From a virus: DNA of 64,000 bases. The DNA lies in IMG/VR virus record IMGVR_UViG_3300044904_000056, positions 1 through 64,000 of that record; one strand, 5' to 3'. The notes below the pieces were generated by a model. It did no database searches and was not told the DNA's origin. It worked only from the letters and a program-made list of their open reading frames with translations. This document shows positions 1 to 64,000 of this stretch, piece by piece. The translations under genes were made by a program, and so were the position numbers. Positions within the stretch are counted from its first letter, which is position 1. Each line of letters opens with the position of its first letter.

Positions 1-1302
1 TGGATAAGTTCCTGCATACAACATACGTAGAGAAATGTTGTTAGTAGCAACATTGGAAAGAACATCTCGATGCATGAAAGACGGAACAATCCAACCCGTT
101 GAGGTATTCACCTGCGTATAAATTTGAAACCACGGACCGGCAGGTGTAGGAGCTTCGTAGAAATACCAAACATCAGAGCCACTCGATGACGGAACGTTAT
201 CTAACAAGACATAACGATTAATCGTAGGGACAAAGAATACGCGACCACCATAACCGTTGAAAACAGTCGTGTAAATCGCCGTTTTACCGGTATCAGAAGC
301 GGTCCAATTCGTATCGGTAACGAAATCAGTAGGTGTTGGGTAAGCCGGACCTATCCAATACTGAAACGAGGCGGAATTTTGTGCATCAAACTGAATTCTA
401 GGAATCCGCATCAAGTATAGATGCGTTAAATCAGCCGAATCCCGAAAAGTGATGTAGACAAATCCATTTGCACCATCAATTTGATTTCCCGCTGTGTTGT
501 AACCTAGAGTACCATCGTCAGCCGCATAAAGCACTGGGTCAGAAAAGCCATAGGTAGACTGGGCATATTCATAAGTTCCTGCTGCGGGACGAGAACCATT
601 CGCATTAAAAGTTGTGGGAGTTGTCCAATTATTCCACGTCGCTCCGTGGTCCGTTGATTTGATGATGTTACCGTCCCAGTTGGCGCTTACATTGTCTTGG
701 CGATTAGTAAATACGAAAAGATTTCCGTTTATCCCAAACACACCGTAGGATTTACCCTGCATAGGAGTTCCGCCAGGTCCGTCTGTCCCATCGGAAGTAT
801 TCACACCAAGATAGTTCGAAAGAATATTAACGAGAGAACCTGCGAACGTGGTTTCGTTGGTGAATTTTCCTACTTGTAAATTCGCCCCTGCGTTGGCTGT
901 ACCAGTTAAACCATACCCATCATTCATAGATACATAGGTAGAACCATCGTTCGATACAAAACTGTATAAGGAGTCTCCACCGCTGGCATTGCCGAAAGTC
1001 CCCTGCACTCCACTATCTGTCGCCGAAAGAATTGGTATGCGAGTTTGAGCGACATTCGTGGTCACATTTTGTGGTGTGGAAGTCGTTGCGCCCGAAGTCA
1101 CGGTGCAGGAATAGAGTGTATTGGGCAAAAGTCCTGTGACGATGGCTTGGTGCGAAGTCCCACTAGCCGCTACACCATTATCAATTCCTGCCTTGGCTCC
1201 CGCGTGAATGTTGGAATCCGCAGCAATATCCGTCGTCCAAGTCGCCACGATGGTCGTGTCAGTGACAGTGTATGTAAGAGCGGAGATAACTGGGTTTGGC
1301 AT
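1..1302 (-). CDS. Putative virion/tail protein with N-terminal FN3-like domain and BNR/Asp-box motif (runs off the window)
   Basis: Not in the ORF track. ATG at 1302 follows GAGGTG and reads MPNPVISALTYTVTDTTIVATWTTD...HQAIVTGLLPNTLYSCTVTS (FN3-like), later IIKSTDHGATWNN (Asp-box). Confidence 0.6.
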   Translation of the reverse strand, partial: MPNPVISALTYTVTDTTIVATWTTDIAADSNIHAGAKAGIDNGVAASGTSHQAIVTGLLPNTLYSCTVTSGATTSTPQNVTTNVAQTRIPILSATDSGVQGTFGNASGGDSLYSFVSNDGSTYVSMNDGYGLTGTANAGANLQVGKFTNETTFAGSLVNILSNYLGVNTSDGTDGPGGTPMQGKSYGVFGINGNLFVFTNRQDNVSANWDGNIIKSTDHGATWNNWTTPTTFNANGSRPAAGTYEYAQSTYGFSDPVLYAADDGTLGYNTAGNQIDGANGFVYITFRDSADLTHLYLMRIPRIQFDAQNSASFQYWIGPAYPTPTDFVTDTNWTASDTGKTAIYTTVFNGYGGRVFFVPTINRYVLLDNVPSSSGSDVWYFYEAPTPAGPWFQIYTQVNTSTGWIVPSFMHRDVLSNVATNNISLRMLYAGTYP

Positions 1303-1332
1303 CAAAACACCTCAAGCGCAGCTAAGAGAAGG

Positions 1333-1938
1333 TTAACTCTCAACGTAAGAATGAATCCAATGAAAGGCTTTGCAAACCTCCGCTTCGGAGGTTCCGAATC
1401 TCTTGACTACCCAGCCTTTCTTCCTGAGCTTTCGATCTCGCTTGGCATAATCAGTTAGATTGATTGAATGCCAATACGCACCATCCAGCTCAATACAAAT
1501 TTTTCGATTCGGGTCCGCAACATCGAGTGAATACCTTCCAAAAGGGACTTCCAGCCTAAATCCTTTAATCCCAGCTCTACAGAGTTTCCTCAAAAGGGAT
1601 TTCTGAGGTTTAGAAGGCCTCTGTCTCAGAATACCAGATTCTCTCCACTTTTCTGCTTGCCTCTTCATTTGAAGAGATGCAGCCTTGTGTTCCGACTTCT
1701 TCTCCCATCTTCGGCCAAGACCTTCCTGAAGTCCTTTTATGGCGTTCCTTTTGTACTCAGGGTCACTCATTCTAGATTTCATCACAGGCCGCATACGCTT
1801 AGCCTGGGCCTCTCTTTTCTCAGGAGTCCAAGAGTCTTTCATTCGTCTGTGCCATTCCGGGCTTCTTAAATGATCTCTGTGAGCCTCTTTCCAAGCCGTT
1901 CCTGTTAGATAAGGCATATAAACTCTACGACTCCACAT
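1333..1938 (-). CDS. DUF559/Vsr-like endonuclease with basic helical N-terminal repeats (homing-endonuclease-like)
   Basis: EVPFGRYSLDVA...IELDGAYWH...DRKLRKKGWVVKRF. Confidence 0.75.
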   Translation of the reverse strand: MWSRRVYMPYLTGTAWKEAHRDHLRSPEWHRRMKDSWTPEKREAQAKRMRPVMKSRMSDPEYKRNAIKGLQEGLGRRWEKKSEHKAASLQMKRQAEKWRESGILRQRPSKPQKSLLRKLCRAGIKGFRLEVPFGRYSLDVADPNRKICIELDGAYWHSINLTDYAKRDRKLRKKGWVVKRFGTSEAEVCKAFHWIHSYVES

Positions 1939-2473
1939 ATCTATAAGTCACAGTCAGCGCAGTGATTGGACCCGCACCACCAGCATAGGTGCTGTCCAGA
2001 GCCATCTGGGTTTCAAGAAAGTCCTGACTCCCTTCCCCTGTGTTGGGATTGCTGAGAACAGTTCCCGCGTTAATGGCCAGAGGAGAGCTTGACGTGTACA
2101 GAGTCGCAAGATTGGCAGCCCGGTTTGGAGCTGTGTCTGTAAATCCGGTGATGCCGCTCTGGTCTGCAGAAGTAGCTACTACATAGATACCAACAGACTG
2201 GACTCGGGCATACACATACTGTCCTGTAGCAGGTGTTCCAGTTAGAAACCAGACCAAATCTGAAATCGCCCCGAGAGGTGGAGTAGTCCAGTTCTCCTTG
2301 GAGGACTTCCTCCAACCGAAACTCAAGCCGGTCAGAGGGACAGGAATCGGGTTGTTGGCATCCTGAATGTCGTTATCTGCCTGCTTATGGCGGACAGTAG
2401 AGCCTGTTACGTCACCACCGGCACTGCCTGGTGAAGCTCCGTGATAGTAGCGTGTTTGTTGGCTAGCAGACAT
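1925..2473 (-). CDS. Putative virion structural protein
   Basis: G/T/A/S-rich composition and position next to the putative tail gene. Confidence 0.45.
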   Translation of the reverse strand: MSASQQTRYYHGASPGSAGGDVTGSTVRHKQADNDIQDANNPIPVPLTGLSFGWRKSSKENWTTPPLGAISDLVWFLTGTPATGQYVYARVQSVGIYVVATSADQSGITGFTDTAPNRAANLATLYTSSSPLAINAGTVLSNPNTGEGSQDFLETQMALDSTYAGGAGPITALTVTYRYVES

Positions 2474-2476
2474 TTC

Positions 2477-2953
2477 TCACTCTCCTTCATACGAAATGTG
2501 GACTGTACTACTCAAAGTTATCTTTCCGCTGGGGCTGACAATCGTCAGAAATTTGTCTCCTGTTTTAGTCTCGACACCGATAATATGCCGAGAGATTTTC
2601 ATCTTCAAAGTCGCGTTGTCATCTGTAAGCCAGTGAGCAATAAACCTCTCCCCAAGGTCTAGCCGGATGCGGCATTCGATGATACTTTGCAGAGGGGTGT
2701 GCTGCTTAGCAAACGCGGTAGGAATCAGGGAGAATCTCATCACGCGTTCCCGGTCGAGGCTAGAAGTCGAGATAGCTAGATTCAAATCGGGAACAAAACT
2801 GGCATCCTTAACTGCTCTCATCATGACGTGTTCTTCAAATTGGCAGGCAGGCTTTCCATCGTTGTAGAGAGCCTCCCATACAAAGAGCAGCTTTCCTCCG
2901 TCTGTCTTTCCAAGAACGAAAGCTCCCAGCGGACTCAAGTACCATCGCTCCAT
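2477..2953 (-). CDS. Hypothetical protein
   Basis: Tightly packed ORF on the coding strand. Confidence 0.6.
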   Translation of the reverse strand: MERWYLSPLGAFVLGKTDGGKLLFVWEALYNDGKPACQFEEHVMMRAVKDASFVPDLNLAISTSSLDRERVMRFSLIPTAFAKQHTPLQSIIECRIRLDLGERFIAHWLTDDNATLKMKISRHIIGVETKTGDKFLTIVSPSGKITLSSTVHISYEGE

Positions 2954-2955
2954 AA

Positions 2956-4278
2956 TTAGTGTTTCCTCCTCTTCTGATACACAATCTTGCCGAAATGTCC
3001 AGACTTATTATTTGATTCAAGGACTTCAACGCTCTTCACTCTTCGCAGTTTTCCCTTCCTTAGTGCGTAGACCGGGATACCTTTCTTGATGGCATGGCGA
3101 GCTTCTGAATAGACACCCGTAGTCAGTTTCTTGCCACGAGTAGGTTTGATGACGACAGCTTTCGCCCGGTCTATCTTCTCGTGAAAGTAGCCCATCCCCA
3201 ATTCAGCATGTCGCTTCGTTTTAGAAAAGTCAACCCGGTCACCCTCGAATGCTTCCCGGATTGTCTCTAAGTCACGGTCTTCGGCATCCGTTCCGTAGCG
3301 GCCTATTTCCCTCGCGTAATAGATTCCCTTGGACCTGCGAGACTCCCGAAGGAAAGAGCCTACACGCGACTCAAATGTCCTAGCTTCTCTCCGTCTCCGG
3401 GGAGGCCTATCGGTTGCTAAGGAATGCTTCCCTGTCTTCCTGTCCGTCTGAAGGTGGGCTTTCTGTCCGGAAGGAGAACGGACGATAGAAGAGACCATAT
3501 CAGTAGCCCCACCAAGCCCAGCCATACGGGCAAACGACTTTAGAATAGTCCACCCCAGCTCTTTGAGAGCCTGCAAAGCTTCCCCATGATGCTCAGCACT
3601 AGACCTAGCCGGCAGTCCTTGTTGATTTCTCTGCTGGGCTTCAGCCTGTTGCTTCGCATGAAGGCCATTCAAAGCTTTGAGAGTTCCGTGCGTAGCAGAC
3701 ATCATGGACATCGTTTTCGGGTCGTTTGCTAAGTCCCGTTTCTGGATAGGTTTGTTCTTCTGAACAGCGTGCCTACCGTGAGCACTCTTCGGACTCTTTC
3801 CGCCTCTAGCTCCTGGTTTCTCTACGTCTTTCCGGACGTGACGAATGCCCCACTTCATTCCTTTCACTCCGTGTTCCAGCATGTCCTCAGGGAGCTGGAG
3901 TGAAGCTGCTTCTTTTGACTTCTGAAAACCACTCCACCCTTTAATCAAACCCTCTTTTTCCAATTTGTCGAACGCTTTTTGATAAGGAATTCCGAGAGTC
4001 TTCGCAATCTTATCAATGCTATACCCTGCTTTGTATAAATCCCCAGCACCCACTCCCATTTTCTTAGTAGGCCCAGACCCTGGACCTCCTTCCCGGACTT
4101 CCGGATTCACCATTTGGTCCTGATGGTGTCCGAGAATCGCCTTCTTCATCGACTGGTCTAGTCCGGTAGCTCCAACGTGTGTTGGGATAGATTCGCGCAG
4201 CCGAGAACCTAGCACCTCCGCAAATTTATCAAGAGCCTCCTGCCCTCTGTAAAATGTCCTTCCCTGCTCATCAAACAT
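2956..4278 (-). CDS. Putative head-associated/internal virion protein
   Basis: EGGPGSG and HGVKGMKWGIRH motifs seen in phage head-region proteins; many (L/F/I/V)xE(A/S/G) sites. Confidence 0.5.
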   Translation of the reverse strand: MFDEQGRTFYRGQEALDKFAEVLGSRLRESIPTHVGATGLDQSMKKAILGHHQDQMVNPEVREGGPGSGPTKKMGVGAGDLYKAGYSIDKIAKTLGIPYQKAFDKLEKEGLIKGWSGFQKSKEAASLQLPEDMLEHGVKGMKWGIRHVRKDVEKPGARGGKSPKSAHGRHAVQKNKPIQKRDLANDPKTMSMMSATHGTLKALNGLHAKQQAEAQQRNQQGLPARSSAEHHGEALQALKELGWTILKSFARMAGLGGATDMVSSIVRSPSGQKAHLQTDRKTGKHSLATDRPPRRRREARTFESRVGSFLRESRRSKGIYYAREIGRYGTDAEDRDLETIREAFEGDRVDFSKTKRHAELGMGYFHEKIDRAKAVVIKPTRGKKLTTGVYSEARHAIKKGIPVYALRKGKLRRVKSVEVLESNNKSGHFGKIVYQKRRKH

Positions 4279-4289
4279 ACAGCAGCCCT

Positions 4290-5054
4290 CTACGCTGCGA
4301 TTTGTAGTAAATCGTGTTCAAGAGTCGCAAGATCCAACCCTGCCGGGTCCACGTTACTCGTAGCGTCAAGAAAGTCAGGGCTGATAATCGCGTAACACTC
4401 GGAGCCATATTCCATCCAGAATCGCTTCGTCAGCCTCTGTGTCGTGCCCCAAGTAACGCAGGTGATAAGATCACTCTCATCAAAGTCAAAGAAGGGCACG
4501 CAATGTCCACCCCAGCTTCCGGGCTGGTTATTGTCAGGGTCAGCGCTTACCACATCCCAGACTGCCTGGTTCTGCGCAGTCCTTGGGAGCTCAATTCCGG
4601 TGTAGACTCCGCCAAATAGCCAGATAGCAAGCTTCAGGTGTTCCCAGTTTGTCGGGTCAATCGAAACGTAGGAGGAAATCTTCTCCCCACCAAAGCCAAC
4701 CTTCTTGGCATAGTTCAGAACGGTCAGCTCATCCCCACCTTGGTCTGTTGTAGGGTCAGCCGGATTGTAGCCACAGGAGGCTTCATAGAAAGCTAGAGTA
4801 TCCGCATCAGTAGGGATGTAAGGGGCTTTCCCAACTGCTTTCGTCCAGAGCTGACGCATATGTCCAAGTCCAGCAGCGGTGCAGTCCCCAAGGTCGTTGT
4901 TTAGGAGCATCGGCCAGCTCGCAACAAGGATAGACCAGCTGTACTTGGTAGGAGGCGGGGGAAGATCGGGGGTCAGATATCTCGCTAACCTCAGAGTTCT
5001 AGCATCGTGCCGGACAGATTTTTTGCCCAATCGCATTTCTGATTGGTTCAACAT
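4290..5054 (-). CDS. Papain-like cysteine peptidase
   Basis: NNDLGDCTAAG (Cys), GGHCV (His), CVTWG. Confidence 0.7.
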   Translation of the reverse strand: MLNQSEMRLGKKSVRHDARTLRLARYLTPDLPPPPTKYSWSILVASWPMLLNNDLGDCTAAGLGHMRQLWTKAVGKAPYIPTDADTLAFYEASCGYNPADPTTDQGGDELTVLNYAKKVGFGGEKISSYVSIDPTNWEHLKLAIWLFGGVYTGIELPRTAQNQAVWDVVSADPDNNQPGSWGGHCVPFFDFDESDLITCVTWGTTQRLTKRFWMEYGSECYAIISPDFLDATSNVDPAGLDLATLEHDLLQIAA

Positions 5055-5055
5055 T

Positions 5056-5802
5056 TTAGCCTCCTAACTCTGACTTTTTGGCCAACCAAGACCTCGTAAT
5101 AGCCTCAGAATGGTGCCGACGGTATTCCGGGTCCAAAAATCGTTTCTTTGTTGATTCACTTTCCTTACGACGGGATTCCTTTGACCAGATTCTGCAGCTA
5201 TTTGCCTCGCCAATCTTGCGACAAGTTTCCTCTCCAAGATGTCTACCAATACGAGCTTTGGACATTTTTATACGAGTTTCCTGGGAAACTTTGTGGCCTT
5301 TGTTCGCTTCGCTGATCTTGAGACAATGCTCTTTAGACAGTTTCTTTCCTTTATGGGCTTTGCTAATCTTGAGACGAGCCTCTTCAGAATGCCTGCGGCC
5401 CAATTGATGATTATCTTTGCCCTTCCTGAGTTCGCTCAGCTTATGGCGATGTTCTTCCGATTTTGGTTTGTCCCTCATAGCTTTAGACATCTTGCGGCGA
5501 GTTTCCTTAGAACGCCGTATTCCCTTCAGAGCCTCGCCTGATGTTCGCCCTCTAGGAAATCTAGCAACTCTGAGAATCTCTAGATATATTGCGGCTCTTC
5601 GACAAAGTTCTGGGCTGTCGCAAAAGAATCCAATCCCAGAGTTACATCTGCCACAGAGAACTCCCCGAAACCCTCCTGTTCTATGGTCGTGATCTAGGGC
5701 AGGCCTATCTGGGGTGTCATCTCCGCATATCGCACAACGGCCTTCTTGAAGTTTTAGAAAATCCTTTTTCAAATCCCGCCTTTGACGTCCTCCGTATGAC
5801 AT
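5056..5802 (-). CDS. Endonuclease VII-type HNH homing endonuclease with NUMOD3 repeats
   Basis: CAIC...LDHDH.TG..RGVLC..CN.G.G followed by repeated HSEEARLKISKA-type units. Confidence 0.85.
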   Translation of the reverse strand: MSYGGRQRRDLKKDFLKLQEGRCAICGDDTPDRPALDHDHRTGGFRGVLCGRCNSGIGFFCDSPELCRRAAIYLEILRVARFPRGRTSGEALKGIRRSKETRRKMSKAMRDKPKSEEHRHKLSELRKGKDNHQLGRRHSEEARLKISKAHKGKKLSKEHCLKISEANKGHKVSQETRIKMSKARIGRHLGEETCRKIGEANSCRIWSKESRRKESESTKKRFLDPEYRRHHSEAITRSWLAKKSELGG

Positions 5803-5818
5803 TCAGAGTCTCCTTGGA

Positions 5819-6139
5819 TTAGATTGCGTTTACAACAACTGCGTAAGTCGGAACAGACACTCCATTAACAATCGCGTTCCCCCCAGTAGGGTGTAGTTTG
5901 AACCTCAACCCCTCGTGCTCAACGCTTACATCATCCGCCCCAGTAGATGCTGTTGTCGTAAGAGCGAATGTTCCATCACCGTTGTCGTGCGCGAGAACCC
6001 GGTAGCCTTGCACTTCTAGAGTTTGATCTGCCACTCCTGCACCTCCTGAAATGTCGTGAGTGGAAATGGAAAATGTCCCATCCCCCAAATCTTTCGCCTT
6101 GAATCTCAAGCATTGGAATTCTACAGTCAGGTCGCTCAT
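5819..6139 (-). CDS. Hypothetical protein with three internal beta-hairpin repeats
   Basis: Repeats of D.TVE..G.RF.A.D.GDGTF; likely start MSDLT at 6139. Confidence 0.6.
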   Translation of the reverse strand: MSDLTVEFQCLRFKAKDLGDGTFSISTHDISGGAGVADQTLEVQGYRVLAHDNGDGTFALTTTASTGADDVSVEHEGLRFKLHPTGGNAIVNGVSVPTYAVVVNAI

Positions 6140-6387
6140 TTCATTTCCCACCAGTCTGAGCAGTAAGAATCAGCTTCAGCGGGCAACAGATTAGAGCCAT
6201 TCCACAAGATAAAATACTTGTTCGTGCAACTCTTTCCATCCTTGCCTAGATATTCACAGTTTGCGCAACAGGAGCCACCCTTCGGCACTTTCATTCCAGG
6301 CTGATGATCAACAGGATACTTTACAGTACCACCAACCTCCCGGAAATCGCTGAACGTTGCTTCTCGGAGGCGTCGAATCAAATTCAA
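6136..6387 (-). CDS. Small Cys-rich protein
   Basis: CANC...C...YCSDWW pattern; N-terminal RLREA. Confidence 0.55.
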   Translation of the reverse strand: MNLIRRLREATFSDFREVGGTVKYPVDHQPGMKVPKGGSCCANCEYLGKDGKSCTNKYFILWNGSNLLPAEADSYCSDWWEMK

Positions 6388-6854
6388 TCCTTGTTGTACT
6401 GCGACCAGGAGACGGCATAGGGGTTGTCTACACCTGGAACTTTCTTGAGGGCCTTTACCTGCTCTTCCCTCCCTGGAGGCGCTTTCTCTCGGGCGCAGGC
6501 TTCCTTGTAGAATCGGGATAGCCTTGCTCCAAAGGACGATTCAGCAACGCGGATTCCCTTGTTCGGTGCAGAGACAGGTGTGTATGCTTCCCCAAGAGGA
6601 CCACGCTTGCCTTTCTTCGCATCCTTCCGGAGGTTCTCAGGCTTCGCAGCAGCCGTCATCTTCTTTTTCTTAAAGCCTCGGGGATTCTGAGTGCCCATTG
6701 ATTCCTGGTTGATCTTCTTTGCAGGCTTCTTAGGGCGCAGGAATTTCATCCCTGCTTCCCGAAGCTGTCGGATCATTCCACCACCAGCAGAGGCAGGAAA
6801 CATCGGGCCAGGATCATCGTACGGGTTGTCATTTACAGGAAAAATCGTAATCAC
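6384..6854 (-). CDS. Hypothetical protein, possibly internal head protein
   Basis: AAGGAG RBS; LREA, QES, KEA sites; C-terminal VDNPYAVSW. Confidence 0.55.
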   Translation of the reverse strand: MITIFPVNDNPYDDPGPMFPASAGGGMIRQLREAGMKFLRPKKPAKKINQESMGTQNPRGFKKKKMTAAAKPENLRKDAKKGKRGPLGEAYTPVSAPNKGIRVAESSFGARLSRFYKEACAREKAPPGREEQVKALKKVPGVDNPYAVSWSQYNKD

Positions 6855-6895
6855 AAGTAGCGGCTCCTTGCCTAACCTAATTTACCTTTACAGAC

Positions 6896-6934
6896 AAAAA
6901 AGAAAGGGGTGAACCTTTCGGCCACCCCTCTCTT
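6896..6934 (-). terminator. Rho-independent terminator
   Basis: AGGGGTG/CACCCCT stem followed by a U-tract on the minus strand. Confidence 0.7.
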
Positions 6935-6962
6935 CAATACTGATTAGACCAATAGATTCTTG

Positions 6963-7328
6963 TTAGGCAGGGACGCCGAACAGGATGCCTTCGGTCTTGA
7001 CCAGGCTGGGGTCAATCTCAATCGTGTCAGCCGCATCAGGAATACCGGAATCGCTTCCGTCTGCATTCGAGATATGCGACGTGATTGCAATTGGCTTGAG
7101 TGGGTTCGCGGGAGGATTGGCAGACGCAGCCTTTCCACTTGCGATAGAGGGTGAACCATCTGGAGCCGGACGGAGAGTGGTGTCGGGGGTGAGAACAACC
7201 GTTGTCGGGTCAGCCGATGTTACTGCCACCGTCTGTCCTGCAACAAGTTGGTCGCTCTTCAATCCGTGATCATCCGTGCCGGAGACGAAGTAATCAACTG
7301 AAAGATTGTCTGGCATTTTCAAAGGCAT
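6963..7328 (-). CDS. Ig-like domain protein
   Basis: VAVTSADPTTVVL and beta-rich composition. Confidence 0.5.
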   Translation of the reverse strand: MPLKMPDNLSVDYFVSGTDDHGLKSDQLVAGQTVAVTSADPTTVVLTPDTTLRPAPDGSPSIASGKAASANPPANPLKPIAITSHISNADGSDSGIPDAADTIEIDPSLVKTEGILFGVPA

Positions 7329-7357
7329 AGTTTTGTTTCCTCTCGTTTCTGATTTTA

Positions 7358-7609
7358 CTACTTTGGCACCGCAAAGATAATCGTCTGACTTGTCACCGGA
7401 CCCGGAGGAGGCGGTACCACTTCAGCGGCTATCTCTCTTAGAAGGGTTGATTGCTCATCAAGCTGTTGAGATATTCGGGCCAGACTCTCGCCTTGCTTGT
7501 CAAGCTTCTTCTCTATCTCCCTCAGCCTCTCCTTGAGGTCAGGGAGACTGCTAAGGGGAGTTAGAGCCTTCATAAGAAAATTAATGATCTCCTGCAACAG
7601 TTTGGACAT
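7358..7609 (-). CDS. Coiled-coil hypothetical protein
   Basis: Heptad-rich helix; GAGG RBS. Confidence 0.55.
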   Translation of the reverse strand: MSKLLQEIINFLMKALTPLSSLPDLKERLREIEKKLDKQGESLARISQQLDEQSTLLREIAAEVVPPPPGPVTSQTIIFAVPK

Positions 7610-7643
7610 TCTTGCCTCACTGTAAGTTTACTTACTAAATGGG

Positions 7644-8261
7644 CTACTTCAGACGGACTGTCTGCCCATTCGCTGCCATGATCGCGTTGAACTGGCTAAC
7701 GAAGTCAGCCTTGTTCTTCGCCGGAGCTGTCGTGCCAATCGCAGCAGCCAGCTCTGGAGAGCGACTTGCCTTCAGCATGACCTTTGCGTTTGCCGAAACC
7801 TTTGGCTCCAGTTTGCCCTGGATACTCTTCAGTGTAGCCAGGAGCAGAGCGAATCCACCCTTCACTGCCAGAAGAATGGCTCCCGACAGGCTAACCGGGA
7901 TAGCGCTGAGAACTTGTGTAAGCCCTCCCTGCAAAGCATCCAGAGCTGCGATAACTTTGTCGAGGAGAGTTGTTGTTGGGTCTGATGTATGCTGGTAATT
8001 CGCAATAGCTGTCGAAACCGCATTCCACAGACTATCAGCAGTGCTTACTGAAACAGCGAGTACACTGCCAGCAATTGGGTTGATAAGCGACACGATGCTG
8101 TCAAATGCTGACAATCCGACAGGCATCCACGTTGTAAGTTCGTCCAGAGCGTTGCAGCCTTCAAGAACAAATACTGAACCCCCCGCAGTTGCGAGAAGCG
8201 CAGCAGACCCCAAAGTTCCTTTTCCCGAAACTTCAAAGAACTGTCTACGATTCAATTCCAT
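7644..8261 (-). CDS. Twin-arginine (Tat) signal lipoprotein
   Basis: NRRQFF, hydrophobic stretch, lipobox-like LEGC; AGGAGG RBS. Confidence 0.65.
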   Translation of the reverse strand: MELNRRQFFEVSGKGTLGSAALLATAGGSVFVLEGCNALDELTTWMPVGLSAFDSIVSLINPIAGSVLAVSVSTADSLWNAVSTAIANYQHTSDPTTTLLDKVIAALDALQGGLTQVLSAIPVSLSGAILLAVKGGFALLLATLKSIQGKLEPKVSANAKVMLKASRSPELAAAIGTTAPAKNKADFVSQFNAIMAANGQTVRLK

Positions 8262-8276
8262 TCTGTTTCCTCCTTG

Positions 8277-8660
8277 TTAGGATACTGCTTTTCCAAAAAT
8301 TCTATCCCGGAGACTAGCTCGGCCCCGGACTCCAAAAATACGCAACAAGCTAGAAACGTGAAATTTCACCGTCCTTTCGCTTACACTCAGAGCTGAAGCT
8401 ATCTCCTTGTTACTCTGCGAACGTAGAATCCCAGACAACACTTCATTTTCCCGTTTTGTAAGGTTTGGAATTTCCTCTCCATCGTTTGTCTCCCTAACTT
8501 CTATCAGCTTCCTCGTCTTGTAGAAAGAAACTACAAGCACGAGACGTATTGGGATTTCAATCTCGCCAACGTCTGCGTCTACCGGAATCCGAATAGGTAC
8601 AATGTTAGGAAGCTTCTGAAACTTCCGTTGTTGTACTTTTTCCCTTCTCAAGCCAGACAT
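8277..8660 (-). CDS. LuxR-family HTH regulator
   Basis: LTKRENEVL...SNKEIASALSVSERTVKFHVSSLL. Confidence 0.85.
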   Translation of the reverse strand: MSGLRREKVQQRKFQKLPNIVPIRIPVDADVGEIEIPIRLVLVVSFYKTRKLIEVRETNDGEEIPNLTKRENEVLSGILRSQSNKEIASALSVSERTVKFHVSSLLRIFGVRGRASLRDRIFGKAVS

Positions 8661-9040
8661 TTTGACTCCTCTAGCCTAACAACACCCTCATCGCTATGGG
8701 CAGTAGAGACTTCCAAGACCTTACAGCCTAGCTCCATTCCAGAACTACAGAAGAATCTATGCGGAGTTTCTGGCTTGATTCTGATCGTCTCCCCTTTATG
8801 TAGGATTCTCAACATCCTTATACCCAGAGCGACTGTCTTCTGCTCAAAAGTCTCCAGATAGCAGCACCCTTCCAAAATGTGAAATGTCTCATCCTTGATT
8901 TTGTGGTAGTGTAGAGAGGAGCACCCTTTACAGTTGATATACAGAATCTTCGCGCAATAGAGTTCAGTGTTGGTAATCCAACATTCCCGGCCCCAGACCT
9001 TGTCAACTCTCTTGATGTAATCAGATACCAGAGATTCCAA
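8648..9040 (-). CDS. Cupin protein (sugar isomerase-like)
   Basis: KVWGRE...SLHYHKIKDETF...PHRF...EVST. Confidence 0.75.
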   Translation of the reverse strand: MESLVSDYIKRVDKVWGRECWITNTELYCAKILYINCKGCSSLHYHKIKDETFHILEGCCYLETFEQKTVALGIRMLRILHKGETIRIKPETPHRFFCSSGMELGCKVLEVSTAHSDEGVVRLEESKCLA

Positions 9041-9308
9041 ATGCTACTCCTTCGCGGATTGTAAAAGCTGCCCTGCAGTTACCACAGTGTACGCTGCCTT
9101 CTAACGTCAACGGATTCTTCTTCAAGACCTTCCTAGCCAACGGAGGGTATGGAGCCTCAGAATCGCAGAACGGGCAGCGCATTACGAGAACAGGAAGCCC
9201 AAACGTCTCTGTGAAGGCGTAATCACCTTGATTCTCCAGCTTTTGCCAGTCAGTCTTGTATTGCAGAGGGGCTAGGCTATTCTTTCTCTCTACAAATAAG
9301 TTACTCAT
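9021..9308 (-). CDS. Zn-ribbon hypothetical protein
   Basis: CPFC...PLTLEGSVHCGNC. Confidence 0.55.
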   Translation of the reverse strand: MSNLFVERKNSLAPLQYKTDWQKLENQGDYAFTETFGLPVLVMRCPFCDSEAPYPPLARKVLKKNPLTLEGSVHCGNCRAAFTIREGVAFGISGI

Positions 9309-10068
9309 AAAGTTCTTCTGGTTTGACTACATACGTCCCCAAATGCCGGACAGATATCCCTGCTGCCTTGTTAGCGTACTCTGCCGCTTTTATCATCAAC
9401 TCCTGTTCTGTGTAGCCATCATGTTCTTTCATCAACCACTCGTATACGAAGGCTGCCATGAAAACATCCCCTGCCCCAGAGACATCATAAACTTGCTGCT
9501 GCTTTGTAGGTACAGGGGTTTTATTCACTGTACAACCCCGAGGCCCTAACTTACGAATCACATTCAGATAGTCTCCGTGGTTCAGGTCAAGATGTTCATC
9601 CTCATTCGGGAATATAAAAGTAGCTCCCTTCCACCAATCAAGATTGTGCTTAGAATCAACAAATGTAGGAAGGCCGATACCTAGAATGTCCTTAGCAAAC
9701 TGGGAGAAGAAAGTCCCTTTCCCATAATCGCTTATGACTATAGCTTCACAATTAAATTTGAGACAGAGGATTTCATCCCACAAGTACGCAGAATTTGCTA
9801 ATCGAAAACTGTCCCGGTCTATCCGACAGATCAGAGTGCGCTCTGCAAATACCCTAAGCTTTTCACTCACACTCCCGTGGAGGTAGCCTACTACATTACT
9901 CGATTTGAAGAGGGCACGCAGCTGGTCTACCACAAGACCAGCGCCACCTTCACTAGAAGTTTCCTTTTCAACATACAGAACAGGCGCGCAGGCTTCTGGG
10001 CAGAGGCGGGTTGCCTTGCACCATCTGTAGTTGTCAATAATCCGATCACCAATCACGAGTATTCTCAT
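9301..10068 (-). CDS. PfkB-family sugar kinase, HldA/RfaE heptose-7-phosphate kinase-like
   Basis: Start MRILVIGD at 10068; RLCPEA, GGAG, ISDYGKG, PNEDE, DVSGAGD. Confidence 0.85.
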   Translation of the reverse strand: MRILVIGDRIIDNYRWCKATRLCPEACAPVLYVEKETSSEGGAGLVVDQLRALFKSSNVVGYLHGSVSEKLRVFAERTLICRIDRDSFRLANSAYLWDEILCLKFNCEAIVISDYGKGTFFSQFAKDILGIGLPTFVDSKHNLDWWKGATFIFPNEDEHLDLNHGDYLNVIRKLGPRGCTVNKTPVPTKQQQVYDVSGAGDVFMAAFVYEWLMKEHDGYTEQELMIKAAEYANKAAGISVRHLGTYVVKPEELYE

Positions 10069-10601
10069 TGTATTTGCGCCTTCCAAGTTTTCTTCGCAGC
10101 CTGAACCCGTTCCCGGTGAGCTACTTCCCGCAACTCTTCCTCCTGGTGGTAGGGGCAGGTCTGCACATCGTCGCCTATCAGCACTTTGCACAACTCTCCT
10201 GGTCCTACTTTACATTTCGGGCAGGTAGTGTTCTGGAGATGAAACCCAAACTCAGGAACAAGCTCAACAGGCACTCCAAATTCTCTGGACATTTCGGTAA
10301 GTGCTTCCTGCCTCGCCTGCTGGGCTGAACCAAATATGCTACGTAGGAGTTCATTTGTAAGCTCACCAGCAGTAAGAGGAATCATTCGTGGCCTTCTTGT
10401 CGTAGGAGTTCGGAGAAGGCACGGGTGCTTACGCTTAAACCGTTCTTGACAATCGTTAGAACAGAAGTCTAGGGCGTAACCAGCATCTACAAACTCATCC
10501 CGAGACCATCCTACTGGAATTTCGCGGGACTCTGCCTCAGCACACTCTAGCAGCTTCGTCTTCCCGCAGGTTTCGCACGCAAATGAAATTCTGTCAATCA
10601 C
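10065..10601 (-). CDS. Zn-finger hypothetical protein
   Basis: GTG start after AGGAG; CETC, FCSNDC, CPKC motifs. Confidence 0.55.
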   Translation of the reverse strand: MIDRISFACETCGKTKLLECAEAESREIPVGWSRDEFVDAGYALDFCSNDCQERFKRKHPCLLRTPTTRRPRMIPLTAGELTNELLRSIFGSAQQARQEALTEMSREFGVPVELVPEFGFHLQNTTCPKCKVGPGELCKVLIGDDVQTCPYHQEEELREVAHRERVQAAKKTWKAQIQ

Positions 10602-10620
10602 TGGCTCCTCTTCTATTTGA

Positions 10621-10629
10621 ATAGAACGC
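10621..10629 (-). promoter_or_regulatory. GCGTTCTAT upstream motif copy 1
   Basis: Same 9-mer precedes RBS and start codon at six loci. Confidence 0.7.
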
Positions 10630-10639
10630 CTGGATAGCA

Positions 10640-11020
10640 TTAATTATCCACCGGAGAGGGCGATGCCGGCGTTCCCATCTCTGTTCCGTTTCCCTGATCA
10701 ACTGGTTGACTTGATGGAAGTACGCTTGCCCTGAATATGATTGCTTCATCCGGCTCCTCCGCTTTCGTCTCGTTGATAAAGTTGAAACGTCCGTGCCCTA
10801 GTTCAACTAGGCGGAATTCCTGCTGAGGAAGTTGACGCTCTAGGACGTCAGACATCTCTTCAAGAATGCGCTGTATACCATCCTCGTTGAACACATGCCC
10901 TTTCGCAGCTTTACAAACCTTGGTATGGAGCACTTTCTTGTTCCCCAAGGCGAATACCTTCAGCGTCAGCCTTCTCCAAGGCGTTGACGGTGACTTCGGT
11001 TTTTCTGGGACTAGTGACAT
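10640..11020 (-). CDS. Hypothetical protein
   Basis: ORF on the coding strand. Confidence 0.55.
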   Translation of the reverse strand: MSLVPEKPKSPSTPWRRLTLKVFALGNKKVLHTKVCKAAKGHVFNEDGIQRILEEMSDVLERQLPQQEFRLVELGHGRFNFINETKAEEPDEAIIFRASVLPSSQPVDQGNGTEMGTPASPSPVDN

Positions 11021-11030
11021 TGTTACCCTT

Positions 11031-11375
11031 CTACAGAATCAGAAACTTGTAGACCAAGAACCCTGCCAATCCCCCCAGCAGTAAGAAACAGAAGTCTTCA
11101 AAGTCACTCCCCCGAGTTGCAGCATTCTCGTGCACAGGGTCCCAGAAGAATTCATGCCAAACTGCGTAGGGGATGTTCGTGCATACTGCTAGTATTACCC
11201 CAGCCCATCTGTGTTGCAGTACGTGATTAGAAAACGTAGCGCAGAAAATCATCAAGAAGAACCACGCACCAAAATGGGCAATCTGTGCCACTTGATCGAA
11301 GAATTCTGGGTCAATTCCTCCTGGCTCACTCAGGTTGTTGTAGTTGGTTGCTAGGTACTTCGCTGTTTTGCTCAT
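11031..11375 (-). CDS. Membrane protein (VanZ-like)
   Basis: Three hydrophobic helices with AHF, HEF and D..D motifs. Confidence 0.5.
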   Translation of the reverse strand: MSKTAKYLATNYNNLSEPGGIDPEFFDQVAQIAHFGAWFFLMIFCATFSNHVLQHRWAGVILAVCTNIPYAVWHEFFWDPVHENAATRGSDFEDFCFLLLGGLAGFLVYKFLIL

Positions 11376-11411
11376 CGTCTCCCCTTTCAGTCAAAAGTTT
11401 CATCATGAGGC

Positions 11412-11448
11412 GAGTTCCGGGAAGTGTTAGATGTCCTTCCCGGAACTC
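11412..11448. promoter_or_regulatory. 13-bp perfect intergenic hairpin
   Basis: GAGTTCCGGGAAG...CTTCCCGGAACTC. Confidence 0.55.
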
Positions 11449-11474
11449 TTTACTATACAAATGAATCTTGACTC

Positions 11475-14400
11475 TCAAGCAGCCACCCTTGACTTCATAA
11501 TCTTGAGAAGCTGTCTTTGAATCTCATTCCTGAGCCAAGGGTCTTTCTTGAAGTGTCGCTTTGCATCTTTCTTCTTGGTAAGGACCAAAAAGGTTTTGTG
11601 GGTAATGTTCTTCCCTGATTTCAGATAGGAGAGAATCAAATACCTATTCTCCCACTTAGGCGTCTTTCTCGTCTTTTTCTTTCCCATCCTTTCCTCCTCT
11701 AGAATTGAATTTTGTTACGAAATGTTTCCGCATCTCGTTTCTTCACAAACTCCCGGATGTGCCTCAGATCAGTGTCCTCGTGGACTCGCCCCTGCTTCCC
11801 ATCCTTAAAATAAACGTATACGAATCCAGGAGACTTTGCCGAAGTGACTGCCTCAACAGTCTGGTCTGACTGCTTCCATTTCTTCGTAACGATGTCGAGA
11901 CAATCCTGGCACATCAGAGTCTCTTTTCGACGCGGCAGAGTAGCCTTCTGATCTCGCCATTGTCAGCATTTCCTTCCTGGGGAGTGTTGTCTGGACTGAA
12001 GAAATGCTCTGCATCCCGTTTCGTGGGGAACATAGTAAACTTCTCAGTCAGAGTCTCCTTCGTCTGCGGCTGATCCCCTACAGTCATTCCGCTTACAATT
12101 TCCACTTTTCGGAATACCTGGATTACCACATACTCATACTGCATTGGAATTCTTGTTCGCTTTGTTCTTTTCGTTACCTTTTTCATTTTGGCTCCTTTGC
12201 TCTATACAGATTTTACAGCTCAAATAATGAAGACTGTTCGCATCTAGCAGCTTTCCCTCATGTTCAAAATTCTCCCAGAAAACAATCGCGTGTCCTTCCT
12301 TCCTCAACCGGACAAATTCCTTCTCTGCTTCAACAATTTCCTCCGCTGTCGTGTAAGTCTTGTACCCTAGGTTGACCATACCTACACCTTTTGCCACATC
12401 TCCTCGATAATCTCGCACTGTCTTTCAGACGGAACCCACTTGCCCTTGCTCGCCTTGTACTTCGCTGACCATTCCTCCAGCCTGTCTTGCTCCCAGGAAG
12501 AGAGCTTTTCAGCATTCTCTTCAAGCTCTTCAAAGATTTCATCGAGCTTGCTAAGATCAAGTGTATGACTCATACCCCTCTTTACTCCTTCTTGAATTCT
12601 TTGAGCTTCGCCTTGACATCCAAAAGTGACTTGTGCCACCACGTTGGAGTAGACTTCTGACACTTCACAGTCGAAAATCTGATAAAGCGGGCGAATTTGG
12701 CCTGCATCGTCACATCCAGCTTGGCCTTGTGGTCGATGGCTTCAATCGCCGTACCGACGCAGTCGCTACACAGCCCAGTACGCACATCAACACGCCGCGA
12801 GCAACTACAGCCAAGGCAGCGTTGGCCCTTAATCATACGAAGGACAATCATCTTTAGCAGCTCCTCTCTAAGCTCGTCAGCACACCGCAACCATCGTAGA
12901 ACTCGCTCATTCTTGCTTACTGTCAATCGAAATGACGTGCAAGGGATTCGCCGTAAATAGTGGCGGATTCTTCACGTCAGCAAGCACTGCATCAAACCTT
13001 TCCGGATTCTGCCAGCGCCATTGTCCAATGTTTTCCAAGAGTACGCTGCGCGCTTGATCCTCATCTCGCGCCATCAGCAGAAAGTCAATGCCTTGCGACT
13101 TCCAATGATACAGTTTCATTCTTTCCTCCTTGTTCCCTTCTCCCGCAGATCAATCCCTTTGCTCGCGCTGGGCGGAACGCTCCAATGGACAACCAAACTC
13201 ATCCAATTCTTCAGCGCATTTCTTTGAGCAAGTCCACTCGCCGTCATAACAAGCCATGCTCACAATGCAATTCTTACTTAGACTTGCGAGTTTCCCGCAA
13301 TTGGCACATCTGCCTCCGGGGTCAGTTGTTGGCGCTCCAACAAAGCGTGAATTGCGTCCATACTTTGGCGAAGAGTCAACCCAATAGCCGAAGTCAATCG
13401 GTCCTGCGCTACCTCCATCTTCATTGCTCACCTTCCACCCCCCGCCTTCCCGGGCGCTGGCGCATCCGACATCCCGAAGTGACACGTACAAGTGCAAGCT
13501 CCAACTAAACGAATGTGATTCTTACAGCCACAGAGAGGACAGACGAAGGGCGCTGGCTCCGTGGCCGAATTAACCAAAGCTGAGTTCTCAATTGTTTTCT
13601 GGGCTTGTCTATTATAGAAAGCATCTTTGAACGATTGTGGAACCTCGGGAACTGGCTTTGCTGGCGGAAAAGGTTTCATTTCTACGCGACCGCCATCCGT
13701 TGCAATCACGGGAATGTTGTGGCCTTTGGGGATTTGTAGGGGCGCTGGCGGCTCGCCCGGGAGCAGGGCACGTAGTCGTATATTAATTATTTCAATAACA
13801 TTTGCTAGGGTTACCGTCATCGGACTGATGCAATGCATCACTTCCTCGTGGGGCACGTCTACAGCGCCCGGTTTCTCATGCCATTTGCCAGAGATTCTCA
13901 CTCGCTCTTGATGCATTAAGGAGAGCAACTCTATCTTCAACCTCTTAATCCCCCGCGCTTCGGCCTCGGCCTGCACCTTGGTGTCGTGGGCCACTAGTTC
14001 TTGCTCAATGTCATATTCTGCACATTGGCGCGTATCCGTATGACCCTGCACCAGCAGTCCATAGTCTTGAATAATGAGCACCAATTTTTCAGCTAGTTTC
14101 TCCATCAAGTCCCCCGGCTCCGTGGTGGGTGGCGCTTCTGGCAATATGCCTGTGGGAGTAATAAATTTACGCGAATCACAGTGAGGTCCAGCGTGCCCTT
14201 TGGCTGAATTGCATTCGTAGATTTCCCACTTGAATCCACACGGAATAAATTGCCCGAGCGCAGGCGTTTCTACGCCAGGACAGTATTCCTCACAACAGCC
14301 TTGGCAATGCTTGTGACGACGCGGACCAAGATACAGTTTTAGCTTGGGCTGTGAGGGTGCTTGGGCGAGAAGGGCGTTGAGCACATCTGCTTTCTCTTTC

Positions 14401-15291
14401 CAATATCTCAGTCCCTCAGTAATAGAAGTTTTGCCAGCCGCAAACACGTCCCGCACCTGCTCCTCACTCAGCGTCAGCTTGGGCTGCGCGGCTAGATGAA
14501 ATGGCAACAAAGTTTTATGAGGTAACCTTTTTCCGTTTGCTGCCGCACTCAGTTGGTCTAACACCTTCGCTGGGGCATTCAACACCCCACAGACCTGATA
14601 CAATTCAGCCACCAACTTCTTCAGTTCGCTCATTGGCTTCCCTTCTCGCGCTTCGCTACAGTTTGTCTCTCATGGCTTTCCAATTTCGGCCCACCATTAC
14701 CTCCCTTGGCGCTCAACGCGGCGAGATGCTCCCGGTGCTCTGCGCTGGTATGTTGAGGGAAACCACTTTCGTCAAAGCACCATTTCACCTCATCCAGCCG
14801 CACCTCGCGCTCGAGAGCGGTGAGGAGGGCTACTAGCGAATCTAAATCCCCACATAGCCACGCCCTATTGCCTCGTGGCGTAATGAATTGCTTGTCCAGA
14901 TATTCCCTCGCTTTCTGCTCGTTGTCCATCGCTTGCCTCACTTCGCTCTCGTCATCGTGAAGTTCTTACCCCTGATGTTCCCGTCCTTGGCGATGCGACC
15001 CGTCAGCTTCGTCTCTATCTCGTCTGAACCGCAGACGAGGGTGAAACTAACTCTCCCCTTGCTCGTTTTTCCATCCTTAATGTCGCACTGATACCCATCC
15101 TCTTTTAAGCCAGCGGTATATGTTCCTTGGAACCCGCTGGCGGAGGTTGTTAGTCTAGCGATGCCCGGTTCTCCGGGGTCTATCCCCACGAGAATCCATT
15201 TACCGGACACCTCAACAGTTTGCGCCACTGCGATTCCCATAAGCAGAACAGAGGCGACGATTAGAACCAACAACTTGAATTTAGTCTTCAT
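11475..15291 (-). other. Block of about 11 small overlapping hypothetical genes (11475-11687, 11699-11914, 11914-12186, 12134-12418, 12382-12574, 12582-12926, 12907-13119, 13150-13431, 13428-14633, 14630-14929, 14938-15291)
   Basis: Contiguous minus-strand ORFs with RBSs and ATGA overlaps; the last has a signal peptide; no family recognised. Confidence 0.6.
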
Positions 15292-15310
15292 TTCCTCCCC
15301 CTTTACCTAG

Positions 15311-15319
15311 ATAGAACGC
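15311..15319 (-). promoter_or_regulatory. GCGTTCTAT upstream motif copy 2
   Basis: GCGTTCTATCTAGGTAAAGGGGGAGGAAATG. Confidence 0.7.
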
Positions 15320-15768
15320 TGAAAGTCGGATAATTGGTCTATGGGAGCACAGAAATCCGTATGGTGTAGCCTGACGCCTTTCACCCTTCGCTGTCCTCTA
15401 GACTACGTTGCCTGGAGTAACTTCCTCAACTACCACTATGTGTTTGTAGCGATTCGTCTTCCACCTACTGCCTGGTACGAGCTTCGGCATATTCTCCCTG
15501 ACGACAGTATCGCAAAATACTACCATCACCATACCCACTCTAGCCGCACATCCAGCAACCACGCCAGCGCAGCAATCGCGCAGATTACAATCACCGCTGC
15601 GATTACGACCATCGAGAGCATCGCCAGGAAGACAGTCACGAATCTCTTCACTAGTTCATCAATCACTGTTTTCCACTCCTACCTAAATAATACGCCCAAT
15701 GAACGCTACTTGTTGACTTTCACCAGAGCATGTGGCATTTCTCTCTTTTTGAATATAAAAACAAATTT

Positions 15769-16050
15769 TTATCCTGGTAATGCTGCCCTTCCAGGAATTG
15801 GCACATTATCAACGAATTTCTGAATCTCATCGTAATACACTGTTGCACCTGCAATCAGCTCGAAAGAAACCGTAGTCACGTCACCTGCGTAGCCTATAAT
15901 AGTATATGCGTTACGGATAGGCGTTGCTGCGACCTCAATCCTGATATTCCGGCCCCGCCCACCAAACCATAGGTTTTCCGGGATGTCTACACCAAACTTA
16001 CGCAATTCTGCTCCCTCCTCATCATTTTCCATCTGAATAAGGAATTTCAT
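15769..16050 (-). CDS. Hypothetical protein
   Basis: Likely start MKFLIQ after AGGAGG. Confidence 0.55.
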   Translation of the reverse strand: MKFLIQMENDEEGAELRKFGVDIPENLWFGGRGRNIRIEVAATPIRNAYTIIGYAGDVTTVSFELIAGATVYYDEIQKFVDNVPIPGRAALPG

Positions 16051-16618
16051 AGTGCCTCCTAGGAATTGATTTGAAAAAATACCCAATCAACGAAGTTTGT
16101 TGCATTCTGCGGCCCTTTTAGCATTTATTCTCAAAATTTGCTGATATTATGAGATGTACTAAGCCCCCCAAGCAGGAGTCCCTCCCAACAGTACAATCCG
16201 GTCAACTACCATTCTGCTGTTGCTGGAGTGTTTGCTACTGGTAGGATTGTATTACTGTTGGTTCTGGCTGGAGTGTTCTTCCCTTTCAAAGCAGCAGCAG
16301 CAGGCAGCAGGCACAGCAATGCGCTGCATCTGAGAATAGAATCACACAAGTACCCAACAGTGCCAACATTACTGCCTTGCTCCACAGGGAATAGGTTCAA
16401 TCAGGCAGGAATAACACGTACAGAAGCAGCGATAGCAGCAGATTGTACTAAAACTTTCTACTGCTACTGCTGTGACTTGCTGATATGCCGCTGCTGAGCA
16501 CACCCAGCTAAGTTCTGTAGCAGAATTAGCTGGGAATGTTTGCTACTGTTGAGGCTTTGAAGTGGATTCAGCTAAGTTACCAAGTACAACCAGCAAACTA
16601 GCAGATGCTATAGGTTTT

Positions 16619-16700
16619 AGCAGTTGCTATCAGTTTTATTAGCAGAACTATCAATTACTACCACTTTCAGCAGTTGCTATCGCTTTCAGAAGCAGAACTA
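16619..16700. repeat. Degenerate 50-bp tandem repeat within a low-complexity AGCAG-rich non-coding region
   Basis: AGCAGTTGCTATC at 16619 and 16669; AGCAGAACTA at 16641 and 16691. Confidence 0.6.
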
Positions 16701-17122
16701 GCAGTTCCTAGTAGTTTCTACTACTTTGTTGCCGGATTGCTACAGATATCACGTATCAACCGTTCTAGCATACGCTACATAGAAGCATTCAGAACGTTTT
16801 GGGAATTGCCTTAGACAGTACTGTAGGAATCTTCTTGCATTCCTCCTTCCCTCTGTTATTGTTCTCATATATCTCGCGTCCTTTCAGTTGAATTCTCCCC
16901 TAGAAATGCGGAAGGTGGTGCAATTCGCAACGCTGTAACAACTAGTAATGCGGCAGAGTGCAACAAGCAATTCCTAGCTGGTTCCTTGCTAGCTTTTGCC
17001 GTCCCAGTAGGGTACCACTGGTTGGAAATTCAGTAGCAGCCTGCCAACTGCTAGGTGGGTTTAAAGTGATATCTGCCGAATGGTCTAGGCTGGCCCAGAC
17101 TACTATTTCTAGGCCTAGGCTA

Positions 17123-17494
17123 TTAGTCGGCTTTCGCATCATTGTGCTCTTCATCTGATGACTCTCCCTCATCATCAGCAGCGATAGCAAACCTCTTTTC
17201 CATTTTAGCTTCAGTAGACCTTTCCACTGCTTTCACGAGTTTCTTCGTCATGTCTGCGATAGAGCCTCTATCAAGAACACTATAGCCCAGTGCGAGCGCG
17301 GTTACACGCATTCCTTCGCGCTGACCTTTGCCAATCGCAGTCGTTACGTCGGCAACAAGTTCAGTAACAATGACGCTGATTCGCTTCTTGTGCTCTGCTA
17401 GGCCGACTTCTGAATCACCTTTGCTAGAGCCAAAGGCTGTTTCGGAGTCAAGGATGCGCTTGACATACTGATCGTGGAGCGATAGCTGGGCCAT
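17123..17494 (-). CDS. Hypothetical protein
   Basis: AAGGAG RBS; acidic tail. Confidence 0.6.
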   Translation of the reverse strand: MAQLSLHDQYVKRILDSETAFGSSKGDSEVGLAEHKKRISVIVTELVADVTTAIGKGQREGMRVTALALGYSVLDRGSIADMTKKLVKAVERSTEAKMEKRFAIAADDEGESSDEEHNDAKAD

Positions 17495-17505
17495 TGTGAT
17501 TCTCC

Positions 17506-17853
17506 TTATTCTGCTTCAACTGTTAGGCTAGTTGATGCTATTGATGGGTAGAATGCTGGGGTGCTGAAGGTGCCATTAGGAAAGACTGCGCGGACGTAAT
17601 AGACAGTATTGCTAGGTGGAACGGATGAAACTCCTTGTGAAGCAGTAAACGATTGCGGAGTGCTACAGCCCGCTACTGCTAGGCTTCCTACCTTGAGAAG
17701 GATTTTCCGATCTGGGGTTGTTCCGTACTCAAAGGATGCAGGAGAGCCGAATGTAACACAATCGTAAGTCCAATTGTAGGTAACATTGTGGGCGCAAGAG
17801 GCTAATGCTACAAGGCAGAGTAACACTAGCCCCAAGAGTTTGAGAAGTTTCAT
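17506..17853 (-). CDS. Putative lipoprotein
   Basis: Signal peptide ending LASC; beta-rich, YYVRAV. Confidence 0.55.
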   Translation of the reverse strand: MKLLKLLGLVLLCLVALASCAHNVTYNWTYDCVTFGSPASFEYGTTPDRKILLKVGSLAVAGCSTPQSFTASQGVSSVPPSNTVYYVRAVFPNGTFSTPAFYPSIASTSLTVEAE

Positions 17854-18359
17854 TGTGCTGCCCTCCTTGCTTCAGACCAAGGCTTGCCTTTCCGCGCTTT
17901 GCTCATTCTGCGGCGTGCTTCCTCAGAATGGTGGTAGCCTAGCGTAGGCGGAATTTGCTTAGCACGAGCTCCCCTCATCTTGCGACGGGTTTCCTTAGAA
18001 GGATGCTTACCTTTCATAGCTTTGCTTAACTTAAGGCGAGTTTCCTTAGAAGGGTGATGGCCTAGGCGGTTCTGATGGCCTTTCATAGCCTCACTCCTTG
18101 TTTGTTTTCTAGGGAATCGAGCAATTCTTGGGGTTTGTAGATATTGGATAGCCTTCTGTAGGAGTTCAGGGCTATCACAAAAGAAGCCAAGGCCAGCGTT
18201 ACACCCGTTACAGAGAACTCCTCGATAACCTCCTGTCCTATGGTCATGATCTAGAGTGGGATGGTCAGGAGGGGCATCACCGCAGATGGCGCAATGCCCT
18301 TCCTGGAGTTTCAGGAAATCCTTTTTCAGCTTCCAAATTGGGTGACTATAGTGTGCCAT
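17850..18359 (-). CDS. Endonuclease VII-type homing endonuclease with NUMOD3 repeats
   Basis: Nuclease domain nearly identical to that of 5056-5802. Confidence 0.85.
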   Translation of the reverse strand: MAHYSHPIWKLKKDFLKLQEGHCAICGDAPPDHPTLDHDHRTGGYRGVLCNGCNAGLGFFCDSPELLQKAIQYLQTPRIARFPRKQTRSEAMKGHQNRLGHHPSKETRLKLSKAMKGKHPSKETRRKMRGARAKQIPPTLGYHHSEEARRRMSKARKGKPWSEARRAAQ

Positions 18360-18363
18360 CTCC

Positions 18364-18798
18364 TTAGTTCACTGTCACCACAAAGTTCGTCGGTGCGTTA
18401 GACAGCGGCTGAGCAAGGGTTCCTGCCGCAGTATTGGACGCTGTTGACTCTCCTGCCGAGTTCAACGCTGTTGCGTAATAGCAATACGTCCCTGGAGAAA
18501 TTCCAGAGTCTGTATAAGTTGTAACGGTGACTGGGCTCGAATTCAGCTTTGTGAACCCTGTAGTCCCTGTTGGGCAGGCTCCTACTAGCTTGTAGACGTT
18601 GTAGCCTGTTGGGGTGCAGGCTGAACCGTCAACGCAGAGAGTTGGAGCCGTCCAAGATAAGGCTACGCTATGAGTTGTGGCTCCCATCTTGCCTGCCGGA
18701 ACTGTAACCTGCTTCTGCATAACTTTCGTCTGCGCGAAGCAGCTAAAGACTAGGACAAAGAGAAATGCAAGTACTGATGCTGCGAATCGTTTCTTCAT
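18364..18798 (-). CDS. Secreted fibronectin type III domain protein
   Basis: Signal peptide; VALSWTAP...GYNVY...YTDS...YCYYATALNSAGESTASN. Confidence 0.8.
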   Translation of the reverse strand: MKKRFAASVLAFLFVLVFSCFAQTKVMQKQVTVPAGKMGATTHSVALSWTAPTLCVDGSACTPTGYNVYKLVGACPTGTTGFTKLNSSPVTVTTYTDSGISPGTYCYYATALNSAGESTASNTAAGTLAQPLSNAPTNFVVTVN

Positions 18799-18820
18799 TG
18801 TTGCTCCTTGTTAGATTTGA

Positions 18821-21800
18821 CTACTGACTAAACTCTTCTTGCTTACTGGCCCCGAAACCTTGCGGCGTCATCCGTTTGCCTAAGCCTCTTGGATGGCCCT
18901 GGTGGTCTTCAACGTGCTCAACTCGTGGGCGTTGCACCCTATCGCCGTCCTGCTGTTTGAAAGGCTCCATCCCTTCCCGCTTGCGTTTGCGTTCACGAGG
19001 AAAGCGCATAATTGGGACTTCGCTCTCGTGGTTGAAGTTGCCGCTTCGCAGTGACTTGCGGGCGTCGGTCACTTTGCCGCTGAGGCTTCTCTGATCCCGA
19101 ATCTTGTCAGGAGTTTCGATACGATCTGCTCTGCGTCCGATTGCGTGACGCTCGAATCGTAGATTTGCAGCCTCTCGCTTAATGTTTGTTGCAACGTCTC
19201 TCGGGTCAGCAGGCCAAGGTACTCGCTTGCCATCTGCCGTTGAGGCATTATGTGTAGTTGCAAATGAGGAAACACCGCTGTACGTTGACGTTCCTGGAGC
19301 AGTTGCTGGAGCCTCTCTAGATTCGCGGATAGAGGCGAGAGCACGGCCAAAACCCATTCCACTTGATCCCTTACCACTAGCTCCTGACGCGCTACCTCCA
19401 CCAGCCATTCCTCCCGCTTTGCCTTCTGCCTTTTGCTGCATACTATCAACGCCCTTGGTGACCTGTTGGTAGGCAGTGTTGATGAGGAATTCCTTCTGCG
19501 CGTCTTCGTTTGCGATTTCTTCCTGTTCTTCGTCATAGTCATAACTCGTGAACTGCATCTCCTTCGCTGCCGCTGCTGCAACACGCCTGTGACTCCACCA
19601 GCTCATCGACTCGCCAAACGCCAGGTCCTTCAGCTTCTCAGAGCGATTCTCTTCAGCCAGCGCTGGATACGTTGCCTCAACTTTGATGTCAAGGTCACCT
19701 GGAATCTCCTTGCGCTCAGCAGCCCGGACGAATACACGCTGGGCATCCTGGTAGAAGAACTGCTCCATCAGCTCTTGGTAGTCCTCGAAAGTCTTGATAT
19801 CTGGCTCAGTCTCGACAATCGCTCCAGCCTTCCCGCCCTCACCCCCACTTCCCCCAAGATACCGCATCGAGATACCAGAGCCCATCGAGATGAACTGAAG
19901 AATCAGGTCACCATCGGCTTGCGTATCACTCGCCCCAATTTCAGCAGCAACACCTTTCAGTTCTGCGGCCTTGTTGTGGATAAACCAACTACCAGGAATT
20001 GGTGGAGTGTTGAACTGTTGCTGAACCTGTTGAACTGCTGCTGCGTCGCCCTCAACCGAAATATCGAGGACGAACAGGTTGGCCATCTTGTTGCGAACGA
20101 TGCGATCATCTATGTATTCTTTCATGCGCCGCAGATAGCCAAGGACGGTGAACAGCTGACTACGCCCACGCTTCTCTGTCGAGGTGACATTGATCTTCAT
20201 GTGATAGTAATGCAAGGCAGGAATTTGTCTGATGATAAACTTAATCGTAGGAATGGGCAAATCCACATACCACTGGTATTGCGTCGGGTACTGCTGGTGA
20301 CAGTTGTGAACAAATACTCCGCTGGACAAAGCGAAGTTGTGGAACCGTTCCACAGTCAAATCGTAAACCGTATGGATTCCTGCGGGCACCACAGAGACTA
20401 CCTTGTGGTTGGAGAATCGTCCTCTGTCATCATGTTTCTGAGGATAGCTTCGATTAAGCATCCTCTCTCTCTTTTGAGGGTCCTTCCAAGCAGCTTTTAT
20501 TTTCTGACGATGTCTTTCCTTGTAGATGGGGTCTTGGAAATACTCTCTGATGCTCTCTGCCCTGGATTGCTGAGCAGCTAGGATTCTCTCCTGGTGCCAA
20601 GAGGCTAGCAAACGTCTTTCCTGTTTAGTCTGGGCCAAACGAGGAGAGCGGATAATGTATTCGCCCTTTTCAGAGTTTGCTGCTTTCCGCATAGCGTTGA
20701 CAGCCTTGGCTCGCTTCAGAGGGTCAGCCCAGAATTCCTTATGGCTTTGGGATTGTAGTTGCCGTCTCTCTTTCGTCTTCCAAGAGCGATCTCTCCCTGC
20801 ATGCATCTTTGCTATTGTTTCAGGGGTTGGCTTGGGGAGGTCGTCATAAACTCCGTCAGCCCAATCTTTCTTTTTCGATTCACTTATCTTAGCATAGTAT
20901 TCGGCAAAGTGTTCAGGGTCTCTTAGCGTATAGAAGGCTCTTGCCTTGGCGTTATTCTCTCCTACTGTGGCCAGCCAGATGTTCTCTGGGCTGTTGTTCG
21001 CTTGATTCTCATCAAAATGGTCTATTACAATCCCGTGCTCTTTGTAGATGCTCTTTTTCCAGCCTCTGAACTCAGAAGCAACCCGCTGGTGTGTTTGTTC
21101 CCAGCCTTGGTCAGGTTGATAGACTTGCTCGTAGCCTCTCTTGCGATAAAGAGGCATCAGGCCCATCCCTGGCTTCAAGTCCTCCGCGTTTAGGTAGGTT
21201 TCTCCATCACGCAGAAGATAAGGGTGGTCAAAGGATACGATGTCGCTCTTACCGTTATCTAGAGTGACTTTTACACAGCGCCGTTTCCCAGTCTTCCATA
21301 CTTTGGTAATTTGTCCAGGGACGACCAGATGGCGCTCTTCATCGAAAGAATATGCCCAGAGCTTTTTCCCTCGTTTGAATTCCCTCCGTGCCTTCCTGAC
21401 GGAAAGTTCCCGACCATCCAGTAGGGAGATTTTTGTTGGTCCCGAGAGGCAGTAGAATTCATTTTGGACATCGTCTGGGTCTGTAATCACCTCCCAGATT
21501 GTTGAAGGGTCCAAGCTCCGAAGCCTCAATCCCCAAGGAGCATCGTAGTAGCGGATGAACTGTTCCCCAAAGATTACCAAGTCTTGCAGTATTTGTTTCG
21601 ATGTCGTGTGCAAAGAATTCTTCATCCAGTGTCTATCCAAAGCATCCTGGCAAGCTACAGTGTAATCCTGGTAGACAGGGACAGGCTGCCCGTTAATCGG
21701 ATGCGGCTGCATCTGTCCTGTCTTTTGCTCAGCACGCATTACTGTTAGCCGAACGCCCTTACCTAATGTGAATTGTTTAATCACGTCTACAATTCTTTTT

Positions 21801-22606
21801 GCGCACGGATTATGTGTCCATGCCTCGAATGCTTTACTGTGCATGTCGAGATAGTCAAAGTAATACAGCTGCTTGTTGTAAGGGCCAGCAATCAGCGGTG
21901 TGAATGGTGGGACCCTTCCGCCCGTTTCAAAGCTCATCCCTCCATCCCAGTCAGGCTGCAGGCTTCCTGTGAAGCCCCCAATATCACTTTCGCGGAAACG
22001 CTTCATCAAGACTTTGTCCCGCGCGTTGACAGCAGTTACCAGCTTGGGATTGAACCTAATGCCGATTGGTGTGCTCTGATCGGCTGCTTCCTTGAGCTTC
22101 GTTTTCTTCGCCATCCGTATGATCTGCTGCACGCTGGCTGCTGACTCACGGAGTCTCTTGTAGTGGTCACTCTTGATATACTCCACCATCGTGGGATAGT
22201 GTGCTTCGCGGAAGATGCCTTTACGCATCTGGTTCTCGGTGGAGATGATGAGCTTGGCATCGATGTCCATCACGACAGCTTCTCGGAGGTAGGTAATGCC
22301 GTTGCCTTGCGCCGTCTTGTCAATGTTACCAAAGTCCTTCAAGGATTGCAGGTAGGTGCCAGTATCAACCAGCCCAGGCATCATCGCAGCGTAAGGCTTC
22401 ATTTTCGGCTTCTCGTCTGCAAAAGAGAAGGTGTTTGTCAGGAGAGGCGCACCTTCATCGATGTAATCCTTGCCCGAATTGAAATCATCTTTCTTCTTTG
22501 TCTCTTTTGCGCGAGCCTCGATGATTTGCCGATGCTTCTCCGTAGTGAAAGGCAAAGCTCCGGTGATAGCTTTGCTGTTGCCAGGATTATTGACGCCTGT
22601 TGCCAT
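18821..22606 (-). CDS. Portal protein containing an intein
   Basis: NPCAKRIVDVIKQFTLGKG, FGEQFI, LDPSTI, EKRGRSQL motifs; downstream of terminase. Confidence 0.75.
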   Translation of the reverse strand: MATGVNNPGNSKAITGALPFTTEKHRQIIEARAKETKKKDDFNSGKDYIDEGAPLLTNTFSFADEKPKMKPYAAMMPGLVDTGTYLQSLKDFGNIDKTAQGNGITYLREAVVMDIDAKLIISTENQMRKGIFREAHYPTMVEYIKSDHYKRLRESAASVQQIIRMAKKTKLKEAADQSTPIGIRFNPKLVTAVNARDKVLMKRFRESDIGGFTGSLQPDWDGGMSFETGGRVPPFTPLIAGPYNKQLYYFDYLDMHSKAFEAWTHNPCAKRIVDVIKQFTLGKGVRLTVMRAEQKTGQMQPHPINGQPVPVYQDYTVACQDALDRHWMKNSLHTTSKQILQDLVIFGEQFIRYYDAPWGLRLRSLDPSTIWEVITDPDDVQNEFYCLSGPTKISLLDGRELSVRKARREFKRGKKLWAYSFDEERHLVVPGQITKVWKTGKRRCVKVTLDNGKSDIVSFDHPYLLRDGETYLNAEDLKPGMGLMPLYRKRGYEQVYQPDQGWEQTHQRVASEFRGWKKSIYKEHGIVIDHFDENQANNSPENIWLATVGENNAKARAFYTLRDPEHFAEYYAKISESKKKDWADGVYDDLPKPTPETIAKMHAGRDRSWKTKERRQLQSQSHKEFWADPLKRAKAVNAMRKAANSEKGEYIIRSPRLAQTKQERRLLASWHQERILAAQQSRAESIREYFQDPIYKERHRQKIKAAWKDPQKRERMLNRSYPQKHDDRGRFSNHKVVSVVPAGIHTVYDLTVERFHNFALSSGVFVHNCHQQYPTQYQWYVDLPIPTIKFIIRQIPALHYYHMKINVTSTEKRGRSQLFTVLGYLRRMKEYIDDRIVRNKMANLFVLDISVEGDAAAVQQVQQQFNTPPIPGSWFIHNKAAELKGVAAEIGASDTQADGDLILQFISMGSGISMRYLGGSGGEGGKAGAIVETEPDIKTFEDYQELMEQFFYQDAQRVFVRAAERKEIPGDLDIKVEATYPALAEENRSEKLKDLAFGESMSWWSHRRVAAAAAKEMQFTSYDYDEEQEEIANEDAQKEFLINTAYQQVTKGVDSMQQKAEGKAGGMAGGGSASGASGKGSSGMGFGRALASIRESREAPATAPGTSTYSGVSSFATTHNASTADGKRVPWPADPRDVATNIKREAANLRFERHAIGRRADRIETPDKIRDQRSLSGKVTDARKSLRSGNFNHESEVPIMRFPRERKRKREGMEPFKQQDGDRVQRPRVEHVEDHQGHPRGLGKRMTPQGFGASKQEEFSQ
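20303..21451 (-). mobile_element. Intein (383 aa) with HNH-type endonuclease
   Basis: Y|CLSGPTKISLLDG, DHPYL, VYDLTVERFHNFALSSGVFVHN|C; internal THQRVA...IDHFDENQANNSPENI. Confidence 0.92.
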
Positions 22607-22800
22607 GAAGTCCCTCAGCTAAATTTACCGCAACGGCAAGGCTTTGCCCGTCGCATCTTTACGTTGTAGAAACTCTCTCCAGTACAGTGCTGGAACGACT
22701 AGCAGTTTGCCCGTGTCCAGCCTCAATCGTACATCAGGCTCCCCCCGGTAGACAGGCAGGCGCGGTCCTCTTCTATGCTCAATAATTTGACTTGAAAACA

Positions 22801-23511
22801 TCACTTGAGAACTCCCAATACTTTGTTATACTGCTTGTCTGAAAATTTATTGTGTAAAAGAGGAATATGGATGACTTTCCAGCCTTCGTCTCGAAGATAT
22901 TTGTCTCTTTTGGAATGGTCTTTCCCTTTATGCCAATATTCGCCATCAATCTCTATAGCCGTCTTGGTGGGAAGATGGGCAATGTCTACTGAATATGTTC
23001 CTATATGGTATTCCAATTTGACCCCAGATACACCACCACAACAAAGTTTTCGGAAGAAAGATTTTTGAGGCCTAGATGTAGCATGTCCGCAAGCGCACGC
23101 CCGGAGCATCTTCTCTACAAATTTAGGGTCTTCCCATTGGCGATGTACACTTCTAAGCATCAGCTTTCGGTGCTTAACAGACTTCCATTGGCGATTGGCA
23201 GTTCTTTTTGAGACCAAACGTTGTTTACGTTTTCTTTCAGGATTCCTCCAACTCCTCTTCTGTGCATTAGACATCTTCTTTCGCCATTTAGGGTTCGACA
23301 GATTCCGTTTCGCAGTTTTAATCGCTGCTTCACTTCGATTTTTCTTGGCCTGCTCAGCTTCGGGAGAATTCCAGAATGCATCTCTCTTTTTTTGTGCAGC
23401 ACGACTACTAACTGCTTTACGCATCTTGTCCTGCCAAGCCTTAGTCCGCCAACGCCTTTTCAAAGAAGCTCTAATTGCCCTGTACCATTTTGCACTTCTT
23501 TGAACCATCAA
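22801..23511 (-). CDS. DUF559/Vsr-like endonuclease with basic helical repeats
   Basis: EYHIGTYSVDIA...IEIDGEYWH...RDKYLRDEGWKVIHI; paralog of 1333-1938. Confidence 0.75.
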   Translation of the reverse strand: MMVQRSAKWYRAIRASLKRRWRTKAWQDKMRKAVSSRAAQKKRDAFWNSPEAEQAKKNRSEAAIKTAKRNLSNPKWRKKMSNAQKRSWRNPERKRKQRLVSKRTANRQWKSVKHRKLMLRSVHRQWEDPKFVEKMLRACACGHATSRPQKSFFRKLCCGGVSGVKLEYHIGTYSVDIAHLPTKTAIEIDGEYWHKGKDHSKRDKYLRDEGWKVIHIPLLHNKFSDKQYNKVLGVLK

Positions 23512-23520
23512 ATCCTCTGA

Positions 23521-24189
23521 TCAATACACGCTTTTGAATACATCGAACTGGCTCCCTCCTGCAACTCCTACTCCAGGGATGTTCCACTTGCGCCCTGTAC
23601 CTCCCGCAATAGCGATAGAGAATCCTGGGCTGATTCCCCCCGCATATTCCTTCGCTACAAACTCTTCCCCTGTGCACATCAGGACTACGCCTACTATTGC
23701 GTCCACTGTATCATCATGATCCCCGTAGGGAAAGTCAACCGCTTCCCGCATAAAGCGTTTGAATGCTGGATGAGCCCCGATTTGACCGTTGGAATCCTTG
23801 ACTCCCCGGATGCGGACGCGGCCTGTCTCAAAATGCGGAGTTGCTAGCTGCGCCCGGTAGAGCTTGTCTCCTGTATACTTGACTGGGACAACTGGGACGC
23901 CTTGTTCGAATGCTGCCTGCCCAAGTGCCCACTGGAACGCCACATTTTCAATCCCAACCATCGAAGCATGCCAGTAGAGCCATTCCCTCTTGATTACGCG
24001 GACCTGCTCGGGGAAAGGTATCTGGGCTCGATACAGGTCCAGAAGATACACTAAGGCTTTGATGCGTTCTGCCGTTGCGATGACAAACCAGTCTGCTTTG
24101 ATTGACCCATCAGGATTCTTCCTGGCTTGCGGGTCCTTCTCACTCAACAGAGCGAGATCACAGAACTGACGTGGCTTGAGTGCTATCAA
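23521..24189 (-). CDS. terL: Terminase large subunit nuclease domain (stand-alone)
   Basis: QFCDLA, ADWFVIAT, GIENVAFQ, DKLYRA, FPYGDHDDTVDA. Confidence 0.8.
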   Translation of the reverse strand: MIALKPRQFCDLALLSEKDPQARKNPDGSIKADWFVIATAERIKALVYLLDLYRAQIPFPEQVRVIKREWLYWHASMVGIENVAFQWALGQAAFEQGVPVVPVKYTGDKLYRAQLATPHFETGRVRIRGVKDSNGQIGAHPAFKRFMREAVDFPYGDHDDTVDAIVGVVLMCTGEEFVAKEYAGGISPGFSIAIAGGTGRKWNIPGVGVAGGSQFDVFKSVY

Positions 24190-24372
24190 TTAGTGTCCGC
24201 GCAGGCGCGTGTCTTTCTTACCAGTCTTCCTCATATGTCTTTCAAGTGCTTCCACCCCTTTGAGAGAACGGCTTGCATACATAGATACTTGGTTGTCTTC
24301 ATCTGGAGCAAACCTAGAATCAGGTGGATGCTCAGTTTGCTTCTTCACCTCTGTCAACCGTTTGACTGCCAT
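24190..24372 (-). CDS. Hypothetical protein
   Basis: GAGGAG RBS; abuts the nuclease ORF. Confidence 0.5.
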   Translation of the reverse strand: MAVKRLTEVKKQTEHPPDSRFAPDEDNQVSMYASRSLKGVEALERHMRKTGKKDTRLRGH

Positions 24373-24565
24373 TCTTTTCCTCCTCTGTTAGGAACTCTTC
24401 TGAATGAAGTTCTTCAAAGCCATAGCTTTTTGGGTCTTGTTTAGGAATCCGAATTATGGTCTTGTCCACACCATGTCGAATTCGGACGTAGTTAGCAACA
24501 GAAGTCTCGGTCACGCTGACTCCACCAGGGACAATTTCACCAGGCCTACGGATTTGTACGTTCAT
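24332..24565 (-). CDS. Hypothetical protein
   Basis: ATGA-coupled to the upstream gene. Confidence 0.5.
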   Translation of the reverse strand: MNVQIRRPGEIVPGGVSVTETSVANYVRIRHGVDKTIIRIPKQDPKSYGFEELHSEEFLTEEEKNGSQTVDRGEEAN

Positions 24566-25086
24566 TGTATCTCCGGGAAGAAACCTTCAGAGATTCTCTG
24601 CTTGAGTGATTTCTTCTTTCCATTCTTCAGATATCGAGAACTGGTAGACTCGTGAGTCATCAAAGACTTGTAATGCTTTCCGTCTAGCCTGTTCATACTA
24701 CCATCTCCCCCGTTCTCCTGCCCTTGCTTGTTCTGGAAGTTCTTCGGATAGCGGATTGCCCGGTCGTCAATGTATAACTCTGCTGGAGGCTTGACGTTTG
24801 TGACTTGGGCCTTCACTCCTTGCTTCTTCAGCCAGTCAGAGATTTCGTCCTGCATCTTGATAGGACGCGCTGTTAAGACTACCAGCTTGTAGCCTTGCCT
24901 TACAATCTGCTTGGCTAGGTCAATCCCTGGCTTGAGAGGCTCACCAATCTTCGTAATCGGGTCTCCTGTCTCGTGATAAGCGAGTACACCATCGAAGTCC
25001 ATACAGGCGGTGTTCCCTAGCGGCTGCTTAGACTTCTTGAGGAGCTTGTTGATATGGTCTACAACTTGCTGACCTTGAAGAATCAT
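24562..25086 (-). CDS. HAD-superfamily phosphatase
   Basis: CMDFDGVL, LTAR, KPPAELYIDDRA; likely start MILQG at 25086. Confidence 0.75.
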   Translation of the reverse strand: MILQGQQVVDHINKLLKKSKQPLGNTACMDFDGVLAYHETGDPITKIGEPLKPGIDLAKQIVRQGYKLVVLTARPIKMQDEISDWLKKQGVKAQVTNVKPPAELYIDDRAIRYPKNFQNKQGQENGGDGSMNRLDGKHYKSLMTHESTSSRYLKNGKKKSLKQRISEGFFPEIQ

Positions 25087-25286
25087 ACGCTCCCACCTTT
25101 GTGACAAACGCAAGGGCAAGGACGCGTCAAAGGTTTCCCATCCCGCTTGCAGCCACAGCCTTGGCAAATACTTGCCACAAGAGAGCAGCTGCTGGATTTC
25201 GCAGCAGGCTTCTCGTTGAACTGATAAGGCTGCGTCTCATCTACCTGGGACAAAGGGGAGCGTTTCCTGAATTCGATTACACTCAT
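25083..25286 (-). CDS. Small Cys-rich hypothetical protein
   Basis: ATGA overlaps at both ends; CQGCGC...CPCVCH. Confidence 0.5.
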   Translation of the reverse strand: MSVIEFRKRSPLSQVDETQPYQFNEKPAAKSSSCSLVASICQGCGCKRDGKPLTRPCPCVCHKGGSV

Positions 25287-26488
25287 GCTGCCTCGCTTGT
25301 CTCTGGAATTAAATAAAAATAGCCGTCCTGGTCATTCTGCCAAATCTGCTCTGAATCGAAGAAGCGTAACCAATCAATATTGAATATTGCTCCTTCTTCA
25401 GCGCTAATCTCGTTCTGCTTCTCCCTATCGAACGATACGCTGCCCTGTGCTACTCTATCCATCAGCAGTTCCCGGATTCCCCACCCGAAAATTCTGGGCT
25501 TTCCATCAGGCTCGAATACCAACGCGCCGTCATCGTCAACTGCCTGGCTGCTAGGCCAAAGCACTTCGTAATCATCCGTCAGCAGCTCAACGTCAGTAAT
25601 CGTTTCCTCATACGTGATTTCGTGAAGGCCTCGGACATGTCGGCCACGGTCTGTAACGTAGAGCCAGCCCTGAATCATCTTGTCGGGTGCTGCTGGGTCC
25701 GGTATCATCGGGTACTTGATGACTGCCCGCTCGATGTTCTTCTTCCAGACAGGGGATTTGATGCAAGTGTTGTAGAGGTCCCGGCGATTCTTTCGTGTGC
25801 CCGTCATCCGTATCTTCGTGTAATTCTCACGGAGGTTCCAAATTGTGCCCCAGAACCAGTTTTCAATCGCGTCCATACGCTCGCTGGTCCTAGTATTTTC
25901 ATCGTCAAGGATGTCGTCTAGGTTAATATGGTCGAAGTGCGCCCCAGTGATTGCCCCGAGGACGCCTACCATTTCATAGGTATGGTCCTTCTCCGCCTTG
26001 TCAATGATTGTCCTTTGGCAATCGAATTCTCTCTGAAGCCAGTGGGACTGGTCGCGGATATCCCCAAAATCCTCCTTCAACCAGACGTTAGCATCGATGG
26101 TGCTCTGTGTCTGGCTAGCATATTTGAGTGCTGCCTTATCGGTCTTGGAGACTTGGAGGAATCGCTCCGTTACACTCTCACATTTTCCTCGGACCAGGTT
26201 CGCATAGATTTCATACAGCGGGGCACCATAGGAGAATATCCAGGACTTGCCGTGATCTCGGGGGGCTAACTCTAGAAGGAATTTGACGTTCCAGAGAGCA
26301 ATCCAGTTACGCTGGTGCAGAGGAAGTCTGAACCCAAGATAGTAGAGTAGGAAGAACTCAGGAGATTGCGGCACCAAGGCTCTCCGAAACTCTGGAGAGA
26401 TGTACCGCCGAATCAGCTGTCTGACTCCGTTGATGCCCTTTGCCTGGCTGATTTCGTCAACCAGTTTTTGCTTGTTGTTCTTCTTCAC
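25283..26488 (-). CDS. terL: Terminase large subunit ATPase domain
   Basis: LPLHQ, LAPRDHGKS (Walker A), TGAHFDHINLDDILD (Walker B), MTGTR, FDREKQN...GAIF. Confidence 0.85.
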   Translation of the reverse strand: MKKNNKQKLVDEISQAKGINGVRQLIRRYISPEFRRALVPQSPEFFLLYYLGFRLPLHQRNWIALWNVKFLLELAPRDHGKSWIFSYGAPLYEIYANLVRGKCESVTERFLQVSKTDKAALKYASQTQSTIDANVWLKEDFGDIRDQSHWLQREFDCQRTIIDKAEKDHTYEMVGVLGAITGAHFDHINLDDILDDENTRTSERMDAIENWFWGTIWNLRENYTKIRMTGTRKNRRDLYNTCIKSPVWKKNIERAVIKYPMIPDPAAPDKMIQGWLYVTDRGRHVRGLHEITYEETITDVELLTDDYEVLWPSSQAVDDDGALVFEPDGKPRIFGWGIRELLMDRVAQGSVSFDREKQNEISAEEGAIFNIDWLRFFDSEQIWQNDQDGYFYLIPETSEAA

Positions 26489-27134
26489 TTGCTCCCTGCG
26501 GTGGAGGAAGTTCCTTCAAGACTTTTACATCAATGATCTTCAGATGTTCTGCCGGGGCCTGTATGCCCTTTGCCTGCCCTAGTAGAGCCTCGATGAAGAG
26601 CTTGGTGGTGTTACTATCGAGGTGATGGGATACATCTATGGCTTCCTGAACCTGAATGGTACTCTTTACGTCCTTCTGGATATCGGTGCTCCGGCGGTAC
26701 TTCCCCCGGCCAGTTAGCAGCTTCTCCGCTGCGTTGTAGGCTAGATATGGGTCGCGGCTGCCTAGCGTTTCTTCTACAACGCGGATGGCCCTGCCTAGGT
26801 TACCGTCTAGCCGCATCTCAGAGTTCTCCCGAATCTTATGAGCATATCTTCGGAAATACTCCCGGAACAAGCGGTGCCCATTCAGCCAGCGATAATAGGT
26901 AGTCTGGCTGACCTTGTATTTCTTGAGGGCTTCTTGAATCGGAGCACCAGCAATAATCGTCTTGATGAGCTTCTTCATCCGAGGCGTTACAGTCTTCCAA
27001 CGCTTAGGCTGTAAGCCCATTGCCAGAATAGCCTTCGCACGCTTGTTGACTGTGAGATGTTGGAGATTCGGAATCGCCATGGGGTATTCCTCATACGTTC
27101 TGGGGAAGCGTTGGATTTTCTTTTCTTTCGACAC
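26457..27134 (-). CDS. terS: Putative terminase small subunit
   Basis: HTH ALKKYKVSQTTYYRWL plus helical oligomerisation region, directly upstream of TerL. Confidence 0.65.
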   Translation of the reverse strand: MSKEKKIQRFPRTYEEYPMAIPNLQHLTVNKRAKAILAMGLQPKRWKTVTPRMKKLIKTIIAGAPIQEALKKYKVSQTTYYRWLNGHRLFREYFRRYAHKIRENSEMRLDGNLGRAIRVVEETLGSRDPYLAYNAAEKLLTGRGKYRRSTDIQKDVKSTIQVQEAIDVSHHLDSNTTKLFIEALLGQAKGIQAPAEHLKIIDVKVLKELPPPQGASEEEQQAKTG

Positions 27135-27158
27135 AGAACCTCTCAGCCTAAGTTACCT

Positions 27159-27455
27159 TTAGGCAGAACTAGCAGAGCCAGAACTTTGAGGCTCATCCCT
27201 GTAGAATTTCCGCTGTAGGATATAGGCTGCTGCTGTAAGCTGGCCTATAACGTGGGAGGGCCGCATCGGAATTGCGACGTCACTATCCGCCATCTTTGAA
27301 ATCCATTCAACGTTCAGATTGCCCTTGGAGTCTTCTGTGATTTGGACTCTCAGCTGTGTACTCCGCAAGCCGAATTCCGTTACGGGTTTTGTCGGCTTCT
27401 CCTCCCGTGAGAATCGGACTTCTGGCTTCTTGTCTTCCTTGTTATTCTTTCCCAT
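27159..27455 (-). CDS. Hypothetical protein
   Basis: Likely start MGKNNK after AGGAG. Confidence 0.5.
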   Translation of the reverse strand: MGKNNKEDKKPEVRFSREEKPTKPVTEFGLRSTQLRVQITEDSKGNLNVEWISKMADSDVAIPMRPSHVIGQLTAAAYILQRKFYRDEPQSSGSASSA

Positions 27456-27493
27456 CGCTCTCCTTTTTGTGGTTCTGGTATCCTTGTTGAAGA

Positions 27494-27733
27494 CTACGGC
27501 AAACTTACGTCCGCTTTCAACGCCGTCACAAGACACTCCAATGAGCAAAAGTCTTCTCCTTGATCCTTCCATCCTACAGAGTGCATATAATTGCTGCCCT
27601 TTGCTCTTGGCCTTTCTAGCCAAACATTCAACTGACCCTTTAGCTGAAGCCAATTTTCGTGTCTTTGCTGCTCTTCGTTCTGAGATTCCTTGCCGCACAC
27701 GTTACAGATTGTTACCGTTTTCTTACTCATCAT
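27494..27733 (-). CDS. Zn-binding hypothetical protein
   Basis: CNVC...DFCSLECL. Confidence 0.55.
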   Translation of the reverse strand: MMSKKTVTICNVCGKESQNEEQQRHENWLQLKGQLNVWLERPRAKGSNYMHSVGWKDQGEDFCSLECLVTALKADVSLP

Positions 27734-28280
27734 TCCCCTTCTCTTTCCAAGCGTTGAACAATTCGCTAAAAAACTCCAACTCTACCGTGACCAAAGCACT
27801 GATATCGTGAGTTGCCCGAAGTTCAATCTGCCGCTGAGCTATCTTGTCTTTTGCTTTTCGGAGTGCCTTCTTGGTAAGCTTCCGCTCTAGCTCCGAAGAC
27901 ATCTTGAAATAGGACCCTTTCCGTTTCCGGTATTTTGCAAGGTACAGCTTGACGATTCTGTCCTTGTAGCTCTCTAGGTCCTTCTTCAGCGTTCCCCGGC
28001 GGGTGATCTTGGATGAAAATATGAGATGCTTGCCCTTCTGACAGTATTTCGTCTTGGCTTCAGCGAAGAATGCGTGAATGTTCAGCGTGCCCTTGCGCTT
28101 CTTGCATTCTATAGCGACTTGGCGAACTTTAGGATATCGCGTCCGGACCTTCTTGGGAAAGAGAACATCGTCAGCCTCTTTGCCATAGTTCTCCGTGGTG
28201 CGGAATCGGCGCTTGCCTCCTAGGGCTTCTGCTACCAATTTTTCAAACCCTTTCCAATCTGACTTGTTCACAACGTCCAC
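27723..28280 (-). CDS. PD-(D/E)XK nuclease, Holliday junction resolvase-like
   Basis: WKGFEKLVAEAL...ADDV...IECKKRK. Confidence 0.65.
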   Translation of the reverse strand: MDVVNKSDWKGFEKLVAEALGGKRRFRTTENYGKEADDVLFPKKVRTRYPKVRQVAIECKKRKGTLNIHAFFAEAKTKYCQKGKHLIFSSKITRRGTLKKDLESYKDRIVKLYLAKYRKRKGSYFKMSSELERKLTKKALRKAKDKIAQRQIELRATHDISALVTVELEFFSELFNAWKEKGNDE

Positions 28281-28672
28281 CGAGTGCGGCGTTTCACTTT
28301 GATCTTTCCCTTTGGGCTGAGTTTCCCTACATTCTGGTCCGCCTCGCGTAGCTTCTTGTTCTGTCTAACCCGCTTCCGCATAGCATGGTAGATTTTCCGA
28401 ACTTCTGCTCGGTCAATATCGTACTGCTCAGCAAGAGCCTTCCCCAGCCGTCTCGATTCGGCTGCGCTCCTGGATTTGATAAGAGTTTCGTACACAGCAC
28501 AATCACGCATTGCCTCTTCAATCTTAACTGTGCTAGGAATCTGCAGCGTAGTCCCTGCAAAGACTTGCAAGAGCTTTTCTGTGTTGCTGCTCCCAAACAT
28601 CTTGAAGAATTCATTGATCAAGGTGTTGGGGTAGAACAGCATCAACTTCGTGACGTTGAATGGCTTCTGCAT
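28268..28672 (-). CDS. Mor-like transcription activator
   Basis: LLQVFAGTTLQIP...RD...LAEQYDI...VRKI matches the Mor/C pattern. Confidence 0.6.
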   Translation of the reverse strand: MQKPFNVTKLMLFYPNTLINEFFKMFGSSNTEKLLQVFAGTTLQIPSTVKIEEAMRDCAVYETLIKSRSAAESRRLGKALAEQYDIDRAEVRKIYHAMRKRVRQNKKLREADQNVGKLSPKGKIKVKRRTRWTL

Positions 28673-29327
28673 TGTCCTTTGCCTGAAGAAGTTTCTTTCT
28701 GGTTACTACTAGCGTGTAGTCAATGTAGCCTTGAATGTCTCTCCGGTTGAGCCCTAGCATCCGTAACTCTCTTAGAACCTGAGTGCGCTTGTAGAACAGT
28801 TCACCGCTTGCTATTGACCTTCGGATGATACGGAGAGCTTTCGTATGCAATCTTTTTCTAGCGACTACAAAACCATTCGAGGCGAAAGCTATCGCCAGCG
28901 ATTTACTGATGGAGTTCAATATCAGCTGGTTCTCTGGGCTCTGGAATATGTTCTGCGGCTGCGACTCTGCCTCGTGGAGGACATCTTCATCAGTGGAGAG
29001 GCTCAGGTTTGTCTTGGACAGATATTCATTCTTGGATATCGCAAGATTTGAGATTACCGTCCATATAAATGCGAAAGCGTTGCTCCTTCCCGGCTGATAC
29101 TTGGGAAGAGCTTTGATAAGTTTCAGTGCCATTTCCTGGCGGAGGTCATTTTGCAAATCGGGCTGGCTGAAAAGATACCGCTTCTTAGCAATCACAGCAT
29201 CAATCAGAGGGAGAGAGCGCCTAACGATTTTGTTACGCAAATGCAGGTCCTTGGTATTCCTAGCATATCTATCAAGAAGGGCAGTCATCGCGGCATTGTT
29301 GAATCCCCACCGCCTGCGTTTGCTCAC
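28611..29327 (-). CDS. Sigma70-family-like phage sigma factor
   Basis: RNKIVRRSLPLIDAVI...DLRQEMALKLIKALPKYQP...AFAFIWTVISN (region 2). Confidence 0.7.
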   Translation of the reverse strand: MSKRRRWGFNNAAMTALLDRYARNTKDLHLRNKIVRRSLPLIDAVIAKKRYLFSQPDLQNDLRQEMALKLIKALPKYQPGRSNAFAFIWTVISNLAISKNEYLSKTNLSLSTDEDVLHEAESQPQNIFQSPENQLILNSISKSLAIAFASNGFVVARKRLHTKALRIIRRSIASGELFYKRTQVLRELRMLGLNRRDIQGYIDYTLVVTRKKLLQAKDNAEAIQRHEVDAVLPQHLDQ

Positions 29328-31066
29328 GGGCTGAACTCCACTCTTGAAGCCTTATGTTCTTTGATAACAGTCCAAGTCTTAGCTAGCTGGCTTTTCAACC
29401 CACGTTCGTGCGTAACAATGAATACGCTCCCCCGTTGTTCCTGAAGGATACTCAATGCCCGCTCCCTGCCTCCAGCGTCCAGATGGTCGAGCATTTCGTC
29501 AACGAACAGGATGTTAGAAGCCCTCGCAAGCCAGGAGAAAACAAGCAGCACGCAAAGGTCAGCTCTCCGTCTACCTCCTGAAGACTCCCCAATATAGCTG
29601 CTAGCACCAGATGGGCTATTGTACTGAAGGTTGAGTAATTCTCGTTCCTCTCCAGTTTTGGTTTCCTGCGTTGCACTGAGCTGGATTGTCGTCCCATCTC
29701 CAAATATCTCCCTTGAATAGCCTGCGAGCTTGTGGTTGAGAGTTGGGAGGATTTCCCTGATGATGAGCGCCTTGACTCCCCTGGGACCAAACCCTTCCTC
29801 CCAGAAGCGATAGTCTTTCACCCACTGCTCTAGCCGGGATTGCTGCTGTTCAAGGACAAGGAGTCTGGAGAGACTTTTAGAGTAGCTTGTTGCGAGGAGG
29901 TCATGCTGAATAGAAAAGGGAGCGTTACTATTCCCAGATTCCGCCAAACGTGTTTCCAGCCCTTTGAGTAACGACTCCCTTTCTTGGATTTTTCTAAAGT
30001 ATCCCTTTTGTTTTTCTTGTAGGCGCTTTAGTCTGCTGCGCCCATAGGCTACCTCCTCTTCAAGCTGTCTTGCAGCCAGTTTCGCTTTCGAGAGGCGAGT
30101 CTTCCATTGCTGCCTTTCGGACACGACGTGTTTACGGAATGCCTGAACGGAATCTTCGCCTATCTGCTGACCACAAGCAGTACATCTTCGCCCAATCAAC
30201 CTCTGCCGGCTATGGAGTTGTGCCTTCAGCTGGGCTAAAGTCTCACGGCACAAAGAGATTTCCGCCACGCCTTGTCCCAATTGGACAGACTTCTCCTGTA
30301 CCTGCTGCTCTAACTTCCCCAGCTTACTTGCAGGCACTTTCTCCGGTAGGGAGAGGTGACGGAGCCTTCTCCTAAGTTTACCGATTTGCTCTTTCTCTGT
30401 AAGCTTTTGTTCCCTGACTCTATGGGTTAGGAATTCAAGGTTGGATTTCGTGCCTTTGATAAGGCCCGAAAGGTCACGCTGCTCTAATTGTGCAGCCACC
30501 AGGCTTTTCTCTGCAACAACTCTCCTATCCTTTGCTCTTTCAAGGGCAGAATCGAATTGCTCGAATCGGAGAAACGAGTCAAGGATTCTCTTGCGCTCTG
30601 AATCCGTAAGGAGAGCAAAAGGCTTGCGTCCACCTTCATAACCTCCAAAGACGGTACTGGAGATGAAGCCGGAGAAGTCAACGCCCAATGCAGCTTCCAC
30701 AGCCTGCTGCGTATCTGCCTCATGACGGTACGCCAGCGGCTTTCCTTCGCGGAACAAAAACAACTTATTGGAATGTTTATGGTGTCTACGGTATCGTCGC
30801 ACCACCCAGGCCACTTTCTGCACTCGGAAGCGAACCTCCACGCGGCAATCTTTCTTGCCAGAAAAGCGATAAACGACTTGATCATGTTTAAGACCACGGA
30901 GTGTCCTCCCGTAAAGGCACCAGCTAAGTGCCTCTACCAAAGTTGACTTCCCTACCATGTTGGGCCCTTCAATGCGAACGACTCCCTGCCTATCAAGAGG
31001 GATGCGTTGCCTGCTCTTGTAAGACATGAAATTTGCTAGAATCAAATCTAGGAACCTCACCATCAA
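29324..31066 (-). CDS. sbcC: SbcC/Rad50-like ATPase
   Basis: NFMSY, GPNMVGKST, zinc hook CTACGQ, SSGGRRR, FVDE, VTH. Confidence 0.9.
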   Translation of the reverse strand: MMVRFLDLILANFMSYKSRQRIPLDRQGVVRIEGPNMVGKSTLVEALSWCLYGRTLRGLKHDQVVYRFSGKKDCRVEVRFRVQKVAWVVRRYRRHHKHSNKLFLFREGKPLAYRHEADTQQAVEAALGVDFSGFISSTVFGGYEGGRKPFALLTDSERKRILDSFLRFEQFDSALERAKDRRVVAEKSLVAAQLEQRDLSGLIKGTKSNLEFLTHRVREQKLTEKEQIGKLRRRLRHLSLPEKVPASKLGKLEQQVQEKSVQLGQGVAEISLCRETLAQLKAQLHSRQRLIGRRCTACGQQIGEDSVQAFRKHVVSERQQWKTRLSKAKLAARQLEEEVAYGRSRLKRLQEKQKGYFRKIQERESLLKGLETRLAESGNSNAPFSIQHDLLATSYSKSLSRLLVLEQQQSRLEQWVKDYRFWEEGFGPRGVKALIIREILPTLNHKLAGYSREIFGDGTTIQLSATQETKTGEERELLNLQYNSPSGASSYIGESSGGRRRADLCVLLVFSWLARASNILFVDEMLDHLDAGGRERALSILQEQRGSVFIVTHERGLKSQLAKTWTVIKEHKASRVEFSP

Positions 31067-31314
31067 GTTTCCTTCTGGCTTCTCCTAGTTGTACTGTCTA
31101 CCACTTTAGGATATTGGTAGAATGTTTCCCCAAACTGGGCAAAGAATTGCTCTTCAGTAAGAGGCTCCCAGTCCTTGCAAAGAGCGCATATGCGTGAGGG
31201 TTTTCTCTCATCACTCCAAGTATGGAGTACAGCAAGACAAGGCCTCCAAATGTGCTTACAGATTTGGGTTTGTGGGGAGAAAAAATTCTTGAGGCGTTTT
31301 AAGAATGATTTCAT
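31063..31314 (-). CDS. Hypothetical protein
   Basis: Between sbcD and sbcC; CKH...CALC. Confidence 0.5.
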   Translation of the reverse strand: MKSFLKRLKNFFSPQTQICKHIWRPCLAVLHTWSDERKPSRICALCKDWEPLTEEQFFAQFGETFYQYPKVVDSTTRRSQKET

Positions 31315-32343
31315 CTAGACATCTCCTTCATACAGCCTTAGCCCTAGCTTGCGTGTTTGAGTTCGGCAATTCTTTCGTTTAGCATATCGCTGTATTGCTC
31401 GGAGGGGGTTGAAGGCCAGAGAGCTTGTAGATATTTCACCAGACTCATCCTCTCGTCTAGCTTCAAGTTTGAATCGGATGCCCAAAGATTTCGCAGCCGC
31501 TTCAATATATGCCTGTCGGCTAGAACTTCCCGTTGAAATTTGGACTGAATAGTAGTCATTTTCGTGCTCCTTAGTTTTCTCTTTCAACTGCTCAACGCTC
31601 GAAACCTTGATCCTGTGGAACTGAGGGAGCCCAGTGTGCACTTTTTTGAGACCTTTGTCAGATACTATCCAGATTCCCGGATGGTGGATTTCTCCAAAAG
31701 AGTGCTGTAAAGGACTCCCTAGATATAAAACGCCCTTTGCGAGAAACTGAGAATGGTGGTAGTCGCTGAGTAGGACTAGGCGGAATTCCCGGTAGCGGAG
31801 GTCCCGGAGCTTGATAGGATTCCTAACGAGATAGCCTTTGGGCCCTGTCTTTGCTCCCTGCACTCCGCAATGAGCAACCAGACAGTACTCTTTAGAGGCT
31901 TGGAGGGATTTGATGGTCTCTTTGAATCGCTCCGGGGAAGACATCCAAGGTACGACCCAGACGCAGCCCCAGACCAGCGCAGGCTTCTCTATCACCCTGG
32001 CTATCTTCCGGAATGGGGTGAGAGAGTGGCAGAGCTTACCGTCTAGTTCTGCATAGACATCGTGGTTCCCGAGGTTGATGACGATTTCCAGACCCGCGTC
32101 GTATAGCATCTCCAGCTTCCGGTAGAGAGCATTGTACGTCTCAACTTCAATCCACCCACTGTCCTCTAGAATATCCCCGTTCAGGAGGATTCTCTTGATC
32201 TGATGCTCTCTCGCTGTTTTGAGGATGGTGTCAAACACCTTGAGGCAATTATAGAGGCGTGAGTTCATCCCGTCCTTGCGAGTGTAGGAAAATTGCTGCC
32301 AGCTCTTTACCTGAAGATCACCCGTAGCTACAAAAGGTTCCAC
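31315..32343 (-). CDS. sbcD: SbcD/Mre11-like metallophosphoesterase nuclease
   Basis: GDLQ, NGDI, GNHD, SDYHH, YLGSPLQHSFGE. Confidence 0.88.
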   Translation of the reverse strand: MEPFVATGDLQVKSWQQFSYTRKDGMNSRLYNCLKVFDTILKTAREHQIKRILLNGDILEDSGWIEVETYNALYRKLEMLYDAGLEIVINLGNHDVYAELDGKLCHSLTPFRKIARVIEKPALVWGCVWVVPWMSSPERFKETIKSLQASKEYCLVAHCGVQGAKTGPKGYLVRNPIKLRDLRYREFRLVLLSDYHHSQFLAKGVLYLGSPLQHSFGEIHHPGIWIVSDKGLKKVHTGLPQFHRIKVSSVEQLKEKTKEHENDYYSVQISTGSSSRQAYIEAAAKSLGIRFKLEARREDESGEISTSSLAFNPLRAIQRYAKRKNCRTQTRKLGLRLYEGDV

Positions 32344-32849
32344 TAAGCGTTGCCCTCAATTTGAAATTCTGATGTGAATTCGAGTATCTCAACAGGTATC
32401 GGTTTCGCCTGGTCCTTCGCATGGACACACAGAGCCTTAAATTCTTCCACCGTGCCTGCCCTGCGATATCGCAGCAGGGCTATCGTCGCAGGAAGCACCC
32501 ATAGCTCTAGGCCGATTGCAATTTGTGGGAACTTGAAACGCCCGTCATCTGTCTCGTTCTTGCTGACTCTACACTTTTGCAAAATCACTTAGACGCTCCC
32601 CACATCCGTAGTGTCTGTCTCCATACCAATCTCATAAGGCACTAGTGTTTCGTACACCTTTGTTGTTCGAGCCTTGTTGCAACCCCGACAGCGGTAATGA
32701 TGCCGGCTACCAACATACATCTTTTGAGCCGGAGCAAAGCTAGTCGCAGGTTTGATGTAGGACACCCACTCAATCTTTATTTCCACATCATCGTGGTTGA
32801 AACAATGCAGCAATCGTTCCCAAAATGTCATCTCTTCCCAAGGTTTCAT
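32343..32849 (-). other. Two small hypothetical genes (32343-32588, 32589-32849)
   Basis: Abutting ORFs on the coding strand. Confidence 0.5.
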
Positions 32850-33337
32850 CCGATTTTCACCGTGCGCGGAAACCTCCGCGTCCTTTCCTCGTCTCTGTCT
32901 TTCAGCAGGTACTTCTCGCCCTTGAGAACTTGTTTCATGTTGTCAAGGTGCAATCCGTAAGCTTCCCGTAGGAAACGGAAATCCTCCACATCGTGAGGTA
33001 CTGTTTTTCTGTAGCCCCGGGAGCCTTCCTCGTGGCCGTCTTCGGGGATGTGCACTGCTTCGTGGAGCATCAGGAATACCTTGAAATAGTCCTCCGCAGC
33101 ATCGTACCGCGTTGACCAGACGGATATCACATAGTCATAGTCGGGCAGAAGCAACGACCAGGGTTTGCGGTTCGGATAAATTCTTGCGCCTACCTTGCTA
33201 GACGCGCTGGTATATCCTACCAGAGCTATCCGGCTCGTATGCACGTGCCCGAGGATTGTTGGGAAGAGCTTCTTGGCCCGTTTCAGGTCTGCCCTGTAAT
33301 CGTCTCTCAGCTCCCAGAATTTGCTAGTGCGGCCCAC
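32846..33337 (-). CDS. Putative phage metallopeptidase
   Basis: LMLHEAVHI (HExxH) and PHDVEDF. Confidence 0.75.
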   Translation of the reverse strand: MGRTSKFWELRDDYRADLKRAKKLFPTILGHVHTSRIALVGYTSASSKVGARIYPNRKPWSLLLPDYDYVISVWSTRYDAAEDYFKVFLMLHEAVHIPEDGHEEGSRGYRKTVPHDVEDFRFLREAYGLHLDNMKQVLKGEKYLLKDRDEERTRRFPRTVKIG

Positions 33338-33497
33338 CTACTTTTCCCTCATCATCTTACAGCAGGGGCATCTCCAGGAAACAAATAGGAAATGCCCTAG
33401 CCTAGCCCACCAAGGCCAGCGGTTCATCTGATCTTCATGCTGAGCCATTGCTAGGGCTTTGGGGAAGACTTCCTTTTTGAATCGCTCCCAATTCTCT

Positions 33498-33647
33498 TCA
33501 CTCACGGGGGAATCTCCTTTGCTTCCAGCTATCATACCGTTTCGCGCATTCCTCATTGCAGAAATTCCGGCGGTACTTAGCACTGTAAATATGTGTCGGT
33601 TTCAAGCAGATGCAGGTCTGCTTGTCTAGCCTCGGGAATCGCCTCAT
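33498..33647 (-). CDS. Unannotated 49-aa Cys-rich microprotein flanked by two RFPR motifs
   Basis: TGATG-coupled; MRRFPRLDKQTCICLKPTHIYSAKYRRNFCNEECAKRYDSWKQRRFPRE. Confidence 0.65.
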   Translation of the reverse strand: MRRFPRLDKQTCICLKPTHIYSAKYRRNFCNEECAKRYDSWKQRRFPRE

Positions 33648-33829
33648 CAAGCTTCTTCTGGCCTAGCAATATCAAGTAGCACCTTCAGGTTCTTGCCAGA
33701 TTGCTTGAGAAGGTCCCACATCTTAGTGCAGACTGAAGCGTGATCAACCTTTTCCGCCGCATACTTCTTTCTAGTTTTTCCTGTACGGCTGAATTGTTTC
33801 CCACACTCACAACGTCCTCCGTATTTCAA
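33647..33829 (-). CDS. Small Zn-binding hypothetical protein
   Basis: CECG...H...C; GAGGTG RBS. Confidence 0.5.
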   Translation of the reverse strand: MKYGGRCECGKQFSRTGKTRKKYAAEKVDHASVCTKMWDLLKQSGKNLKVLLDIARPEEA

Positions 33830-33837
33830 TTTTCACC

Positions 33838-34779
33838 TCACTTCGTATCAAGTTCCTCAAATGGTGTAATCCATTGAGCGAAATTCTTCAGTAGTGACTG
33901 GAACGACTTGCTGATGAAGTAGCGCGTAATCTCAGCTTTGTCAATCTTGCCGCGCTGTCGTACAGCCTCAAAGACAACCCGGCGTACCTTTTTCTCTTCT
34001 GGGTGATTATAGGAAGAAACAGAAAGGTCCATAAGCATCAGATTCAAATAGTATCTCTCGCGGACTCCTTTTCCATAGAGCAGCCGGTAGCGGTTGCCCC
34101 GCTTGTAGACTTTCTTCTCCACCTCGGGGGTGAACAGCTCTTCCATATCCTTGTAGGAAGCTAGAAGCTCCCGGATGGTTGTCTCGCCTAGACCTTTAGC
34201 AATTCCTGGAATGTTGTCACTCCCATCTCCTATCGCTGCCCGAAGCTGAAGAAATTGATGCGGGGTGAGTCCCACCTTCTGCCGGAAGTTGCCGTGCGTA
34301 TAGAGTTGCGTCTTTATCGGACTCCATACGCTGGTATTCTCTTGAACCAGTTGGAACATATCCATGTCCGAGGAAACAACAATCCGCTGCCCGTTCAAAG
34401 CTTTCTCCTGGCATATCATAGCTATCAAATCGTCAGCTTCTGTCTGAGGGAAGTACAGCTGCGAAAGATTCAGCTGCCGGAGGACTCGCTGGCACTCCTC
34501 GATTTGAGTGATGGTACTCTGAAATTGTTTTTCCTCTTCCTTCGTAAAGTGCTGATGTCGGTGGGCCTTATATTCAGGGAACTTCTGCTTGCGGTAGGCA
34601 CTATGCCCTGTATCCCAGCAGACAATCCCAACATCCGGCTGAAACTGAGCTAGCATTCCGTGGATAGCATTCAGAGCGCCATAGACAACTTGGACTGGTT
34701 TTCCGTTCGCTGTAAGAATCGGGAGGCGCTTGGCAATGCGCCAACAGAGATTGTGACCGTCAATGATGATGGTTTTCAT
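33838..34779 (-). CDS. 5'-3' exonuclease / flap endonuclease
   Basis: Start MKTIIIDGHN; YKAHR, EADDLIA, SSDMD, GDGSDNIPG. Confidence 0.9.
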   Translation of the reverse strand: MKTIIIDGHNLCWRIAKRLPILTANGKPVQVVYGALNAIHGMLAQFQPDVGIVCWDTGHSAYRKQKFPEYKAHRHQHFTKEEEKQFQSTITQIEECQRVLRQLNLSQLYFPQTEADDLIAMICQEKALNGQRIVVSSDMDMFQLVQENTSVWSPIKTQLYTHGNFRQKVGLTPHQFLQLRAAIGDGSDNIPGIAKGLGETTIRELLASYKDMEELFTPEVEKKVYKRGNRYRLLYGKGVRERYYLNLMLMDLSVSSYNHPEEKKVRRVVFEAVRQRGKIDKAEITRYFISKSFQSLLKNFAQWITPFEELDTK

Positions 34780-35117
34780 ATCAGGTCCATTGTCGCTTGC
34801 CTTCCGTACACTTGTGCCGCTGATAGATACTTCCCATCCTTGTAAGTCATCATTCCCCAAAACCACGAAGCCATATGTTCTGGGCCGCAGCAACAATCTA
34901 TAGTTGCATCTATCATCCAGAGTGCATCGGCTCCAAAGTTCAGACAATTTCTTCCGTAAGCAAGAGAAACTGCACCAAGAGGACTACATGCAACTCCTAC
35001 TGCCTGCTCTAGCCCACATACTTCGCACATCAACTTTTCGCCTCCGGGAAAAGTCTGGTCATGGAGTTCCTTCGCTTTGTGGTAACTAATCAACCCACTC
35101 ATTCCCCCTCCAGACAA
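34776..35117 (-). CDS. Hypothetical protein
   Basis: ORF between recA and the exonuclease. Confidence 0.5.
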   Translation of the reverse strand: MSGGGMSGLISYHKAKELHDQTFPGGEKLMCEVCGLEQAVGVACSPLGAVSLAYGRNCLNFGADALWMIDATIDCCCGPEHMASWFWGMMTYKDGKYLSAAQVYGRQATMDLI

Positions 35118-36163
35118 CTCGCCTTACGCAATGCAGAGTCAATCTCCTCCTGATGCCTCGAATAGTATTTGGCGAGACTGCTGCGGGTCACGACATCCTT
35201 CCCGAAACGGTAAGTGGATTTGTTGCGAGTGAAAACTCCCCGGTCAACTGCGTACTCCCAAACTGCTTGAACTTTGTCTATCCCCTTCCCCCAGAGAATC
35301 GGAAACTGACAGCGCGTTTCATTTAGTCCTACCTTGTTTTTCACCACTTGCAATTCAATGAGTGCTCCGATTCTGTCCCCATCTCCGTTCTTGAGGCTTT
35401 TGATCTTCGCCGTTCGGCAGCGTACCCAGGAGTAGAATTTGAGAGCTTTTCCGCCATAGGTAGTCTCTTTGCTGCCCCAGGTCACGCCTATGTTTGTCCG
35501 GGTTTGATTGACACAGATCAGGCAGACTCCGTTTGTCCGTAGGAACTTCACCATACGCCTGAAAAACCTCGATATTTGCAGAGCTGATCTCCCCATATCG
35601 CTCTTATCCAAGCTGGCTTTTTCCTCTATCTCGCTCCTGGTAGGTGTTGACGCTACAGAATCCCAGCCAAATACGATGGGTGTCGTCTTATCCTTCTCCC
35701 GAAGCGTTTTCACTGTCTCACGGATGTAATCATAAATGTCCTCGATGGTCTCGCACTCGTCAAATATCAGGAGGCGCTTTACGTCAATGCCAACCTTCTT
35801 CATCCGCTTGTAGTTGGCAGAGTATTCGGTCGGAAAAAGTCCTGCATAATAGTCAAGATGTTGAGCTTCCGCTATTATGTTCTCCATCACCCCAGTTTTG
35901 AATGATCCTTCTGGCCCAAATATCTCAATGATCCCAGATGGGAACCCAAGGCCATAGCAAACGCAACAATCTACTGAAATGATCCCGCTTGGGACATAGA
36001 CCAGGGGCTGCGAGAAGATAGAGTTCTCCAGAGTGGTAAGAACCCCATCGCTATGTTCCTTTTCAAACTTCTTATTGATAGCCTCTACTGCTGAGAACAA
36101 AGTCTTGTCCTGTACCCCTTTGTACCCAGATGGGCCTCTGTACCTCGGAAATCTTGGTGGCAT
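35099..36163 (-). CDS. recA: RecA/UvsX recombinase
   Basis: IIEIFGPEGSFKT, WDSVAS, VNQTR, TYGGKALKFYSWVR, VVKNKV. Confidence 0.92.
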   Translation of the reverse strand: MPPRFPRYRGPSGYKGVQDKTLFSAVEAINKKFEKEHSDGVLTTLENSIFSQPLVYVPSGIISVDCCVCYGLGFPSGIIEIFGPEGSFKTGVMENIIAEAQHLDYYAGLFPTEYSANYKRMKKVGIDVKRLLIFDECETIEDIYDYIRETVKTLREKDKTTPIVFGWDSVASTPTRSEIEEKASLDKSDMGRSALQISRFFRRMVKFLRTNGVCLICVNQTRTNIGVTWGSKETTYGGKALKFYSWVRCRTAKIKSLKNGDGDRIGALIELQVVKNKVGLNETRCQFPILWGKGIDKVQAVWEYAVDRGVFTRNKSTYRFGKDVVTRSSLAKYYSRHQEEIDSALRKASCLEGE

Positions 36164-36376
36164 GCTATTCCCCGCCTAGGAACTTGCCTTCAATCTCGTT
36201 CAGTTTTCGGACATCATCCAACGTTGTTGTACCTTCAAGGAGGTGGTCGCATACCTCCTTGAAAGTGTCGAGGTCTGATTCAGTCATCAGAGGAGTAACC
36301 GTCCTGAGAAATGCGACTGTTGAAGAGATTGCTCCACTGAATGACTCAATCATTTTGTTCCCTTCTCCTGTTCGCG

Positions 36377-37330
36377 TTAGTGATGATGATGATGATGTTG
36401 CTTCTTTTTGCGCTCTATCTTACGCTGAAGCTCCTTGTACTGCTTTTCAAGGTCATCCTCATCTGAACTGTCTTCAGAATGGTCGCTGTTATCGGACTTA
36501 TCGCTGCTATCCTCGGATTTGTCAGAAGCATCCGAATCATCGGACGCATCAGACTTATCCGCATCGGAGCTATCATCTGAGTAGTCACTTCCGTCCTCCT
36601 CAGCCGCTATGTGTTTCGCAACCTTCTCCATCTTAGCAACGAAGGTTTCAATCTCTTCGCTGCTGCTCGCACTGACGATTTCATCCAGGTTGGTCAAGGT
36701 CTTGAGGAGCTTATGCCGCTCGTGCTCGTCTGAGGAGATTGGCGTCTCCTTCTCCATAACCTTGAAGTGGTAGTCCGTATCGTCCCGCCCCTTGCCTTCC
36801 CGCTTCACACGGATCAGCCGGCCATATTTCGGATGGGCTACTCCTAGGACTGATTTCCTCCGGTAGTCATCGTCAGAGAAAATTTCTAGCACAAGATTCT
36901 GCCATTTAGCAGAAAGCCGCAGGAGCTTGAATTGCCTATCCTCATACTTCCGGACTTCAATCGTACCATCGCTATGTTTCTTGACCTTGGCTCGGAGGAT
37001 GTTCCAGATACTCTCAGATTTCTGCCGTAGCAGCCCAAATAGAGCCTTAGCAACGGGCGAGCGTTCCTTCTTGACTTCCTCCCAACGGCGGCAGGCTTTG
37101 CACTTCCCTGGCTTGCCTGTCTTCTCGTCAACATCGTTCTTTCCACAGTAGACTTTGTTCTTGAAATCTCCATGGAAGAGAACATCCTTCCAAACTTCGC
37201 CATCCTTCTCCCAAGGAGGCCCAATGCGGAAGTACCATTCTCCTGGGTCAAAGCTCGTCCAGGGGCGGCCACTTGTTTTCTTCTTCCTCTTGGAAAGTTC
37301 CTCACGAATTTCTTCAGCCGTCTTCGTCAC
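36377..37330 (-). CDS. Single-stranded DNA-binding protein (gp32-like) with Ser/Asp tail
   Basis: FRIGPP, C...CKAC, HPKYGRLIRVKREGKG.DTDY, acidic tail, position beside recA. Confidence 0.7.
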   Translation of the reverse strand: MTKTAEEIREELSKRKKKTSGRPWTSFDPGEWYFRIGPPWEKDGEVWKDVLFHGDFKNKVYCGKNDVDEKTGKPGKCKACRRWEEVKKERSPVAKALFGLLRQKSESIWNILRAKVKKHSDGTIEVRKYEDRQFKLLRLSAKWQNLVLEIFSDDDYRRKSVLGVAHPKYGRLIRVKREGKGRDDTDYHFKVMEKETPISSDEHERHKLLKTLTNLDEIVSASSSEEIETFVAKMEKVAKHIAAEEDGSDYSDDSSDADKSDASDDSDASDKSEDSSDKSDNSDHSEDSSDEDDLEKQYKELQRKIERKKKQHHHHHH

Positions 37331-37341
37331 TATTGCCTCCC

Positions 37342-37797
37342 TTAGTAATCACCTTTTTCCTTGCGCTGGTTAGCATTCAACGATTGGAGCATAGACAACC
37401 GTTGTGTAAACGCGCGCTCAGCAAACTTTAACAGCCTTTCCGAGTCCTGCCACTTCCGGAGTTTCCGGTGAAGCCTCTGATATTTTGAATTGCGGACAAC
37501 GTAGTAGCGGATGTCTGTTACCCGCGTCCCTTTCTTCCCCTCACGAAGCATATTGGCATAGCGGATGAAGAGGTCAGCTTGCAGCTTCTCCATCACCTCT
37601 TCTAGCTTCGCTACCTTTCCTGATACTCTAGCCAACAATCCTGTCCATCTACCATATTTATCTGCTGCCACCTCCATCTCGTGGTCTAGATTGTCAAGGT
37701 GAATTTTCAACTCCGCATTGAGATCCTGACTCTTTATCCCGTGCACGAGAATTACCGGGGGGTCAGACTCCGAATTTTGCTTCTCTTTCCGCGACAA
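37342..37797 (-). CDS. UvsY-like recombination mediator
   Basis: Helical protein ending AFTQRLSMLQSLNANQRKE, next to SSB and RecA. Confidence 0.5.
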   Translation of the reverse strand: MSRKEKQNSESDPPVILVHGIKSQDLNAELKIHLDNLDHEMEVAADKYGRWTGLLARVSGKVAKLEEVMEKLQADLFIRYANMLREGKKGTRVTDIRYYVVRNSKYQRLHRKLRKWQDSERLLKFAERAFTQRLSMLQSLNANQRKEKGDY

Positions 37798-37983
37798 GGA
37801 TGTGCTCCTTCATAATCTCAAAGCCGATGTCTTGCAAAGAAAGTTCTACATCAGGAACATCAAGTAGTGCGATTTGGTTCCGTTTCCCTTCAATGCGAAT
37901 AGCTTCTCCCATCACAAGCCTGCGAAACTGATCTCCTGATAAACTGATTCGAATAACTTCACCCATATCCGCTCCTGTTCTAA

Positions 37984-37992
37984 ATAGAACGC
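37984..37992 (-). promoter_or_regulatory. GCGTTCTAT upstream motif copy 3
   Basis: GCGTTCTATTTAGAACAGGAGCGGATATG, preceding the 37763-37966 ORF. Confidence 0.7.
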
Positions 37993-37997
37993 CTGTC

Positions 37998-40664
37998 TCA
38001 TGTAAACTGGCTAGGGATTACAAATTGTCCCTTTTCGGAACCATGCTCTAGCTCCGTCATTGTTCCAAGATTAGGCCCTAAGAAACAATCAGTATCCAGC
38101 GGCACTTCGCAATACCATCCTGTCTTTTCCTCAATCCACTTCCGGTCGGTCATAAAGAGATGGTGCTGGTAAATTACGTCTTGGGCTTCCTTGTGATAGA
38201 TATCTATGTAGCCCGCATCGTGGACCGTGATAATGTATTTCGACTTCATCCTGTACTTGCGAAGCCAGTCCGCCATCCGCCATCCTGCGCACCACGTCAC
38301 ATCTGAAGCATCCCCTTGTATCGGTGCGTTGATTCCCTGCCGAACTGCTTCCGCCCTCTGGGCTTCGTTCTCACTATCAACTTCAGGAAGCCTTCTTGGC
38401 CTAAAGAAATGGGAGAAGACAATCTTGTGTTTCTTGATGTAGTTCTCACGCTCTAGACGGTAGGCTAGACAATCGTCATACTTGCCAAAATACCTATTGA
38501 TGAATTTCTCTGCCCAACGCTTTGATTTCTGAAAGTCTGCCGCAAGGGCTTCTGGCCCCCGTCCGTAAAGCACCCCAAAGGATACCATCGACTTAGAATC
38601 AGTCCGCTTCTGCTTCTGCTCCTCTTTCGGGAGAGCGTTCCACTGTTCCTCTGTAAGCTCAAATCCCGCCATCGCTCCCATCTTGTGCGGGTCCTTACCA
38701 GACAGAAACTCCTCCAACATCACATCGTCTTTTGCCCGGTCACAGAACAAGCGCATTTCGATTTGCCTGGAATCCTGTTCCATGATGAAGTACCCATCAC
38801 CATGGGAACAGAACTGAGTTCGCAACTCCATCGCCAGCTTGTTGCGCTTGGGAAAGTTTTCGTGATTCGGGTCCTCACTCGACACCCGGCCTGTTACCTG
38901 ACCGTCCACCCGGTAGGTCGTATGCGTCTTCCCATCTGTACCTCGCCATCGGGGCAGAGGGTCTATGTACTTAGATTTCGCTGAGACTAGCTCGCTGCGG
39001 TCAATGATAATCGTCAGAGGCCTACTCTTCCGCTTTTTGTTGAGGCGTTCTAGGACTTCCCGTTCAACTGATTCCTGTTTCCCTGAAGGAGTCTTCCAAA
39101 GAGGCTCATAGTCTAGGATATCAAAGACCAACTTGCGTTTCTCATCTGGGGAGTTCAGGTTGATGAGTTCACGGTTGGACTCGAACAGCTCAAAGACTTT
39201 CTTCTTAGGATTTGGGATTGGCCTCTTGTAGCTATTGACCCGCTCGATGAGTTCCTTGAGGAGTTCCTTGTCCTTCCATTTCTGAAGAGCCTTGATTTCA
39301 GACAGGTTGACTAGCTTTTCGTCGTGCTCTGCAATTCTCCTCTCATAGACCTTCTCTAGCTCCTTGTTACGCTCCTTGTCAATCCTGACCCCGTTGATCT
39401 CCTGTGTAGCGGCAGTCCAATTGTGATACATAATCGGAAACTTGAAAGGACGTTCCCAGAGATGTTGCCTCTTCAGCTTTTTCCGGAGATGGAAGAACAG
39501 CCTCCGGGTTGCGATGCAGTCCTTAATGTTGTAGTCATACAGGATATCAGCCGGGACAAGGTTCAGATTCCCACCACTCTCGGGATTTGCCTCAGGATGC
39601 TCAATGCAATACTGCTGCTTAGGCCGGTCATAGTCCATCATCCCTATGAATGCAGCCAGCTCTTTCAGGCCCTTCCCACCCCTTCGTTCGTTCAGGCAGT
39701 AGGCCATCAGCTCTGTATCAGCGTAATAGCCGTGACCTTTCCTTCCGCCTAGCCAGATGTCGTGCAGCACAGCGGTGTAGACAAAATCGTATTTGCCGTA
39801 ATGGAGCAACCACTTCAGGTCTTCGTCTTCCCAAAGCTCTCGGGTAGCCTCTAGGCATTCCTCAGGATGGACCTTGATACCGTCTATCTGAACGCGGCTA
39901 TAGACCGGCAGGACGGCTCCTACGTTGTCCCCCCAGGAGTAGCCTATGCAGCCGATTTGAGGCTTGCGAAACCGGGCGAACGGTGAGAGTGTACTGCCTT
40001 CAATATCGGTTGAAGGATACTCGGCTTTCTTGACGATGTCTACAACTTCCTGGAGAGTCCGCTTGTCCTTGACTACAATCTGTTCAAATTTCTCCCTGCT
40101 GATAGCGTGTTTCGGCGGATAGGCAATCCGCTTCGCTGTCTTCAGCACCTCTAGGAACTGCTTGTAGTTAGCCTCTGTTTTGTTGCGCAGGTACCACGCT
40201 GGGTGGAAGGATATGACATACTGCCAAGGCCCTCCGTTCACGACGTTCCCGTGAAGCTTTAGGACTCCAGTTTTGTTGAGAACACTGCGGAGAGGAGAGG
40301 CTCCAAGGAGGATGACTACTTTCGGACGGAGCGAATGTATTTCACGAAGCAGATGGGGCCGACAGTGATTAATAGCGTAGGCTGGTAGTTTGTTCCCTGG
40401 CGGACGGCACCTAGCCGCATTGGTGAAGCGGCATTTCTTCGGGTCAATCCCAACTTCCTCGATAGCTTCCCGGAGAACAAGGCCTGCTTCTCCACACCAA
40501 GGGTAGCCATTCTCATCCTCGTGCTCACCAGGCGCTTCCCCGACAAACAGGAATACCGGCTCCTCACTGCCCTCCCCATTCATCTGTGGGGATTTGCAGC
40601 CCTTATAGAGCTGGCAAGGCTTGCAAAATCTATCAGGTTGTCGGAGAACGTTGAGACTAAGCAT
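37998..40664 (-). CDS. polA: Family A DNA polymerase with N-terminal uracil-DNA glycosylase domain (SPO1-like architecture)
   Basis: GEAPG/CRPP/FHPA (family 4 UDG); DIE...YNIKD (3'-5' exo); TGRVSS, DSRQIEMR, K...FGVLYG, NAPIQG, TVHD. Confidence 0.92.
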   Translation of the reverse strand: MLSLNVLRQPDRFCKPCQLYKGCKSPQMNGEGSEEPVFLFVGEAPGEHEDENGYPWCGEAGLVLREAIEEVGIDPKKCRFTNAARCRPPGNKLPAYAINHCRPHLLREIHSLRPKVVILLGASPLRSVLNKTGVLKLHGNVVNGGPWQYVISFHPAWYLRNKTEANYKQFLEVLKTAKRIAYPPKHAISREKFEQIVVKDKRTLQEVVDIVKKAEYPSTDIEGSTLSPFARFRKPQIGCIGYSWGDNVGAVLPVYSRVQIDGIKVHPEECLEATRELWEDEDLKWLLHYGKYDFVYTAVLHDIWLGGRKGHGYYADTELMAYCLNERRGGKGLKELAAFIGMMDYDRPKQQYCIEHPEANPESGGNLNLVPADILYDYNIKDCIATRRLFFHLRKKLKRQHLWERPFKFPIMYHNWTAATQEINGVRIDKERNKELEKVYERRIAEHDEKLVNLSEIKALQKWKDKELLKELIERVNSYKRPIPNPKKKVFELFESNRELINLNSPDEKRKLVFDILDYEPLWKTPSGKQESVEREVLERLNKKRKSRPLTIIIDRSELVSAKSKYIDPLPRWRGTDGKTHTTYRVDGQVTGRVSSEDPNHENFPKRNKLAMELRTQFCSHGDGYFIMEQDSRQIEMRLFCDRAKDDVMLEEFLSGKDPHKMGAMAGFELTEEQWNALPKEEQKQKRTDSKSMVSFGVLYGRGPEALAADFQKSKRWAEKFINRYFGKYDDCLAYRLERENYIKKHKIVFSHFFRPRRLPEVDSENEAQRAEAVRQGINAPIQGDASDVTWCAGWRMADWLRKYRMKSKYIITVHDAGYIDIYHKEAQDVIYQHHLFMTDRKWIEEKTGWYCEVPLDTDCFLGPNLGTMTELEHGSEKGQFVIPSQFT

Positions 40665-40957
40665 TATTTTGACTTAGACTTTGTTCGCTTAACTTCCTGC
40701 AAGCCTAGATGGAACCCGATGCAGGTCAACAGCTTGAAAAGTTCAACTTGAGCCTTCGCAGCCTCTTTCTCGTTCTCAGAACCTGCTTCTGTTATTAGAA
40801 AGTCCGTAGCCATCATACCAATCTTCGGGTTGAGGCCGACTTTCCTGAAAACAGAATCCCAGTCCTTTGGCCACCGCTTGTCCTTCCTTGCTGCCTTCAG
40901 CAGGACATCGCAGCGATTCCAGAATTGTTTCTGCTTGTACTCTTCAAAACGGCTCAT
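40664..40957 (-). CDS. Hypothetical protein
   Basis: Coupled ORF. Confidence 0.55.
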   Translation of the reverse strand: MSRFEEYKQKQFWNRCDVLLKAARKDKRWPKDWDSVFRKVGLNPKIGMMATDFLITEAGSENEKEAAKAQVELFKLLTCIGFHLGLQEVKRTKSKSK

Positions 40958-41343
40958 TGCGCTTTCTCCTTCAACTCCTTGATACGGTCCATCGCGTCTT
41001 CTAGCTCAACTACGGTTGTATAGCAGAGCATAAGACAGACAACCTCCTTTTCCGCAGCAGCCAAACCATTCTGGACACTAAATATCTCTAGCTGCTGTGC
41101 CCAGCGATATTTGGGAAGAGGGAGAACTCCATCCCGGATAGACTCGATAAGCTTCTGAAGATAGTGCATTGCTTTATCGAGGTCCTGTAGTCCGTTTTTC
41201 TTACGCCAACGCGTCACATATTTCGTGACCTGCCCCTCGAAATATCCTAGATGGTTATGGGCTGCTAAGTCCCAGTGCTGAAATTTCGCCTGGTAGTGCT
41301 CTCCGCCCACCTGGTAGTCATTCGCCTTCTTGTCAGATTCCAA
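40954..41343 (-). CDS. DUF3310 (SaV / T7 gp1.7-like nucleotide kinase) protein
   Basis: QVGGEHY...YFEGQVTKYVTRWRKKNGLQDLDKAMHYL; likely TTG start at 41343 after AGGAGG. Confidence 0.8.
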   Translation of the reverse strand: MESDKKANDYQVGGEHYQAKFQHWDLAAHNHLGYFEGQVTKYVTRWRKKNGLQDLDKAMHYLQKLIESIRDGVLPLPKYRWAQQLEIFSVQNGLAAAEKEVVCLMLCYTTVVELEDAMDRIKELKEKAQ

Positions 41344-41707
41344 TTTGTGCCTCCTTGGGAATGTCCTCCAAACGCGCCAGACCAACATCCCAGTGGTCCG
41401 CGTGATTCTCTTTAGCCAGACGTTCTGCTTCATTCCGAGCAGGCGTATGACTGGTAGCCTTGATAAATTTCGTATCCCAATCCCTGCGACCGTTGAAGTA
41501 GAGCTTGACTTCATACCAGTCTTCCTGAACAACAATCGGCAGGATAATCCGGTGCTCTGCCGGCTTCGTCATCACCTTCGGAAAGAAGTACCTCTTGCGA
41601 AACTCGTGAGGCTTAGGATGGAATCGCGTTGTCCGCTTCTCTGGGGCTTTCCTGGCCCGGACCTTCTTTGTCTTCCGTGTTGGTCCTGCCTTTTTCTTTT
41701 GCGTCAT
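41333..41707 (-). CDS. Hypothetical basic protein
   Basis: ORF overlapping the end of the thymidylate synthase homolog. Confidence 0.5.
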   Translation of the reverse strand: MTQKKKAGPTRKTKKVRARKAPEKRTTRFHPKPHEFRKRYFFPKVMTKPAEHRIILPIVVQEDWYEVKLYFNGRRDWDTKFIKATSHTPARNEAERLAKENHADHWDVGLARLEDIPKEAQIGI

Positions 41708-42800
41708 CGAGTAGCCTCACACAGGTGGAGTAGACTTCTTTCGATATTCCATACGTGCACTGCTCGTAATAGTTCAAAGCCAATTCCATAAACGGGGAGG
41801 GAAGGTGCAGAATTTCACTAGCGACCCACTCCGCCCTATACTGCCAACCTGGCTCTTTCACCCAGCGGAAAATAGTAAGCATTTGGGGAATGGTTTTTAT
41901 CCAGTACCCATCTGGAGGGGGAGGCCATGTCGGATTTGGAAGCTCTCTTGGTTTGTCCGTCTTGAAAGCCCTAATCTTCTCTACTTTGAGGAGGACGTGT
42001 TGAAACTCTTCGTCAGTAACTGTAGAGAATCCTGGTACGCATTCGGCCTTAACACTTGCTTGATTCATCACCTCTGATTCATCAAAGGCTCTTTCGAGGA
42101 TATTCCCTAGAGTCGGCTTGTAGAGTTCTTCATAATAGTGGAGATTTTGAATAATGTACGTCAGCTTCCCTATCTTCGCCCCCAGACAACCCGCTATATA
42201 GGCATGAATATGGGAGAACTGAACCGCGTTGTACGGCGCTCCCCAAATGAGGTCGCAACTCCGCTGCACTACAGTCTGGTCTAGAATCCCGTTTCTCAGC
42301 CGTAGATATATGACATTGTTGCACGGGTAGTCATTTGACTTCAGAAGATTGTCCCGCTCCGGGTCCCAAAGGCTGATAACTGCTTGTCTTGATAGAGGCT
42401 CCCGCTTTAGCTTGTCGATGGCAATGCTAATTTGGTCTACAGTTAGATATCCTCCAATTGCTGAAGGCCAGCGTCTCATCCGCAGCCCGTAGGCCCCATT
42501 GAAATCCTGCTGATTACCATCCGCAAACTTCCTCATGTTCTTGTTAAAGTAACATATCCACTCGACATTCCCGCTGCCTGAGAGAATCCAGATTACTTCA
42601 GCAAGGGCGAAGAATGGATTGAAGTTGCGTCCAGGAATCACCATCCAGCAATATCCTGGCAGCTCATAGTTCAAACAGACAGGTTCTTCTAGCTCTAAGC
42701 AAGGACCATGGCGGGTGGGAATCTCCTTCCCATGATTTGCTATTTCGCGGACCAGAGCGAAGTAGAAGTCGCCAAGACCACGGCCTGAATAAGTTTTCAC
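41613..42800 (-). CDS. Thymidylate synthase homolog, probable dUMP hydroxymethylase
   Basis: GAYGLR, SRQAVISLWDP, DYPC, QRSCDLIWGAPYN (Asn indicates a uracil substrate), NLHYY; beside 5-hmdU kinase genes. Confidence 0.85.
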   Translation of the reverse strand: MKTYSGRGLGDFYFALVREIANHGKEIPTRHGPCLELEEPVCLNYELPGYCWMVIPGRNFNPFFALAEVIWILSGSGNVEWICYFNKNMRKFADGNQQDFNGAYGLRMRRWPSAIGGYLTVDQISIAIDKLKREPLSRQAVISLWDPERDNLLKSNDYPCNNVIYLRLRNGILDQTVVQRSCDLIWGAPYNAVQFSHIHAYIAGCLGAKIGKLTYIIQNLHYYEELYKPTLGNILERAFDESEVMNQASVKAECVPGFSTVTDEEFQHVLLKVEKIRAFKTDKPRELPNPTWPPPPDGYWIKTIPQMLTIFRWVKEPGWQYRAEWVASEILHLPSPFMELALNYYEQCTYGISKEVYSTCVRLLDDAKEKGRTNTEDKEGPGQESPREADNAIPS

Positions 42801-42816
42801 AATCGTTCCTCCTCAC

Positions 42817-43686
42817 CTAGATAGAACGCTCCCCTCTAGGAAAACGTAAGTTGCCTTGGAACCCGTTGTAGAGAGAGCGAGGCCTGCCTTCTCCCAGACG
42901 TACCCGCTCATACTTGTCCCACTCACAAAGTGCATTCTGCAAATCCTGCGCATGTATGTCCGGCATTCCTGCTTGAAAAATTTTCGGGCTGATTTTGTCG
43001 TAGAGTTCGTCTAGGCATTCCTTCCAATCCGCTTCCTTCCACTTAGCCCTCTTATCCCGCCCTATTACACGATTCAACCCTCGTTTGCTCCCAGGGCCAG
43101 AGATAGCCCAAGTTGACCAATCCTTTGCGTGCCGAAGCGTAGCATACTTCACATCAGCAATGACCTGCCCTGTCATAAAGCTTCCCATATCTTTCTGGTC
43201 GTGCAGCCTGTCGTAGAATTCCGCAAGCGTATCGCCATCTCTCGGGCGGATTTCTTTTCTTGCTCCCCACATCGGTGTCAGGACTTGCTTGGCTAGGTAT
43301 CGGGCTTTCGATTGATGATCTGGACCTGCGTGAATCATATATGCTCCGGTGAAGACTTTCTCGCCGTCTTTCTTTCGCTGCTCCAATACTCTGATGAACT
43401 CGTCTGGGTGCCAAGGAACAGGATAACCTAGCTCATCTAGGGTCTCCGGCCAATTGACAAAACGTGAAACCGTCATAGCGAACCAGAGGTCCTTATCTTC
43501 CGCGTGAGGCTCCCGCCAATGCTCCCGTACCCAAATCGTGACCGTGTCTAATTCCCGGAACACGTTGCAGAACCGATAGCGCTGAAGTATTGGGTCCCGT
43601 GTCCATGGTCGAGGCTTGCCAGCTTGCTTCCGCTTGTAGATTGCGTGGCGTTCAAGGATGAAGCGAAGGAGAGGATTGATGTTCAT
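42817..43686 (-). CDS. 5-hmdU DNA kinase helical domain (aGPT-Pplase1 family)
   Basis: ERHAIY...PWTRDPILQRYRFCNVFRELD, FTGAY, GPGSKRGL, QNALCEWDKY. Confidence 0.85.
   Translation of the reverse strand: MNINPLLRFILERHAIYKRKQAGKPRPWTRDPILQRYRFCNVFRELDTVTIWVREHWREPHAEDKDLWFAMTVSRFVNWPETLDELGYPVPWHPDEFIRVLEQRKKDGEKVFTGAYMIHAGPDHQSKARYLAKQVLTPMWGARKEIRPRDGDTLAEFYDRLHDQKDMGSFMTGQVIADVKYATLRHAKDWSTWAISGPGSKRGLNRVIGRDKRAKWKEADWKECLDELYDKISPKIFQAGMPDIHAQDLQNALCEWDKYERVRLGEGRPRSLYNGFQGNLRFPRGERSI
42821..42829 (-). promoter_or_regulatory. GCGTTCTAT upstream motif copy 4
   Basis: GCGTTCTATCTAGGTGAGGAGGAACGATTGTG. Confidence 0.7.
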
Positions 43687-44039
43687 CAGTTGCCTCTCCT
43701 TTGATTTTGATACAGACGTAGCCGTTCAGCCATATTCATCAGCTCGTTCGCCAGCTCTTCATCGCGGTAGGTGTAGTAACACTGAGTGTTGGACTTCTCT
43801 GCCATAGCTTCAAGATTGCTGATGATTTCGTCCAGGTCAACTCGGGGGCCACGGTGCTTCTTGCCGGCTTTCTTCTTATCTCGGCAGGATTTGCAGCGTT
43901 TTGGCATTTGGAATTCGGGATTTGTTGCCTGAAGACTTTTGTAGAAGCTTATCTCGCTCTCGTACATCCCCCAGTCCTCGTGGCAGTCTACGCATTGCCC
44001 CATCGAAACAAATGCTCCTCGATCTTTATCATCCCCCAT
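43686..44039 (-). CDS. Zinc-ribbon protein
   Basis: CVDC...E..FY...PKRCKSCR. Confidence 0.65.
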   Translation of the reverse strand: MGDDKDRGAFVSMGQCVDCHEDWGMYESEISFYKSLQATNPEFQMPKRCKSCRDKKKAGKKHRGPRVDLDEIISNLEAMAEKSNTQCYYTYRDEELANELMNMAERLRLYQNQRRGN

Positions 44040-44346
44040 TTTCTCTTCCTTTCCGCTTTCTCCACTCTACCCAACGTCTCTTCGTAGCTTTACCAATTTT
44101 TAGAAGAGCCTGCTTAGTATGCTTGTATCCTTTGCTATTTTGATTCCCAAATCCGAAATGTTTGCCCGCAGCATTTTTATTCCCTAATTTGGAGAGGCTC
44201 ATCTTTTTACGGCTCATAGGAGAAAGTTTTCGCCCTAAACAGTATTGATTTCCTGTATGAAGTTTGATTAGTCTGCGGCGGTGTTCTGCAGACAATTTCT
44301 TTCCCTTCCTGTTATGATTCCCCGCCCCAATCTTATTACCCATCAA
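44029..44346 (-). CDS. NUMOD3-repeat protein without a nuclease domain (homing endonuclease remnant)
   Basis: GKKLSAEHRR, GRKLSPMSRKKMS, GYKHTKQALLKI. Confidence 0.6.
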   Translation of the reverse strand: MMGNKIGAGNHNRKGKKLSAEHRRRLIKLHTGNQYCLGRKLSPMSRKKMSLSKLGNKNAAGKHFGFGNQNSKGYKHTKQALLKIGKATKRRWVEWRKRKGRENGG

Positions 44347-44399
44347 TCTTATTACCCATCATCCTTCTTCTCATCTTCTTTCGAGTAGTCGCAGACATT

Positions 44400-45023
44400 T
44401 TAATACCCAAGGAACCATCCCCACAACCAAGCTAGAATAGTTTGTAATCCATCCTGATAAGGGATAACTCTGACATCTGCCCCTACTTCTCTGAGTCTCT
44501 TCTCACTACCTAATACGGCCTTGTATTTTGGATAGAGGGATTTGTCCGGGTCAACTGGCCGAGGGTCCTTCCGCTGAATCCTGCGCTTTACCATCCGCTG
44601 AAGGCACTTCTCTAAGGGGGTATCCATAAAGCCAAATATCCAATGCGTATGCGGTAGGCTTCTTGCCAGGTCAATCCAACGCTGGGTCAGGGTAGCAGCC
44701 AGCGCTCCCTCGAAAACAACATTCCCCCGCCTGGAAAGGTCTGTGATTGCCTTGGAAGCGTAATCGGCACGGGTGCTGCCCCTGTAATAGCTTTCGTCAA
44801 TCGCGTCATAGCCGCCCGTTGTTATCCGGTAAGGCCCAAGCAGGGCTGTCTTCGTAGGCCCTGTATCGAGGACGTAGGCGAGCACCTTTCCATTCCCAGG
44901 GTTAATCAGAGGCGTATTGGAAAAGCTCTCTAGAAGGGATTTTGCTAGGGTTGTCTTGCCACTGGCATTCGTGCCCCTGATGTTGATGACGATATGCTTC
45001 AGCCGAGGAAATCGTTCCGTCAT
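44400..45023 (-). CDS. P-loop kinase, probable 5-hmdU DNA kinase partner
   Basis: INIRGTNASGKTT, LGPY...GGYDA, VVFEG, DTPLEKCLQR..RR. Confidence 0.75.
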   Translation of the reverse strand: MTERFPRLKHIVINIRGTNASGKTTLAKSLLESFSNTPLINPGNGKVLAYVLDTGPTKTALLGPYRITTGGYDAIDESYYRGSTRADYASKAITDLSRRGNVVFEGALAATLTQRWIDLARSLPHTHWIFGFMDTPLEKCLQRMVKRRIQRKDPRPVDPDKSLYPKYKAVLGSEKRLREVGADVRVIPYQDGLQTILAWLWGWFLGY

Positions 45024-45463
45024 TTCCCTTTCTCCAGCTTCGACAGATTCAAAACACCCGACTCGATAACCCGCATTGCCTTCATATAGTCGTCACCCTT
45101 GAGAAAGGGCAGGTCCGGTATGCGGATAACGGGAGGCTCCGCATACGCACCAAGAGGCGAGAACTTCCGCCGATGAGCTGGAAACTTTTTCAACAGCTGC
45201 TTGTAATGTACTGGGCTCATATAGATGATGCGGTCAGCCCATTCGACCATCTTCTGAGTCACAGGCTTTGACCTTTCGTCCTCCTCTAGATAGTACGCCT
45301 GGTTGAGGCTATAGAGAGCCTCCCGGACTTTCTTCGCAATGGTTCCCTGGTAGGGGCCTTTTTGCAGCCCTGCCGATTCAACGTTCATCCCGAGGTATCG
45401 CCCGATAGCCGCTGCGACCTGAGATCGGGAACGGTTGTTGGTGCAGATAAAGAGGATACGCAC
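45020..45463 (-). CDS. Low-molecular-weight phosphatase (LMW-PTP/ArsC fold)
   Basis: ILFICTNNRSRSQ (CX5R), SAG, WADRIIYM, IPD. Confidence 0.85.
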   Translation of the reverse strand: MRILFICTNNRSRSQVAAAIGRYLGMNVESAGLQKGPYQGTIAKKVREALYSLNQAYYLEEDERSKPVTQKMVEWADRIIYMSPVHYKQLLKKFPAHRRKFSPLGAYAEPPVIRIPDLPFLKGDDYMKAMRVIESGVLNLSKLEKGK

Positions 45464-45610
45464 TGTGCTTTCGACTCCCTTCTAGGCCCGACTGGTTTTA
45501 GGCCAGCCTATTGTTGGTAGCGGACCCAACTAGCCAGTGGCAGGGTGCTAGCAGAGTTCGTTTACGTGGGGATATAGCTAAACTGGTGTAAAGGCTAGTT
45601 TTGAGCCCTG

Positions 45611-46222
45611 CTAGGGGCCTATCCGGGGGAAGCGTAGGGGGCCAGTCCTCCTGGCCCTGACTATTAGCTCAACAGTAGCCTTCAGCTTCTCCGCTGGGTG
45701 AAAGTAGAAGAACTTAGCTTGGGCCGAGAAGATAGGTATATGCCGCCACTTCCTAGCCGGAGGCTTCGCATAGCTCACGACCTCCATCCCCGCTAGCATC
45801 TCGTTCACACGTTCCCGGTGTTTTTGGACAAGGGCGTAGGGCTGTTCTAGGTAGAACCAGCAGCCCGGATATTGCAGCCACTGTCGGATATTCCAATGGT
45901 CCTGGGTATGCTCCGTCTGCTGAAGGGGAGCCACCCCTAGAGGCAGAATCACCGTAGAGTCCGGAGGGGGCCAAGTGTGGACTGGCTTGAGCATCTCTTT
46001 CCAATCGCAATCTCCTCCAATATAGTTGTATCCTTGCCAGTAAGCACCTACAGCATCGGCGTAAGTCTCCGCATCCCGCAGGGAGTTCTTCTTCACAGGG
46101 ACCATAGTCAGAATGGTAACCTGCTTGCCTTCCTGAATCCACTGCTCGATATGAGCCCCTAGCGAAAGGAAGGCATCATCACTGTGAGGCTCTACGATAA
46201 CCAGGCGGTCATTTATGGGCAC
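45611..46222 (-). CDS. PIG-L/LmbE-family N-deacetylase
   Basis: VIVEPHSDDAFLSLG, HTQDH, YLEQPY; likely GTG start at 46222. Confidence 0.75.
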   Translation of the reverse strand: MPINDRLVIVEPHSDDAFLSLGAHIEQWIQEGKQVTILTMVPVKKNSLRDAETYADAVGAYWQGYNYIGGDCDWKEMLKPVHTWPPPDSTVILPLGVAPLQQTEHTQDHWNIRQWLQYPGCWFYLEQPYALVQKHRERVNEMLAGMEVVSYAKPPARKWRHIPIFSAQAKFFYFHPAEKLKATVELIVRARRTGPLRFPRIGP

Positions 46223-46814
46223 GTTTCGGCCTCCGGAAGACGCTGAGATGCCGCCCATACCAGTTGGAAGTAATTCTTTCGTCAGCTAATATCGCTTCGC
46301 ACAACTCCTTGGTGACCTTCTTTTCAAAGGTGAATCCGGCAAGCACAAATAGTTGCCGCCAATAGCCTTTAGGCTTGCAGTTCACGTGGTACCGGCCCCA
46401 TTCAGAAGAGTCGATGGACAGGAGCACCCATTTTGAGGAGAGCCGTTTCACCGTATCCACTAAGACTTTCTCAGAGGACTCCGGGATGTGCTCGAATACA
46501 TCCCACGAGGTTACCAGGTCAAATTTTTTGTCCAAATGGAAGGACTTTGATAGGTCGTGGGCTATGTATTTCGCTCCTTCCGCGAATCTGCTGTTGAACT
46601 CAGAACCATCCACCCCATAAGCCCTTACTCCTAGCTCTGACAGCCGATTCACAAACGACATCGTACCACAACCCAGGTCAATGCAACGCTTGGGGTGAAA
46701 TCTGTTGAAGATGAGCTCTGCTAGATATTTCGAGGACACGTGGGGTCCTTTTGTGGACCTGGTGCGATTTTTGAACCACTTCAGTGGATAGAGTTCACTT
46801 AGCTTTTCTTCCAT
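46209..46814 (-). CDS. Class I SAM-dependent methyltransferase
   Basis: IDLGCG, GVDGS, FDLVTSWDVFEHI, HVNCKPKGYW. Confidence 0.85.
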   Translation of the reverse strand: MEEKLSELYPLKWFKNRTRSTKGPHVSSKYLAELIFNRFHPKRCIDLGCGTMSFVNRLSELGVRAYGVDGSEFNSRFAEGAKYIAHDLSKSFHLDKKFDLVTSWDVFEHIPESSEKVLVDTVKRLSSKWVLLSIDSSEWGRYHVNCKPKGYWRQLFVLAGFTFEKKVTKELCEAILADERITSNWYGRHLSVFRRPKRAHK

Positions 46815-47308
46815 AGTCGTGGGAACCTCATCGGGAAATTAGGTCTTGCAAATTCTCCGAAAAATTCTTTGGCAGCAGTATCATAAGCCTTCGCTGCGGC
46901 TATCGGATTGTCGAAGGAACCTAGATGAATAACTTTCCAATATACACAAATCTGCGCATACCATTTCCTAGCACCTTTGTGCCAAGAGACACCTTTGAAT
47001 CCTGATTTGTTATTTGAATGCTTTCCTTGGTTAGCCAGATTCTGCGAGTTAGAAGCATCTCTCAAATTATCTTTTTGACAATCTAGCCCATTTCCATTCT
47101 TATGGTCTATCCCTTTGCGCCCTAATATAAAATTGTGTAGAAGAAAATTAGGAACTCCCATTTGTCCGTGAGCTGCGTACGACTTACCCTTAGAGCCAGA
47201 TGTATAGTGCCATATGCCCTCAGCTGTTACACGTTCATAATCTTCGTCATCAACAAGTGCATAGGCTCTTATCTTTCCTTTTCGATTGCGAAGCGGAATT
47301 TTCTTCAT
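46799..47308 (-). CDS. HNH-AP2 homing endonuclease
   Basis: ALVDDED, IDHKNGNGLDCQKDNLR, SGFKGVSW...AAKAYD...GEFARPNF. Confidence 0.9.
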   Translation of the reverse strand: MKKIPLRNRKGKIRAYALVDDEDYERVTAEGIWHYTSGSKGKSYAAHGQMGVPNFLLHNFILGRKGIDHKNGNGLDCQKDNLRDASNSQNLANQGKHSNNKSGFKGVSWHKGARKWYAQICVYWKVIHLGSFDNPIAAAKAYDTAAKEFFGEFARPNFPMRFPRLWKKS

Positions 47309-48426
47309 CGTCTAAACTCGTCAAAAACTTCATCATATAGTTTGTAGGCTGAATGATTGTCGTTTACATATTCCCTCGCTTCCTTTCTAGGATACCCTCT
47401 CACATCATATTTCATAATCGCTTCAGGATACTTGGCCAGGTCAGAGATAGGCAGTACCAAATTATCTGGGATGGCACTTCGGAGAAGGTTTTTGTGCACT
47501 ACAGGGACGCAGCCATAATATAGAGCCTCAACAATTGTGTTGTTGTAGGAACCTCTCCGGTAGGCTTTATATTTTGCCCTATGCCCTTGAAAGTCAGCCA
47601 TGAATCCCGCTCTGGAAAGGATTTTTGCCCGTCTCTCTACTGAGACCCAACCATAGTAGGTTGCTAAGCCCTTCCCTGAGTATTGTGGGGCAAAAAAATC
47701 CTTACCAACGACCTTCTTCCAGCCATTTTCTTTTCTCATGTTATAGTATTCAATGCCGGAATTGTAGAGCTTTACTTCGTAACCTTTGTCGAGGAGTCGA
47801 GGTACCCCATCAAAGAAGGGTTTGATTCCTTTCACATTCTTCCATTGAGGCATCCATACAACGCGATTCTCAATGCGTTCCTTTTCGGAAGGCTTTCCGA
47901 TAGGAATAAAAGGAATATAAACGGTCTGTACCGGATAGCCTGCTTTGACGAGAGGCTCTCCATAAGCAGGCTGAGTCACGAGAGTCTTCTCGCATAGCGG
48001 CAAAACTTGTTCCCCAAACTCCTTGTATGTATCCCAATAAGCATCCGAGATATAGCCGACAATCGGTATATCCAGTTTATTCAGCCTCTTTAACAAGGCC
48101 ATAAAGACAGGACTGCCCCCATAAGCTTTTGTCGGATGCGGACAGAGGAAGCTCAACATCACTACATCGTAGGATGTTAGAAAGGCTAAAGTCTCTCGAT
48201 AGTTTTCCCTATGGTGTGGAGCGTAGCCATCAATAGTGATGTAGGAATCCCCACCACGGATTAATTTTCTTTCAGGCAACAAGAGGGGATGTTTTGTTTT
48301 CTGGTTGGCGCTAACGAGGACGTGAAAGGTGTCACCTTTCTGGTCTGCTACCTTCCGATAGGTTCTCAGGCGAGTGTTGATGCCCCCTACGGAAGAGGTA
48401 GGCCAATGCAGGACTGCAATTTTCAC
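47305..48426 (-). CDS. GT-B fold glycosyltransferase
   Basis: GTG start KIAVLHW...VGGINT, WKNVKG, NTIVEALYYGCVPV. Confidence 0.65.
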   Translation of the reverse strand: MKIAVLHWPTSSVGGINTRLRTYRKVADQKGDTFHVLVSANQKTKHPLLLPERKLIRGGDSYITIDGYAPHHRENYRETLAFLTSYDVVMLSFLCPHPTKAYGGSPVFMALLKRLNKLDIPIVGYISDAYWDTYKEFGEQVLPLCEKTLVTQPAYGEPLVKAGYPVQTVYIPFIPIGKPSEKERIENRVVWMPQWKNVKGIKPFFDGVPRLLDKGYEVKLYNSGIEYYNMRKENGWKKVVGKDFFAPQYSGKGLATYYGWVSVERRAKILSRAGFMADFQGHRAKYKAYRRGSYNNTIVEALYYGCVPVVHKNLLRSAIPDNLVLPISDLAKYPEAIMKYDVRGYPRKEAREYVNDNHSAYKLYDEVFDEFRR

Positions 48427-49043
48427 GATGCTTTCCTGAAGAGGAGATAGATGCTCCTCTTGTTTGCTGATTGAGCTACTAGCCGATAGCCCAGCCCTAG
48501 GAAGCAAGTCTCCATCTCTAGAGCCGGCAGGCGTCTCGAATCGGTCAGGACTACCCAAGCGGCTTTGTCAAAGACGGCTTCTGTGACAGTTCTGTATTGC
48601 CTCTTGGCTTTACTGAGAGTCCAATCGGGGAAGTCTGCCACTACAAGGTCTGGATGCTGAAAGAGACTATCTATCACTACCGATTGAGCCCCACCAAGAG
48701 GCTCTATGATAGAGGTAGACCAGCTATGGTGCCGCCCTGCTTCCAGGATGTACGCATAGCAGCGCCTCTCATTTGAGTAGACTTCGTGCTTGTTGGGATT
48801 GAATAGCAGCTGAAGGATTTGAGCGTTGACTCCCACCCCACCAAACAGTTCAACGATGTTCTTTGGTTGCGGAGCAATTTGGCTGACGAGCTCAAAGAAT
48901 CGCCTAGCTTCAGCCTCGGTCTCCCCAGGTTCGTAACGGAGCCGCCAGAATATGCCCCGCTTCGATGGCAGAGTGTTCTTCGCAACTCGGGGGAGTTTAG
49001 AGGGGAGCATGATGCGTGCTCCGGCCACAAGGATTGATTGCAT
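48423..49043 (-). CDS. Rossmann methyltransferase-like protein
   Basis: IVELFGGVG (motif I) and DLVVADFP (degenerate motif IV). Confidence 0.55.
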   Translation of the reverse strand: MQSILVAGARIMLPSKLPRVAKNTLPSKRGIFWRLRYEPGETEAEARRFFELVSQIAPQPKNIVELFGGVGVNAQILQLLFNPNKHEVYSNERRCYAYILEAGRHHSWSTSIIEPLGGAQSVVIDSLFQHPDLVVADFPDWTLSKAKRQYRTVTEAVFDKAAWVVLTDSRRLPALEMETCFLGLGYRLVAQSANKRSIYLLFRKAS

Positions 49044-49062
49044 CTTGTTTCTCCTCTACAAC

Positions 49063-49102
49063 AAAAATGATGGCGGGAGGCTCCGAAGAGCAACTCCCGC
49101 CT
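49063..49102 (-). terminator. Rho-independent terminator
   Basis: GGCGGGAG/CTCCCGCC stem followed by a U-tract on the minus strand. Confidence 0.7.
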
Positions 49103-49125
49103 ATCAGCACTTTACCAGGACTGTA

Positions 49126-50304
49126 CTACGCTGCTGCCTTGCAAGCCTTCCCGAAGATTTTGAGCTTGGCCCCGAGATGAGACACGTCACCCGTGAACAG
49201 AAACTTCCCGGCAATCTTCGCCTCTTGCCAGTCCGACTTCTTGAGCCCCAGCTTCTCCAGCTTGGTCTTCGGATAGAGATAGACGCGAAAGCCTTCGTCC
49301 TTGTCCGGGCGGATGAATCGTGCCCAAGGCCCACCAGGATACTTGACATAAAGCTCCCCGCTGCTCTTGGTCTCAACCTCCGCACCCAGCGCCTCTGCCT
49401 TGCTAGACACTAGGATGTCCTTCACCGCACTGGAGAGCTTACCACTCTTGGAAGACTTCTGCTTCTTTTCCTTGTGATGGTGATGCTTGTGTTCCTTTTT
49501 GGACACTTCCTTGTCCTCCTCTTTCTCGTGCTTCTTTTCTTCCCTGGGATGGTGATGCTTATGACCCTTCTCCTTCTTTCTCTTGTCTCCCTCCTCTTCC
49601 CTATTAGCTTTCAGAACTGCGATACAATTCTTGGACTCAACGCAACGCTGGCACTCTGGCACATCCGGGTCGGGGTATTTCCCGAAGCAATCTTCAATTC
49701 CGGAGGGAATCGGTATGGACGGTGCCCGGGGTTTATACGTTGCCGGGTCAATCTGTACGAGGGGGGAGCCTTTCGACTCCCCCCTCTCGCTGCTGTCGTC
49801 CGAGGCATCCTCAGAGCTATCATCCTTCTTTTCTGAAGAATCGTCCTTCTCTTTCCCGTGGTGCTTCTTGCTACCCTTCCTGCCCTTCGGAGGCTCTGGC
49901 TCCTCAGAGCTGTCGTCCTTCTTGTCGGAGGCATCAGAGGCGTCACTAGCATCGCTCTTGTCCGATGCGTCGCTAGCATCCGAGGCATCACTGGCATCTG
50001 AAGCATCAGAGGCGTCAGAAGCGTCACTGGCGTCAGAAGCTTCAGAGGAGCTATCGTCCTTCTTGTCGGATGCGTCGGAAGCATCCGATGCGTCGCTAGC
50101 GTCCGAAGAATCTGGAGCTTCAGAACTGTCGTCTGGCTCCTTCTTCTTCGTTGAGGACTTCTTGGGAGACTTCTTTGAGGACTTTGGAGTTTCTTCCTCA
50201 GAGCTGTCGTCAGACTTGTCCGGCTCCTCTTCCGAGGAATCGTCAGCAGCCTTCCCTGGTTTTGCCTTGTGCTTTTTCTTCTTGTCTACTTTCTTTTCGG
50301 CCAT
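49126..50304 (-). CDS. Largely disordered protein with (DAS)n repeats, Cys4 module and His/Lys tracts
   Basis: SDASDASDAS repeats, DDSSEE units, CFGK...ECQRC...C. Confidence 0.75.
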   Translation of the reverse strand: MAEKKVDKKKKHKAKPGKAADDSSEEEPDKSDDSSEEETPKSSKKSPKKSSTKKKEPDDSSEAPDSSDASDASDASDASDKKDDSSSEASDASDASDASDASDASDASDASDASDKSDASDASDASDKKDDSSEEPEPPKGRKGSKKHHGKEKDDSSEKKDDSSEDASDDSSERGESKGSPLVQIDPATYKPRAPSIPIPSGIEDCFGKYPDPDVPECQRCVESKNCIAVLKANREEEGDKRKKEKGHKHHHPREEKKHEKEEDKEVSKKEHKHHHHKEKKQKSSKSGKLSSAVKDILVSSKAEALGAEVETKSSGELYVKYPGGPWARFIRPDKDEGFRVYLYPKTKLEKLGLKKSDWQEAKIAGKFLFTGDVSHLGAKLKIFGKACKAAA

Positions 50305-50925
50305 CTACCATCCTCCTTCAGAGTCAACAACTGCGGTTCTTATTTCGTCCACTACACGCCGCACATCCCCACTTCGCATCCCTAGATACCCCCGGATGTG
50401 TCGCAGTTTGATGCGGAAGCTCTTTGCACCCCGGACATTCTGTCCCTGGGAAATAAGTTTGTTTCTCCGGCAGAAATCCCTCCACGCAAACTCAGAAACT
50501 TGAATTGGTGGGTCTAAAAGTATTTGCAGGAACATCCGGGCTTCACAGGAGAGTATCGGATATAGAACTTCCGCCCGTTCGTGCATCCGGTAAAGGAAGT
50601 TATCTGCATAGTCTGGCCAGTTGTCTGCCTCCCCTAATTGGACCTCAACTCCGTCCCGGCTCCAAGTTCTATCAAACCGGGAAAGGTCCCGAAGGCGGTT
50701 GTATAGGGCACGTTTGAAATATCGTGCGAAATAGATTTGACCATCTGGGAATTCTTCGCAGCATTGGACCAATATGAGCAGGCCCTCTGCTTCTAGCTCC
50801 TCTGATGATCTACGGAAATGACCAGGTATCGCGTAGTGATGCGCTACCCAGTGGATGAGATTCTTGAAACGACGCAAGGCAACGTCCGTATTGTATGCCA
50901 TGACGCTGGGATACGCCTCCTCCAA
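50305..50925 (-). CDS. Sigma70/ECF-like phage sigma factor
   Basis: LIHWVAHHY...EELEAEGLLILVQC..EF....FARYFKRALYNRLRD (region 2). Confidence 0.65.
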   Translation of the reverse strand: MEEAYPSVMAYNTDVALRRFKNLIHWVAHHYAIPGHFRRSSEELEAEGLLILVQCCEEFPDGQIYFARYFKRALYNRLRDLSRFDRTWSRDGVEVQLGEADNWPDYADNFLYRMHERAEVLYPILSCEARMFLQILLDPPIQVSEFAWRDFCRRNKLISQGQNVRGAKSFRIKLRHIRGYLGMRSGDVRRVVDEIRTAVVDSEGGW

Positions 50926-50983
50926 GGCGAGTCGGAGTCTACTACTAAACTCGGAGCGAGTAAAGGAAAATTTTCCCCTTCAC

Positions 50984-51619
50984 CTACTTGCCTATTTTGG
51001 CTTTCCGGCGAGGCGTGGAAACCTTCTGACTCCTGGAAAGCGGTCTCTTCTTGGGAACAGCGGCTCTCTTGGTTTGCGCTTTATTCTTGCCAATTCTTCC
51101 TCCGTGTACACGACGTACTCGACTGGGATTTTTCTTCCATGCGTTGATGGAATGCTTAGGACCACGTGGCGCTTTCCGGTTGCTGGGTCTACTCTTTCGC
51201 TTTTGAACTTTGCTTCTGGGATCAGTTTTCTCAGGCTGGACAAAGTCGCATTTGCGTAATTTGACCTCGGCTCTACGGATGCGCTTTGGGAAGGACTCAG
51301 AGCCGATGAGCTTCCTGCACTTGAGACAACGGACTGTGCTTGCACCTTCTACCTCCTCTCTGCCTGATGGGCAATGGCATATCTCTGAAGGTACATCTCT
51401 TGGGAATCGGAGGGGCCTTGGATACCGCTTGATTGACCGGGGAGTTCTGACCGTTATCATACTCCAAAACCAATTTTGCCTAGTCTGGTCTTTCTGGGTC
51501 CACACTTGTACCCCAAATTTGGGGAGCAATTTGTAGACCTTTCCAGTGCGCCCGGTAACGGTATCCACAACATACGTCACTCCAGGGATGATAACTTTCT
51601 CACCGTAGGCCCCATCCAT
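50984..51619 (-). CDS. Hypothetical protein, possibly continued in the +1 frame (50992-51345)
   Basis: AGGAGG RBS; both frames carry RFPR. Confidence 0.55.
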   Translation of the reverse strand: MDGAYGEKVIIPGVTYVVDTVTGRTGKVYKLLPKFGVQVWTQKDQTRQNWFWSMITVRTPRSIKRYPRPLRFPRDVPSEICHCPSGREEVEGASTVRCLKCRKLIGSESFPKRIRRAEVKLRKCDFVQPEKTDPRSKVQKRKSRPSNRKAPRGPKHSINAWKKNPSRVRRVHGGRIGKNKAQTKRAAVPKKRPLSRSQKVSTPRRKAKIGK

Positions 51620-51639
51620 TCCCGTTTCCTCCTGATTGA

Positions 51640-51648
51640 ATAGAACGC
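51640..51648 (-). promoter_or_regulatory. GCGTTCTAT upstream motif copy 5
   Basis: GCGTTCTATTCAATCAGGAGGAAACGGGAATG. Confidence 0.7.
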
Positions 51649-51697
51649 TGAGTTGTTGATAACAGGGGGCAGAGGGGGTGGTTCAAGCCCCCTCTTC

Positions 51698-52387
51698 CTA
51701 CTTCTTTTTCTTCGGAGCGACCACCTTCACCTTCGCAGCCACGTACTCCTTCAAAGGTTTTGCTGGCGAAAAGCGTATCTTATTACTTGCTGGCTTCGCA
51801 GGGAACGTCTTATGCTCCCCTGTGAATGGAACGATTCCCTTTCGTTTTGGCAGGGCCTTCCGGTAGGCAACCCGGATACGGCCAATCTCCGGCAGGCGGA
51901 AGAATCGGTCATTCTTCAGACCGTGGTGAGCTTCCGTCACCAGAGCTTCGTAGATGGACCGGACAATTTTGGTTGTCTGGCCTGTTTCCTTCGCAATTGC
52001 AGTGTAGAGTTTCATCTTGCGTGATTCTCCTTTGTCTCCCTCTTTGGGGAATATGATTATGTACTTCTGCCGGGTCCGGGGTCCGCTATAGAGCTTCGCA
52101 CCAAAATGCTCCTGGAGGAGGCTGATAATCTCCTCAGAAAGGTGCGTGGTGTAGCAGCCGTGAAACTTCTTCACTACGATTTCGTGAAGCTGTTCCTTGG
52201 GTACGTTGAAATAGTCAATTCCTAGACGGCGGTACAAATTCGCCATCTCGATATCGGCGTGGGCTCCTCCGTGGCGGAGGCGTTCTAGTTTATCTGTCTT
52301 TTCCTGACGGAAGAGACGGTTGTCAGCGAGACGCTTTGCTTTTTGTTCGGGAGTCTCGTTTGAGGTTATGTGGAAGGCGTGACTCAT
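51698..52387 (-). CDS. hup: HU/IHF-family DNA-binding protein (HU domain 51698-52015) with an in-frame upstream domain
   Basis: AIAKETG...RLPEIGRIRV...RKGIVPFTGE...PA...IRFSPAKPLKE. Confidence 0.8.
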   Translation of the reverse strand: MSHAFHITSNETPEQKAKRLADNRLFRQEKTDKLERLRHGGAHADIEMANLYRRLGIDYFNVPKEQLHEIVVKKFHGCYTTHLSEEIISLLQEHFGAKLYSGPRTRQKYIIIFPKEGDKGESRKMKLYTAIAKETGQTTKIVRSIYEALVTEAHHGLKNDRFFRLPEIGRIRVAYRKALPKRKGIVPFTGEHKTFPAKPASNKIRFSPAKPLKEYVAAKVKVVAPKKKK

Positions 52388-52674
52388 CCCCTCTTGTGCT
52401 CCTTCTGCCGTAGGAACTCTACTAAATTTTCAGTGTGCTTGCAGACGTGTGGAACTGCGTTCAGGACGGCCAGAGGCGCACGAAATTGTCCTTCAGGGCA
52501 GGTACAGAATTCGATTTGCTGACGGGTCTTGGCGTTGACGAGCAGAGTGCAGTAATAAGTCTTGCCTGAATCCCCGCTCGTTATTTTGTAGATGAATGCT
52601 GCCCAATCCTCCGGAAGTCCTAATTTCACATCATCCCGGAGCTGGACTTGGTCATACTTCCAGAGTTTAGACAT
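52384..52674 (-). CDS. SWIM zinc-finger protein
   Basis: SGKTYY...CTCP...CKH; likely start MSKLW. Confidence 0.65.
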   Translation of the reverse strand: MSKLWKYDQVQLRDDVKLGLPEDWAAFIYKITSGDSGKTYYCTLLVNAKTRQQIEFCTCPEGQFRAPLAVLNAVPHVCKHTENLVEFLRQKEHKRG

Positions 52675-53798
52675 TGATGGTACTCCTTCGCTGGTCGTAG
52701 TTGTAGAGGATGGCCTGAAAGACAAGCCTTGCAACTTCCTGGTTCTCTAAGGCAAGGTTGAAGACTTTGTCAAAGGACTTCTCATCATTCGCCTGGAGAC
52801 TCCTAACAAGGCACTCAAATACAAACTTCTCCCAGCTCCTCATCGTCTCTGTCCTCATTGCTTCTCTCCCTTGAGGTCTCGGGAGTCGTACTCCGCTGAG
52901 ATGTATTGTTTGAGACAGGTTAGGTTCCCATCAGAGCCTTCAATCAACCACCAGAAGTCCTGCATCTCTCGCACCATCTCTTCCATCTCCTCAAGCTCCT
53001 CTCTCCCACTTGCTACTGAGAAGATTCGCTGGAGTCCAAGCGGTGTCGGTTTGGAAACTAGAGGAGCAAGAAGGCGCAGACCAGCCCGTACATCCCACAG
53101 GCCTGCACGGATTCTCGAAAGCTTCTCACGGTTACTTAGCCTTGGCACGGTACGCCTCCTCCCGCTGCTTTAGCTTTAGCAGGTCATCTTCCAATCCTAG
53201 GGCCTTCGCAATCCGCAGGTAGACCTCACTCACAGTCGTATCCGCTAAGTGGATAGCTTCGCCTCCCGGAACGTTCTTGCCGTCCTCAAAGGCGTCTATC
53301 CGGATGCGGACCATCCTCCGGGGTTTCTCTACTACTCTCATAGCAACCTTCCTTTCAAGCCCTCCTCAGGAGAGGCTGAACGACCCACTTTACAGACGAT
53401 TTGAGCTGGTCTAGAGGCTAGGATAGGGCTTCCCCCTACCGGAACTCGATAGGACGGTGCTTCCGGACGGCCTCGTTCAAGCCTACGACTAGGAAGAGGG
53501 CCTGCACCCTATCGTCATCTTCAGCAGGCCAAGGACCAATTACGACACAGAGGCGGGTAGCTATCTTCTCACATTGGCGCCAGGGAATCTCCGCAGTAGA
53601 CTCATTAGCATAAAGTATGTATGCCAGAGGCTCCTTGTACGGTGGGGGAGGACAGGTTCCATCCTGCTTATGTGTTTGGAGGATTTCCCAGTTGACTCCT
53701 GCCAGAGCAGCCAATCTCTCCTGAAATTTCAGGAATGCTTCAGCACTCCAATGGGCACGTCCGAAGTTGAAATTGACACCTAGACTATCGTTCATCAT
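52667..53798 (-). other. Four small hypothetical genes (52667-52858, 52855-53148, 53132-53341, 53436-53798)
   Basis: Coupled minus-strand ORFs. Confidence 0.55.
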
Positions 53799-53839
53799 GT
53801 TAGTTCACCTTCTCACCCAAGTTGGGGTGTGTTAGATTT

Positions 53840-54232
53840 TCACTTCTGAATCTTCCGTTGAACTTCCCTCAGACGGGCCTTCGTCCAGTTCCGAGCAGCC
53901 GGATGGAGCATGTATATTGGTTTGCGTAGTGGTACATAGCCACATTCCTTGAAAGTTTTCTGTGCTACCCTACCACACACTAGTATAATGTCTGGGTCAA
54001 GCCTAATCAGATTTTCCGCAAGCCAATCCGGATCGGGTTTGCCGTGATGTTTGGCCTTAGTGACTAATTCCCGACAGACATTAGTCAACAACAGCCGTTC
54101 TTTATTCTGTTCGCCCACCAGCTTGTAGAGCCTACGGCCAGAAGCGTTCAGGGGGTTGATCTTGAAGTAGCGAGGAGCACGGCCAGTTCGATAGCCCCAC
54201 ATCGTTTCGAGGACTGCTACGATTGGCCCCAT
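53840..54232 (-). CDS. Small uracil-DNA glycosylase-fold protein
   Basis: SGRRL, LTN, PDIILVCGRVA, MLHPAAR. Confidence 0.6.
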   Translation of the reverse strand: MGPIVAVLETMWGYRTGRAPRYFKINPLNASGRRLYKLVGEQNKERLLLTNVCRELVTKAKHHGKPDPDWLAENLIRLDPDIILVCGRVAQKTFKECGYVPLRKPIYMLHPAARNWTKARLREVQRKIQK

Positions 54233-54233
54233 G

Positions 54234-55616
54234 TCAATTCACCTTCTCTTTCGGAATTGGTTTAACTTCTGGAGTTGAGGCCGGGGGAAGAGTTGTTGCA
54301 TCAGCAGGGACGGACAGGACGTGCCCGCCTTCGATGGAGAGTTTCATCATCAGGTCAACATCAGCCTGCTTTGTATTCGGAGAGTGGAGGCGCTGCATTC
54401 CGCGTTCAGGGGAGATGTAGAACATATCACCTTTCCCGAGGAGGTGTTCCGCCCCCTTGCAGTTCAGGATGGTCTTACTATCTGCTGAGGACGGGACTCG
54501 GAATGCTGCGCGAGCCGGGAAGTTGACCTTGATCTTGCCGGAAACAACATCCACAGATGGGCGCTGCGTTGCAGCTATCACGTGGATACCGGCAGCGCGG
54601 GACATTGCCGATATTTGGGCCATCTTATCGGTGAAGGACTTCTTCTCTGACAGAACGAGGTCTGCCATCTCATCGATGACGACGACAATATAAGGCCAGC
54701 AGTCATCGGGCTTTCCTTCCGCCTTCATCTTGTCGTTGTACTCCTTGAGGTTCTTACACTTGAACCCGAAGAGGTTGGAAGTCCTACGGCGCATTTCCTG
54801 AATCAGCCTCTCCATAATCGAGAGGGCGTCATAGACTCCAGCAACCGGGGGCTGCATCAGGTGAGGCAGGCCTTGGTAGTGGAAGAGTTCCACGGACTTT
54901 GGGTCAATCAGGACCAGCTTCATCTGCTTCGGGGTACGCATGTAGAGGAGAGAGGTTAGGATACCGTTGATCCAAACGGATTTGCCTGCGCCTGTTGAGC
55001 CTGCGATAAGTAGGTGAGGCATCCTCGTTAGGTCCTCTACATAGGGCTGACCGTTGGACTGGACTCCGAAGTTGATCGGCAGTTCCATATCGTCCCTGTG
55101 GGCGATTGCGGCCCCTAGGCAGTCCGCAAATTGGATCTCCGTTCTCTCCTTATTCGGTACAGAAATAGCAACCGCACTCTTGCCGTGAAGCCTCTGGATG
55201 GAGACATCTTCCGCTGCTAGACCAATGGCTAGGTCCTCGTTAATGTCCTTGATTCTCCGGAGCCGGGTATAGCGGTCAGGGCTGAACTCATACTCCGTAA
55301 CGATAGGACCAACGCGGATATCCGTAACCTTCCCAGGACAATCGAAGTCGCGGGTGCGGGTCGTTATGATATCCACTACCTTCTGCTGTTCGGGGTTGGC
55401 AGCTAGTTCCCGAGGGAATCGCTGGACGCCCTTTGGGTAGGCTTTCTTGCCCTTCTCTAGTCCTTCCTTCTCTGGGTCGTACTTATCGATGAGATTCCCG
55501 CAGAGCAGGCAGCGCCTATAAAGGGTATAACGGGAAATGGAAACAGCATCCTTTCCACCTACACCTTTACAGCCTCGACAAATCGCCAGCTTGAAGCCGT
55601 TCGTATGATCCTTCAT
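54234..55616 (-). CDS. ftsK: FtsK/SpoIIIE DNA translocase motor
   Basis: GPIVT.YE, PHLLIAGSTGAGKS, IDPK, VIDEMADL, ATQRPS, GAEHLLGKGDM; likely start MKDHT at 55616. Confidence 0.9.
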   Translation of the reverse strand: MKDHTNGFKLAICRGCKGVGGKDAVSISRYTLYRRCLLCGNLIDKYDPEKEGLEKGKKAYPKGVQRFPRELAANPEQQKVVDIITTRTRDFDCPGKVTDIRVGPIVTEYEFSPDRYTRLRRIKDINEDLAIGLAAEDVSIQRLHGKSAVAISVPNKERTEIQFADCLGAAIAHRDDMELPINFGVQSNGQPYVEDLTRMPHLLIAGSTGAGKSVWINGILTSLLYMRTPKQMKLVLIDPKSVELFHYQGLPHLMQPPVAGVYDALSIMERLIQEMRRRTSNLFGFKCKNLKEYNDKMKAEGKPDDCWPYIVVVIDEMADLVLSEKKSFTDKMAQISAMSRAAGIHVIAATQRPSVDVVSGKIKVNFPARAAFRVPSSADSKTILNCKGAEHLLGKGDMFYISPERGMQRLHSPNTKQADVDLMMKLSIEGGHVLSVPADATTLPPASTPEVKPIPKEKVN

Positions 55617-55876
55617 TCTCTCTTCTCCTTGCCCAGAGACCCTAAAGGGTACTCGGGCGTTTCTTAACCTGAGCACTGCCTATGTCAATCACCTTCCTAC
55701 TACTCTGGCAGATCGGACAACGATTCCAATGGTCATACCACTGCAAAGTCGCGGCGATAAACCCGCCTATGGAGTTGTCCAGACGGTTTACCCTTTTCAC
55801 TAGCCTGTTCTCAACTCGACATCGGCGGCTTTGCACCATGAGACCACCTCCTCCAGGTACTCGGGCTGTTGAATTG

Positions 55877-56098
55877 TTAGTCGTTGTAGACAGTAAGCAT
55901 CACGCCGCAACGGCAGCGTCCCTGCCACATCGAGACTTTCGTCTGCCGGGTTGTCTGGAATGGTTTCAGTTCAGGGATTAGTTTCTTGCAGCACGGAGCA
56001 GCCAGCGGGACTCGGCTCTGCTCTAGGTCAGATAGCTTGCAGGAATAGGAGCCGTCTTTGTTGAGTTGCCAGACTTGTATTTGAGTAGTTTCGTTCAC
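55877..56098 (-). CDS. Small Cys-rich hypothetical protein
   Basis: PCC...CRCG...YND. Confidence 0.5.
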   Translation of the reverse strand: MNETTQIQVWQLNKDGSYSCKLSDLEQSRVPLAAPCCKKLIPELKPFQTTRQTKVSMWQGRCRCGVMLTVYND

Positions 56099-56826
56099 GG
56101 CTTCCTCGCTTTCCGGACGTACACCAAGTTGCCATTCGCGTCCTGAACAGCTATGACTTCAGTCTTAGAAGGATTAGCAGCCTTGGCTTTCGCTGCTTCT
56201 TCCTGCGCCTTCCGGGCAGCCTCTGCTATCGAGACACGGTTGTTAGCTAGACTGAGGGCTTGAAGGTTTGCCAAACGCTGCGCCTCCTCGATAGTGACGA
56301 TAAGGTTAGGGCCAGACCAAGGGGAGTCATTAGTGCTTCCCCGCTCTGCTGGCTGTACGGGTCCGTGGCTGTAGGGATGGGGGCCTTCTGGCTTATAGAC
56401 TGACTTCACGTTCTTGACGAGGCTGTTAGCCGAGTTGTTCCCCCAATCCGATGCCTGATTGATTGTTCCTGCATCGTTGAGAGACTGAACGTTCTGAGCC
56501 CCCGCATTGGAGGGAAGAACTGCAAAGAGAACTGCGACTGCTAGAATTGCGGATTTCATTTTCGAGTTTCCTTTCTGAATTGTTTTCTCCCACTCAATCA
56601 CCAGGTTGTTCGTTTCCATACTGCCTGTCTCAGTCCTAGTCAAAGTTGTCTGCAACTTTTTGTTGTGGAGGAAACCTTGATAGGTTCTACCATCTAGTAA
56701 TACCAGGACTTGGCCGGTAGGCACTACAAGTTCTGTCCGGCCATTCACCCAGTGAAACCGTACCAAACCACCGGAGTCTAATACTAGCTGAACGTCCTTC
56801 AGGAATGCCTTCAGGTTGTTTTTCAT
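56095..56826 (-). CDS. Hypothetical protein; an internal start at 56559 would give a secreted protein
   Basis: GGAGGAGG RBS at the first start; internal AAAGGA plus MKSAILAVAVLFAVLPSNAGAQ signal peptide. Confidence 0.55.
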   Translation of the reverse strand: MKNNLKAFLKDVQLVLDSGGLVRFHWVNGRTELVVPTGQVLVLLDGRTYQGFLHNKKLQTTLTRTETGSMETNNLVIEWEKTIQKGNSKMKSAILAVAVLFAVLPSNAGAQNVQSLNDAGTINQASDWGNNSANSLVKNVKSVYKPEGPHPYSHGPVQPAERGSTNDSPWSGPNLIVTIEEAQRLANLQALSLANNRVSIAEAARKAQEEAAKAKAANPSKTEVIAVQDANGNLVYVRKARKP

Positions 56827-56854
56827 TTCAGGCCTCCTCCACTTGTCAGATTCA

Positions 56855-57470
56855 AGCTAGACAGCGGCTAGGATGCTCTCCTGAAAGTCTCTTGTTGCAT
56901 TTCAGACGGCGCGATACAGAACGCGCCCAGATAACAAGAGTGCCTACTCTCAGATAGGCATTCAGAGCACCCGAGTCGCTGGACGGAGACGTTCCTAGCA
57001 AACTGCCTGCGGTATCCTCTTTCGAGGGCCTGATCTCCGTCTGCGCTGTTAGTGTTAGTGTTTGTAAAACTAGGTTCCACGCAGATTCACCTATACTTCG
57101 TTTTTACGTCCGTTCTGTCGGACGGTGGTAATATCTCGGGCCACCACGCCTAACCCTTTTGGATTCCTGGCTGGCTCTTTTTCCTCCGGAGAGGTATTTG
57201 TATGTTGAGCCGAGGTTCCGCACTCGAAAGTCCTTACGCGCCCTACTCGTGTACAGCGAATACAGGAGGGTTCAGACAGGCTACTCGGAAGGCTTTCGAG
57301 ACTCCTACGCTTTACGGTTTGAAGTATTCGCAACCCGGTTCAACGTCAACCCTCGACTTTCCCTGTTCGGTATTTCCGCTATGCAGGCCATAAGCCATAC
57401 GCGAAAAGGAGCCTAGCCCCCGAGACCGTCGTCGGTGGGGCAGAGGGTATATAAAGGATGTAGCTGAATC
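56855..57470 (-). ncRNA. Candidate large structured non-coding RNA
   Basis: No credible ORF; many nested stems, a GAAA tetraloop and crossing helices (see findings). Confidence 0.55.
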
Positions 57471-57490
57471 GGTGGAGGTGGGAACTCTCT

Positions 57491-57507
57491 ACGGGGGAAA
57501 CCCCCGT
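57491..57507. promoter_or_regulatory. GC hairpin after the small ORF
   Basis: ACGGGGG-AAA-CCCCCGT. Confidence 0.5.
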
Positions 57508-57515
57508 GCTACCTA

Positions 57516-57674
57516 CTACGCAGCGGTAGCCTGCCGGATAATCTGTTTCGCCGTCCGGATGACCTGTACGGGGGTCATGTGCTTGATTCCCCGCTTCCCG
57601 TGGCGGACCTTCGCAAATCCGCGAACGAGGGCACCCGTAAGAACGAGACCAGAATTTTTGGAATTGGTTTTCAT
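57516..57674 (-). CDS. Unannotated 52-aa basic microprotein
   Basis: AGGAG RBS; MKTNSKNSGLVLTGALVRGFAKVRHGKRGIKHMTPVQVIRTAKQIIRQATAA; double TAG stop. Confidence 0.6.
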   Translation of the reverse strand: MKTNSKNSGLVLTGALVRGFAKVRHGKRGIKHMTPVQVIRTAKQIIRQATAA

Positions 57675-58048
57675 AACGTCTCCTAGGGTGATGGTTTCAC
57701 CCGTAGAGAATTCCGTCTCCTACTTCTCCGCGATATGGGGTAACTCGAATTGCTTTCTCTCCCGAGGCTGTTCCCCGCCTACTCCTTCCGCCGTTTCCGA
57801 GCTAAAAAGCTCTACGCGGTAGGACTCTAGGAGAGGCCGTCCGGAACGTCTCCGGGGCCTCGGGCTTTACTTACTTTCGGCTTTGCGTCCTTAATGCCCT
57901 AGCGTTTTTCGCTCCGGTCGGACTATTTTAGGTTAGTCCGTTAGGAGGTTCTCTCCTATGTCCGTGGCCTATCCCCGCTCTGCCTTTTCGGGATACCCTT
58001 TATTTTTCAATGAGCAAAAGCTAGCGTCTAAACTCTAGCTTACAGGAA

Positions 58049-58078
58049 TATCTTCCCCTTTTTAGAGGTAGAAGTAAA
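58049..58078 (-). promoter_or_regulatory. Possible host sigma70-type promoter
   Basis: TTTACT-17 nt-GAAGAT just upstream of the hairpin series. Confidence 0.35.
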
Positions 58079-58128
58079 GCACTATTTTCCAGTACTTTCG
58101 TTTGAGTTACCCCCTAAAAAGCCTGGGA

Positions 58129-58842
58129 TTATGCAGAATTTCTGTTGGCGTTCCAACAAAAAATAAACCTGTCAAAGTGAGGGTTGAATTTACCCCCCGC
58201 TGCCCCCCGGTCAAATTCTGGTGGGTAAAAAACGTTGTTAAAGCATCTTTTTAGGTATTCAAGCCTACGCATTACATTCTTCACTCCTGCTTTCTTCTCT
58301 CTGGAAAAATGGTATTCCATCACGAGTTTGTTACAACATGGAATCAATTCGTCATCCAACAACCCAAACTCGCTCCCTTCAACATCCATCTTCACCCCAT
58401 CGAATATTCTCCCTGCAAAGAAATTTGCGTGTAAATTCGGAAGCCTCCCAGAAGGGTGTTCAGGCAAATTCCCTTTCACAATTGTTGCCCTGCTGAAATC
58501 TGTTTCTCTCCTCCCTTTGTAAAATTGTAGGGAGGATTTATGGAGATTCGTTATAGCAAATCTACGACAGCAAAATTCAGGAATATTCAAACGGAGGAGT
58601 CGAAAGCATTTTGGGTCAGGTTCATAGCATTCAGCCTTTGCTCCAAGAGAACGACAATATAATGCAAACGCTCCGATGTTTGCACCCAAATCTAACCATA
58701 ATTCACCCTCCTCAACATCAAAGCCAAGTCCCACTCTCCGGTAGCACCTCTTCACTAGACACTCATTTAGAACACTCTCATCACTTGTCCCTGGACGAAA
58801 ATACGCCTCCTCTAAACCAAATTTTCTCTTCTCAATTTTCAT
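58129..58842 (-). CDS. FkbM-family methyltransferase
   Basis: RPGTSD, WLDLGANIGAF, YEPDP, KMDVEGSE, MEYH. Confidence 0.85.
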   Translation of the reverse strand: MKIEKRKFGLEEAYFRPGTSDESVLNECLVKRCYRRVGLGFDVEEGELWLDLGANIGAFALYCRSLGAKAECYEPDPKCFRLLRLNIPEFCCRRFAITNLHKSSLQFYKGRRETDFSRATIVKGNLPEHPSGRLPNLHANFFAGRIFDGVKMDVEGSEFGLLDDELIPCCNKLVMEYHFSREKKAGVKNVMRRLEYLKRCFNNVFYPPEFDRGAAGGKFNPHFDRFIFCWNANRNSA

Positions 58843-59136
58843 TCAACTTCCCCACTTCTGGAGGAGCTTTCGTATTCTCACTCCCTGAGGACCTAGAAAA
58901 TAAGGCTCTAGGCATTCCAAGAATTCCTTTGCATTTTGGCCATAGAGGCGTACTCTTTCTCGGCAACTTTCTCCTTTTCCAGTTTTACGGTAGCCCCCTC
59001 CAAAATAAGTATGCACTAGTTTTGGAAAAAAGGGTTTCATATTCAATTCCACAAATCCTTTTCGGACGAATGCGCGCGACAGAACTACTCCTGCAAGAAG
59101 TGTTCTCAATTCCAAAGTCATCTTCTCTCTCATCAT
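58843..59136 (-). CDS. Degenerate LAGLIDADG-like protein
   Basis: LLAGVVLSRAF...FGGG...AKEFLECLEPYF. Confidence 0.4.
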   Translation of the reverse strand: MMREKMTLELRTLLAGVVLSRAFVRKGFVELNMKPFFPKLVHTYFGGGYRKTGKGESCRERVRLYGQNAKEFLECLEPYFLGPQGVRIRKLLQKWGS

Positions 59137-60074
59137 CTCCAGTCTCCATAAAGGAATTCCGCTTCATTCTTGTTCTTCTGGAACGTCTTCGCCTTTTCGA
59201 TTATGTCCCAGGACTTTTCGCGCCCAACGGAATTGACATCCTCACCTTCCGGAAATTGAGCGATTTTAACAGCCGGGACTGCTCCTTCAAAAGCCTTCGC
59301 AATCTGGACCGCTACGTGTTTGGTATTATCCTTTTCCTGAGGGCCATCGAGCGCAACAATCAGTTCTCGCAGCCATTTCTGGTATTGCAAGATATAATCC
59401 TTCTGAATCTCAGAAATCGTCTTGCCAAAAATCCCTAACACCAAATCTCTCCGGCTCGACAAGGAAGTAATTGTCATCACATTGATGATAGACTCTACCA
59501 ATACAATCCTTCTCGGCTTTGCTGCGGTTCCAAGCTGGTAGAGTAGCTCAGTCTTTTTCGTAGAGGTTGGATTGCGGAATTTTGGTTCTCTGTTCTTGTA
59601 TCTCCTTGCCTGAAAATACTGGACACTGCCCTCTTCATCCAGAACTGGAAATATGAAATACCCCCAGTACTTTCCTTTCTGGCAATAGCCAACTTGAGCA
59701 GCCTGGATGATTTTCCGATGCAGGCCACGATTCTGCAAATAGATGTACAGGTCATCACTTAGGCGGTCAGGCAGCTCATCTAGGATTTCAAACTCATCAG
59801 GAAGAGATACATCACCAACCGGGGTGCGTTTCAGATTCTCGGGAATGCGGTAGGGAATTCCTTGTTTAGAGAAGAATGCCTGAAGCCTACGCTCCGTTAC
59901 TCCACCTTTTTCATAGTACCAAATACAGCCTGAGTGGAAACAGCAGCCCACCCGCTTCTCTTCGTTGAAGGCAAAACGTCTAGTGGTATCATCACAGGCC
60001 GGACAGTCTGCTACGAAACCTTCCGAGGTGTCGCGAAGATTCTGAAAATGCCCTCGCAGAGTATCGTCGCTCAT
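59133..60074 (-). CDS. dnaG: DNA primase (Zn finger plus TOPRIM)
   Basis: CPAC...CF..GC, YLQNRG, IFPV...YFQAR, LVES, ALDG, EDVN. Confidence 0.85.
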   Translation of the reverse strand: MSDDTLRGHFQNLRDTSEGFVADCPACDDTTRRFAFNEEKRVGCCFHSGCIWYYEKGGVTERRLQAFFSKQGIPYRIPENLKRTPVGDVSLPDEFEILDELPDRLSDDLYIYLQNRGLHRKIIQAAQVGYCQKGKYWGYFIFPVLDEEGSVQYFQARRYKNREPKFRNPTSTKKTELLYQLGTAAKPRRIVLVESIINVMTITSLSSRRDLVLGIFGKTISEIQKDYILQYQKWLRELIVALDGPQEKDNTKHVAVQIAKAFEGAVPAVKIAQFPEGEDVNSVGREKSWDIIEKAKTFQKNKNEAEFLYGDWR

Positions 60075-61435
60075 CTCTTCCTTGCCTTCTTCCAATTGTC
60101 CTCAGGCTGATGCTCACTCTCGTTGACGGTGAACCGGTCACGGTCCAATTCTACATTTACCACCCCGCCCATCCCAACATCTCTCGCATACATCAGATAG
60201 ACTCTCGCCTGCTCCGGCTTCTGCTCGGCTTCCTCTTCTGTTTGACAAAAAGCTACTAGGAAGTCAAGAGTGAAAAGTTGAGAGATATCCTCGGCTATAT
60301 CCTCTGCTGACAGCCGTTTCTTTTTCAGACCTGCCCGATTCGTCTGAGTTGCTGTCCAAACAGGAATATCCCGCTCCGTCGCAATTCCCCGGAGGTCAAG
60401 AGCTACTTGGCCTACAGATAGGCGCTGCTCATCAAATTTCTGAGTGGGCCGAAAGACACGGATGTAATCCACGAATAAAACATCAATCTTGTACCCAAAT
60501 TCGGCTTCTACATCATCCAGCCAAAGGGAGATATCTTCAGCCGTCCCTTTTCCTGAAGGCCACTGCTGTATGTGAAGGCCCCCTTTCATCTGCTTATGGG
60601 ACACCTTGAGCCGCCTTCTTGCTTTCTTCAAAACCTTATTCAGCTTAGACCCTGCTTCTGTTGAAAGACTTGCCTTTGTCAATTCACTTGCCGGAATTTG
60701 CGTAATCATCGAGTCGATGCGTTTCCGGTATTTCTCTTTCGAGAGTTCCCCTGTTGCAATCGCTACATTTTTCCCTTTCCAGAGTGCCCCAACTGCAAAT
60801 CTTGCTAGTAGTGTGCTCTTACCAGCTTTGCTCCCTGCCAATATGATTGCAAGCTCCCCCCCACCAGGCCCCCCTCCCATTCTCCTGTCAAGCCGGGGAA
60901 GAAAGTGTGTCCCAACGACATTCCTCCTGTCTTCAGCCCAGCGATGCCTACTCATAGTGTCTCCCCAGTAATCCACCCCAAGATTTTTTGTTGAGTGAAG
61001 ATTTTCAAGGGCCTTCATCCTTCGGAGAACTTTGTCAAAATCTCCCGCGTTGATATCCCGCTCTGAGTCAACCAGTGCCTTCCGGTATTTCTGATCCTTG
61101 GCAAAACGAGTAGCTTTGCTACGGACAACAAATATGTCATCCAGCTTTTCTTCGAACGCACCACGTATCACCCGTTTGTACAGCGGCCATACATCCCGCC
61201 TGCGTTTCCCAAGATAGTCCTTCACCAGCACGGACAGGGAAGCCTTGGAAATTGTAATCAGCCCCCGCTCCTGCCTCTCAACCACTTCCTCTTTCATCAG
61301 ACGGCAGATATCTACGAAGATTGGGTTGGTGAAGTAGGACGGCTCAACTACCGGATGCGCTGCCCTCGGCTCCCTGATGTACCACGCCAACAACAATTTC
61401 TGAAAACTTTCACCCCAAGGATACTCATCAGCCAC
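60071..61435 (-). CDS. dnaB: DnaB-family replicative helicase
   Basis: GGELAIILAGSKAGKST, VDYI, WTATQTNR, IAED. Confidence 0.9.
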   Translation of the reverse strand: MADEYPWGESFQKLLLAWYIREPRAAHPVVEPSYFTNPIFVDICRLMKEEVVERQERGLITISKASLSVLVKDYLGKRRRDVWPLYKRVIRGAFEEKLDDIFVVRSKATRFAKDQKYRKALVDSERDINAGDFDKVLRRMKALENLHSTKNLGVDYWGDTMSRHRWAEDRRNVVGTHFLPRLDRRMGGGPGGGELAIILAGSKAGKSTLLARFAVGALWKGKNVAIATGELSKEKYRKRIDSMITQIPASELTKASLSTEAGSKLNKVLKKARRRLKVSHKQMKGGLHIQQWPSGKGTAEDISLWLDDVEAEFGYKIDVLFVDYIRVFRPTQKFDEQRLSVGQVALDLRGIATERDIPVWTATQTNRAGLKKKRLSAEDIAEDISQLFTLDFLVAFCQTEEEAEQKPEQARVYLMYARDVGMGGVVNVELDRDRFTVNESEHQPEDNWKKARKR

Positions 61436-61455
61436 TGGCTATTGTCTCCTGTTAG

Positions 61456-61464
61456 ATAGAACGC
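61456..61464 (-). promoter_or_regulatory. GCGTTCTAT upstream motif copy 6
   Basis: GCGTTCTATCTAACAGGAGACAATAGCCAGTG. Confidence 0.7.
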
Positions 61465-61474
61465 GGAGTTGGCG

Positions 61475-62149
61475 CTATCGTTCCAACTCAGATTTGATAC
61501 CCCGAATCACGCTGTGCCGGAGCCTCGAATTTTTCCTAAGCTCCCACAAGGCCCTCCGCACGTGTCTCCACTCCCTACTACTGTACAAATAGCCTGCAAT
61601 GAATAGGGGGCTCAAATCCTTGAAGATTGCGAGGAAGACTTGGCTTGATGGAACCCCAAGCTGCCTTTTGGCTTCCATAAATATCCTCGTGGAAGATTTC
61701 GCACTAGCATAGGCATCCTCCTCTGTCCATACATTGAGATACCGCTTCCAGTCCTCCTCCAGCTTGTACAACTGCCTGTCTTTCTTAACCAACCAGGTGT
61801 AGATTTCCAGAGCCTTATCGCTCGCCAGAAATGCCGGATGGGGCATGGTCCTCGAATTCTTGTAGTGGCCATACCGACAAAGCACCTTCACATACAGGCT
61901 TGGGTCTAGCTTCTTTTCAACCAGCTTCGGAGCAAGAAGCATAAATGCTCGCATTGCTCTCCAGCCTACCTTCGTCCTGTAGATATCCCAATCCCAAGTC
62001 CGCTTGTTCTTGTACGACCTGCTACGTTTGCTAACATCCTTCGATTTCGCAATCTTGTTGTACGTCAGCCTCAGAATCCCCATCACCAGCTTTTCACTTC
62101 CTGTCAATTTCCATCTCGGGAATCTCTGTGAAGTCCTTGCCATTCGCAC
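61475..62149 (-). CDS. Hypothetical replication-region protein (helicase loader candidate)
   Basis: Helical basic protein directly upstream of dnaB; function inferred from position only. Confidence 0.55.
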   Translation of the reverse strand: MRMARTSQRFPRWKLTGSEKLVMGILRLTYNKIAKSKDVSKRSRSYKNKRTWDWDIYRTKVGWRAMRAFMLLAPKLVEKKLDPSLYVKVLCRYGHYKNSRTMPHPAFLASDKALEIYTWLVKKDRQLYKLEEDWKRYLNVWTEEDAYASAKSSTRIFMEAKRQLGVPSSQVFLAIFKDLSPLFIAGYLYSSREWRHVRRALWELRKNSRLRHSVIRGIKSELER

Positions 62150-62254
62150 CTCTAGGATAAAAATAAATTTTTACTGCTAAAACAGGTATCAAACTAGTAT
62201 CAAACCCCTACAAAACAGGTAAAGCCAATCGAGAGAAACCTACCCTAGCCATAT

Positions 62255-62300
62255 CAAATCCCCTTCAAACCCCCTTCAAGCCCTTTCAAACCCCTCCAAC
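62255..62300. repeat. Tandem 11-12 bp CCCCTTCAAA-like repeats
   Basis: TCAAATCCCCTTCAAACCCCCTTCAAGCCCTTTCAAACCCCTCCAAC. Confidence 0.65.
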
Positions 62301-62441
62301 TCTAGGTATTTTCCTGCCTATATAGCCGATATCGGCGTAACAGCTACTATAGCGAATAGTAGCGTATATATCAAATAGTAGAGAATAGCAGCGAGCGTAG
62401 CGAGCTGCCTTCACACTGGCACTGTTGGAATTTTCCTACCT

Positions 62442-62750
62442 TCACTCTTTCGCAATTCTCAACCCAGCAAGATTGATGCGCTGCTGTTCCTTATCATCGA
62501 GCATATTGAAGTCACTTTCAAGCCTTCTCACCTCCCGGAACATAGGAGCAATCCTTCTAATCATCTCTAGCTCGTGCAATTCACCAATGATGGTATTGGC
62601 TATATGGTTGATGACCTCCCCCTCATTCAACAGGATTGTCTGCTTTGTTTCCAAATTAGCAGTGATGAAATTTGCTTCCTTACACTCATCAAAGCACCTT
62701 TCTATCAGACTCTGAAGCTCATAGCTAGTCACTACAGTCTTTGTTGTCAC
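62442..62750 (-). CDS. Hypothetical protein
   Basis: GTGA-coupled to the helicase. Confidence 0.55.
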   Translation of the reverse strand: MTTKTVVTSYELQSLIERCFDECKEANFITANLETKQTILLNEGEVINHIANTIIGELHELEMIRRIAPMFREVRRLESDFNMLDDKEQQRINLAGLRIAKE

Positions 62751-64000
62751 TTTTCCCTCCTGATGATTTTGATGTCTGCCATATCTTCCCTTTCATAGAG
62801 TTTCAGCCTCTTCACTGAATGCCGGAAGAGATATTTGTTGCCTTTGTCGATGAAATCAGTCACAAAAATTTTGTTAGGCCCCTTCTGCTTTGCCCTCAAG
62901 GTCCTCCCAAGCCTCTGGAGCACCAGCTCCATACCCTGACCCCCTGCACAGTTCACCCATGCGGAGATTTCAGGAACATCCATCCCCACGCTGAAAACGT
63001 CACTCACTACTAGAATAGGAACGCGGCCCCGCTTAAAATCGTTGATCATCCTTTCCCGTACAGGCAGAGGTGTTCTCCCGGAAAGGAACTCTGACTTCAA
63101 ATCTGTTGCCTGTTCTAGCTTATGGAGGAGCTTCAGCCCGTGTTTGATACGGACTACTGTAACTAGCACTTTCAAGTCCTTTTCAAGATAGCGGAGGACC
63201 TCTTTCACTGCTGTTCTGTTGCGCTTGCTGTTCCTAACTATCCCTTTCTGGTAGGATTCTGGATAGGTTGAATACTCCTCGCAAGGAACTTCGATGAACC
63301 GGATGTAAGGCTTTGCTGAACGGCCTTTCTCAACTAGCTCCTTGTTCCGAATTTCTGCTAGGACAGGCCCTGTCAGCCCAGTGTAGTGCATCATCTTGAC
63401 TTTGCTCTTCTCATCGATGGTTCCTGAAAGCCCAAAACGCATCGGAGCTTGGCAAAATTTCGTGATGCGGACAGCAGTAGCAGCCTTATTCAGATGGAAT
63501 TCGTCAAAGAACAGGATGTTGCACTTCTCAAGGAATCTCTTGAACTTCCATACGTGAAGGACATTGTTAGCCGTCTGAACTGTTGCAACAATAATCCCCT
63601 TGCTAGGAATCCGCTTCCTGCCTGCCCCTAGCATTGTGACAGGAATATCAAGGTGCTTCCGGAACCTCTCTGCCGTCTGCTTTACAAGGCTTGCCCGGTG
63701 AATAATTAGCAGAACTCTCGGGGCCTTCTTCAACTGCCTATGGTACTCTGCTATGATAGCGCAAGCCATCTCTGTCTTACCTGCGTTGGTAGCGCAGTGC
63801 AGAATCCCCCTACCGTTGAAGAGAGCCTGCCGGACAGCAGACAGTTGTTCCTCCCGGACTTCAACTTCATCCTGGAAATCGAACTTCTTGAAAGTCAGAT
63901 CAAACTTTGGGAGAGGCTTCCGCAGGTCGTGGATTTCAAGTTTCCCCTTATAGTGCTTCTTGACGTACTCGACTAGGCCTGATGCGAAGGTCCCTGACCT
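62747..64000 (-). CDS. SF2 helicase, UvsW-like (5' end outside the window)
   Basis: The frame extends upstream of the track ORF: REEQ...ILHCATNAGKT, DEFH, GLSGT, SVGMDVP, QRLGRTLR. Confidence 0.88.
   Translation of the reverse strand, partial: RSGTFASGLVEYVKKHYKGKLEIHDLRKPLPKFDLTFKKFDFQDEVEVREEQLSAVRQALFNGRGILHCATNAGKTEMACAIIAEYHRQLKKAPRVLLIIHRASLVKQTAERFRKHLDIPVTMLGAGRKRIPSKGIIVATVQTANNVLHVWKFKRFLEKCNILFFDEFHLNKAATAVRITKFCQAPMRFGLSGTIDEKSKVKMMHYTGLTGPVLAEIRNKELVEKGRSAKPYIRFIEVPCEEYSTYPESYQKGIVRNSKRNRTAVKEVLRYLEKDLKVLVTVVRIKHGLKLLHKLEQATDLKSEFLSGRTPLPVRERMINDFKRGRVPILVVSDVFSVGMDVPEISAWVNCAGGQGMELVLQRLGRTLRAKQKGPNKIFVTDFIDKGNKYLFRHSVKRLKLYEREDMADIKIIRREK

Follow-up and report, generated by a model that had tools for sequence, protein, structure and literature searches.

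The tetrapeptide RFPR is selected on many unrelated DNA-handling proteins of one phage clade. The selection acts at the level of the peptide, its placement in the carriers is distinctive, it is conserved across the clade, and it is an add-on to protein families whose remote homologues lack it.

Enrichment and peptide-level selection

The genome is a 104,040-bp phage record, and its first 64 kb constitute the window. We have located RFPR by six-frame translation, numbering each 12-nt site by its lowest position (5551-5562 to 62114-62125, Table 1). The window contained 16 copies on the minus strand, all in coding frames, vs. one on the plus strand, and these were the 16 sites listed in the initial annotation. 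Because a 50-aa microprotein carries two copies, the 16 are spread over 15 ORFs; the two EndoVII nucleases of the window are paralogues, and therefore about 14 tagged families are independent. Over the whole 104-kb genome, RFPR occurred 19 times on the coding strand, always in the translated frame, and twice on the opposite strand, with both of these copies in junk ORFs. The expected number was 0.29 from amino-acid composition (Poisson p ~1e-22) and 0.24 on average in 300 within-protein shuffles (maximum 2). In the 300 sets of shuffled proteins no 4-mer was common to more than 9 proteins, whereas the real RFPR was common to 15. The enrichment held against both shuffles and the other frames, the controls named in the initial annotation (19 observed vs. 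0.24-0.29 expected). The only 4-mers that out-ranked RFPR came from D/E/S-rich tracts.

At the RFPR sites, every Arg (six), Phe (two) and Pro (four) codon is used, about as often as in the genome at large. Since the codons inside the motif track genome usage, selection falls on the peptide, as the initial annotation had proposed from the free variation of codons. Most copies do lie close to the beginning or end of a gene, a place also taken by regulatory DNA, and a boundary signal in DNA or RNA (promoter, terminator, modification or restriction site) that merely translates as RFPR could be imagined. However, the degeneracy falls exactly at synonymous positions, with average codon use, the strand and frame bias is almost complete, and in relatives the DNA pattern occurred 25, 11 and 8 times forward vs. 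4, 0 and 2 times in reverse. Given also the p value, we regard chance or a DNA-level signal as having a negligible probability; the frame and codon analysis refuted such an origin.

Carriers, placement and conservation of the motif

Table 1. RFPR carriers, the position of the motif in each, and the SSB considered as a candidate reader
Protein	Gene	RFPR site (strand)	Motif position and conservation
EndoVII+NUMOD3 homing endonuclease	5056-5802	5551..5562 (-)	Residue 81, between nuclease domain (11-75) and NUMOD3
Paralogous EndoVII+NUMOD3 endonuclease	17850-18359	18108..18119 (-)	Residue 81
Intein-containing portal	18821-22606	18995..19006 (-)	Residue 1201/1261, C-terminal tail; kept in G001 and G003 portal tails
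TerS-like HTH protein	26457-27134	27099..27110 (-)	Residue 9; two N-terminal copies in the G001 protein
PhageMetallopep	32846-33337	32864..32875 (-)	5 residues before C-terminus; RFPR tail only in closest family members
50-aa zinc-ribbon microprotein	33498-33650	33504..33515 (-)	C-terminal; small two-copy protein at the same place in G001, G003, L005 and L007
50-aa zinc-ribbon microprotein	33498-33650	33630..33641 (-)	N-terminal
RecA	35099-36163	36143..36154 (-)	Residues 4-7; coil of lower confidence ahead of first helix (19-32)
5-hmdU DNA kinase helical-domain protein	42817-43686	42835..42846 (-)	5 residues before C-terminus
P-loop (HMUDK-type) kinase	44400-45023	45003..45014 (-)	Residues 4-7; two copies in L005, none in L007
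PIG-L-like protein (weak match)	45611-46258	45623..45634 (-)	3 residues before C-terminus
HNH-AP2 endonuclease	46799-47308	46817..46828 (-)	After AP2 domain, 5 residues before C-terminus
Overlapping ORF	50992-51345	51013..51024 (-)	Tail, last of LFPR/RFPG/RFPR array; frame conserved as protein in G001 and G002, tails with 3 and 2 RFPR, respectively
211-aa protein	50984-51619	51398..51409 (-)	RYPR-x2-RFPR ahead of Cys/His cluster; arrangement recurs in G001 and G002
FtsK-like ATPase	54234-55676	55410..55421 (-)	Residue 86, linker before alpha domain (96-175); kept in G001 and G002
224-aa protein upstream of DnaB	61475-62149	62114..62125 (-)	N-terminal; kept in G001
SAP-domain protein	64221-64733	two copies (coding strand)	
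Third EndoVII paralogue	82888-83376	one copy (coding strand)	
gp32-fold SSB, long acidic S/D tail	36377..37330 (-)	none	Candidate reader only

Pfam and PHROG searches recovered most protein identities assigned initially (EndoVII+NUMOD3, portal, TerS-like HTH, PhageMetallopep, RecA, HMUDK helical, P-loop kinase, HNH-AP2 and FtsK alpha/beta), with PIG-L remaining a weak match. By the same searches, nearly all carriers are DNA-metabolism or packaging proteins, in agreement with the original remark that most act on DNA, and the data support RFPR as a phage-wide short linear motif of mostly DNA-acting proteins. The virion module (65-104 kb) had no RFPR apart from one inserted EndoVII endonuclease. 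The motif was also absent from the core replisome (PolA-UDG, DnaB, primase, SSB), the PolA-UDG fusion (37998-40664) having neither RFPR nor a close variant. The initial annotation had argued from the homing endonucleases that the tag grants access to the chromosome. These endonucleases do carry it, but the three EndoVII copies are paralogues that go back to a single acquisition, and RFPR is absent from the DUF559-type homing endonucleases encoded in this genome, which makes the argument weaker than claimed.

The motif is strict. A logo of 69 clade instances gave the fuller consensus [P/I/V]-x-R-F-P-R-[L/T/E]. Arg followed RFP in 16 of 18 cases and preceded FPR in 16 of 19; Lys never took the place of the first Arg (KFPR, 0 cases), and RFPK was seen once, in G001. 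At position 2 the F:Y:W ratio was 55:5:0, with Gly only at background level. The variants reported earlier (RYPR, RYPK, LFPR, RFPG) were all present, and all five RYPR copies lay inside tandem arrays of the motif. Position -2 was hydrophobic or Pro (P/I/V, 71%), Leu was the commonest residue at +1, and Glu was enriched at +1 to +3. Judged from sequence, such flank preferences would be easier to reconcile with a peptide bound in the groove of a protein than with one that lies along DNA. The flanks carry a net positive charge (+2.8 vs. +0.5 per 20 residues).

The terminal zones, within 25-30 residues of a protein end, held 55 of the 69 instances (80%, with 25% expected), the remaining 14 being internal. 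N-terminal copies begin at residues 3-9, and after a C-terminal copy 0-6 residues remain, 5 being the commonest number. Tandem copies are frequent, with an array period of 6-9 residues. In every case the motif lay outside the matched domain, which upheld its initial assignment to tails and linkers.

The clade comprises ~100-kb soil phages, with the polymerases of the relatives being 43-56% identical. RFPR headed the non-repeat 4-mers in seven of the eight relative contigs analysed and fell outside the top five on the 9-kb L087; nothing comparable to this enrichment was found at 80 outgroup loci. RecA starts with RFPR in 28 of the 29 full-length clade sequences, and the motif is retained in orthologous portal, FtsK, metallopeptidase and HMUDK proteins, with single-lineage gains, losses and copy doubling. 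The motif thus recurs in relatives as anticipated, but mostly at homologous positions, with lineage-specific gains and losses, and not at the non-homologous positions suggested initially. It was missing from 38 remoter metallopeptidase homologues and from all outgroup RecAs. With the remote homologues untagged, RFPR is a clade-specific add-on to these families.

A proposed docking peptide compared with known systems

Our best reading, to which we give not quite an even chance, is that RFPR serves as a docking motif and that a single partner protein of the replication, recombination and packaging machinery, shared by all carriers, reads it. We infer that the reader is a protein, and a single one. 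Lying in disordered ends and linkers, the motif could insert freely into a binding site on that partner, which would gather unrelated proteins at replicating and packaging phage DNA: RecA, the FtsK-like motor, TerS, the portal, the thymidine-hypermodification enzymes, the homing endonucleases and small zinc/SAP proteins. Tandem copies would provide higher avidity, and the small proteins with two or three copies may be adaptors or competitors. The reader could come from the phage itself, e.g., an SSB hub of the gp32 type, or be a conserved hub of the host. Pfam and PHROGs gave no known peptide-binding hub or sliding clamp among ~75 proteins scanned; these are a subset of the ORFs, in which the DnaN, PCNA and gp45 families had no match, and divergent clamps escape HMMs.

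Regarding the SSB, its AF2 model matched 1GPC and 2A1K (E ~2e-8, probability 1.00). The stretch 251-292 is acidic and disordered, and ~30 homologues likewise have acidic tails. The gene lies two genes from the tagged RecA, with one small ORF (36165-36353) between. In every clade member, long D/E/S-rich tracts occur in two or three proteins, and a 392-aa, extremely acidic Ser/Asp-rich protein is encoded here at 49126-50304.

No system like RFPR was found described in the literature searched, as the initial annotation had supposed. One likeness is to sliding-clamp-binding peptides, such as the gp45-binding C-termini of gp43, gp33, gp55 and ligase in T4/RB69 (PMC2988020, PMC6212786). There too, many DNA-metabolism proteins that are otherwise unrelated share one short peptide, at their extreme N- or C-termini or in linkers and sometimes repeated, with one hub as its reader, as we propose for RFPR. 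However, RFPR is four residues long, with an invariant Pro, and lacks a Gln/Leu core, and the phage DNA polymerase is untagged while packaging proteins and DNA-modification enzymes are tagged. The known clamp consensuses are the bacterial beta-clamp QL[SD]LF, the PIP box and the PCNA motif APIM, [KR][FYW][LIVA][LIVA][KR]. RFPR matches none of them, although it resembles APIM in its basic-aromatic-x-x-basic pattern, and APIM can also stand at the very N-terminus.

SSB hubs offer a second parallel, with the T4 gp32 acidic C-terminal domain (gp32-Dda, PDB 8GME), the E. coli SSB tip DDDIPF and the T7 gp2.5 acidic tail as examples. An SSB of the gp32 fold, extended by a long acidic tail, is encoded near the tagged RecA, and the T4 gp32-type protein organises recombination, replication and helicase-loading partners, the classes that carry RFPR here. 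In the known hubs, however, the SSB bears the conserved peptide and each partner has its own pocket, whereas in this phage the partners bear it and the SSB is without RFPR. Terminal labels on unrelated proteins, read by one structure, are likewise known from cargo and capsid targeting (T4 capsid-targeting sequence, encapsulin cargo-loading and microcompartment encapsulation peptides); in contrast, the carriers here, portal tail excepted, are replication, recombination, packaging-motor and DNA-modification proteins, and the virion module is untagged. Motif VI of ATP-dependent DNA ligases contains RFPR, often with Leu before and Phe after, but as a strand inside the folded OB domain that contacts the nucleotide, whereas the phage motif is in disordered add-on tails of non-ligases; we have treated this match as a coincidence. 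RFPR also differs from terminal degrons (ssrA-like C-degron or N-end rule), whose signal sits at the very tip of the chain and includes its free end.

Some observations count against docking. The core replisome lacks the tag; by analogy with solved portals, the tagged portal tail should face the capsid interior, which is awkward for a cytoplasmic hub; and copies 6 residues apart cannot fill two pockets of a globular partner together. Moreover, the basic flanks and the plausible contact of every carrier with DNA fit a nucleic-acid reader equally well.

Competing readings of function

The main rival to docking, which we consider unlikely, is that RFPR is a direct nucleic-acid hook for the phage's own thymidine-hypermodified DNA. 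The two Arg and the aromatic residue would grip the minor groove or unstacked bases, with the major groove obstructed by hypermodification, and would give any carrier an extra hold on phage DNA. In keeping with this, every carrier of recognisable function acts on or beside DNA, the sites include the portal tail, the TerS N-terminus, the nuclease-NUMOD3 linker and the post-AP2 tail, and DNA kinases, deacetylase-like and glycosyltransferase-like proteins of the hypermodification pathway are among the carriers. The clade members covered by our data carry dUMP-hydroxymethylase-like and HMUDK genes, and the motif is invariant across ~50%-diverged lineages, as expected of a reader unable to co-evolve. 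Known counterparts are the AT-hook core R-G-R-P and related minor-groove arms (Hin GRPR, SPKK repeats). Like the AT-hook, RFPR is an Arg/Pro mini-motif in disordered tails and linkers of unrelated proteins, often tandem, in basic surroundings and with Lys not replacing Arg, and its 6-9 residue period could follow a groove. Unlike it, RFPR has an invariant Phe instead of Gly, favours acidic and hydrophobic neighbours, and is confined to one phage clade. Glu right after the motif and hydrophobics at -2/+1 are unexpected on a polyanion, and Phe is strongly preferred even though Tyr and Trp would stack no worse. No tag of this kind was seen in outgroup phages that carry HMUDK genes, and the tailoring enzymes vary within the clade (HMUDK 26-29% identical in some members) while the tag is constant. 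We know of no DNA hook with the RFPR sequence.

RFPR could otherwise be an address to a membrane-less replication factory or other phage compartment, the import or localisation signal of the initial annotation in a form fitting a 104-kb phage. Arg-aromatic stickers would draw clients into a condensate whose scaffold is the SSB tail and the 392-aa acidic protein. The D/E/S-rich proteins of every clade member, the multivalency of tags in disordered regions, and the non-virion nature of carriers needing to gather at phage DNA are consistent with this. Yet stickers tolerate substitution by Lys or Tyr and changes in spacing, whereas RFPR hardly varies and its Pro is fixed. Neither a shell nor an import protein like those of the jumbo-phage nucleus was recognised, and the genome is far smaller than in such phages. 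This reading is speculative, and we hold it improbable. A similarly low probability applies to RFPR being an enzyme recognition site, for Arg modification, a prolyl isomerase or chaperone acting at the aromatic-Pro bond, a post-Arg protease, or a degron adaptor setting the lifetime of early and middle proteins. The strict four-residue specificity, exposed disordered position and repeats do resemble sequons or cleavage sites, Phe-Pro-Arg is a classic trypsin-like protease substrate triplet, aromatic-Pro bonds are high in cis, and the phage encodes a metallopeptidase, several methyltransferases and many glycosyltransferases. However, cuts so close to either terminus would change little, one-fifth of copies (14/69) are internal and the terminal ones stop short of the very end, where ssrA-type and N-end degrons sit. 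In addition, late proteins (portal, TerS) are tagged alongside early ones, and no candidate modifying enzyme was tied to the tag by position or phyletic pattern.

A broader possibility, which we put forward tentatively as somewhat unlikely, is that RFPR is a clade-private self-address code, working by direct recognition of hypermodified phage DNA or by partition into a phage-built zone for replication and packaging, scaffolded by poly-acidic proteins. If so, any protein gaining RFPR, selfish homing endonucleases included, would access the phage chromosome, and this would represent a protein-sorting principle undescribed for non-jumbo phages.

Enrichment and anatomy of the RFPR motif

The initial annotation had placed the tetrapeptide Arg-Phe-Pro-Arg (RFPR) at 16 minus-strand sites of the window, and all of them were located exactly at those positions; one further copy was found on the plus strand. 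Over the whole genome (the virus record is a single sequence of 104,040 bp, the window being its first 64 kb), RFPR occurred 19 times on the coding strand vs. twice on the other, both times in short junk ORFs. The composition-based expectation was 0.29 copies (Poisson p ~1e-22) and 300 within-protein shuffles gave a mean of 0.24, so that the claimed enrichment held against shuffled sequences and the opposite strand alike. The most widespread 4-mer of the shuffles reached at most nine proteins; RFPR was common to 15. Those 4-mers that matched or exceeded its enrichment were pieces of Ser/Asp or homopolymer repeats, limited to one to four proteins.

A DNA-level signal was ruled out by the frame and codon evidence, because synonymous positions of the 12-nt sites varied freely, the Arg, Phe and Pro codons of 69 clade instances were used in close to genome-wide proportions, every coding-strand match to the degenerate DNA pattern lay in a translated frame, and in three relatives the pattern was biased towards the forward strand (25, 11 and 8 matches vs. 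4, 0 and 2 in reverse). This bore out the earlier proposal that selection acts on the peptide rather than on the DNA.

Arg followed RFP in 16 of 18 instances and preceded FPR in 16 of 19. Across seven genomes KFPR was never found and RFPK only once, in the relative contig G001. The second position was occupied by Phe in 55 cases, by Tyr in five and by Trp in none; all five RYPR copies stood inside tandem motif arrays, three of them directly adjoining an RFPR. The logo obtained from the 69 aligned instances was [P/I/V]-x-R-F-P-R-[L/T/E], with P, I or V at position -2 in 71% and Leu as the commonest residue at +1. Glu was enriched 2- to 2.5-fold at +1 to +3, and the wider flanks were net basic (+2.8 per 20 residues vs. 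a background of +0.5).

Most instances (55/69, with 25% expected) lay no more than 25 residues from the N-terminus or 30 from the C-terminus, the N-terminal copies beginning at residues 3 to 9 and the C-terminal ones being typically followed by about five residues. Tandem arrays with a period of 6-9 residues were common in the relatives, with up to three RFPR in one tail. All copies fell outside the Pfam-matched domain of their protein, and in an AlphaFold2 model the RecA tag formed a lower-confidence coil (pLDDT 63) ahead of the first helix.

A second tetrapeptide, RLRE, was present in 15 copies distributed over 13 proteins, against 0.86 copies expected; its codons vary, and eight copies occur in G001. 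Examples are residue 120 of the 130-aa protein (see the table) and capsid-region genes of L002. Unlike RFPR, it is internal rather than terminal, seems to lie in helices, and is shared by virion and non-virion proteins.

Gene content and tagged proteins

Gene content was assigned from Pfam and PHROG matches to ORFs called with our own greedy ORF picker, to which three tagged ORFs, including the microprotein and the overlapping ORF, were added by hand. The minus strand carries nearly all genes of the genome. The replication and recombination block comprises a PolA fused to a UDG domain, DnaB, primase, an SF2 helicase, SbcCD-like proteins, a 5'-3' exonuclease, RecA, a UvsY-like mediator and a single-strand-binding protein (SSB). 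A thymidine-hypermodification cluster contains a thymidylate-synthase-like enzyme, the helical domain of a 5-hmdU DNA kinase (HMUDK), a P-loop HMUDK-type kinase, a weak PIG-L match and methyltransferases. Packaging is represented by a TerS-like protein, TerL in two ORFs and an intein-containing portal, and several homing endonucleases are also encoded. The two-ORF arrangement of the large terminase reflects either a split gene or an insertion.

Features with coordinates in the window
Coordinates	Strand	Feature	Observations
18821-22606	-	Portal gene	Intein with HNH domain (Pfam Intein_splicing 409-768); the G001 orthologue (883 aa) is without intein, that of the relative contig G003 (1271 aa) appears to have one
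23521-24189	-	Large terminase, ATPase part	Matches phrog_38; ~1.1 kb to the nuclease part holds a HAD/PNK-like gene and small ORFs
25283-26488	-	Large terminase, nuclease part	Matches phrog_38
36377-37330	-	SSB, gp32-type	Ends in a natural His6 after the acidic tail
49126-50304	-	392-aa S/D-rich protein	Largely SDASDA-type repeats, a 4-Cys motif, a Lys/His/Glu-rich stretch and a conserved C-terminal domain of ~100 aa
50305-50925		Sigma-like gene	
50984-51619	-	Outer frame of overlapping pair	Contains the inner frame; ~350 nt open in two frames
50992-51345	-	Inner frame of overlapping pair	Small domain, conserved at protein level in G001 and the relative contig G002; ends in an RFPR array directly before the sigma-like gene
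51698-52387	-	HU-family protein	DNA-binding domain (residues 124-216) behind a 120-residue N-terminal extension; recalls TF1, the HU-type protein of the hmU-containing phage SPO1
53840-54232	-	130-aa protein	Translationally coupled to the FtsK-like gene
~56830-58130		Gap in an otherwise packed genome	About 1.2 kb without convincing minus-strand ORF; no family matched in an Rfam scan (E up to 0.1)

About 15 families carry RFPR in this genome. They include three paralogous EndoVII-NUMOD3 endonucleases (one acquisition), an HNH-AP2 endonuclease, the portal, the TerS-like protein, a metallopeptidase, a zinc-ribbon microprotein, RecA, two components of the 5-hmdU DNA kinase system and the PIG-L-like protein. 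The remaining carriers are a 211-aa Cys/His protein and an ORF overlapping it, the FtsK-like ATPase, the protein upstream of DnaB and a SAP-domain protein. The inner frame listed in the table appears to be a genuine overlapping gene, coupled to that for the sigma-like protein. In the same genome RFPR was absent from the polymerase, DnaB, primase, helicase, SbcCD, exonuclease, SSB and UvsY-like protein, as well as from the HU-like protein, both sigma-like proteins, TerL, the DUF559-type endonucleases and the whole virion module.

Distribution of the tag in the clade

Cultured phages are remote kin only, the polymerase being at most 27% identical to those of SPO1-like Bacillus phages. Polymerase homologues 43-89% identical were found on soil-metagenome and IMG/VR contigs by alignment-based scans of viral contigs, a query with the single polymerase having given no match. 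We have analyzed G001 (92.9 kb), G002 and G003 (~25 kb each) and other pieces of 9-23 kb. The motif proved to be present beyond this genome: among eight relative contigs, RFPR headed the non-repeat 4-mers by enrichment in seven, its p values ranging from 1e-8 to 1e-22 except in L007 (1e-4, three copies only); in the 9-kb contig L087 it was present but not among the top five. The clade is isolated, polymerase identity falling from 43% to 29%. No comparable 4-mer was detected in 80 loci around remoter polymerases (25-30% identity), where the few RFPR strings lay in junk frames.

The N-terminal tag of RecA was kept in every relative. Among full-length clade RecAs retrieved from protein databases (45-77% identical), 28 of 29 begin with M-x(1-7)-RFPR and one has RWPR; bacterial and outgroup phage RecAs have nothing at this position. 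The tag was also kept in place in orthologues of the portal tail, the FtsK linker, the HMUDK C-terminus and the protein upstream of DnaB, as was the RYPR-RFPR pair of the 211-aa protein. The metallopeptidase C-terminal tag is likewise kept in G001 and G003 (the latter also appearing as L084), though missing from L005/L085. Turnover was seen elsewhere: the kinase tag is doubled in L005, and in L007 both the kinase and HMUDK are without it. A glycosyltransferase-like protein and some others bear the tag in G002 or G001 alone. The carriers common to every inspected lineage were RecA and a small two-copy protein adjoining it. Conservation spans 30 lineages or more, and both gains and losses can be seen. 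RFPR is an add-on acquired within this clade, since a search of 1.8 billion representative proteins returned 42 metallopeptidase homologues and only the four closest have the R[FY]PRxxK[IM]G ending.

Possible readers of RFPR

Pfam and PHROG scans of ~75 proteins revealed no clamp and no peptide-binding domain that could act as reader, the putative partner recognizing RFPR. Phyletic profiling against outgroups singled out no gene, because almost every gene specific to the clade is found together with the tag. The SSB would be the most obvious phage-encoded hub and is a candidate reader. Its model has the T4 gp32 fold (1GPC, E 2e-8), identified by fold search only, as profile searches of the PDB, run with alignments of the SSB and of the UvsY-like protein, gave no sequence match. 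A 40-residue disordered Ser/Asp tail is accompanied by a conserved C-terminal helix, and the gene is flanked by the UvsY-like gene on one side and, on the other, stands two genes away from the tagged RecA. PDB 8GME is a complex of gp32 with Dda. T4 gp32 organizes the classes of partner that carry RFPR here; the polarity would be reversed in this clade, with the tag on the partners. In a co-folding run, RecA residues 1-32 were combined with the SSB and the UvsY-like mediator, an alignment being supplied for each; the score of 0.00 was counted neither way. A conserved host hub is equally possible and would explain the lack of motif drift across lineages ~50% diverged.

Two other proteins were considered. 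For the C-terminal domain of the S/D-rich protein, Atlas matches were weak (TM below 0.5, e.g., a YbjN fold) and unusable. The 130-aa protein shares 78% identity with its G001 orthologue, which equals the conservation of the capsid protein, and had no match in PHROGs. It was dropped as a hub, since UDG-family-4-like motifs recognized by eye point to a truncated enzyme of UDG type, well below normal UDG length.

We tentatively put first, at somewhat short of an even chance, a short linear docking motif read by a shared protein, because the peptide is short and invariant, occupies disordered termini, is multivalent and is retained in orthologues with turnover elsewhere. Such a motif would resemble the peptides through which sliding clamps and SSBs recruit their partners. 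The main rival, which we regard as unlikely but the most serious of the others, is that DNA itself reads RFPR. Every carrier plausibly touches DNA, even through the portal tail and the modular endonuclease linkers, the flanks are basic, Arg is obligatory, and the 6-residue tandem period could track a groove. Moreover, clade members covered by the data modify thymidines, which would block the major groove and make contacts in the minor groove more valuable. A protein groove is favored over DNA by three features: the marked bias for Phe against Tyr and Trp, the hydrophobic residue or Pro at -2 and +1, and the Glu directly after the motif.

Partitioning of tagged proteins into a factory scaffolded by poly-acidic proteins, which all clade members encode, seems improbable; acidic tracts recur in all relatives with differing sequence. 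We give an equally small chance to RFPR being an enzyme recognition site for modification, an isomerase, a protease or a degron.

Shared docking peptides, such as clamp- and SSB-binding motifs, organize cellular DNA replication and repair; to our knowledge, phages have rarely been examined for proteome-wide peptide codes. Full-text literature searches, including phage SLiM or clamp motifs and phage-nucleus import, returned no description of an RFPR tag. This uncultured clade shows a peptide code unusually clearly, with four invariant residues on ~15 protein families per genome. The identity of the reader would reveal how recombination, DNA hypermodification, homing-endonuclease activity and packaging are coupled at one site, and would also provide a minimal portable tag for sending proteins to phage DNA. 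Were the modified DNA itself the reader, RFPR would represent a new kind of nucleic-acid-binding mini-motif.

Follow-up and report, generated by a model that had tools for sequence, protein, structure and literature searches.

A predicted amino-sugar route for thymidine hypermodification in an uncultured peat phage

Which base is made by a phage that carries thymidine-hypermodification genes beside a glycosyltransferase (GT) and a sugar deacetylase? The question is raised by a window of 64,000 nucleotides, the whole stretch of DNA analysed here, from the record of an uncultured peat phage (IMGVR_UViG_3300044904_000056). The record is 104,040 bp in length and about 72% complete by CheckV. All nine gene types listed in the initial annotation are present at positions 40954-49043, all on the minus strand and in the listed order when read down from 49043. 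Gene identities, folds, active-site residues, synteny, and co-occurrence were computed for the locus, and from these we infer each chemical step. The reading that we hold at slightly better than even is a mosaic thymidine-hypermodification locus. In it, 5-hydroxymethyldeoxyuridine (5-hmdU) in DNA would be glycosylated directly and the sugar then de-N-acetylated to an amino sugar, with methylation in the present phage.

The thymidylate-synthase (TS) homolog (41613..42800, minus strand) is 395 aa in length and matches PF00303 with an E value of 1.7e-28. In E. coli numbering, it retains C146, R166, S167, D169, and N177 and carries L143D and H147N, a residue pattern shared by the M6-like enzyme and nine relatives. 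The functional meaning of these residues is described in PMC13326640. The L143D signature, the catalytic C146, and the uracil-specifying N177, the Asn that had been claimed initially, predict a dUMP hydroxymethylase; D169 indicates that the enzyme is not a 5hoC synthase. In the first step, it would convert dUMP to 5-hydroxymethyl-dUMP, and the phosphorylated product would be built into phage DNA instead of T by the UDG-fused PolA polymerase (37998..40664, minus strand; Pfam UDG, DNA_pol_A_exo1, and DNA_pol_A). This type of polymerase has been linked to phages with T-linked sugars (PMC13697223). The DUF3310 protein (40954..41535, minus strand; PF11753, phrog_5839) adjoins PolA, likewise in PAC5 and phage Simon, and is a syntenic component of the M6-type backbone.

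The GT (47305..48426, minus strand) is 373 aa in length. Its AF2 model (pLDDT 95.3) has the GT-B fold, in agreement with the original call, and its top PDB match is T4 DNA alpha-glucosyltransferase (AGT; Foldseek, E 9e-14). VIA-align also ranks T4 AGT best, with Z 27.0-27.5 over 340-342 residues, followed by BshA at Z 25.4; GT4 enzymes acting on small molecules, such as BshA and MshA, trail by only about 2 Z units. The matched AGT structures include complexes with HMU-containing DNA, and the named viral structural neighbours include annotated DNA alpha-GTs and two SP-15 GTs. The window GT has no match in Pfam, PHROG, or NCBIfam, the AGT family of Pfam included, and its resemblance to AGT is thus confined to structure. 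At least 128 homologs were identified, some of which match PF13439. None was found by tblastn in 50,697 GenBank phage records, and a pattern-based scan of 185,579 cellular species genomes found the family to be essentially missing. The GT is predicted to glycosylate 5-hmdU in DNA. As a second step, this AGT-like enzyme would put a hexose directly on the 5-CH2OH of 5-hmdU in DNA, and the donor would most likely be an N-acetylhexosamine from a host UDP-sugar.

The deacetylase (45611..46258, minus strand) is a 215-aa metal-dependent de-N-acetylase of the LmbE/PIG-L type. It scores 20.2 bits against Pfam PIG-L, under the 28.2-bit cut-off, and the PIG-L call made earlier was confirmed by family profile and fold. 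The family comprises 133 representative clusters with invariant H25, D27, D28, and H121, which form the HxDD and HPxH motifs; the window enzyme thus retains the metal-binding residues, a His ligand among them, and the base residue typical of LmbE. The window protein and its closest relative have HTQDH (HxxxH), versus HPxH in 90% of the family. The family profile matches the GlcNAc deacetylases Dbv21/Orf2* (E 2e-10), BshB, and MshB, and the top Foldseek matches of the AF2 model (pLDDT 86.5) are exclusively LmbE deacetylases. No homolog was found by tblastn in deposited GenBank phage genomes. In the third step, this enzyme would strip the N-acetyl group and expose a primary amine, as MshB does after MshA and BshB after BshA. 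This would yield a 5-(aminosugar-O-methyl)uracil with a free amine, as in all characterised 5-hmdU-derived hypermodifications.

Conservation was scored in 45 non-redundant related GT loci and 12 related virus records, four of which are 95-100% complete. In all 25 loci whose flank reaches 1.5 kb or more, the deacetylase gene directly follows the GT gene in the same orientation, and by this adjacency it is an obligate partner of the GT. Seventeen loci have 7 kb of flank or more, and both aGPT-Pplase1 and the TS homolog are present in 11 of them. A dUMP-hydroxymethylase-type TS homolog occurs in most of the 12 records. One relative has a Tet/JBP dioxygenase in its place, and two related phages (G004 and G005) have the GT, deacetylase, and aGPT-Pplase1 with neither enzyme detectable.

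The usual targets of GT4 enzymes and LmbE deacetylases are glycolipids, cell-wall polymers, and metabolites, and phage GTs such as the TarM/TarP types modify host surfaces. The GT, deacetylase, and methyltransferases might act on host envelope glycans, teichoic acids, or phage proteins and merely lie beside nucleotide-metabolism genes. We regard this as very improbable, since the linkage to aGPT-Pplase1 and the TS homolog is kept across very divergent phages, with GT identities of 32-57%. Additional DNA-type GTs adjoin the GT in relatives, namely a second GT4 and the TET-associated GT (TAGT; PF20691), the latter in four of them. The window cluster also sits wholly inside the replication gene block, and a lineage-specific terminal RFPR motif is common to the deacetylase, kinase, aGPT-Pplase1, RecA, and DNA endonucleases. 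The evidence supports placing the GT and deacetylase with thymine-modification genes rather than surface-glycan genes.

The absence of an amino-acid:DNA transferase, reported initially from the window, extends to the whole record. A profile search of all 104,040 bp found no ADDT (aGPT-Pplase2, PF18724), and the control search on an M6-like phage was positive. ADDT was likewise not found in the 12 related records, four of them at least 95% complete, or in the 45 related loci, and neither a PLP enzyme nor a radical-SAM enzyme was found in the window cluster. An ADDT could lie in unseen sequence, since the record is only partly complete and an identical copy of its 206-aa methyltransferase-fold protein occurs on a 207,626-bp contig. 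The phage would then make a canonical amino-acid-derived hypermodification, and the sugar genes would be additional or unrelated. The scattered modification genes of ViI (gp67, gp160, gp226, gp243, and gp247) and the intact kinase, phosphatase, and aGPT-Pplase1 of the window are consistent with this. We nevertheless think it quite unlikely: in M6-like phages and Simon, ADDT is encoded upstream of the kinase at a distance of a few kb, the window has the GT/deacetylase/methyltransferase cassette at that position, and the four most complete relatives carry the GT module without ADDT. Under the direct-glycosylation reading, the sugar cassette would have replaced the ADDT/PLP/radical-SAM cassette of an M6-type backbone.

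The P-loop 5-hmdU DNA kinase (5-HMUDK) ortholog (44400..45023, minus strand) is 207 aa in length. It is barely above the PF18748 cut-off (27.3 versus 27 bits), is 30% identical to M6-type 5-HMUDK over its full length (E 4e-15), and has the equivalent syntenic position. A 4-nt overlap couples it to the low-molecular-weight phosphatase (45020..45463, minus strand; 147 aa; PF01451, E 3.8e-11), whose translation has an intact CX5R(S) P-loop (C7-x5-R13-S14) and a later Asp. No 5-HMUDK was found in the 12 related records, and neither enzyme was found in the 45 related GT loci. In the ADDT-bearing phage Simon, a phosphatase homolog lies immediately upstream of 5-HMUDK; the pair therefore belongs to the M6-type backbone, from which it would be inherited, and conservation sets it apart from the sugar pathway. 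The amino-sugar proposal of the initial annotation accordingly stands in part. Its GT and deacetylase go with thymine-modification genes (25 of 25 adjacencies; aGPT-Pplase1 in 11 of 12 records), as the neighbourhood comparison it called for indicates, and the GT is nearest to a DNA hydroxymethyl-pyrimidine glucosyltransferase. Its phosphate route, with the phosphatase editing intermediates, finds no support in this distribution. Direct glycosylation gives no role to the retained, apparently intact kinase and phosphatase. They might phosphorylate 5-hmdU transiently and then reverse this, or serve a side pathway.

The aGPT-Pplase1 (42817..43686, minus strand; 289 aa; Pfam HMUDK_hel, PF18723, E 3.9e-47) is 40% identical to the product of M6 ORF055. 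Its presence in 11 of the 12 related records, including all four complete ones, marks it as a conserved member of the GT module. It has 26 invariant columns, including a C254-E255 pair within LCE[FW]DKY. The pair is one argument for a rival reading in which the kinase is used differently. The GT and deacetylase could make a free amino-sugar conjugate off DNA, as BshA/BshB and MshA/MshB do, and aGPT-Pplase1 could act as a non-canonical group transferase (an ADDT paralog) that joins the amine or hydroxyl of this conjugate to kinase-activated 5-phosphomethyl-dU. GT4 plus LmbE is the classic pair of GlcN-malate and GlcN-inositol synthesis, BshA and MshA match the GT structure strongly, and the window keeps an intact 5-HMUDK and phosphatase. 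ADDT activity is abolished by mutating a conserved Cys or a nearby Glu, and a weak profile alignment pairs the aGPT-Pplase1 Cys with the LCKW segment of ADDT, which contains a Cys, although with an hhalign probability of just 2.4%. We consider this route unlikely, since the related GT loci and records have no kinase and thus no activated leaving group, the M6 aGPT-Pplase1 (gp55) is dispensable in vitro, and the best structural match of the GT is AGT, not BshA.

Two S-adenosylmethionine (SAM) methyltransferases flank the GT in the cluster. The first (48423..49043, minus strand; 206 aa) has no match in Pfam, PHROG, or NCBIfam. The earlier "MTase-like" label is borne out by ESM Atlas, which places it with methyltransferase clusters (feature score 0.93) and gives a class I fold with TM 0.66-0.71 to PrmA/MTS/TrmA-type methyltransferases. 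The search for homologs yielded only three (51-77% identity). The gene is translationally coupled to the GT, with its TGA stop overlapping the GTG start codon of the latter. The second (46209..46814, minus strand; 201 aa; Methyltransf_23, PF13489, E 3.7e-11) has a counterpart in P0002, a 589-aa methyltransferase-GT fusion of a close relative: the N-terminal domain of P0002 shares 64% identity with it, and the GT part shares 66% identity with the window GT. This fusion ties the methyltransferase to the GT and makes it a candidate sugar-tailoring enzyme. Both are missing from all 45 more distant GT loci and, on this distribution, are restricted to the close lineage of the window. In that lineage alone, a fourth step would tailor the sugar or its amine further. 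A possible additional enzyme of sugar tailoring is the FkbM-family methyltransferase encoded 9 kb upstream (58129..58842, minus strand; PF05050, TIGR01444).

Three homing-endonuclease-type ORFs within the cluster were missing from the initial list. An HNH-AP2 homing endonuclease (46799..47308, minus strand; Pfam AP2 and HNH_3) sits between the GT and the 201-aa methyltransferase, ends in the RFPR motif, and is outside the modification pathway. A NUMOD3 ORF (44029..44346, minus strand) and a treble-clef Zn-ribbon ORF (43686..44039, minus strand; Pfam zf_Tbcl) lie between the kinase and aGPT-Pplase1 and are probably the remnant of a homing endonuclease.

No description of a GT-LmbE-aGPT-Pplase1 module or of an amino-sugar product was found in the literature. 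As predicted from its genes, the locus is, as far as that literature goes, a previously undescribed form of DNA base glycosylation. The GT/deacetylase pair recurs in dozens of uncultured phages and in no sequenced cultured phage.

In M6, ViI, PhiW-14, and SP10, thymidine hypermodification is performed by 5-HMUDK, ADDT, and tailoring enzymes (PMC8989533, PMC5889632). The window has its dUMP hydroxymethylase, 5-HMUDK, aGPT-Pplase1, DUF3310, and polymerase ordered as in M6-like phages and Simon, and its end product is likewise predicted to have a free amine. It differs in having a GT, LmbE deacetylase, and methyltransferases in place of ADDT, PLP, and radical-SAM enzymes, and the conserved GT module of its relatives wholly lacks the kinase.

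SP-15, YerA41, and Carin-5 resemble the system predicted here in carrying sugars on T and in encoding a TS homolog and a PolA fused to UDG; YerA41 has aGPT-Pplase1 with no detectable 5-HMUDK, and a GlcNAc deacetylase is predicted within the GT genes of Carin-5 (PMC13697223, PMC12686479). The window GT has the SP-15 GTs among its structural neighbours. In these phages, however, the sugars are attached via a pentyl-type linker with phosphate, the deacetylase is annotated as a polysaccharide deacetylase rather than LmbE, and tblastn against deposited phage genomes found no homolog of either the GT or the deacetylase of the window.

Among TET/5mYOX-associated pathways, viral clusters also hypermodify hydroxymethyl-pyrimidines with sugars, and a survey saw, in metagenomic contigs, GT-B-type enzymes encoded close to ThyS homologs (PMC8256090; bioRxiv 10.1101/2023.12.21.572611). 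TAGT-family GTs adjoin the GT in the four relatives noted above. The glycosylation characterised in those studies, unlike that predicted here, is of 5hmC.

The core chemistry predicted here, the O-glycosylation of 5-hydroxymethyluracil within DNA, is that of base J in kinetoplastids (JBP plus JGT), and one relative combines the GT/deacetylase pair with a Tet/JBP-family oxygenase. In the window, 5-hmU would be made before replication by a TS homolog, rather than by the JBP thymidine hydroxylase. The GT is of the AGT-like GT-B type and JGT is of another, and the predicted sugar is an amino sugar rather than glucose.

The mycothiol (MshA/MshB) and bacillithiol (BshA/BshB) enzymes have equal folds, and in both a retaining GT-B transfers GlcNAc before an LmbE zinc enzyme exposes the amine. 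Their acceptors are small molecules of cellular thiol metabolism, whereas the window pair is specific to viruses and associated with genes of thymidine modification.

In T4, as predicted here, a TS-family hydroxymethylase makes the precursor of 5-hydroxymethylcytosine before replication and a GT-B enzyme then glycosylates the 5-CH2OH in DNA. No solved structure is closer to the window GT than that of T4 AGT, to which it has no detectable sequence similarity. T4 is not known to have an LmbE deacetylase or aGPT-Pplase1. The window differs from T4 in its predicted pyrimidine, uracil (N177) rather than cytosine, and in the obligatory LmbE deacetylase and the aGPT-Pplase1 that accompany its GT.

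The window is the first 64 kb of an IMG/VR virus record that is linear, 104,040 bp in length, and 72% complete (CheckV). It was found again in several peat metagenomes (sequencing runs stored as contigs). An identical copy of the 206-aa protein encoded at 48423-49043 lies on a record from a 207,626-bp contig, so the 104-kb record may represent about half of the full phage genome. No GenBank phage matched the region by megablast, a promoter and terminator scan of the region stayed at background level, and the sole match in a PADLOC scan was a generic methyltransferase (MTase).

Almost every gene lies on the minus strand, and the cluster is therefore read as transcribed from 49043 towards 40954. 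In this direction it encodes the 206-aa class I MTase-like protein, a 373-aa glycosyltransferase (GT, 47305-48426), an HNH-AP2 homing endonuclease (46799-47308), a Methyltransf_23 SAM MTase (46209-46814), a PIG-L-like protein referred to here as the deacetylase (45611-46258), an LMW phosphatase (45020-45463), a P-loop kinase (44400-45023), a NUMOD3 ORF with a Zn-ribbon ORF (43686-44346), aGPT-Pplase1 (42817-43686, HMUDK_hel in Pfam), a thymidylate synthase (TS) homolog (41613-42800), and DUF3310 (40954-41535), all on the minus strand. On the same strand, a 97-aa ORF lies between DUF3310 and the gene for a UDG-fused family-A DNA polymerase (37998-40664). The endonuclease, Methyltransf_23, NUMOD3, Zn-ribbon, DUF3310, and polymerase assignments are from Pfam. 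The inventory of 40954-49043 agrees with the nine genes listed in the initial annotation and adds three homing-endonuclease-type ORFs. The ORF caller places the GT start at a TTG at 48558, and the sequence offers a GTG at 48426. The GTG was taken as the start because it overlaps the upstream TGA (GTGA) and is preceded by AGGAAA, giving the length of 373 aa.

Homing endonucleases break into the sugar cassette repeatedly. The HNH-AP2 gene separates the GT from the MTase in the window, and a GIY-YIG SegE-type gene (11643-12419) separates the GT from the deacetylase in the related locus L003. Directly upstream of the cluster is a 392-aa protein (49126-50304) in which long SDA/DDSS acidic repeats alternate with Lys/His-rich blocks. 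Further upstream, in the replication block, lie another UDG-superfamily gene, this one free-standing (53840-54232), and a gene for an FkbM-family methyltransferase (58129-58842). Elsewhere in the window, a 1261-aa ORF (18821-22606) has a weak, sub-cut-off match to phage portal proteins and is split by an intein that carries an HNH domain.

The GT has no match in Pfam (at E 0.01 or better), PHROG, or NCBIfam, and none among PDB sequences by phmmer at E 10 or better. It therefore matches no sequence of the T4 DNA alpha-glucosyltransferase (AGT) family in Pfam or the PDB. At least 128 homologs were found, a few of which match Glyco_transf_4. An AF2 model built from 27 sequences (pLDDT 95) has a GT-B fold with AGT as its nearest structure. 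Foldseek ranks AGT first among solved structures (E 9e-14), HMU-containing DNA complexes included, and VIA-align does so too, with Z of 27.0-27.5 and rmsd of 3.7-4.0 Å over 340-342 of the 373 residues. Identity across this structural alignment is 15-16%. VIA-align ranks BshA (Z 25.4) below AGT, followed by HepE, TarM, PimA, and MshA. Named neighbors among viral models include DNA alpha-glycosyltransferases and two GTs of SP-15, a phage with glycosylated thymidines. From its gene context, the GT is predicted to transfer a sugar onto a hydroxymethyl-pyrimidine in DNA.

The deacetylase scores 20.2 bits against Pfam PIG-L (PF02585, cut-off 28.2), with only its N-terminal motif matching. An exhaustive HMMER search recovered 133 representative clusters of its family, mostly 170-200 aa in length. 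H25, D27, D28, and H121 are invariant in a 40-sequence alignment and correspond to the LmbE HxDD and HPxH motifs. In LmbE and PIG-L proteins, (A/P)HxDD supplies the metal-ligand His and Asp and the catalytic Asp, and the last His of HPxH is a metal ligand. The N-terminal motif of the window protein reads PHSDD and aligns with its counterpart in Dbv21. The second motif keeps its first His in 90% of the family; in the window protein and the relative closest to it the motif reads HTQDH, with this His shifted by one residue, which qualifies the assignment. The family profile matches Dbv21 and Orf2* (E 2e-10), BshB, MshB, and chitobiose deacetylases, and a fold search with the AF2 model (pLDDT 86.5) returns these LmbE enzymes too. 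All of them de-N-acetylate GlcNAc moieties.

A scan of the GT alignment against IMG/VR and JGI metagenomes yielded 54 loci (45 after removal of redundancy), which were searched with custom HMMs. In all 25 loci that have at least 1.5 kb of sequence 3’ of the GT, the deacetylase gene lies downstream of it on the same strand. It usually abuts or overlaps the GT, with the short locus L032 a possible exception. Where the flank extends to at least 7 kb (17 loci), aGPT-Pplase1 and the TS homolog come next in 11. Among 12 whole related records, aGPT-Pplase1 is present in 11, including all four with a completeness of 95-100%. The phosphatase, either MTase, and the 206-aa protein were found in none of the 45 loci. 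Additional DNA-type GTs stand beside the GT in some relatives: four loci have a TET-associated GT (PF20691) and two have a second GT4. A close relative, P0002, has the MTase fused to the GT. Relatives also encode YfbR- or NT5C-type 5’-deoxynucleotidases, which the window’s record lacks. No homolog of the GT or deacetylase was found in any deposited phage genome, and a pattern-based scan of cellular genomes with the GT gave a single marginal partial match.

The TS homolog was aligned with E. coli ThyA (from the K-12 record) and is described in E. coli numbering. It retains C146, R21, R166, S167, D169, and N177, so that the catalytic Cys and the Arg/Ser residues that bind the dUMP phosphate are all kept, and it carries the substitutions L143D and H147N. 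Exactly the same pattern occurs in the M6-like enzyme and nine relatives, Asn177 being present in nine of nine. Asn at position 177 specifies uracil rather than cytosine, an acidic residue at position 143 accompanies hydroxymethylation, and D169 rules out a 5-hydroxycytosine (5hoC) synthase (PMC13326640). By this signature the TS homolog is a dUMP hydroxymethylase, predicted to produce 5-hmdUMP. For the window phage, the combination of Asn177 and Asp169 in the TS homolog led to the rejection of a cytosine acceptor. One relative without a TS homolog (G001, loci L003, L060, and L061) encodes a Tet/JBP dioxygenase. Two others (G004 and G005, loci L006 and L007), one of them with a complete genome of 170 kb, encode the GT, deacetylase, and aGPT-Pplase1 with neither a TS homolog nor a Tet/JBP enzyme detectable. 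Judged by gene content, the conserved unit is the GT, the LmbE deacetylase, aGPT-Pplase1, and a predicted source of 5-hydroxymethyl-pyrimidine.

aGPT-Pplase1 matches PF18723 with 161 bits. In alignments of the family 26 columns are invariant, among them a Cys-Glu pair in the C-terminal LCE[FW]DKY motif, and on these grounds the protein looks like an enzyme. The profile had no match among PDB sequences. Compared by hhalign with one sequence of the amino acid:DNA transferase (ADDT, formerly aGPT-Pplase2), it aligned weakly (probability 2.4%), the Cys-Glu pair falling on a Cys-containing LCKW segment. ADDT is the group transferase and requires both its conserved Cys and a neighboring Glu to be active; M6 gp55, an aGPT-Pplase1, was dispensable in vitro (PMC8989533). 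In two related loci other proteins follow aGPT-Pplase1: an APS-kinase-like P-loop protein in L014 (2031-2414) and a weak ParB_N-like protein in L009 (14810-15886). These may be non-orthologous partners of aGPT-Pplase1.

The initial annotation recognized no ADDT in the window, and this extends to the whole 104-kb record, itself 72% complete and, to judge from the 207,626-bp contig, perhaps about half of the genome, in which PF18724 has no match even at E 10 or better. The same search gave 160 bits on an M6-like phage as a positive control. ADDT is likewise absent from all 12 related records.

The kinase scores 27.3 bits against PF18748 (cut-off 27), shares 30% identity over its full length with the M6-type 5-hmdU DNA kinase (5-HMUDK), and occupies the syntenic position. 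The LMW phosphatase scores 43.8 bits against PF01451 (cut-off 23.2) and has an intact CX5R(S/T) P-loop (CTNNRSRS, residues 7-14); an IMG/VR scan with it found no relative. The 206-aa protein is PrmA/MTS-like by ESM Atlas only, has just three homologs, and gave nothing against PDB sequences by phmmer. The initial annotation suggested that 5-hmdU or its phosphate may receive the sugar, with the phosphatase editing or recycling phosphorylated intermediates. A P-loop 5-HMUDK is found in none of the 12 related records, and with the kinase absent from the module everywhere outside the window, the phosphate route is unlikely as the main path. The phosphatase is linked to the kinase rather than to the sugar genes, and the two also form a pair in phage Simon.

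Gene order places the window in a mosaic with ADDT-bearing phages. The M6-like order is ADDT, PLP enzyme, radical-SAM enzyme, kinase, aGPT-Pplase1, TS, 5’-nucleotidase, DUF3310, and PolA. The order in GenBank phage Simon is ADDT followed by phosphatase, kinase, aGPT-Pplase1, TS, HD nucleotidase, and DUF3310. The window has the backbone phosphatase, kinase, aGPT-Pplase1, TS, DUF3310, and PolA, with the GT/MTase/deacetylase cassette where the ADDT cassette stands elsewhere.

A short RFPR tag recurs in the proteins of the record. It occurs 16 times in the 130 minus-strand proteins of the whole record versus 0.28 expected by shuffling (maximum of 4 in 2000 shuffles), and nine of the 16 occurrences are within eight residues of a terminus. 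The tag is carried by the kinase at its N-terminus and by aGPT-Pplase1 and the deacetylase at their C-termini; other carriers include RecA, an FtsK-like ATPase, and several homing endonucleases, and the genes in the window include 42817-43686, 44400-45023, 45611-46258, 46799-47308, 35099-36163, and 54234-55676. The tag is absent from homologs in related phages and looks like a lineage-specific docking motif.

To our knowledge, every solved thymidine hypermodification pathway proceeds through phosphorylation of 5-hmdU and an amino-acid:DNA transferase. A second, simpler route is suggested by this locus and by at least 45 related ones. In the most economical mechanism, 5-hmdU in DNA would be O-glycosylated directly by the GT and then de-N-acetylated, which would transfer the logic of MshA/MshB to DNA. 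The predicted product would bear an amine, like the known 5-hmdU-derived bases. A fuller reading, to which we give slightly less than an even chance, is that the GT-LmbE pair represents a widespread hypermodification confined to uncultured phages. Thymine would be replaced by an O-linked amino-sugar derivative of 5-hydroxymethyluracil (“amino base J”), bypassing kinase and ADDT, with the sugar methylated in the peat phage and aGPT-Pplase1 acting independently of the kinase. If true, a kinase-independent role of aGPT-Pplase1 in 5-hmdU DNA modification would change the present view of the family.

On the basis of strong comparative evidence, the locus is proposed to encode a new form of DNA base glycosylation. 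If this is confirmed, the base would be one not yet known from natural DNA, and two DNA-acting enzymes would be gained, a glycosyltransferase for 5-hmU DNA and the first LmbE enzyme with DNA as its substrate, both of use for labeling 5-hmU. It would also give a handle on the unexplained aGPT-Pplase1 family and be one more case in which phages exchange whole cassettes of their anti-restriction chemistry. In a literature search, neither a GT-LmbE-aGPT-Pplase1 module nor an amino-sugar thymidine was found described. A survey has reported GT-B enzymes near ThyS homologs in metagenomes (bioRxiv 10.1101/2023.12.21.572611, PMC8256090).

Compared with known systems, the window shares 5-HMUDK and the aGPT-Pplase1 paralog with the M6/ViI-type system and differs in that no ADDT was found in its record. 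aGPT-Pplase1 alongside GTs without a kinase recalls YerA41. Thymine-linked sugars are known chemically in phages SP-15, YerA41, and Carin-5, whose pathways are unsolved (PMC13697223, PMC12686479); the genes of these phages differ from those of the window.
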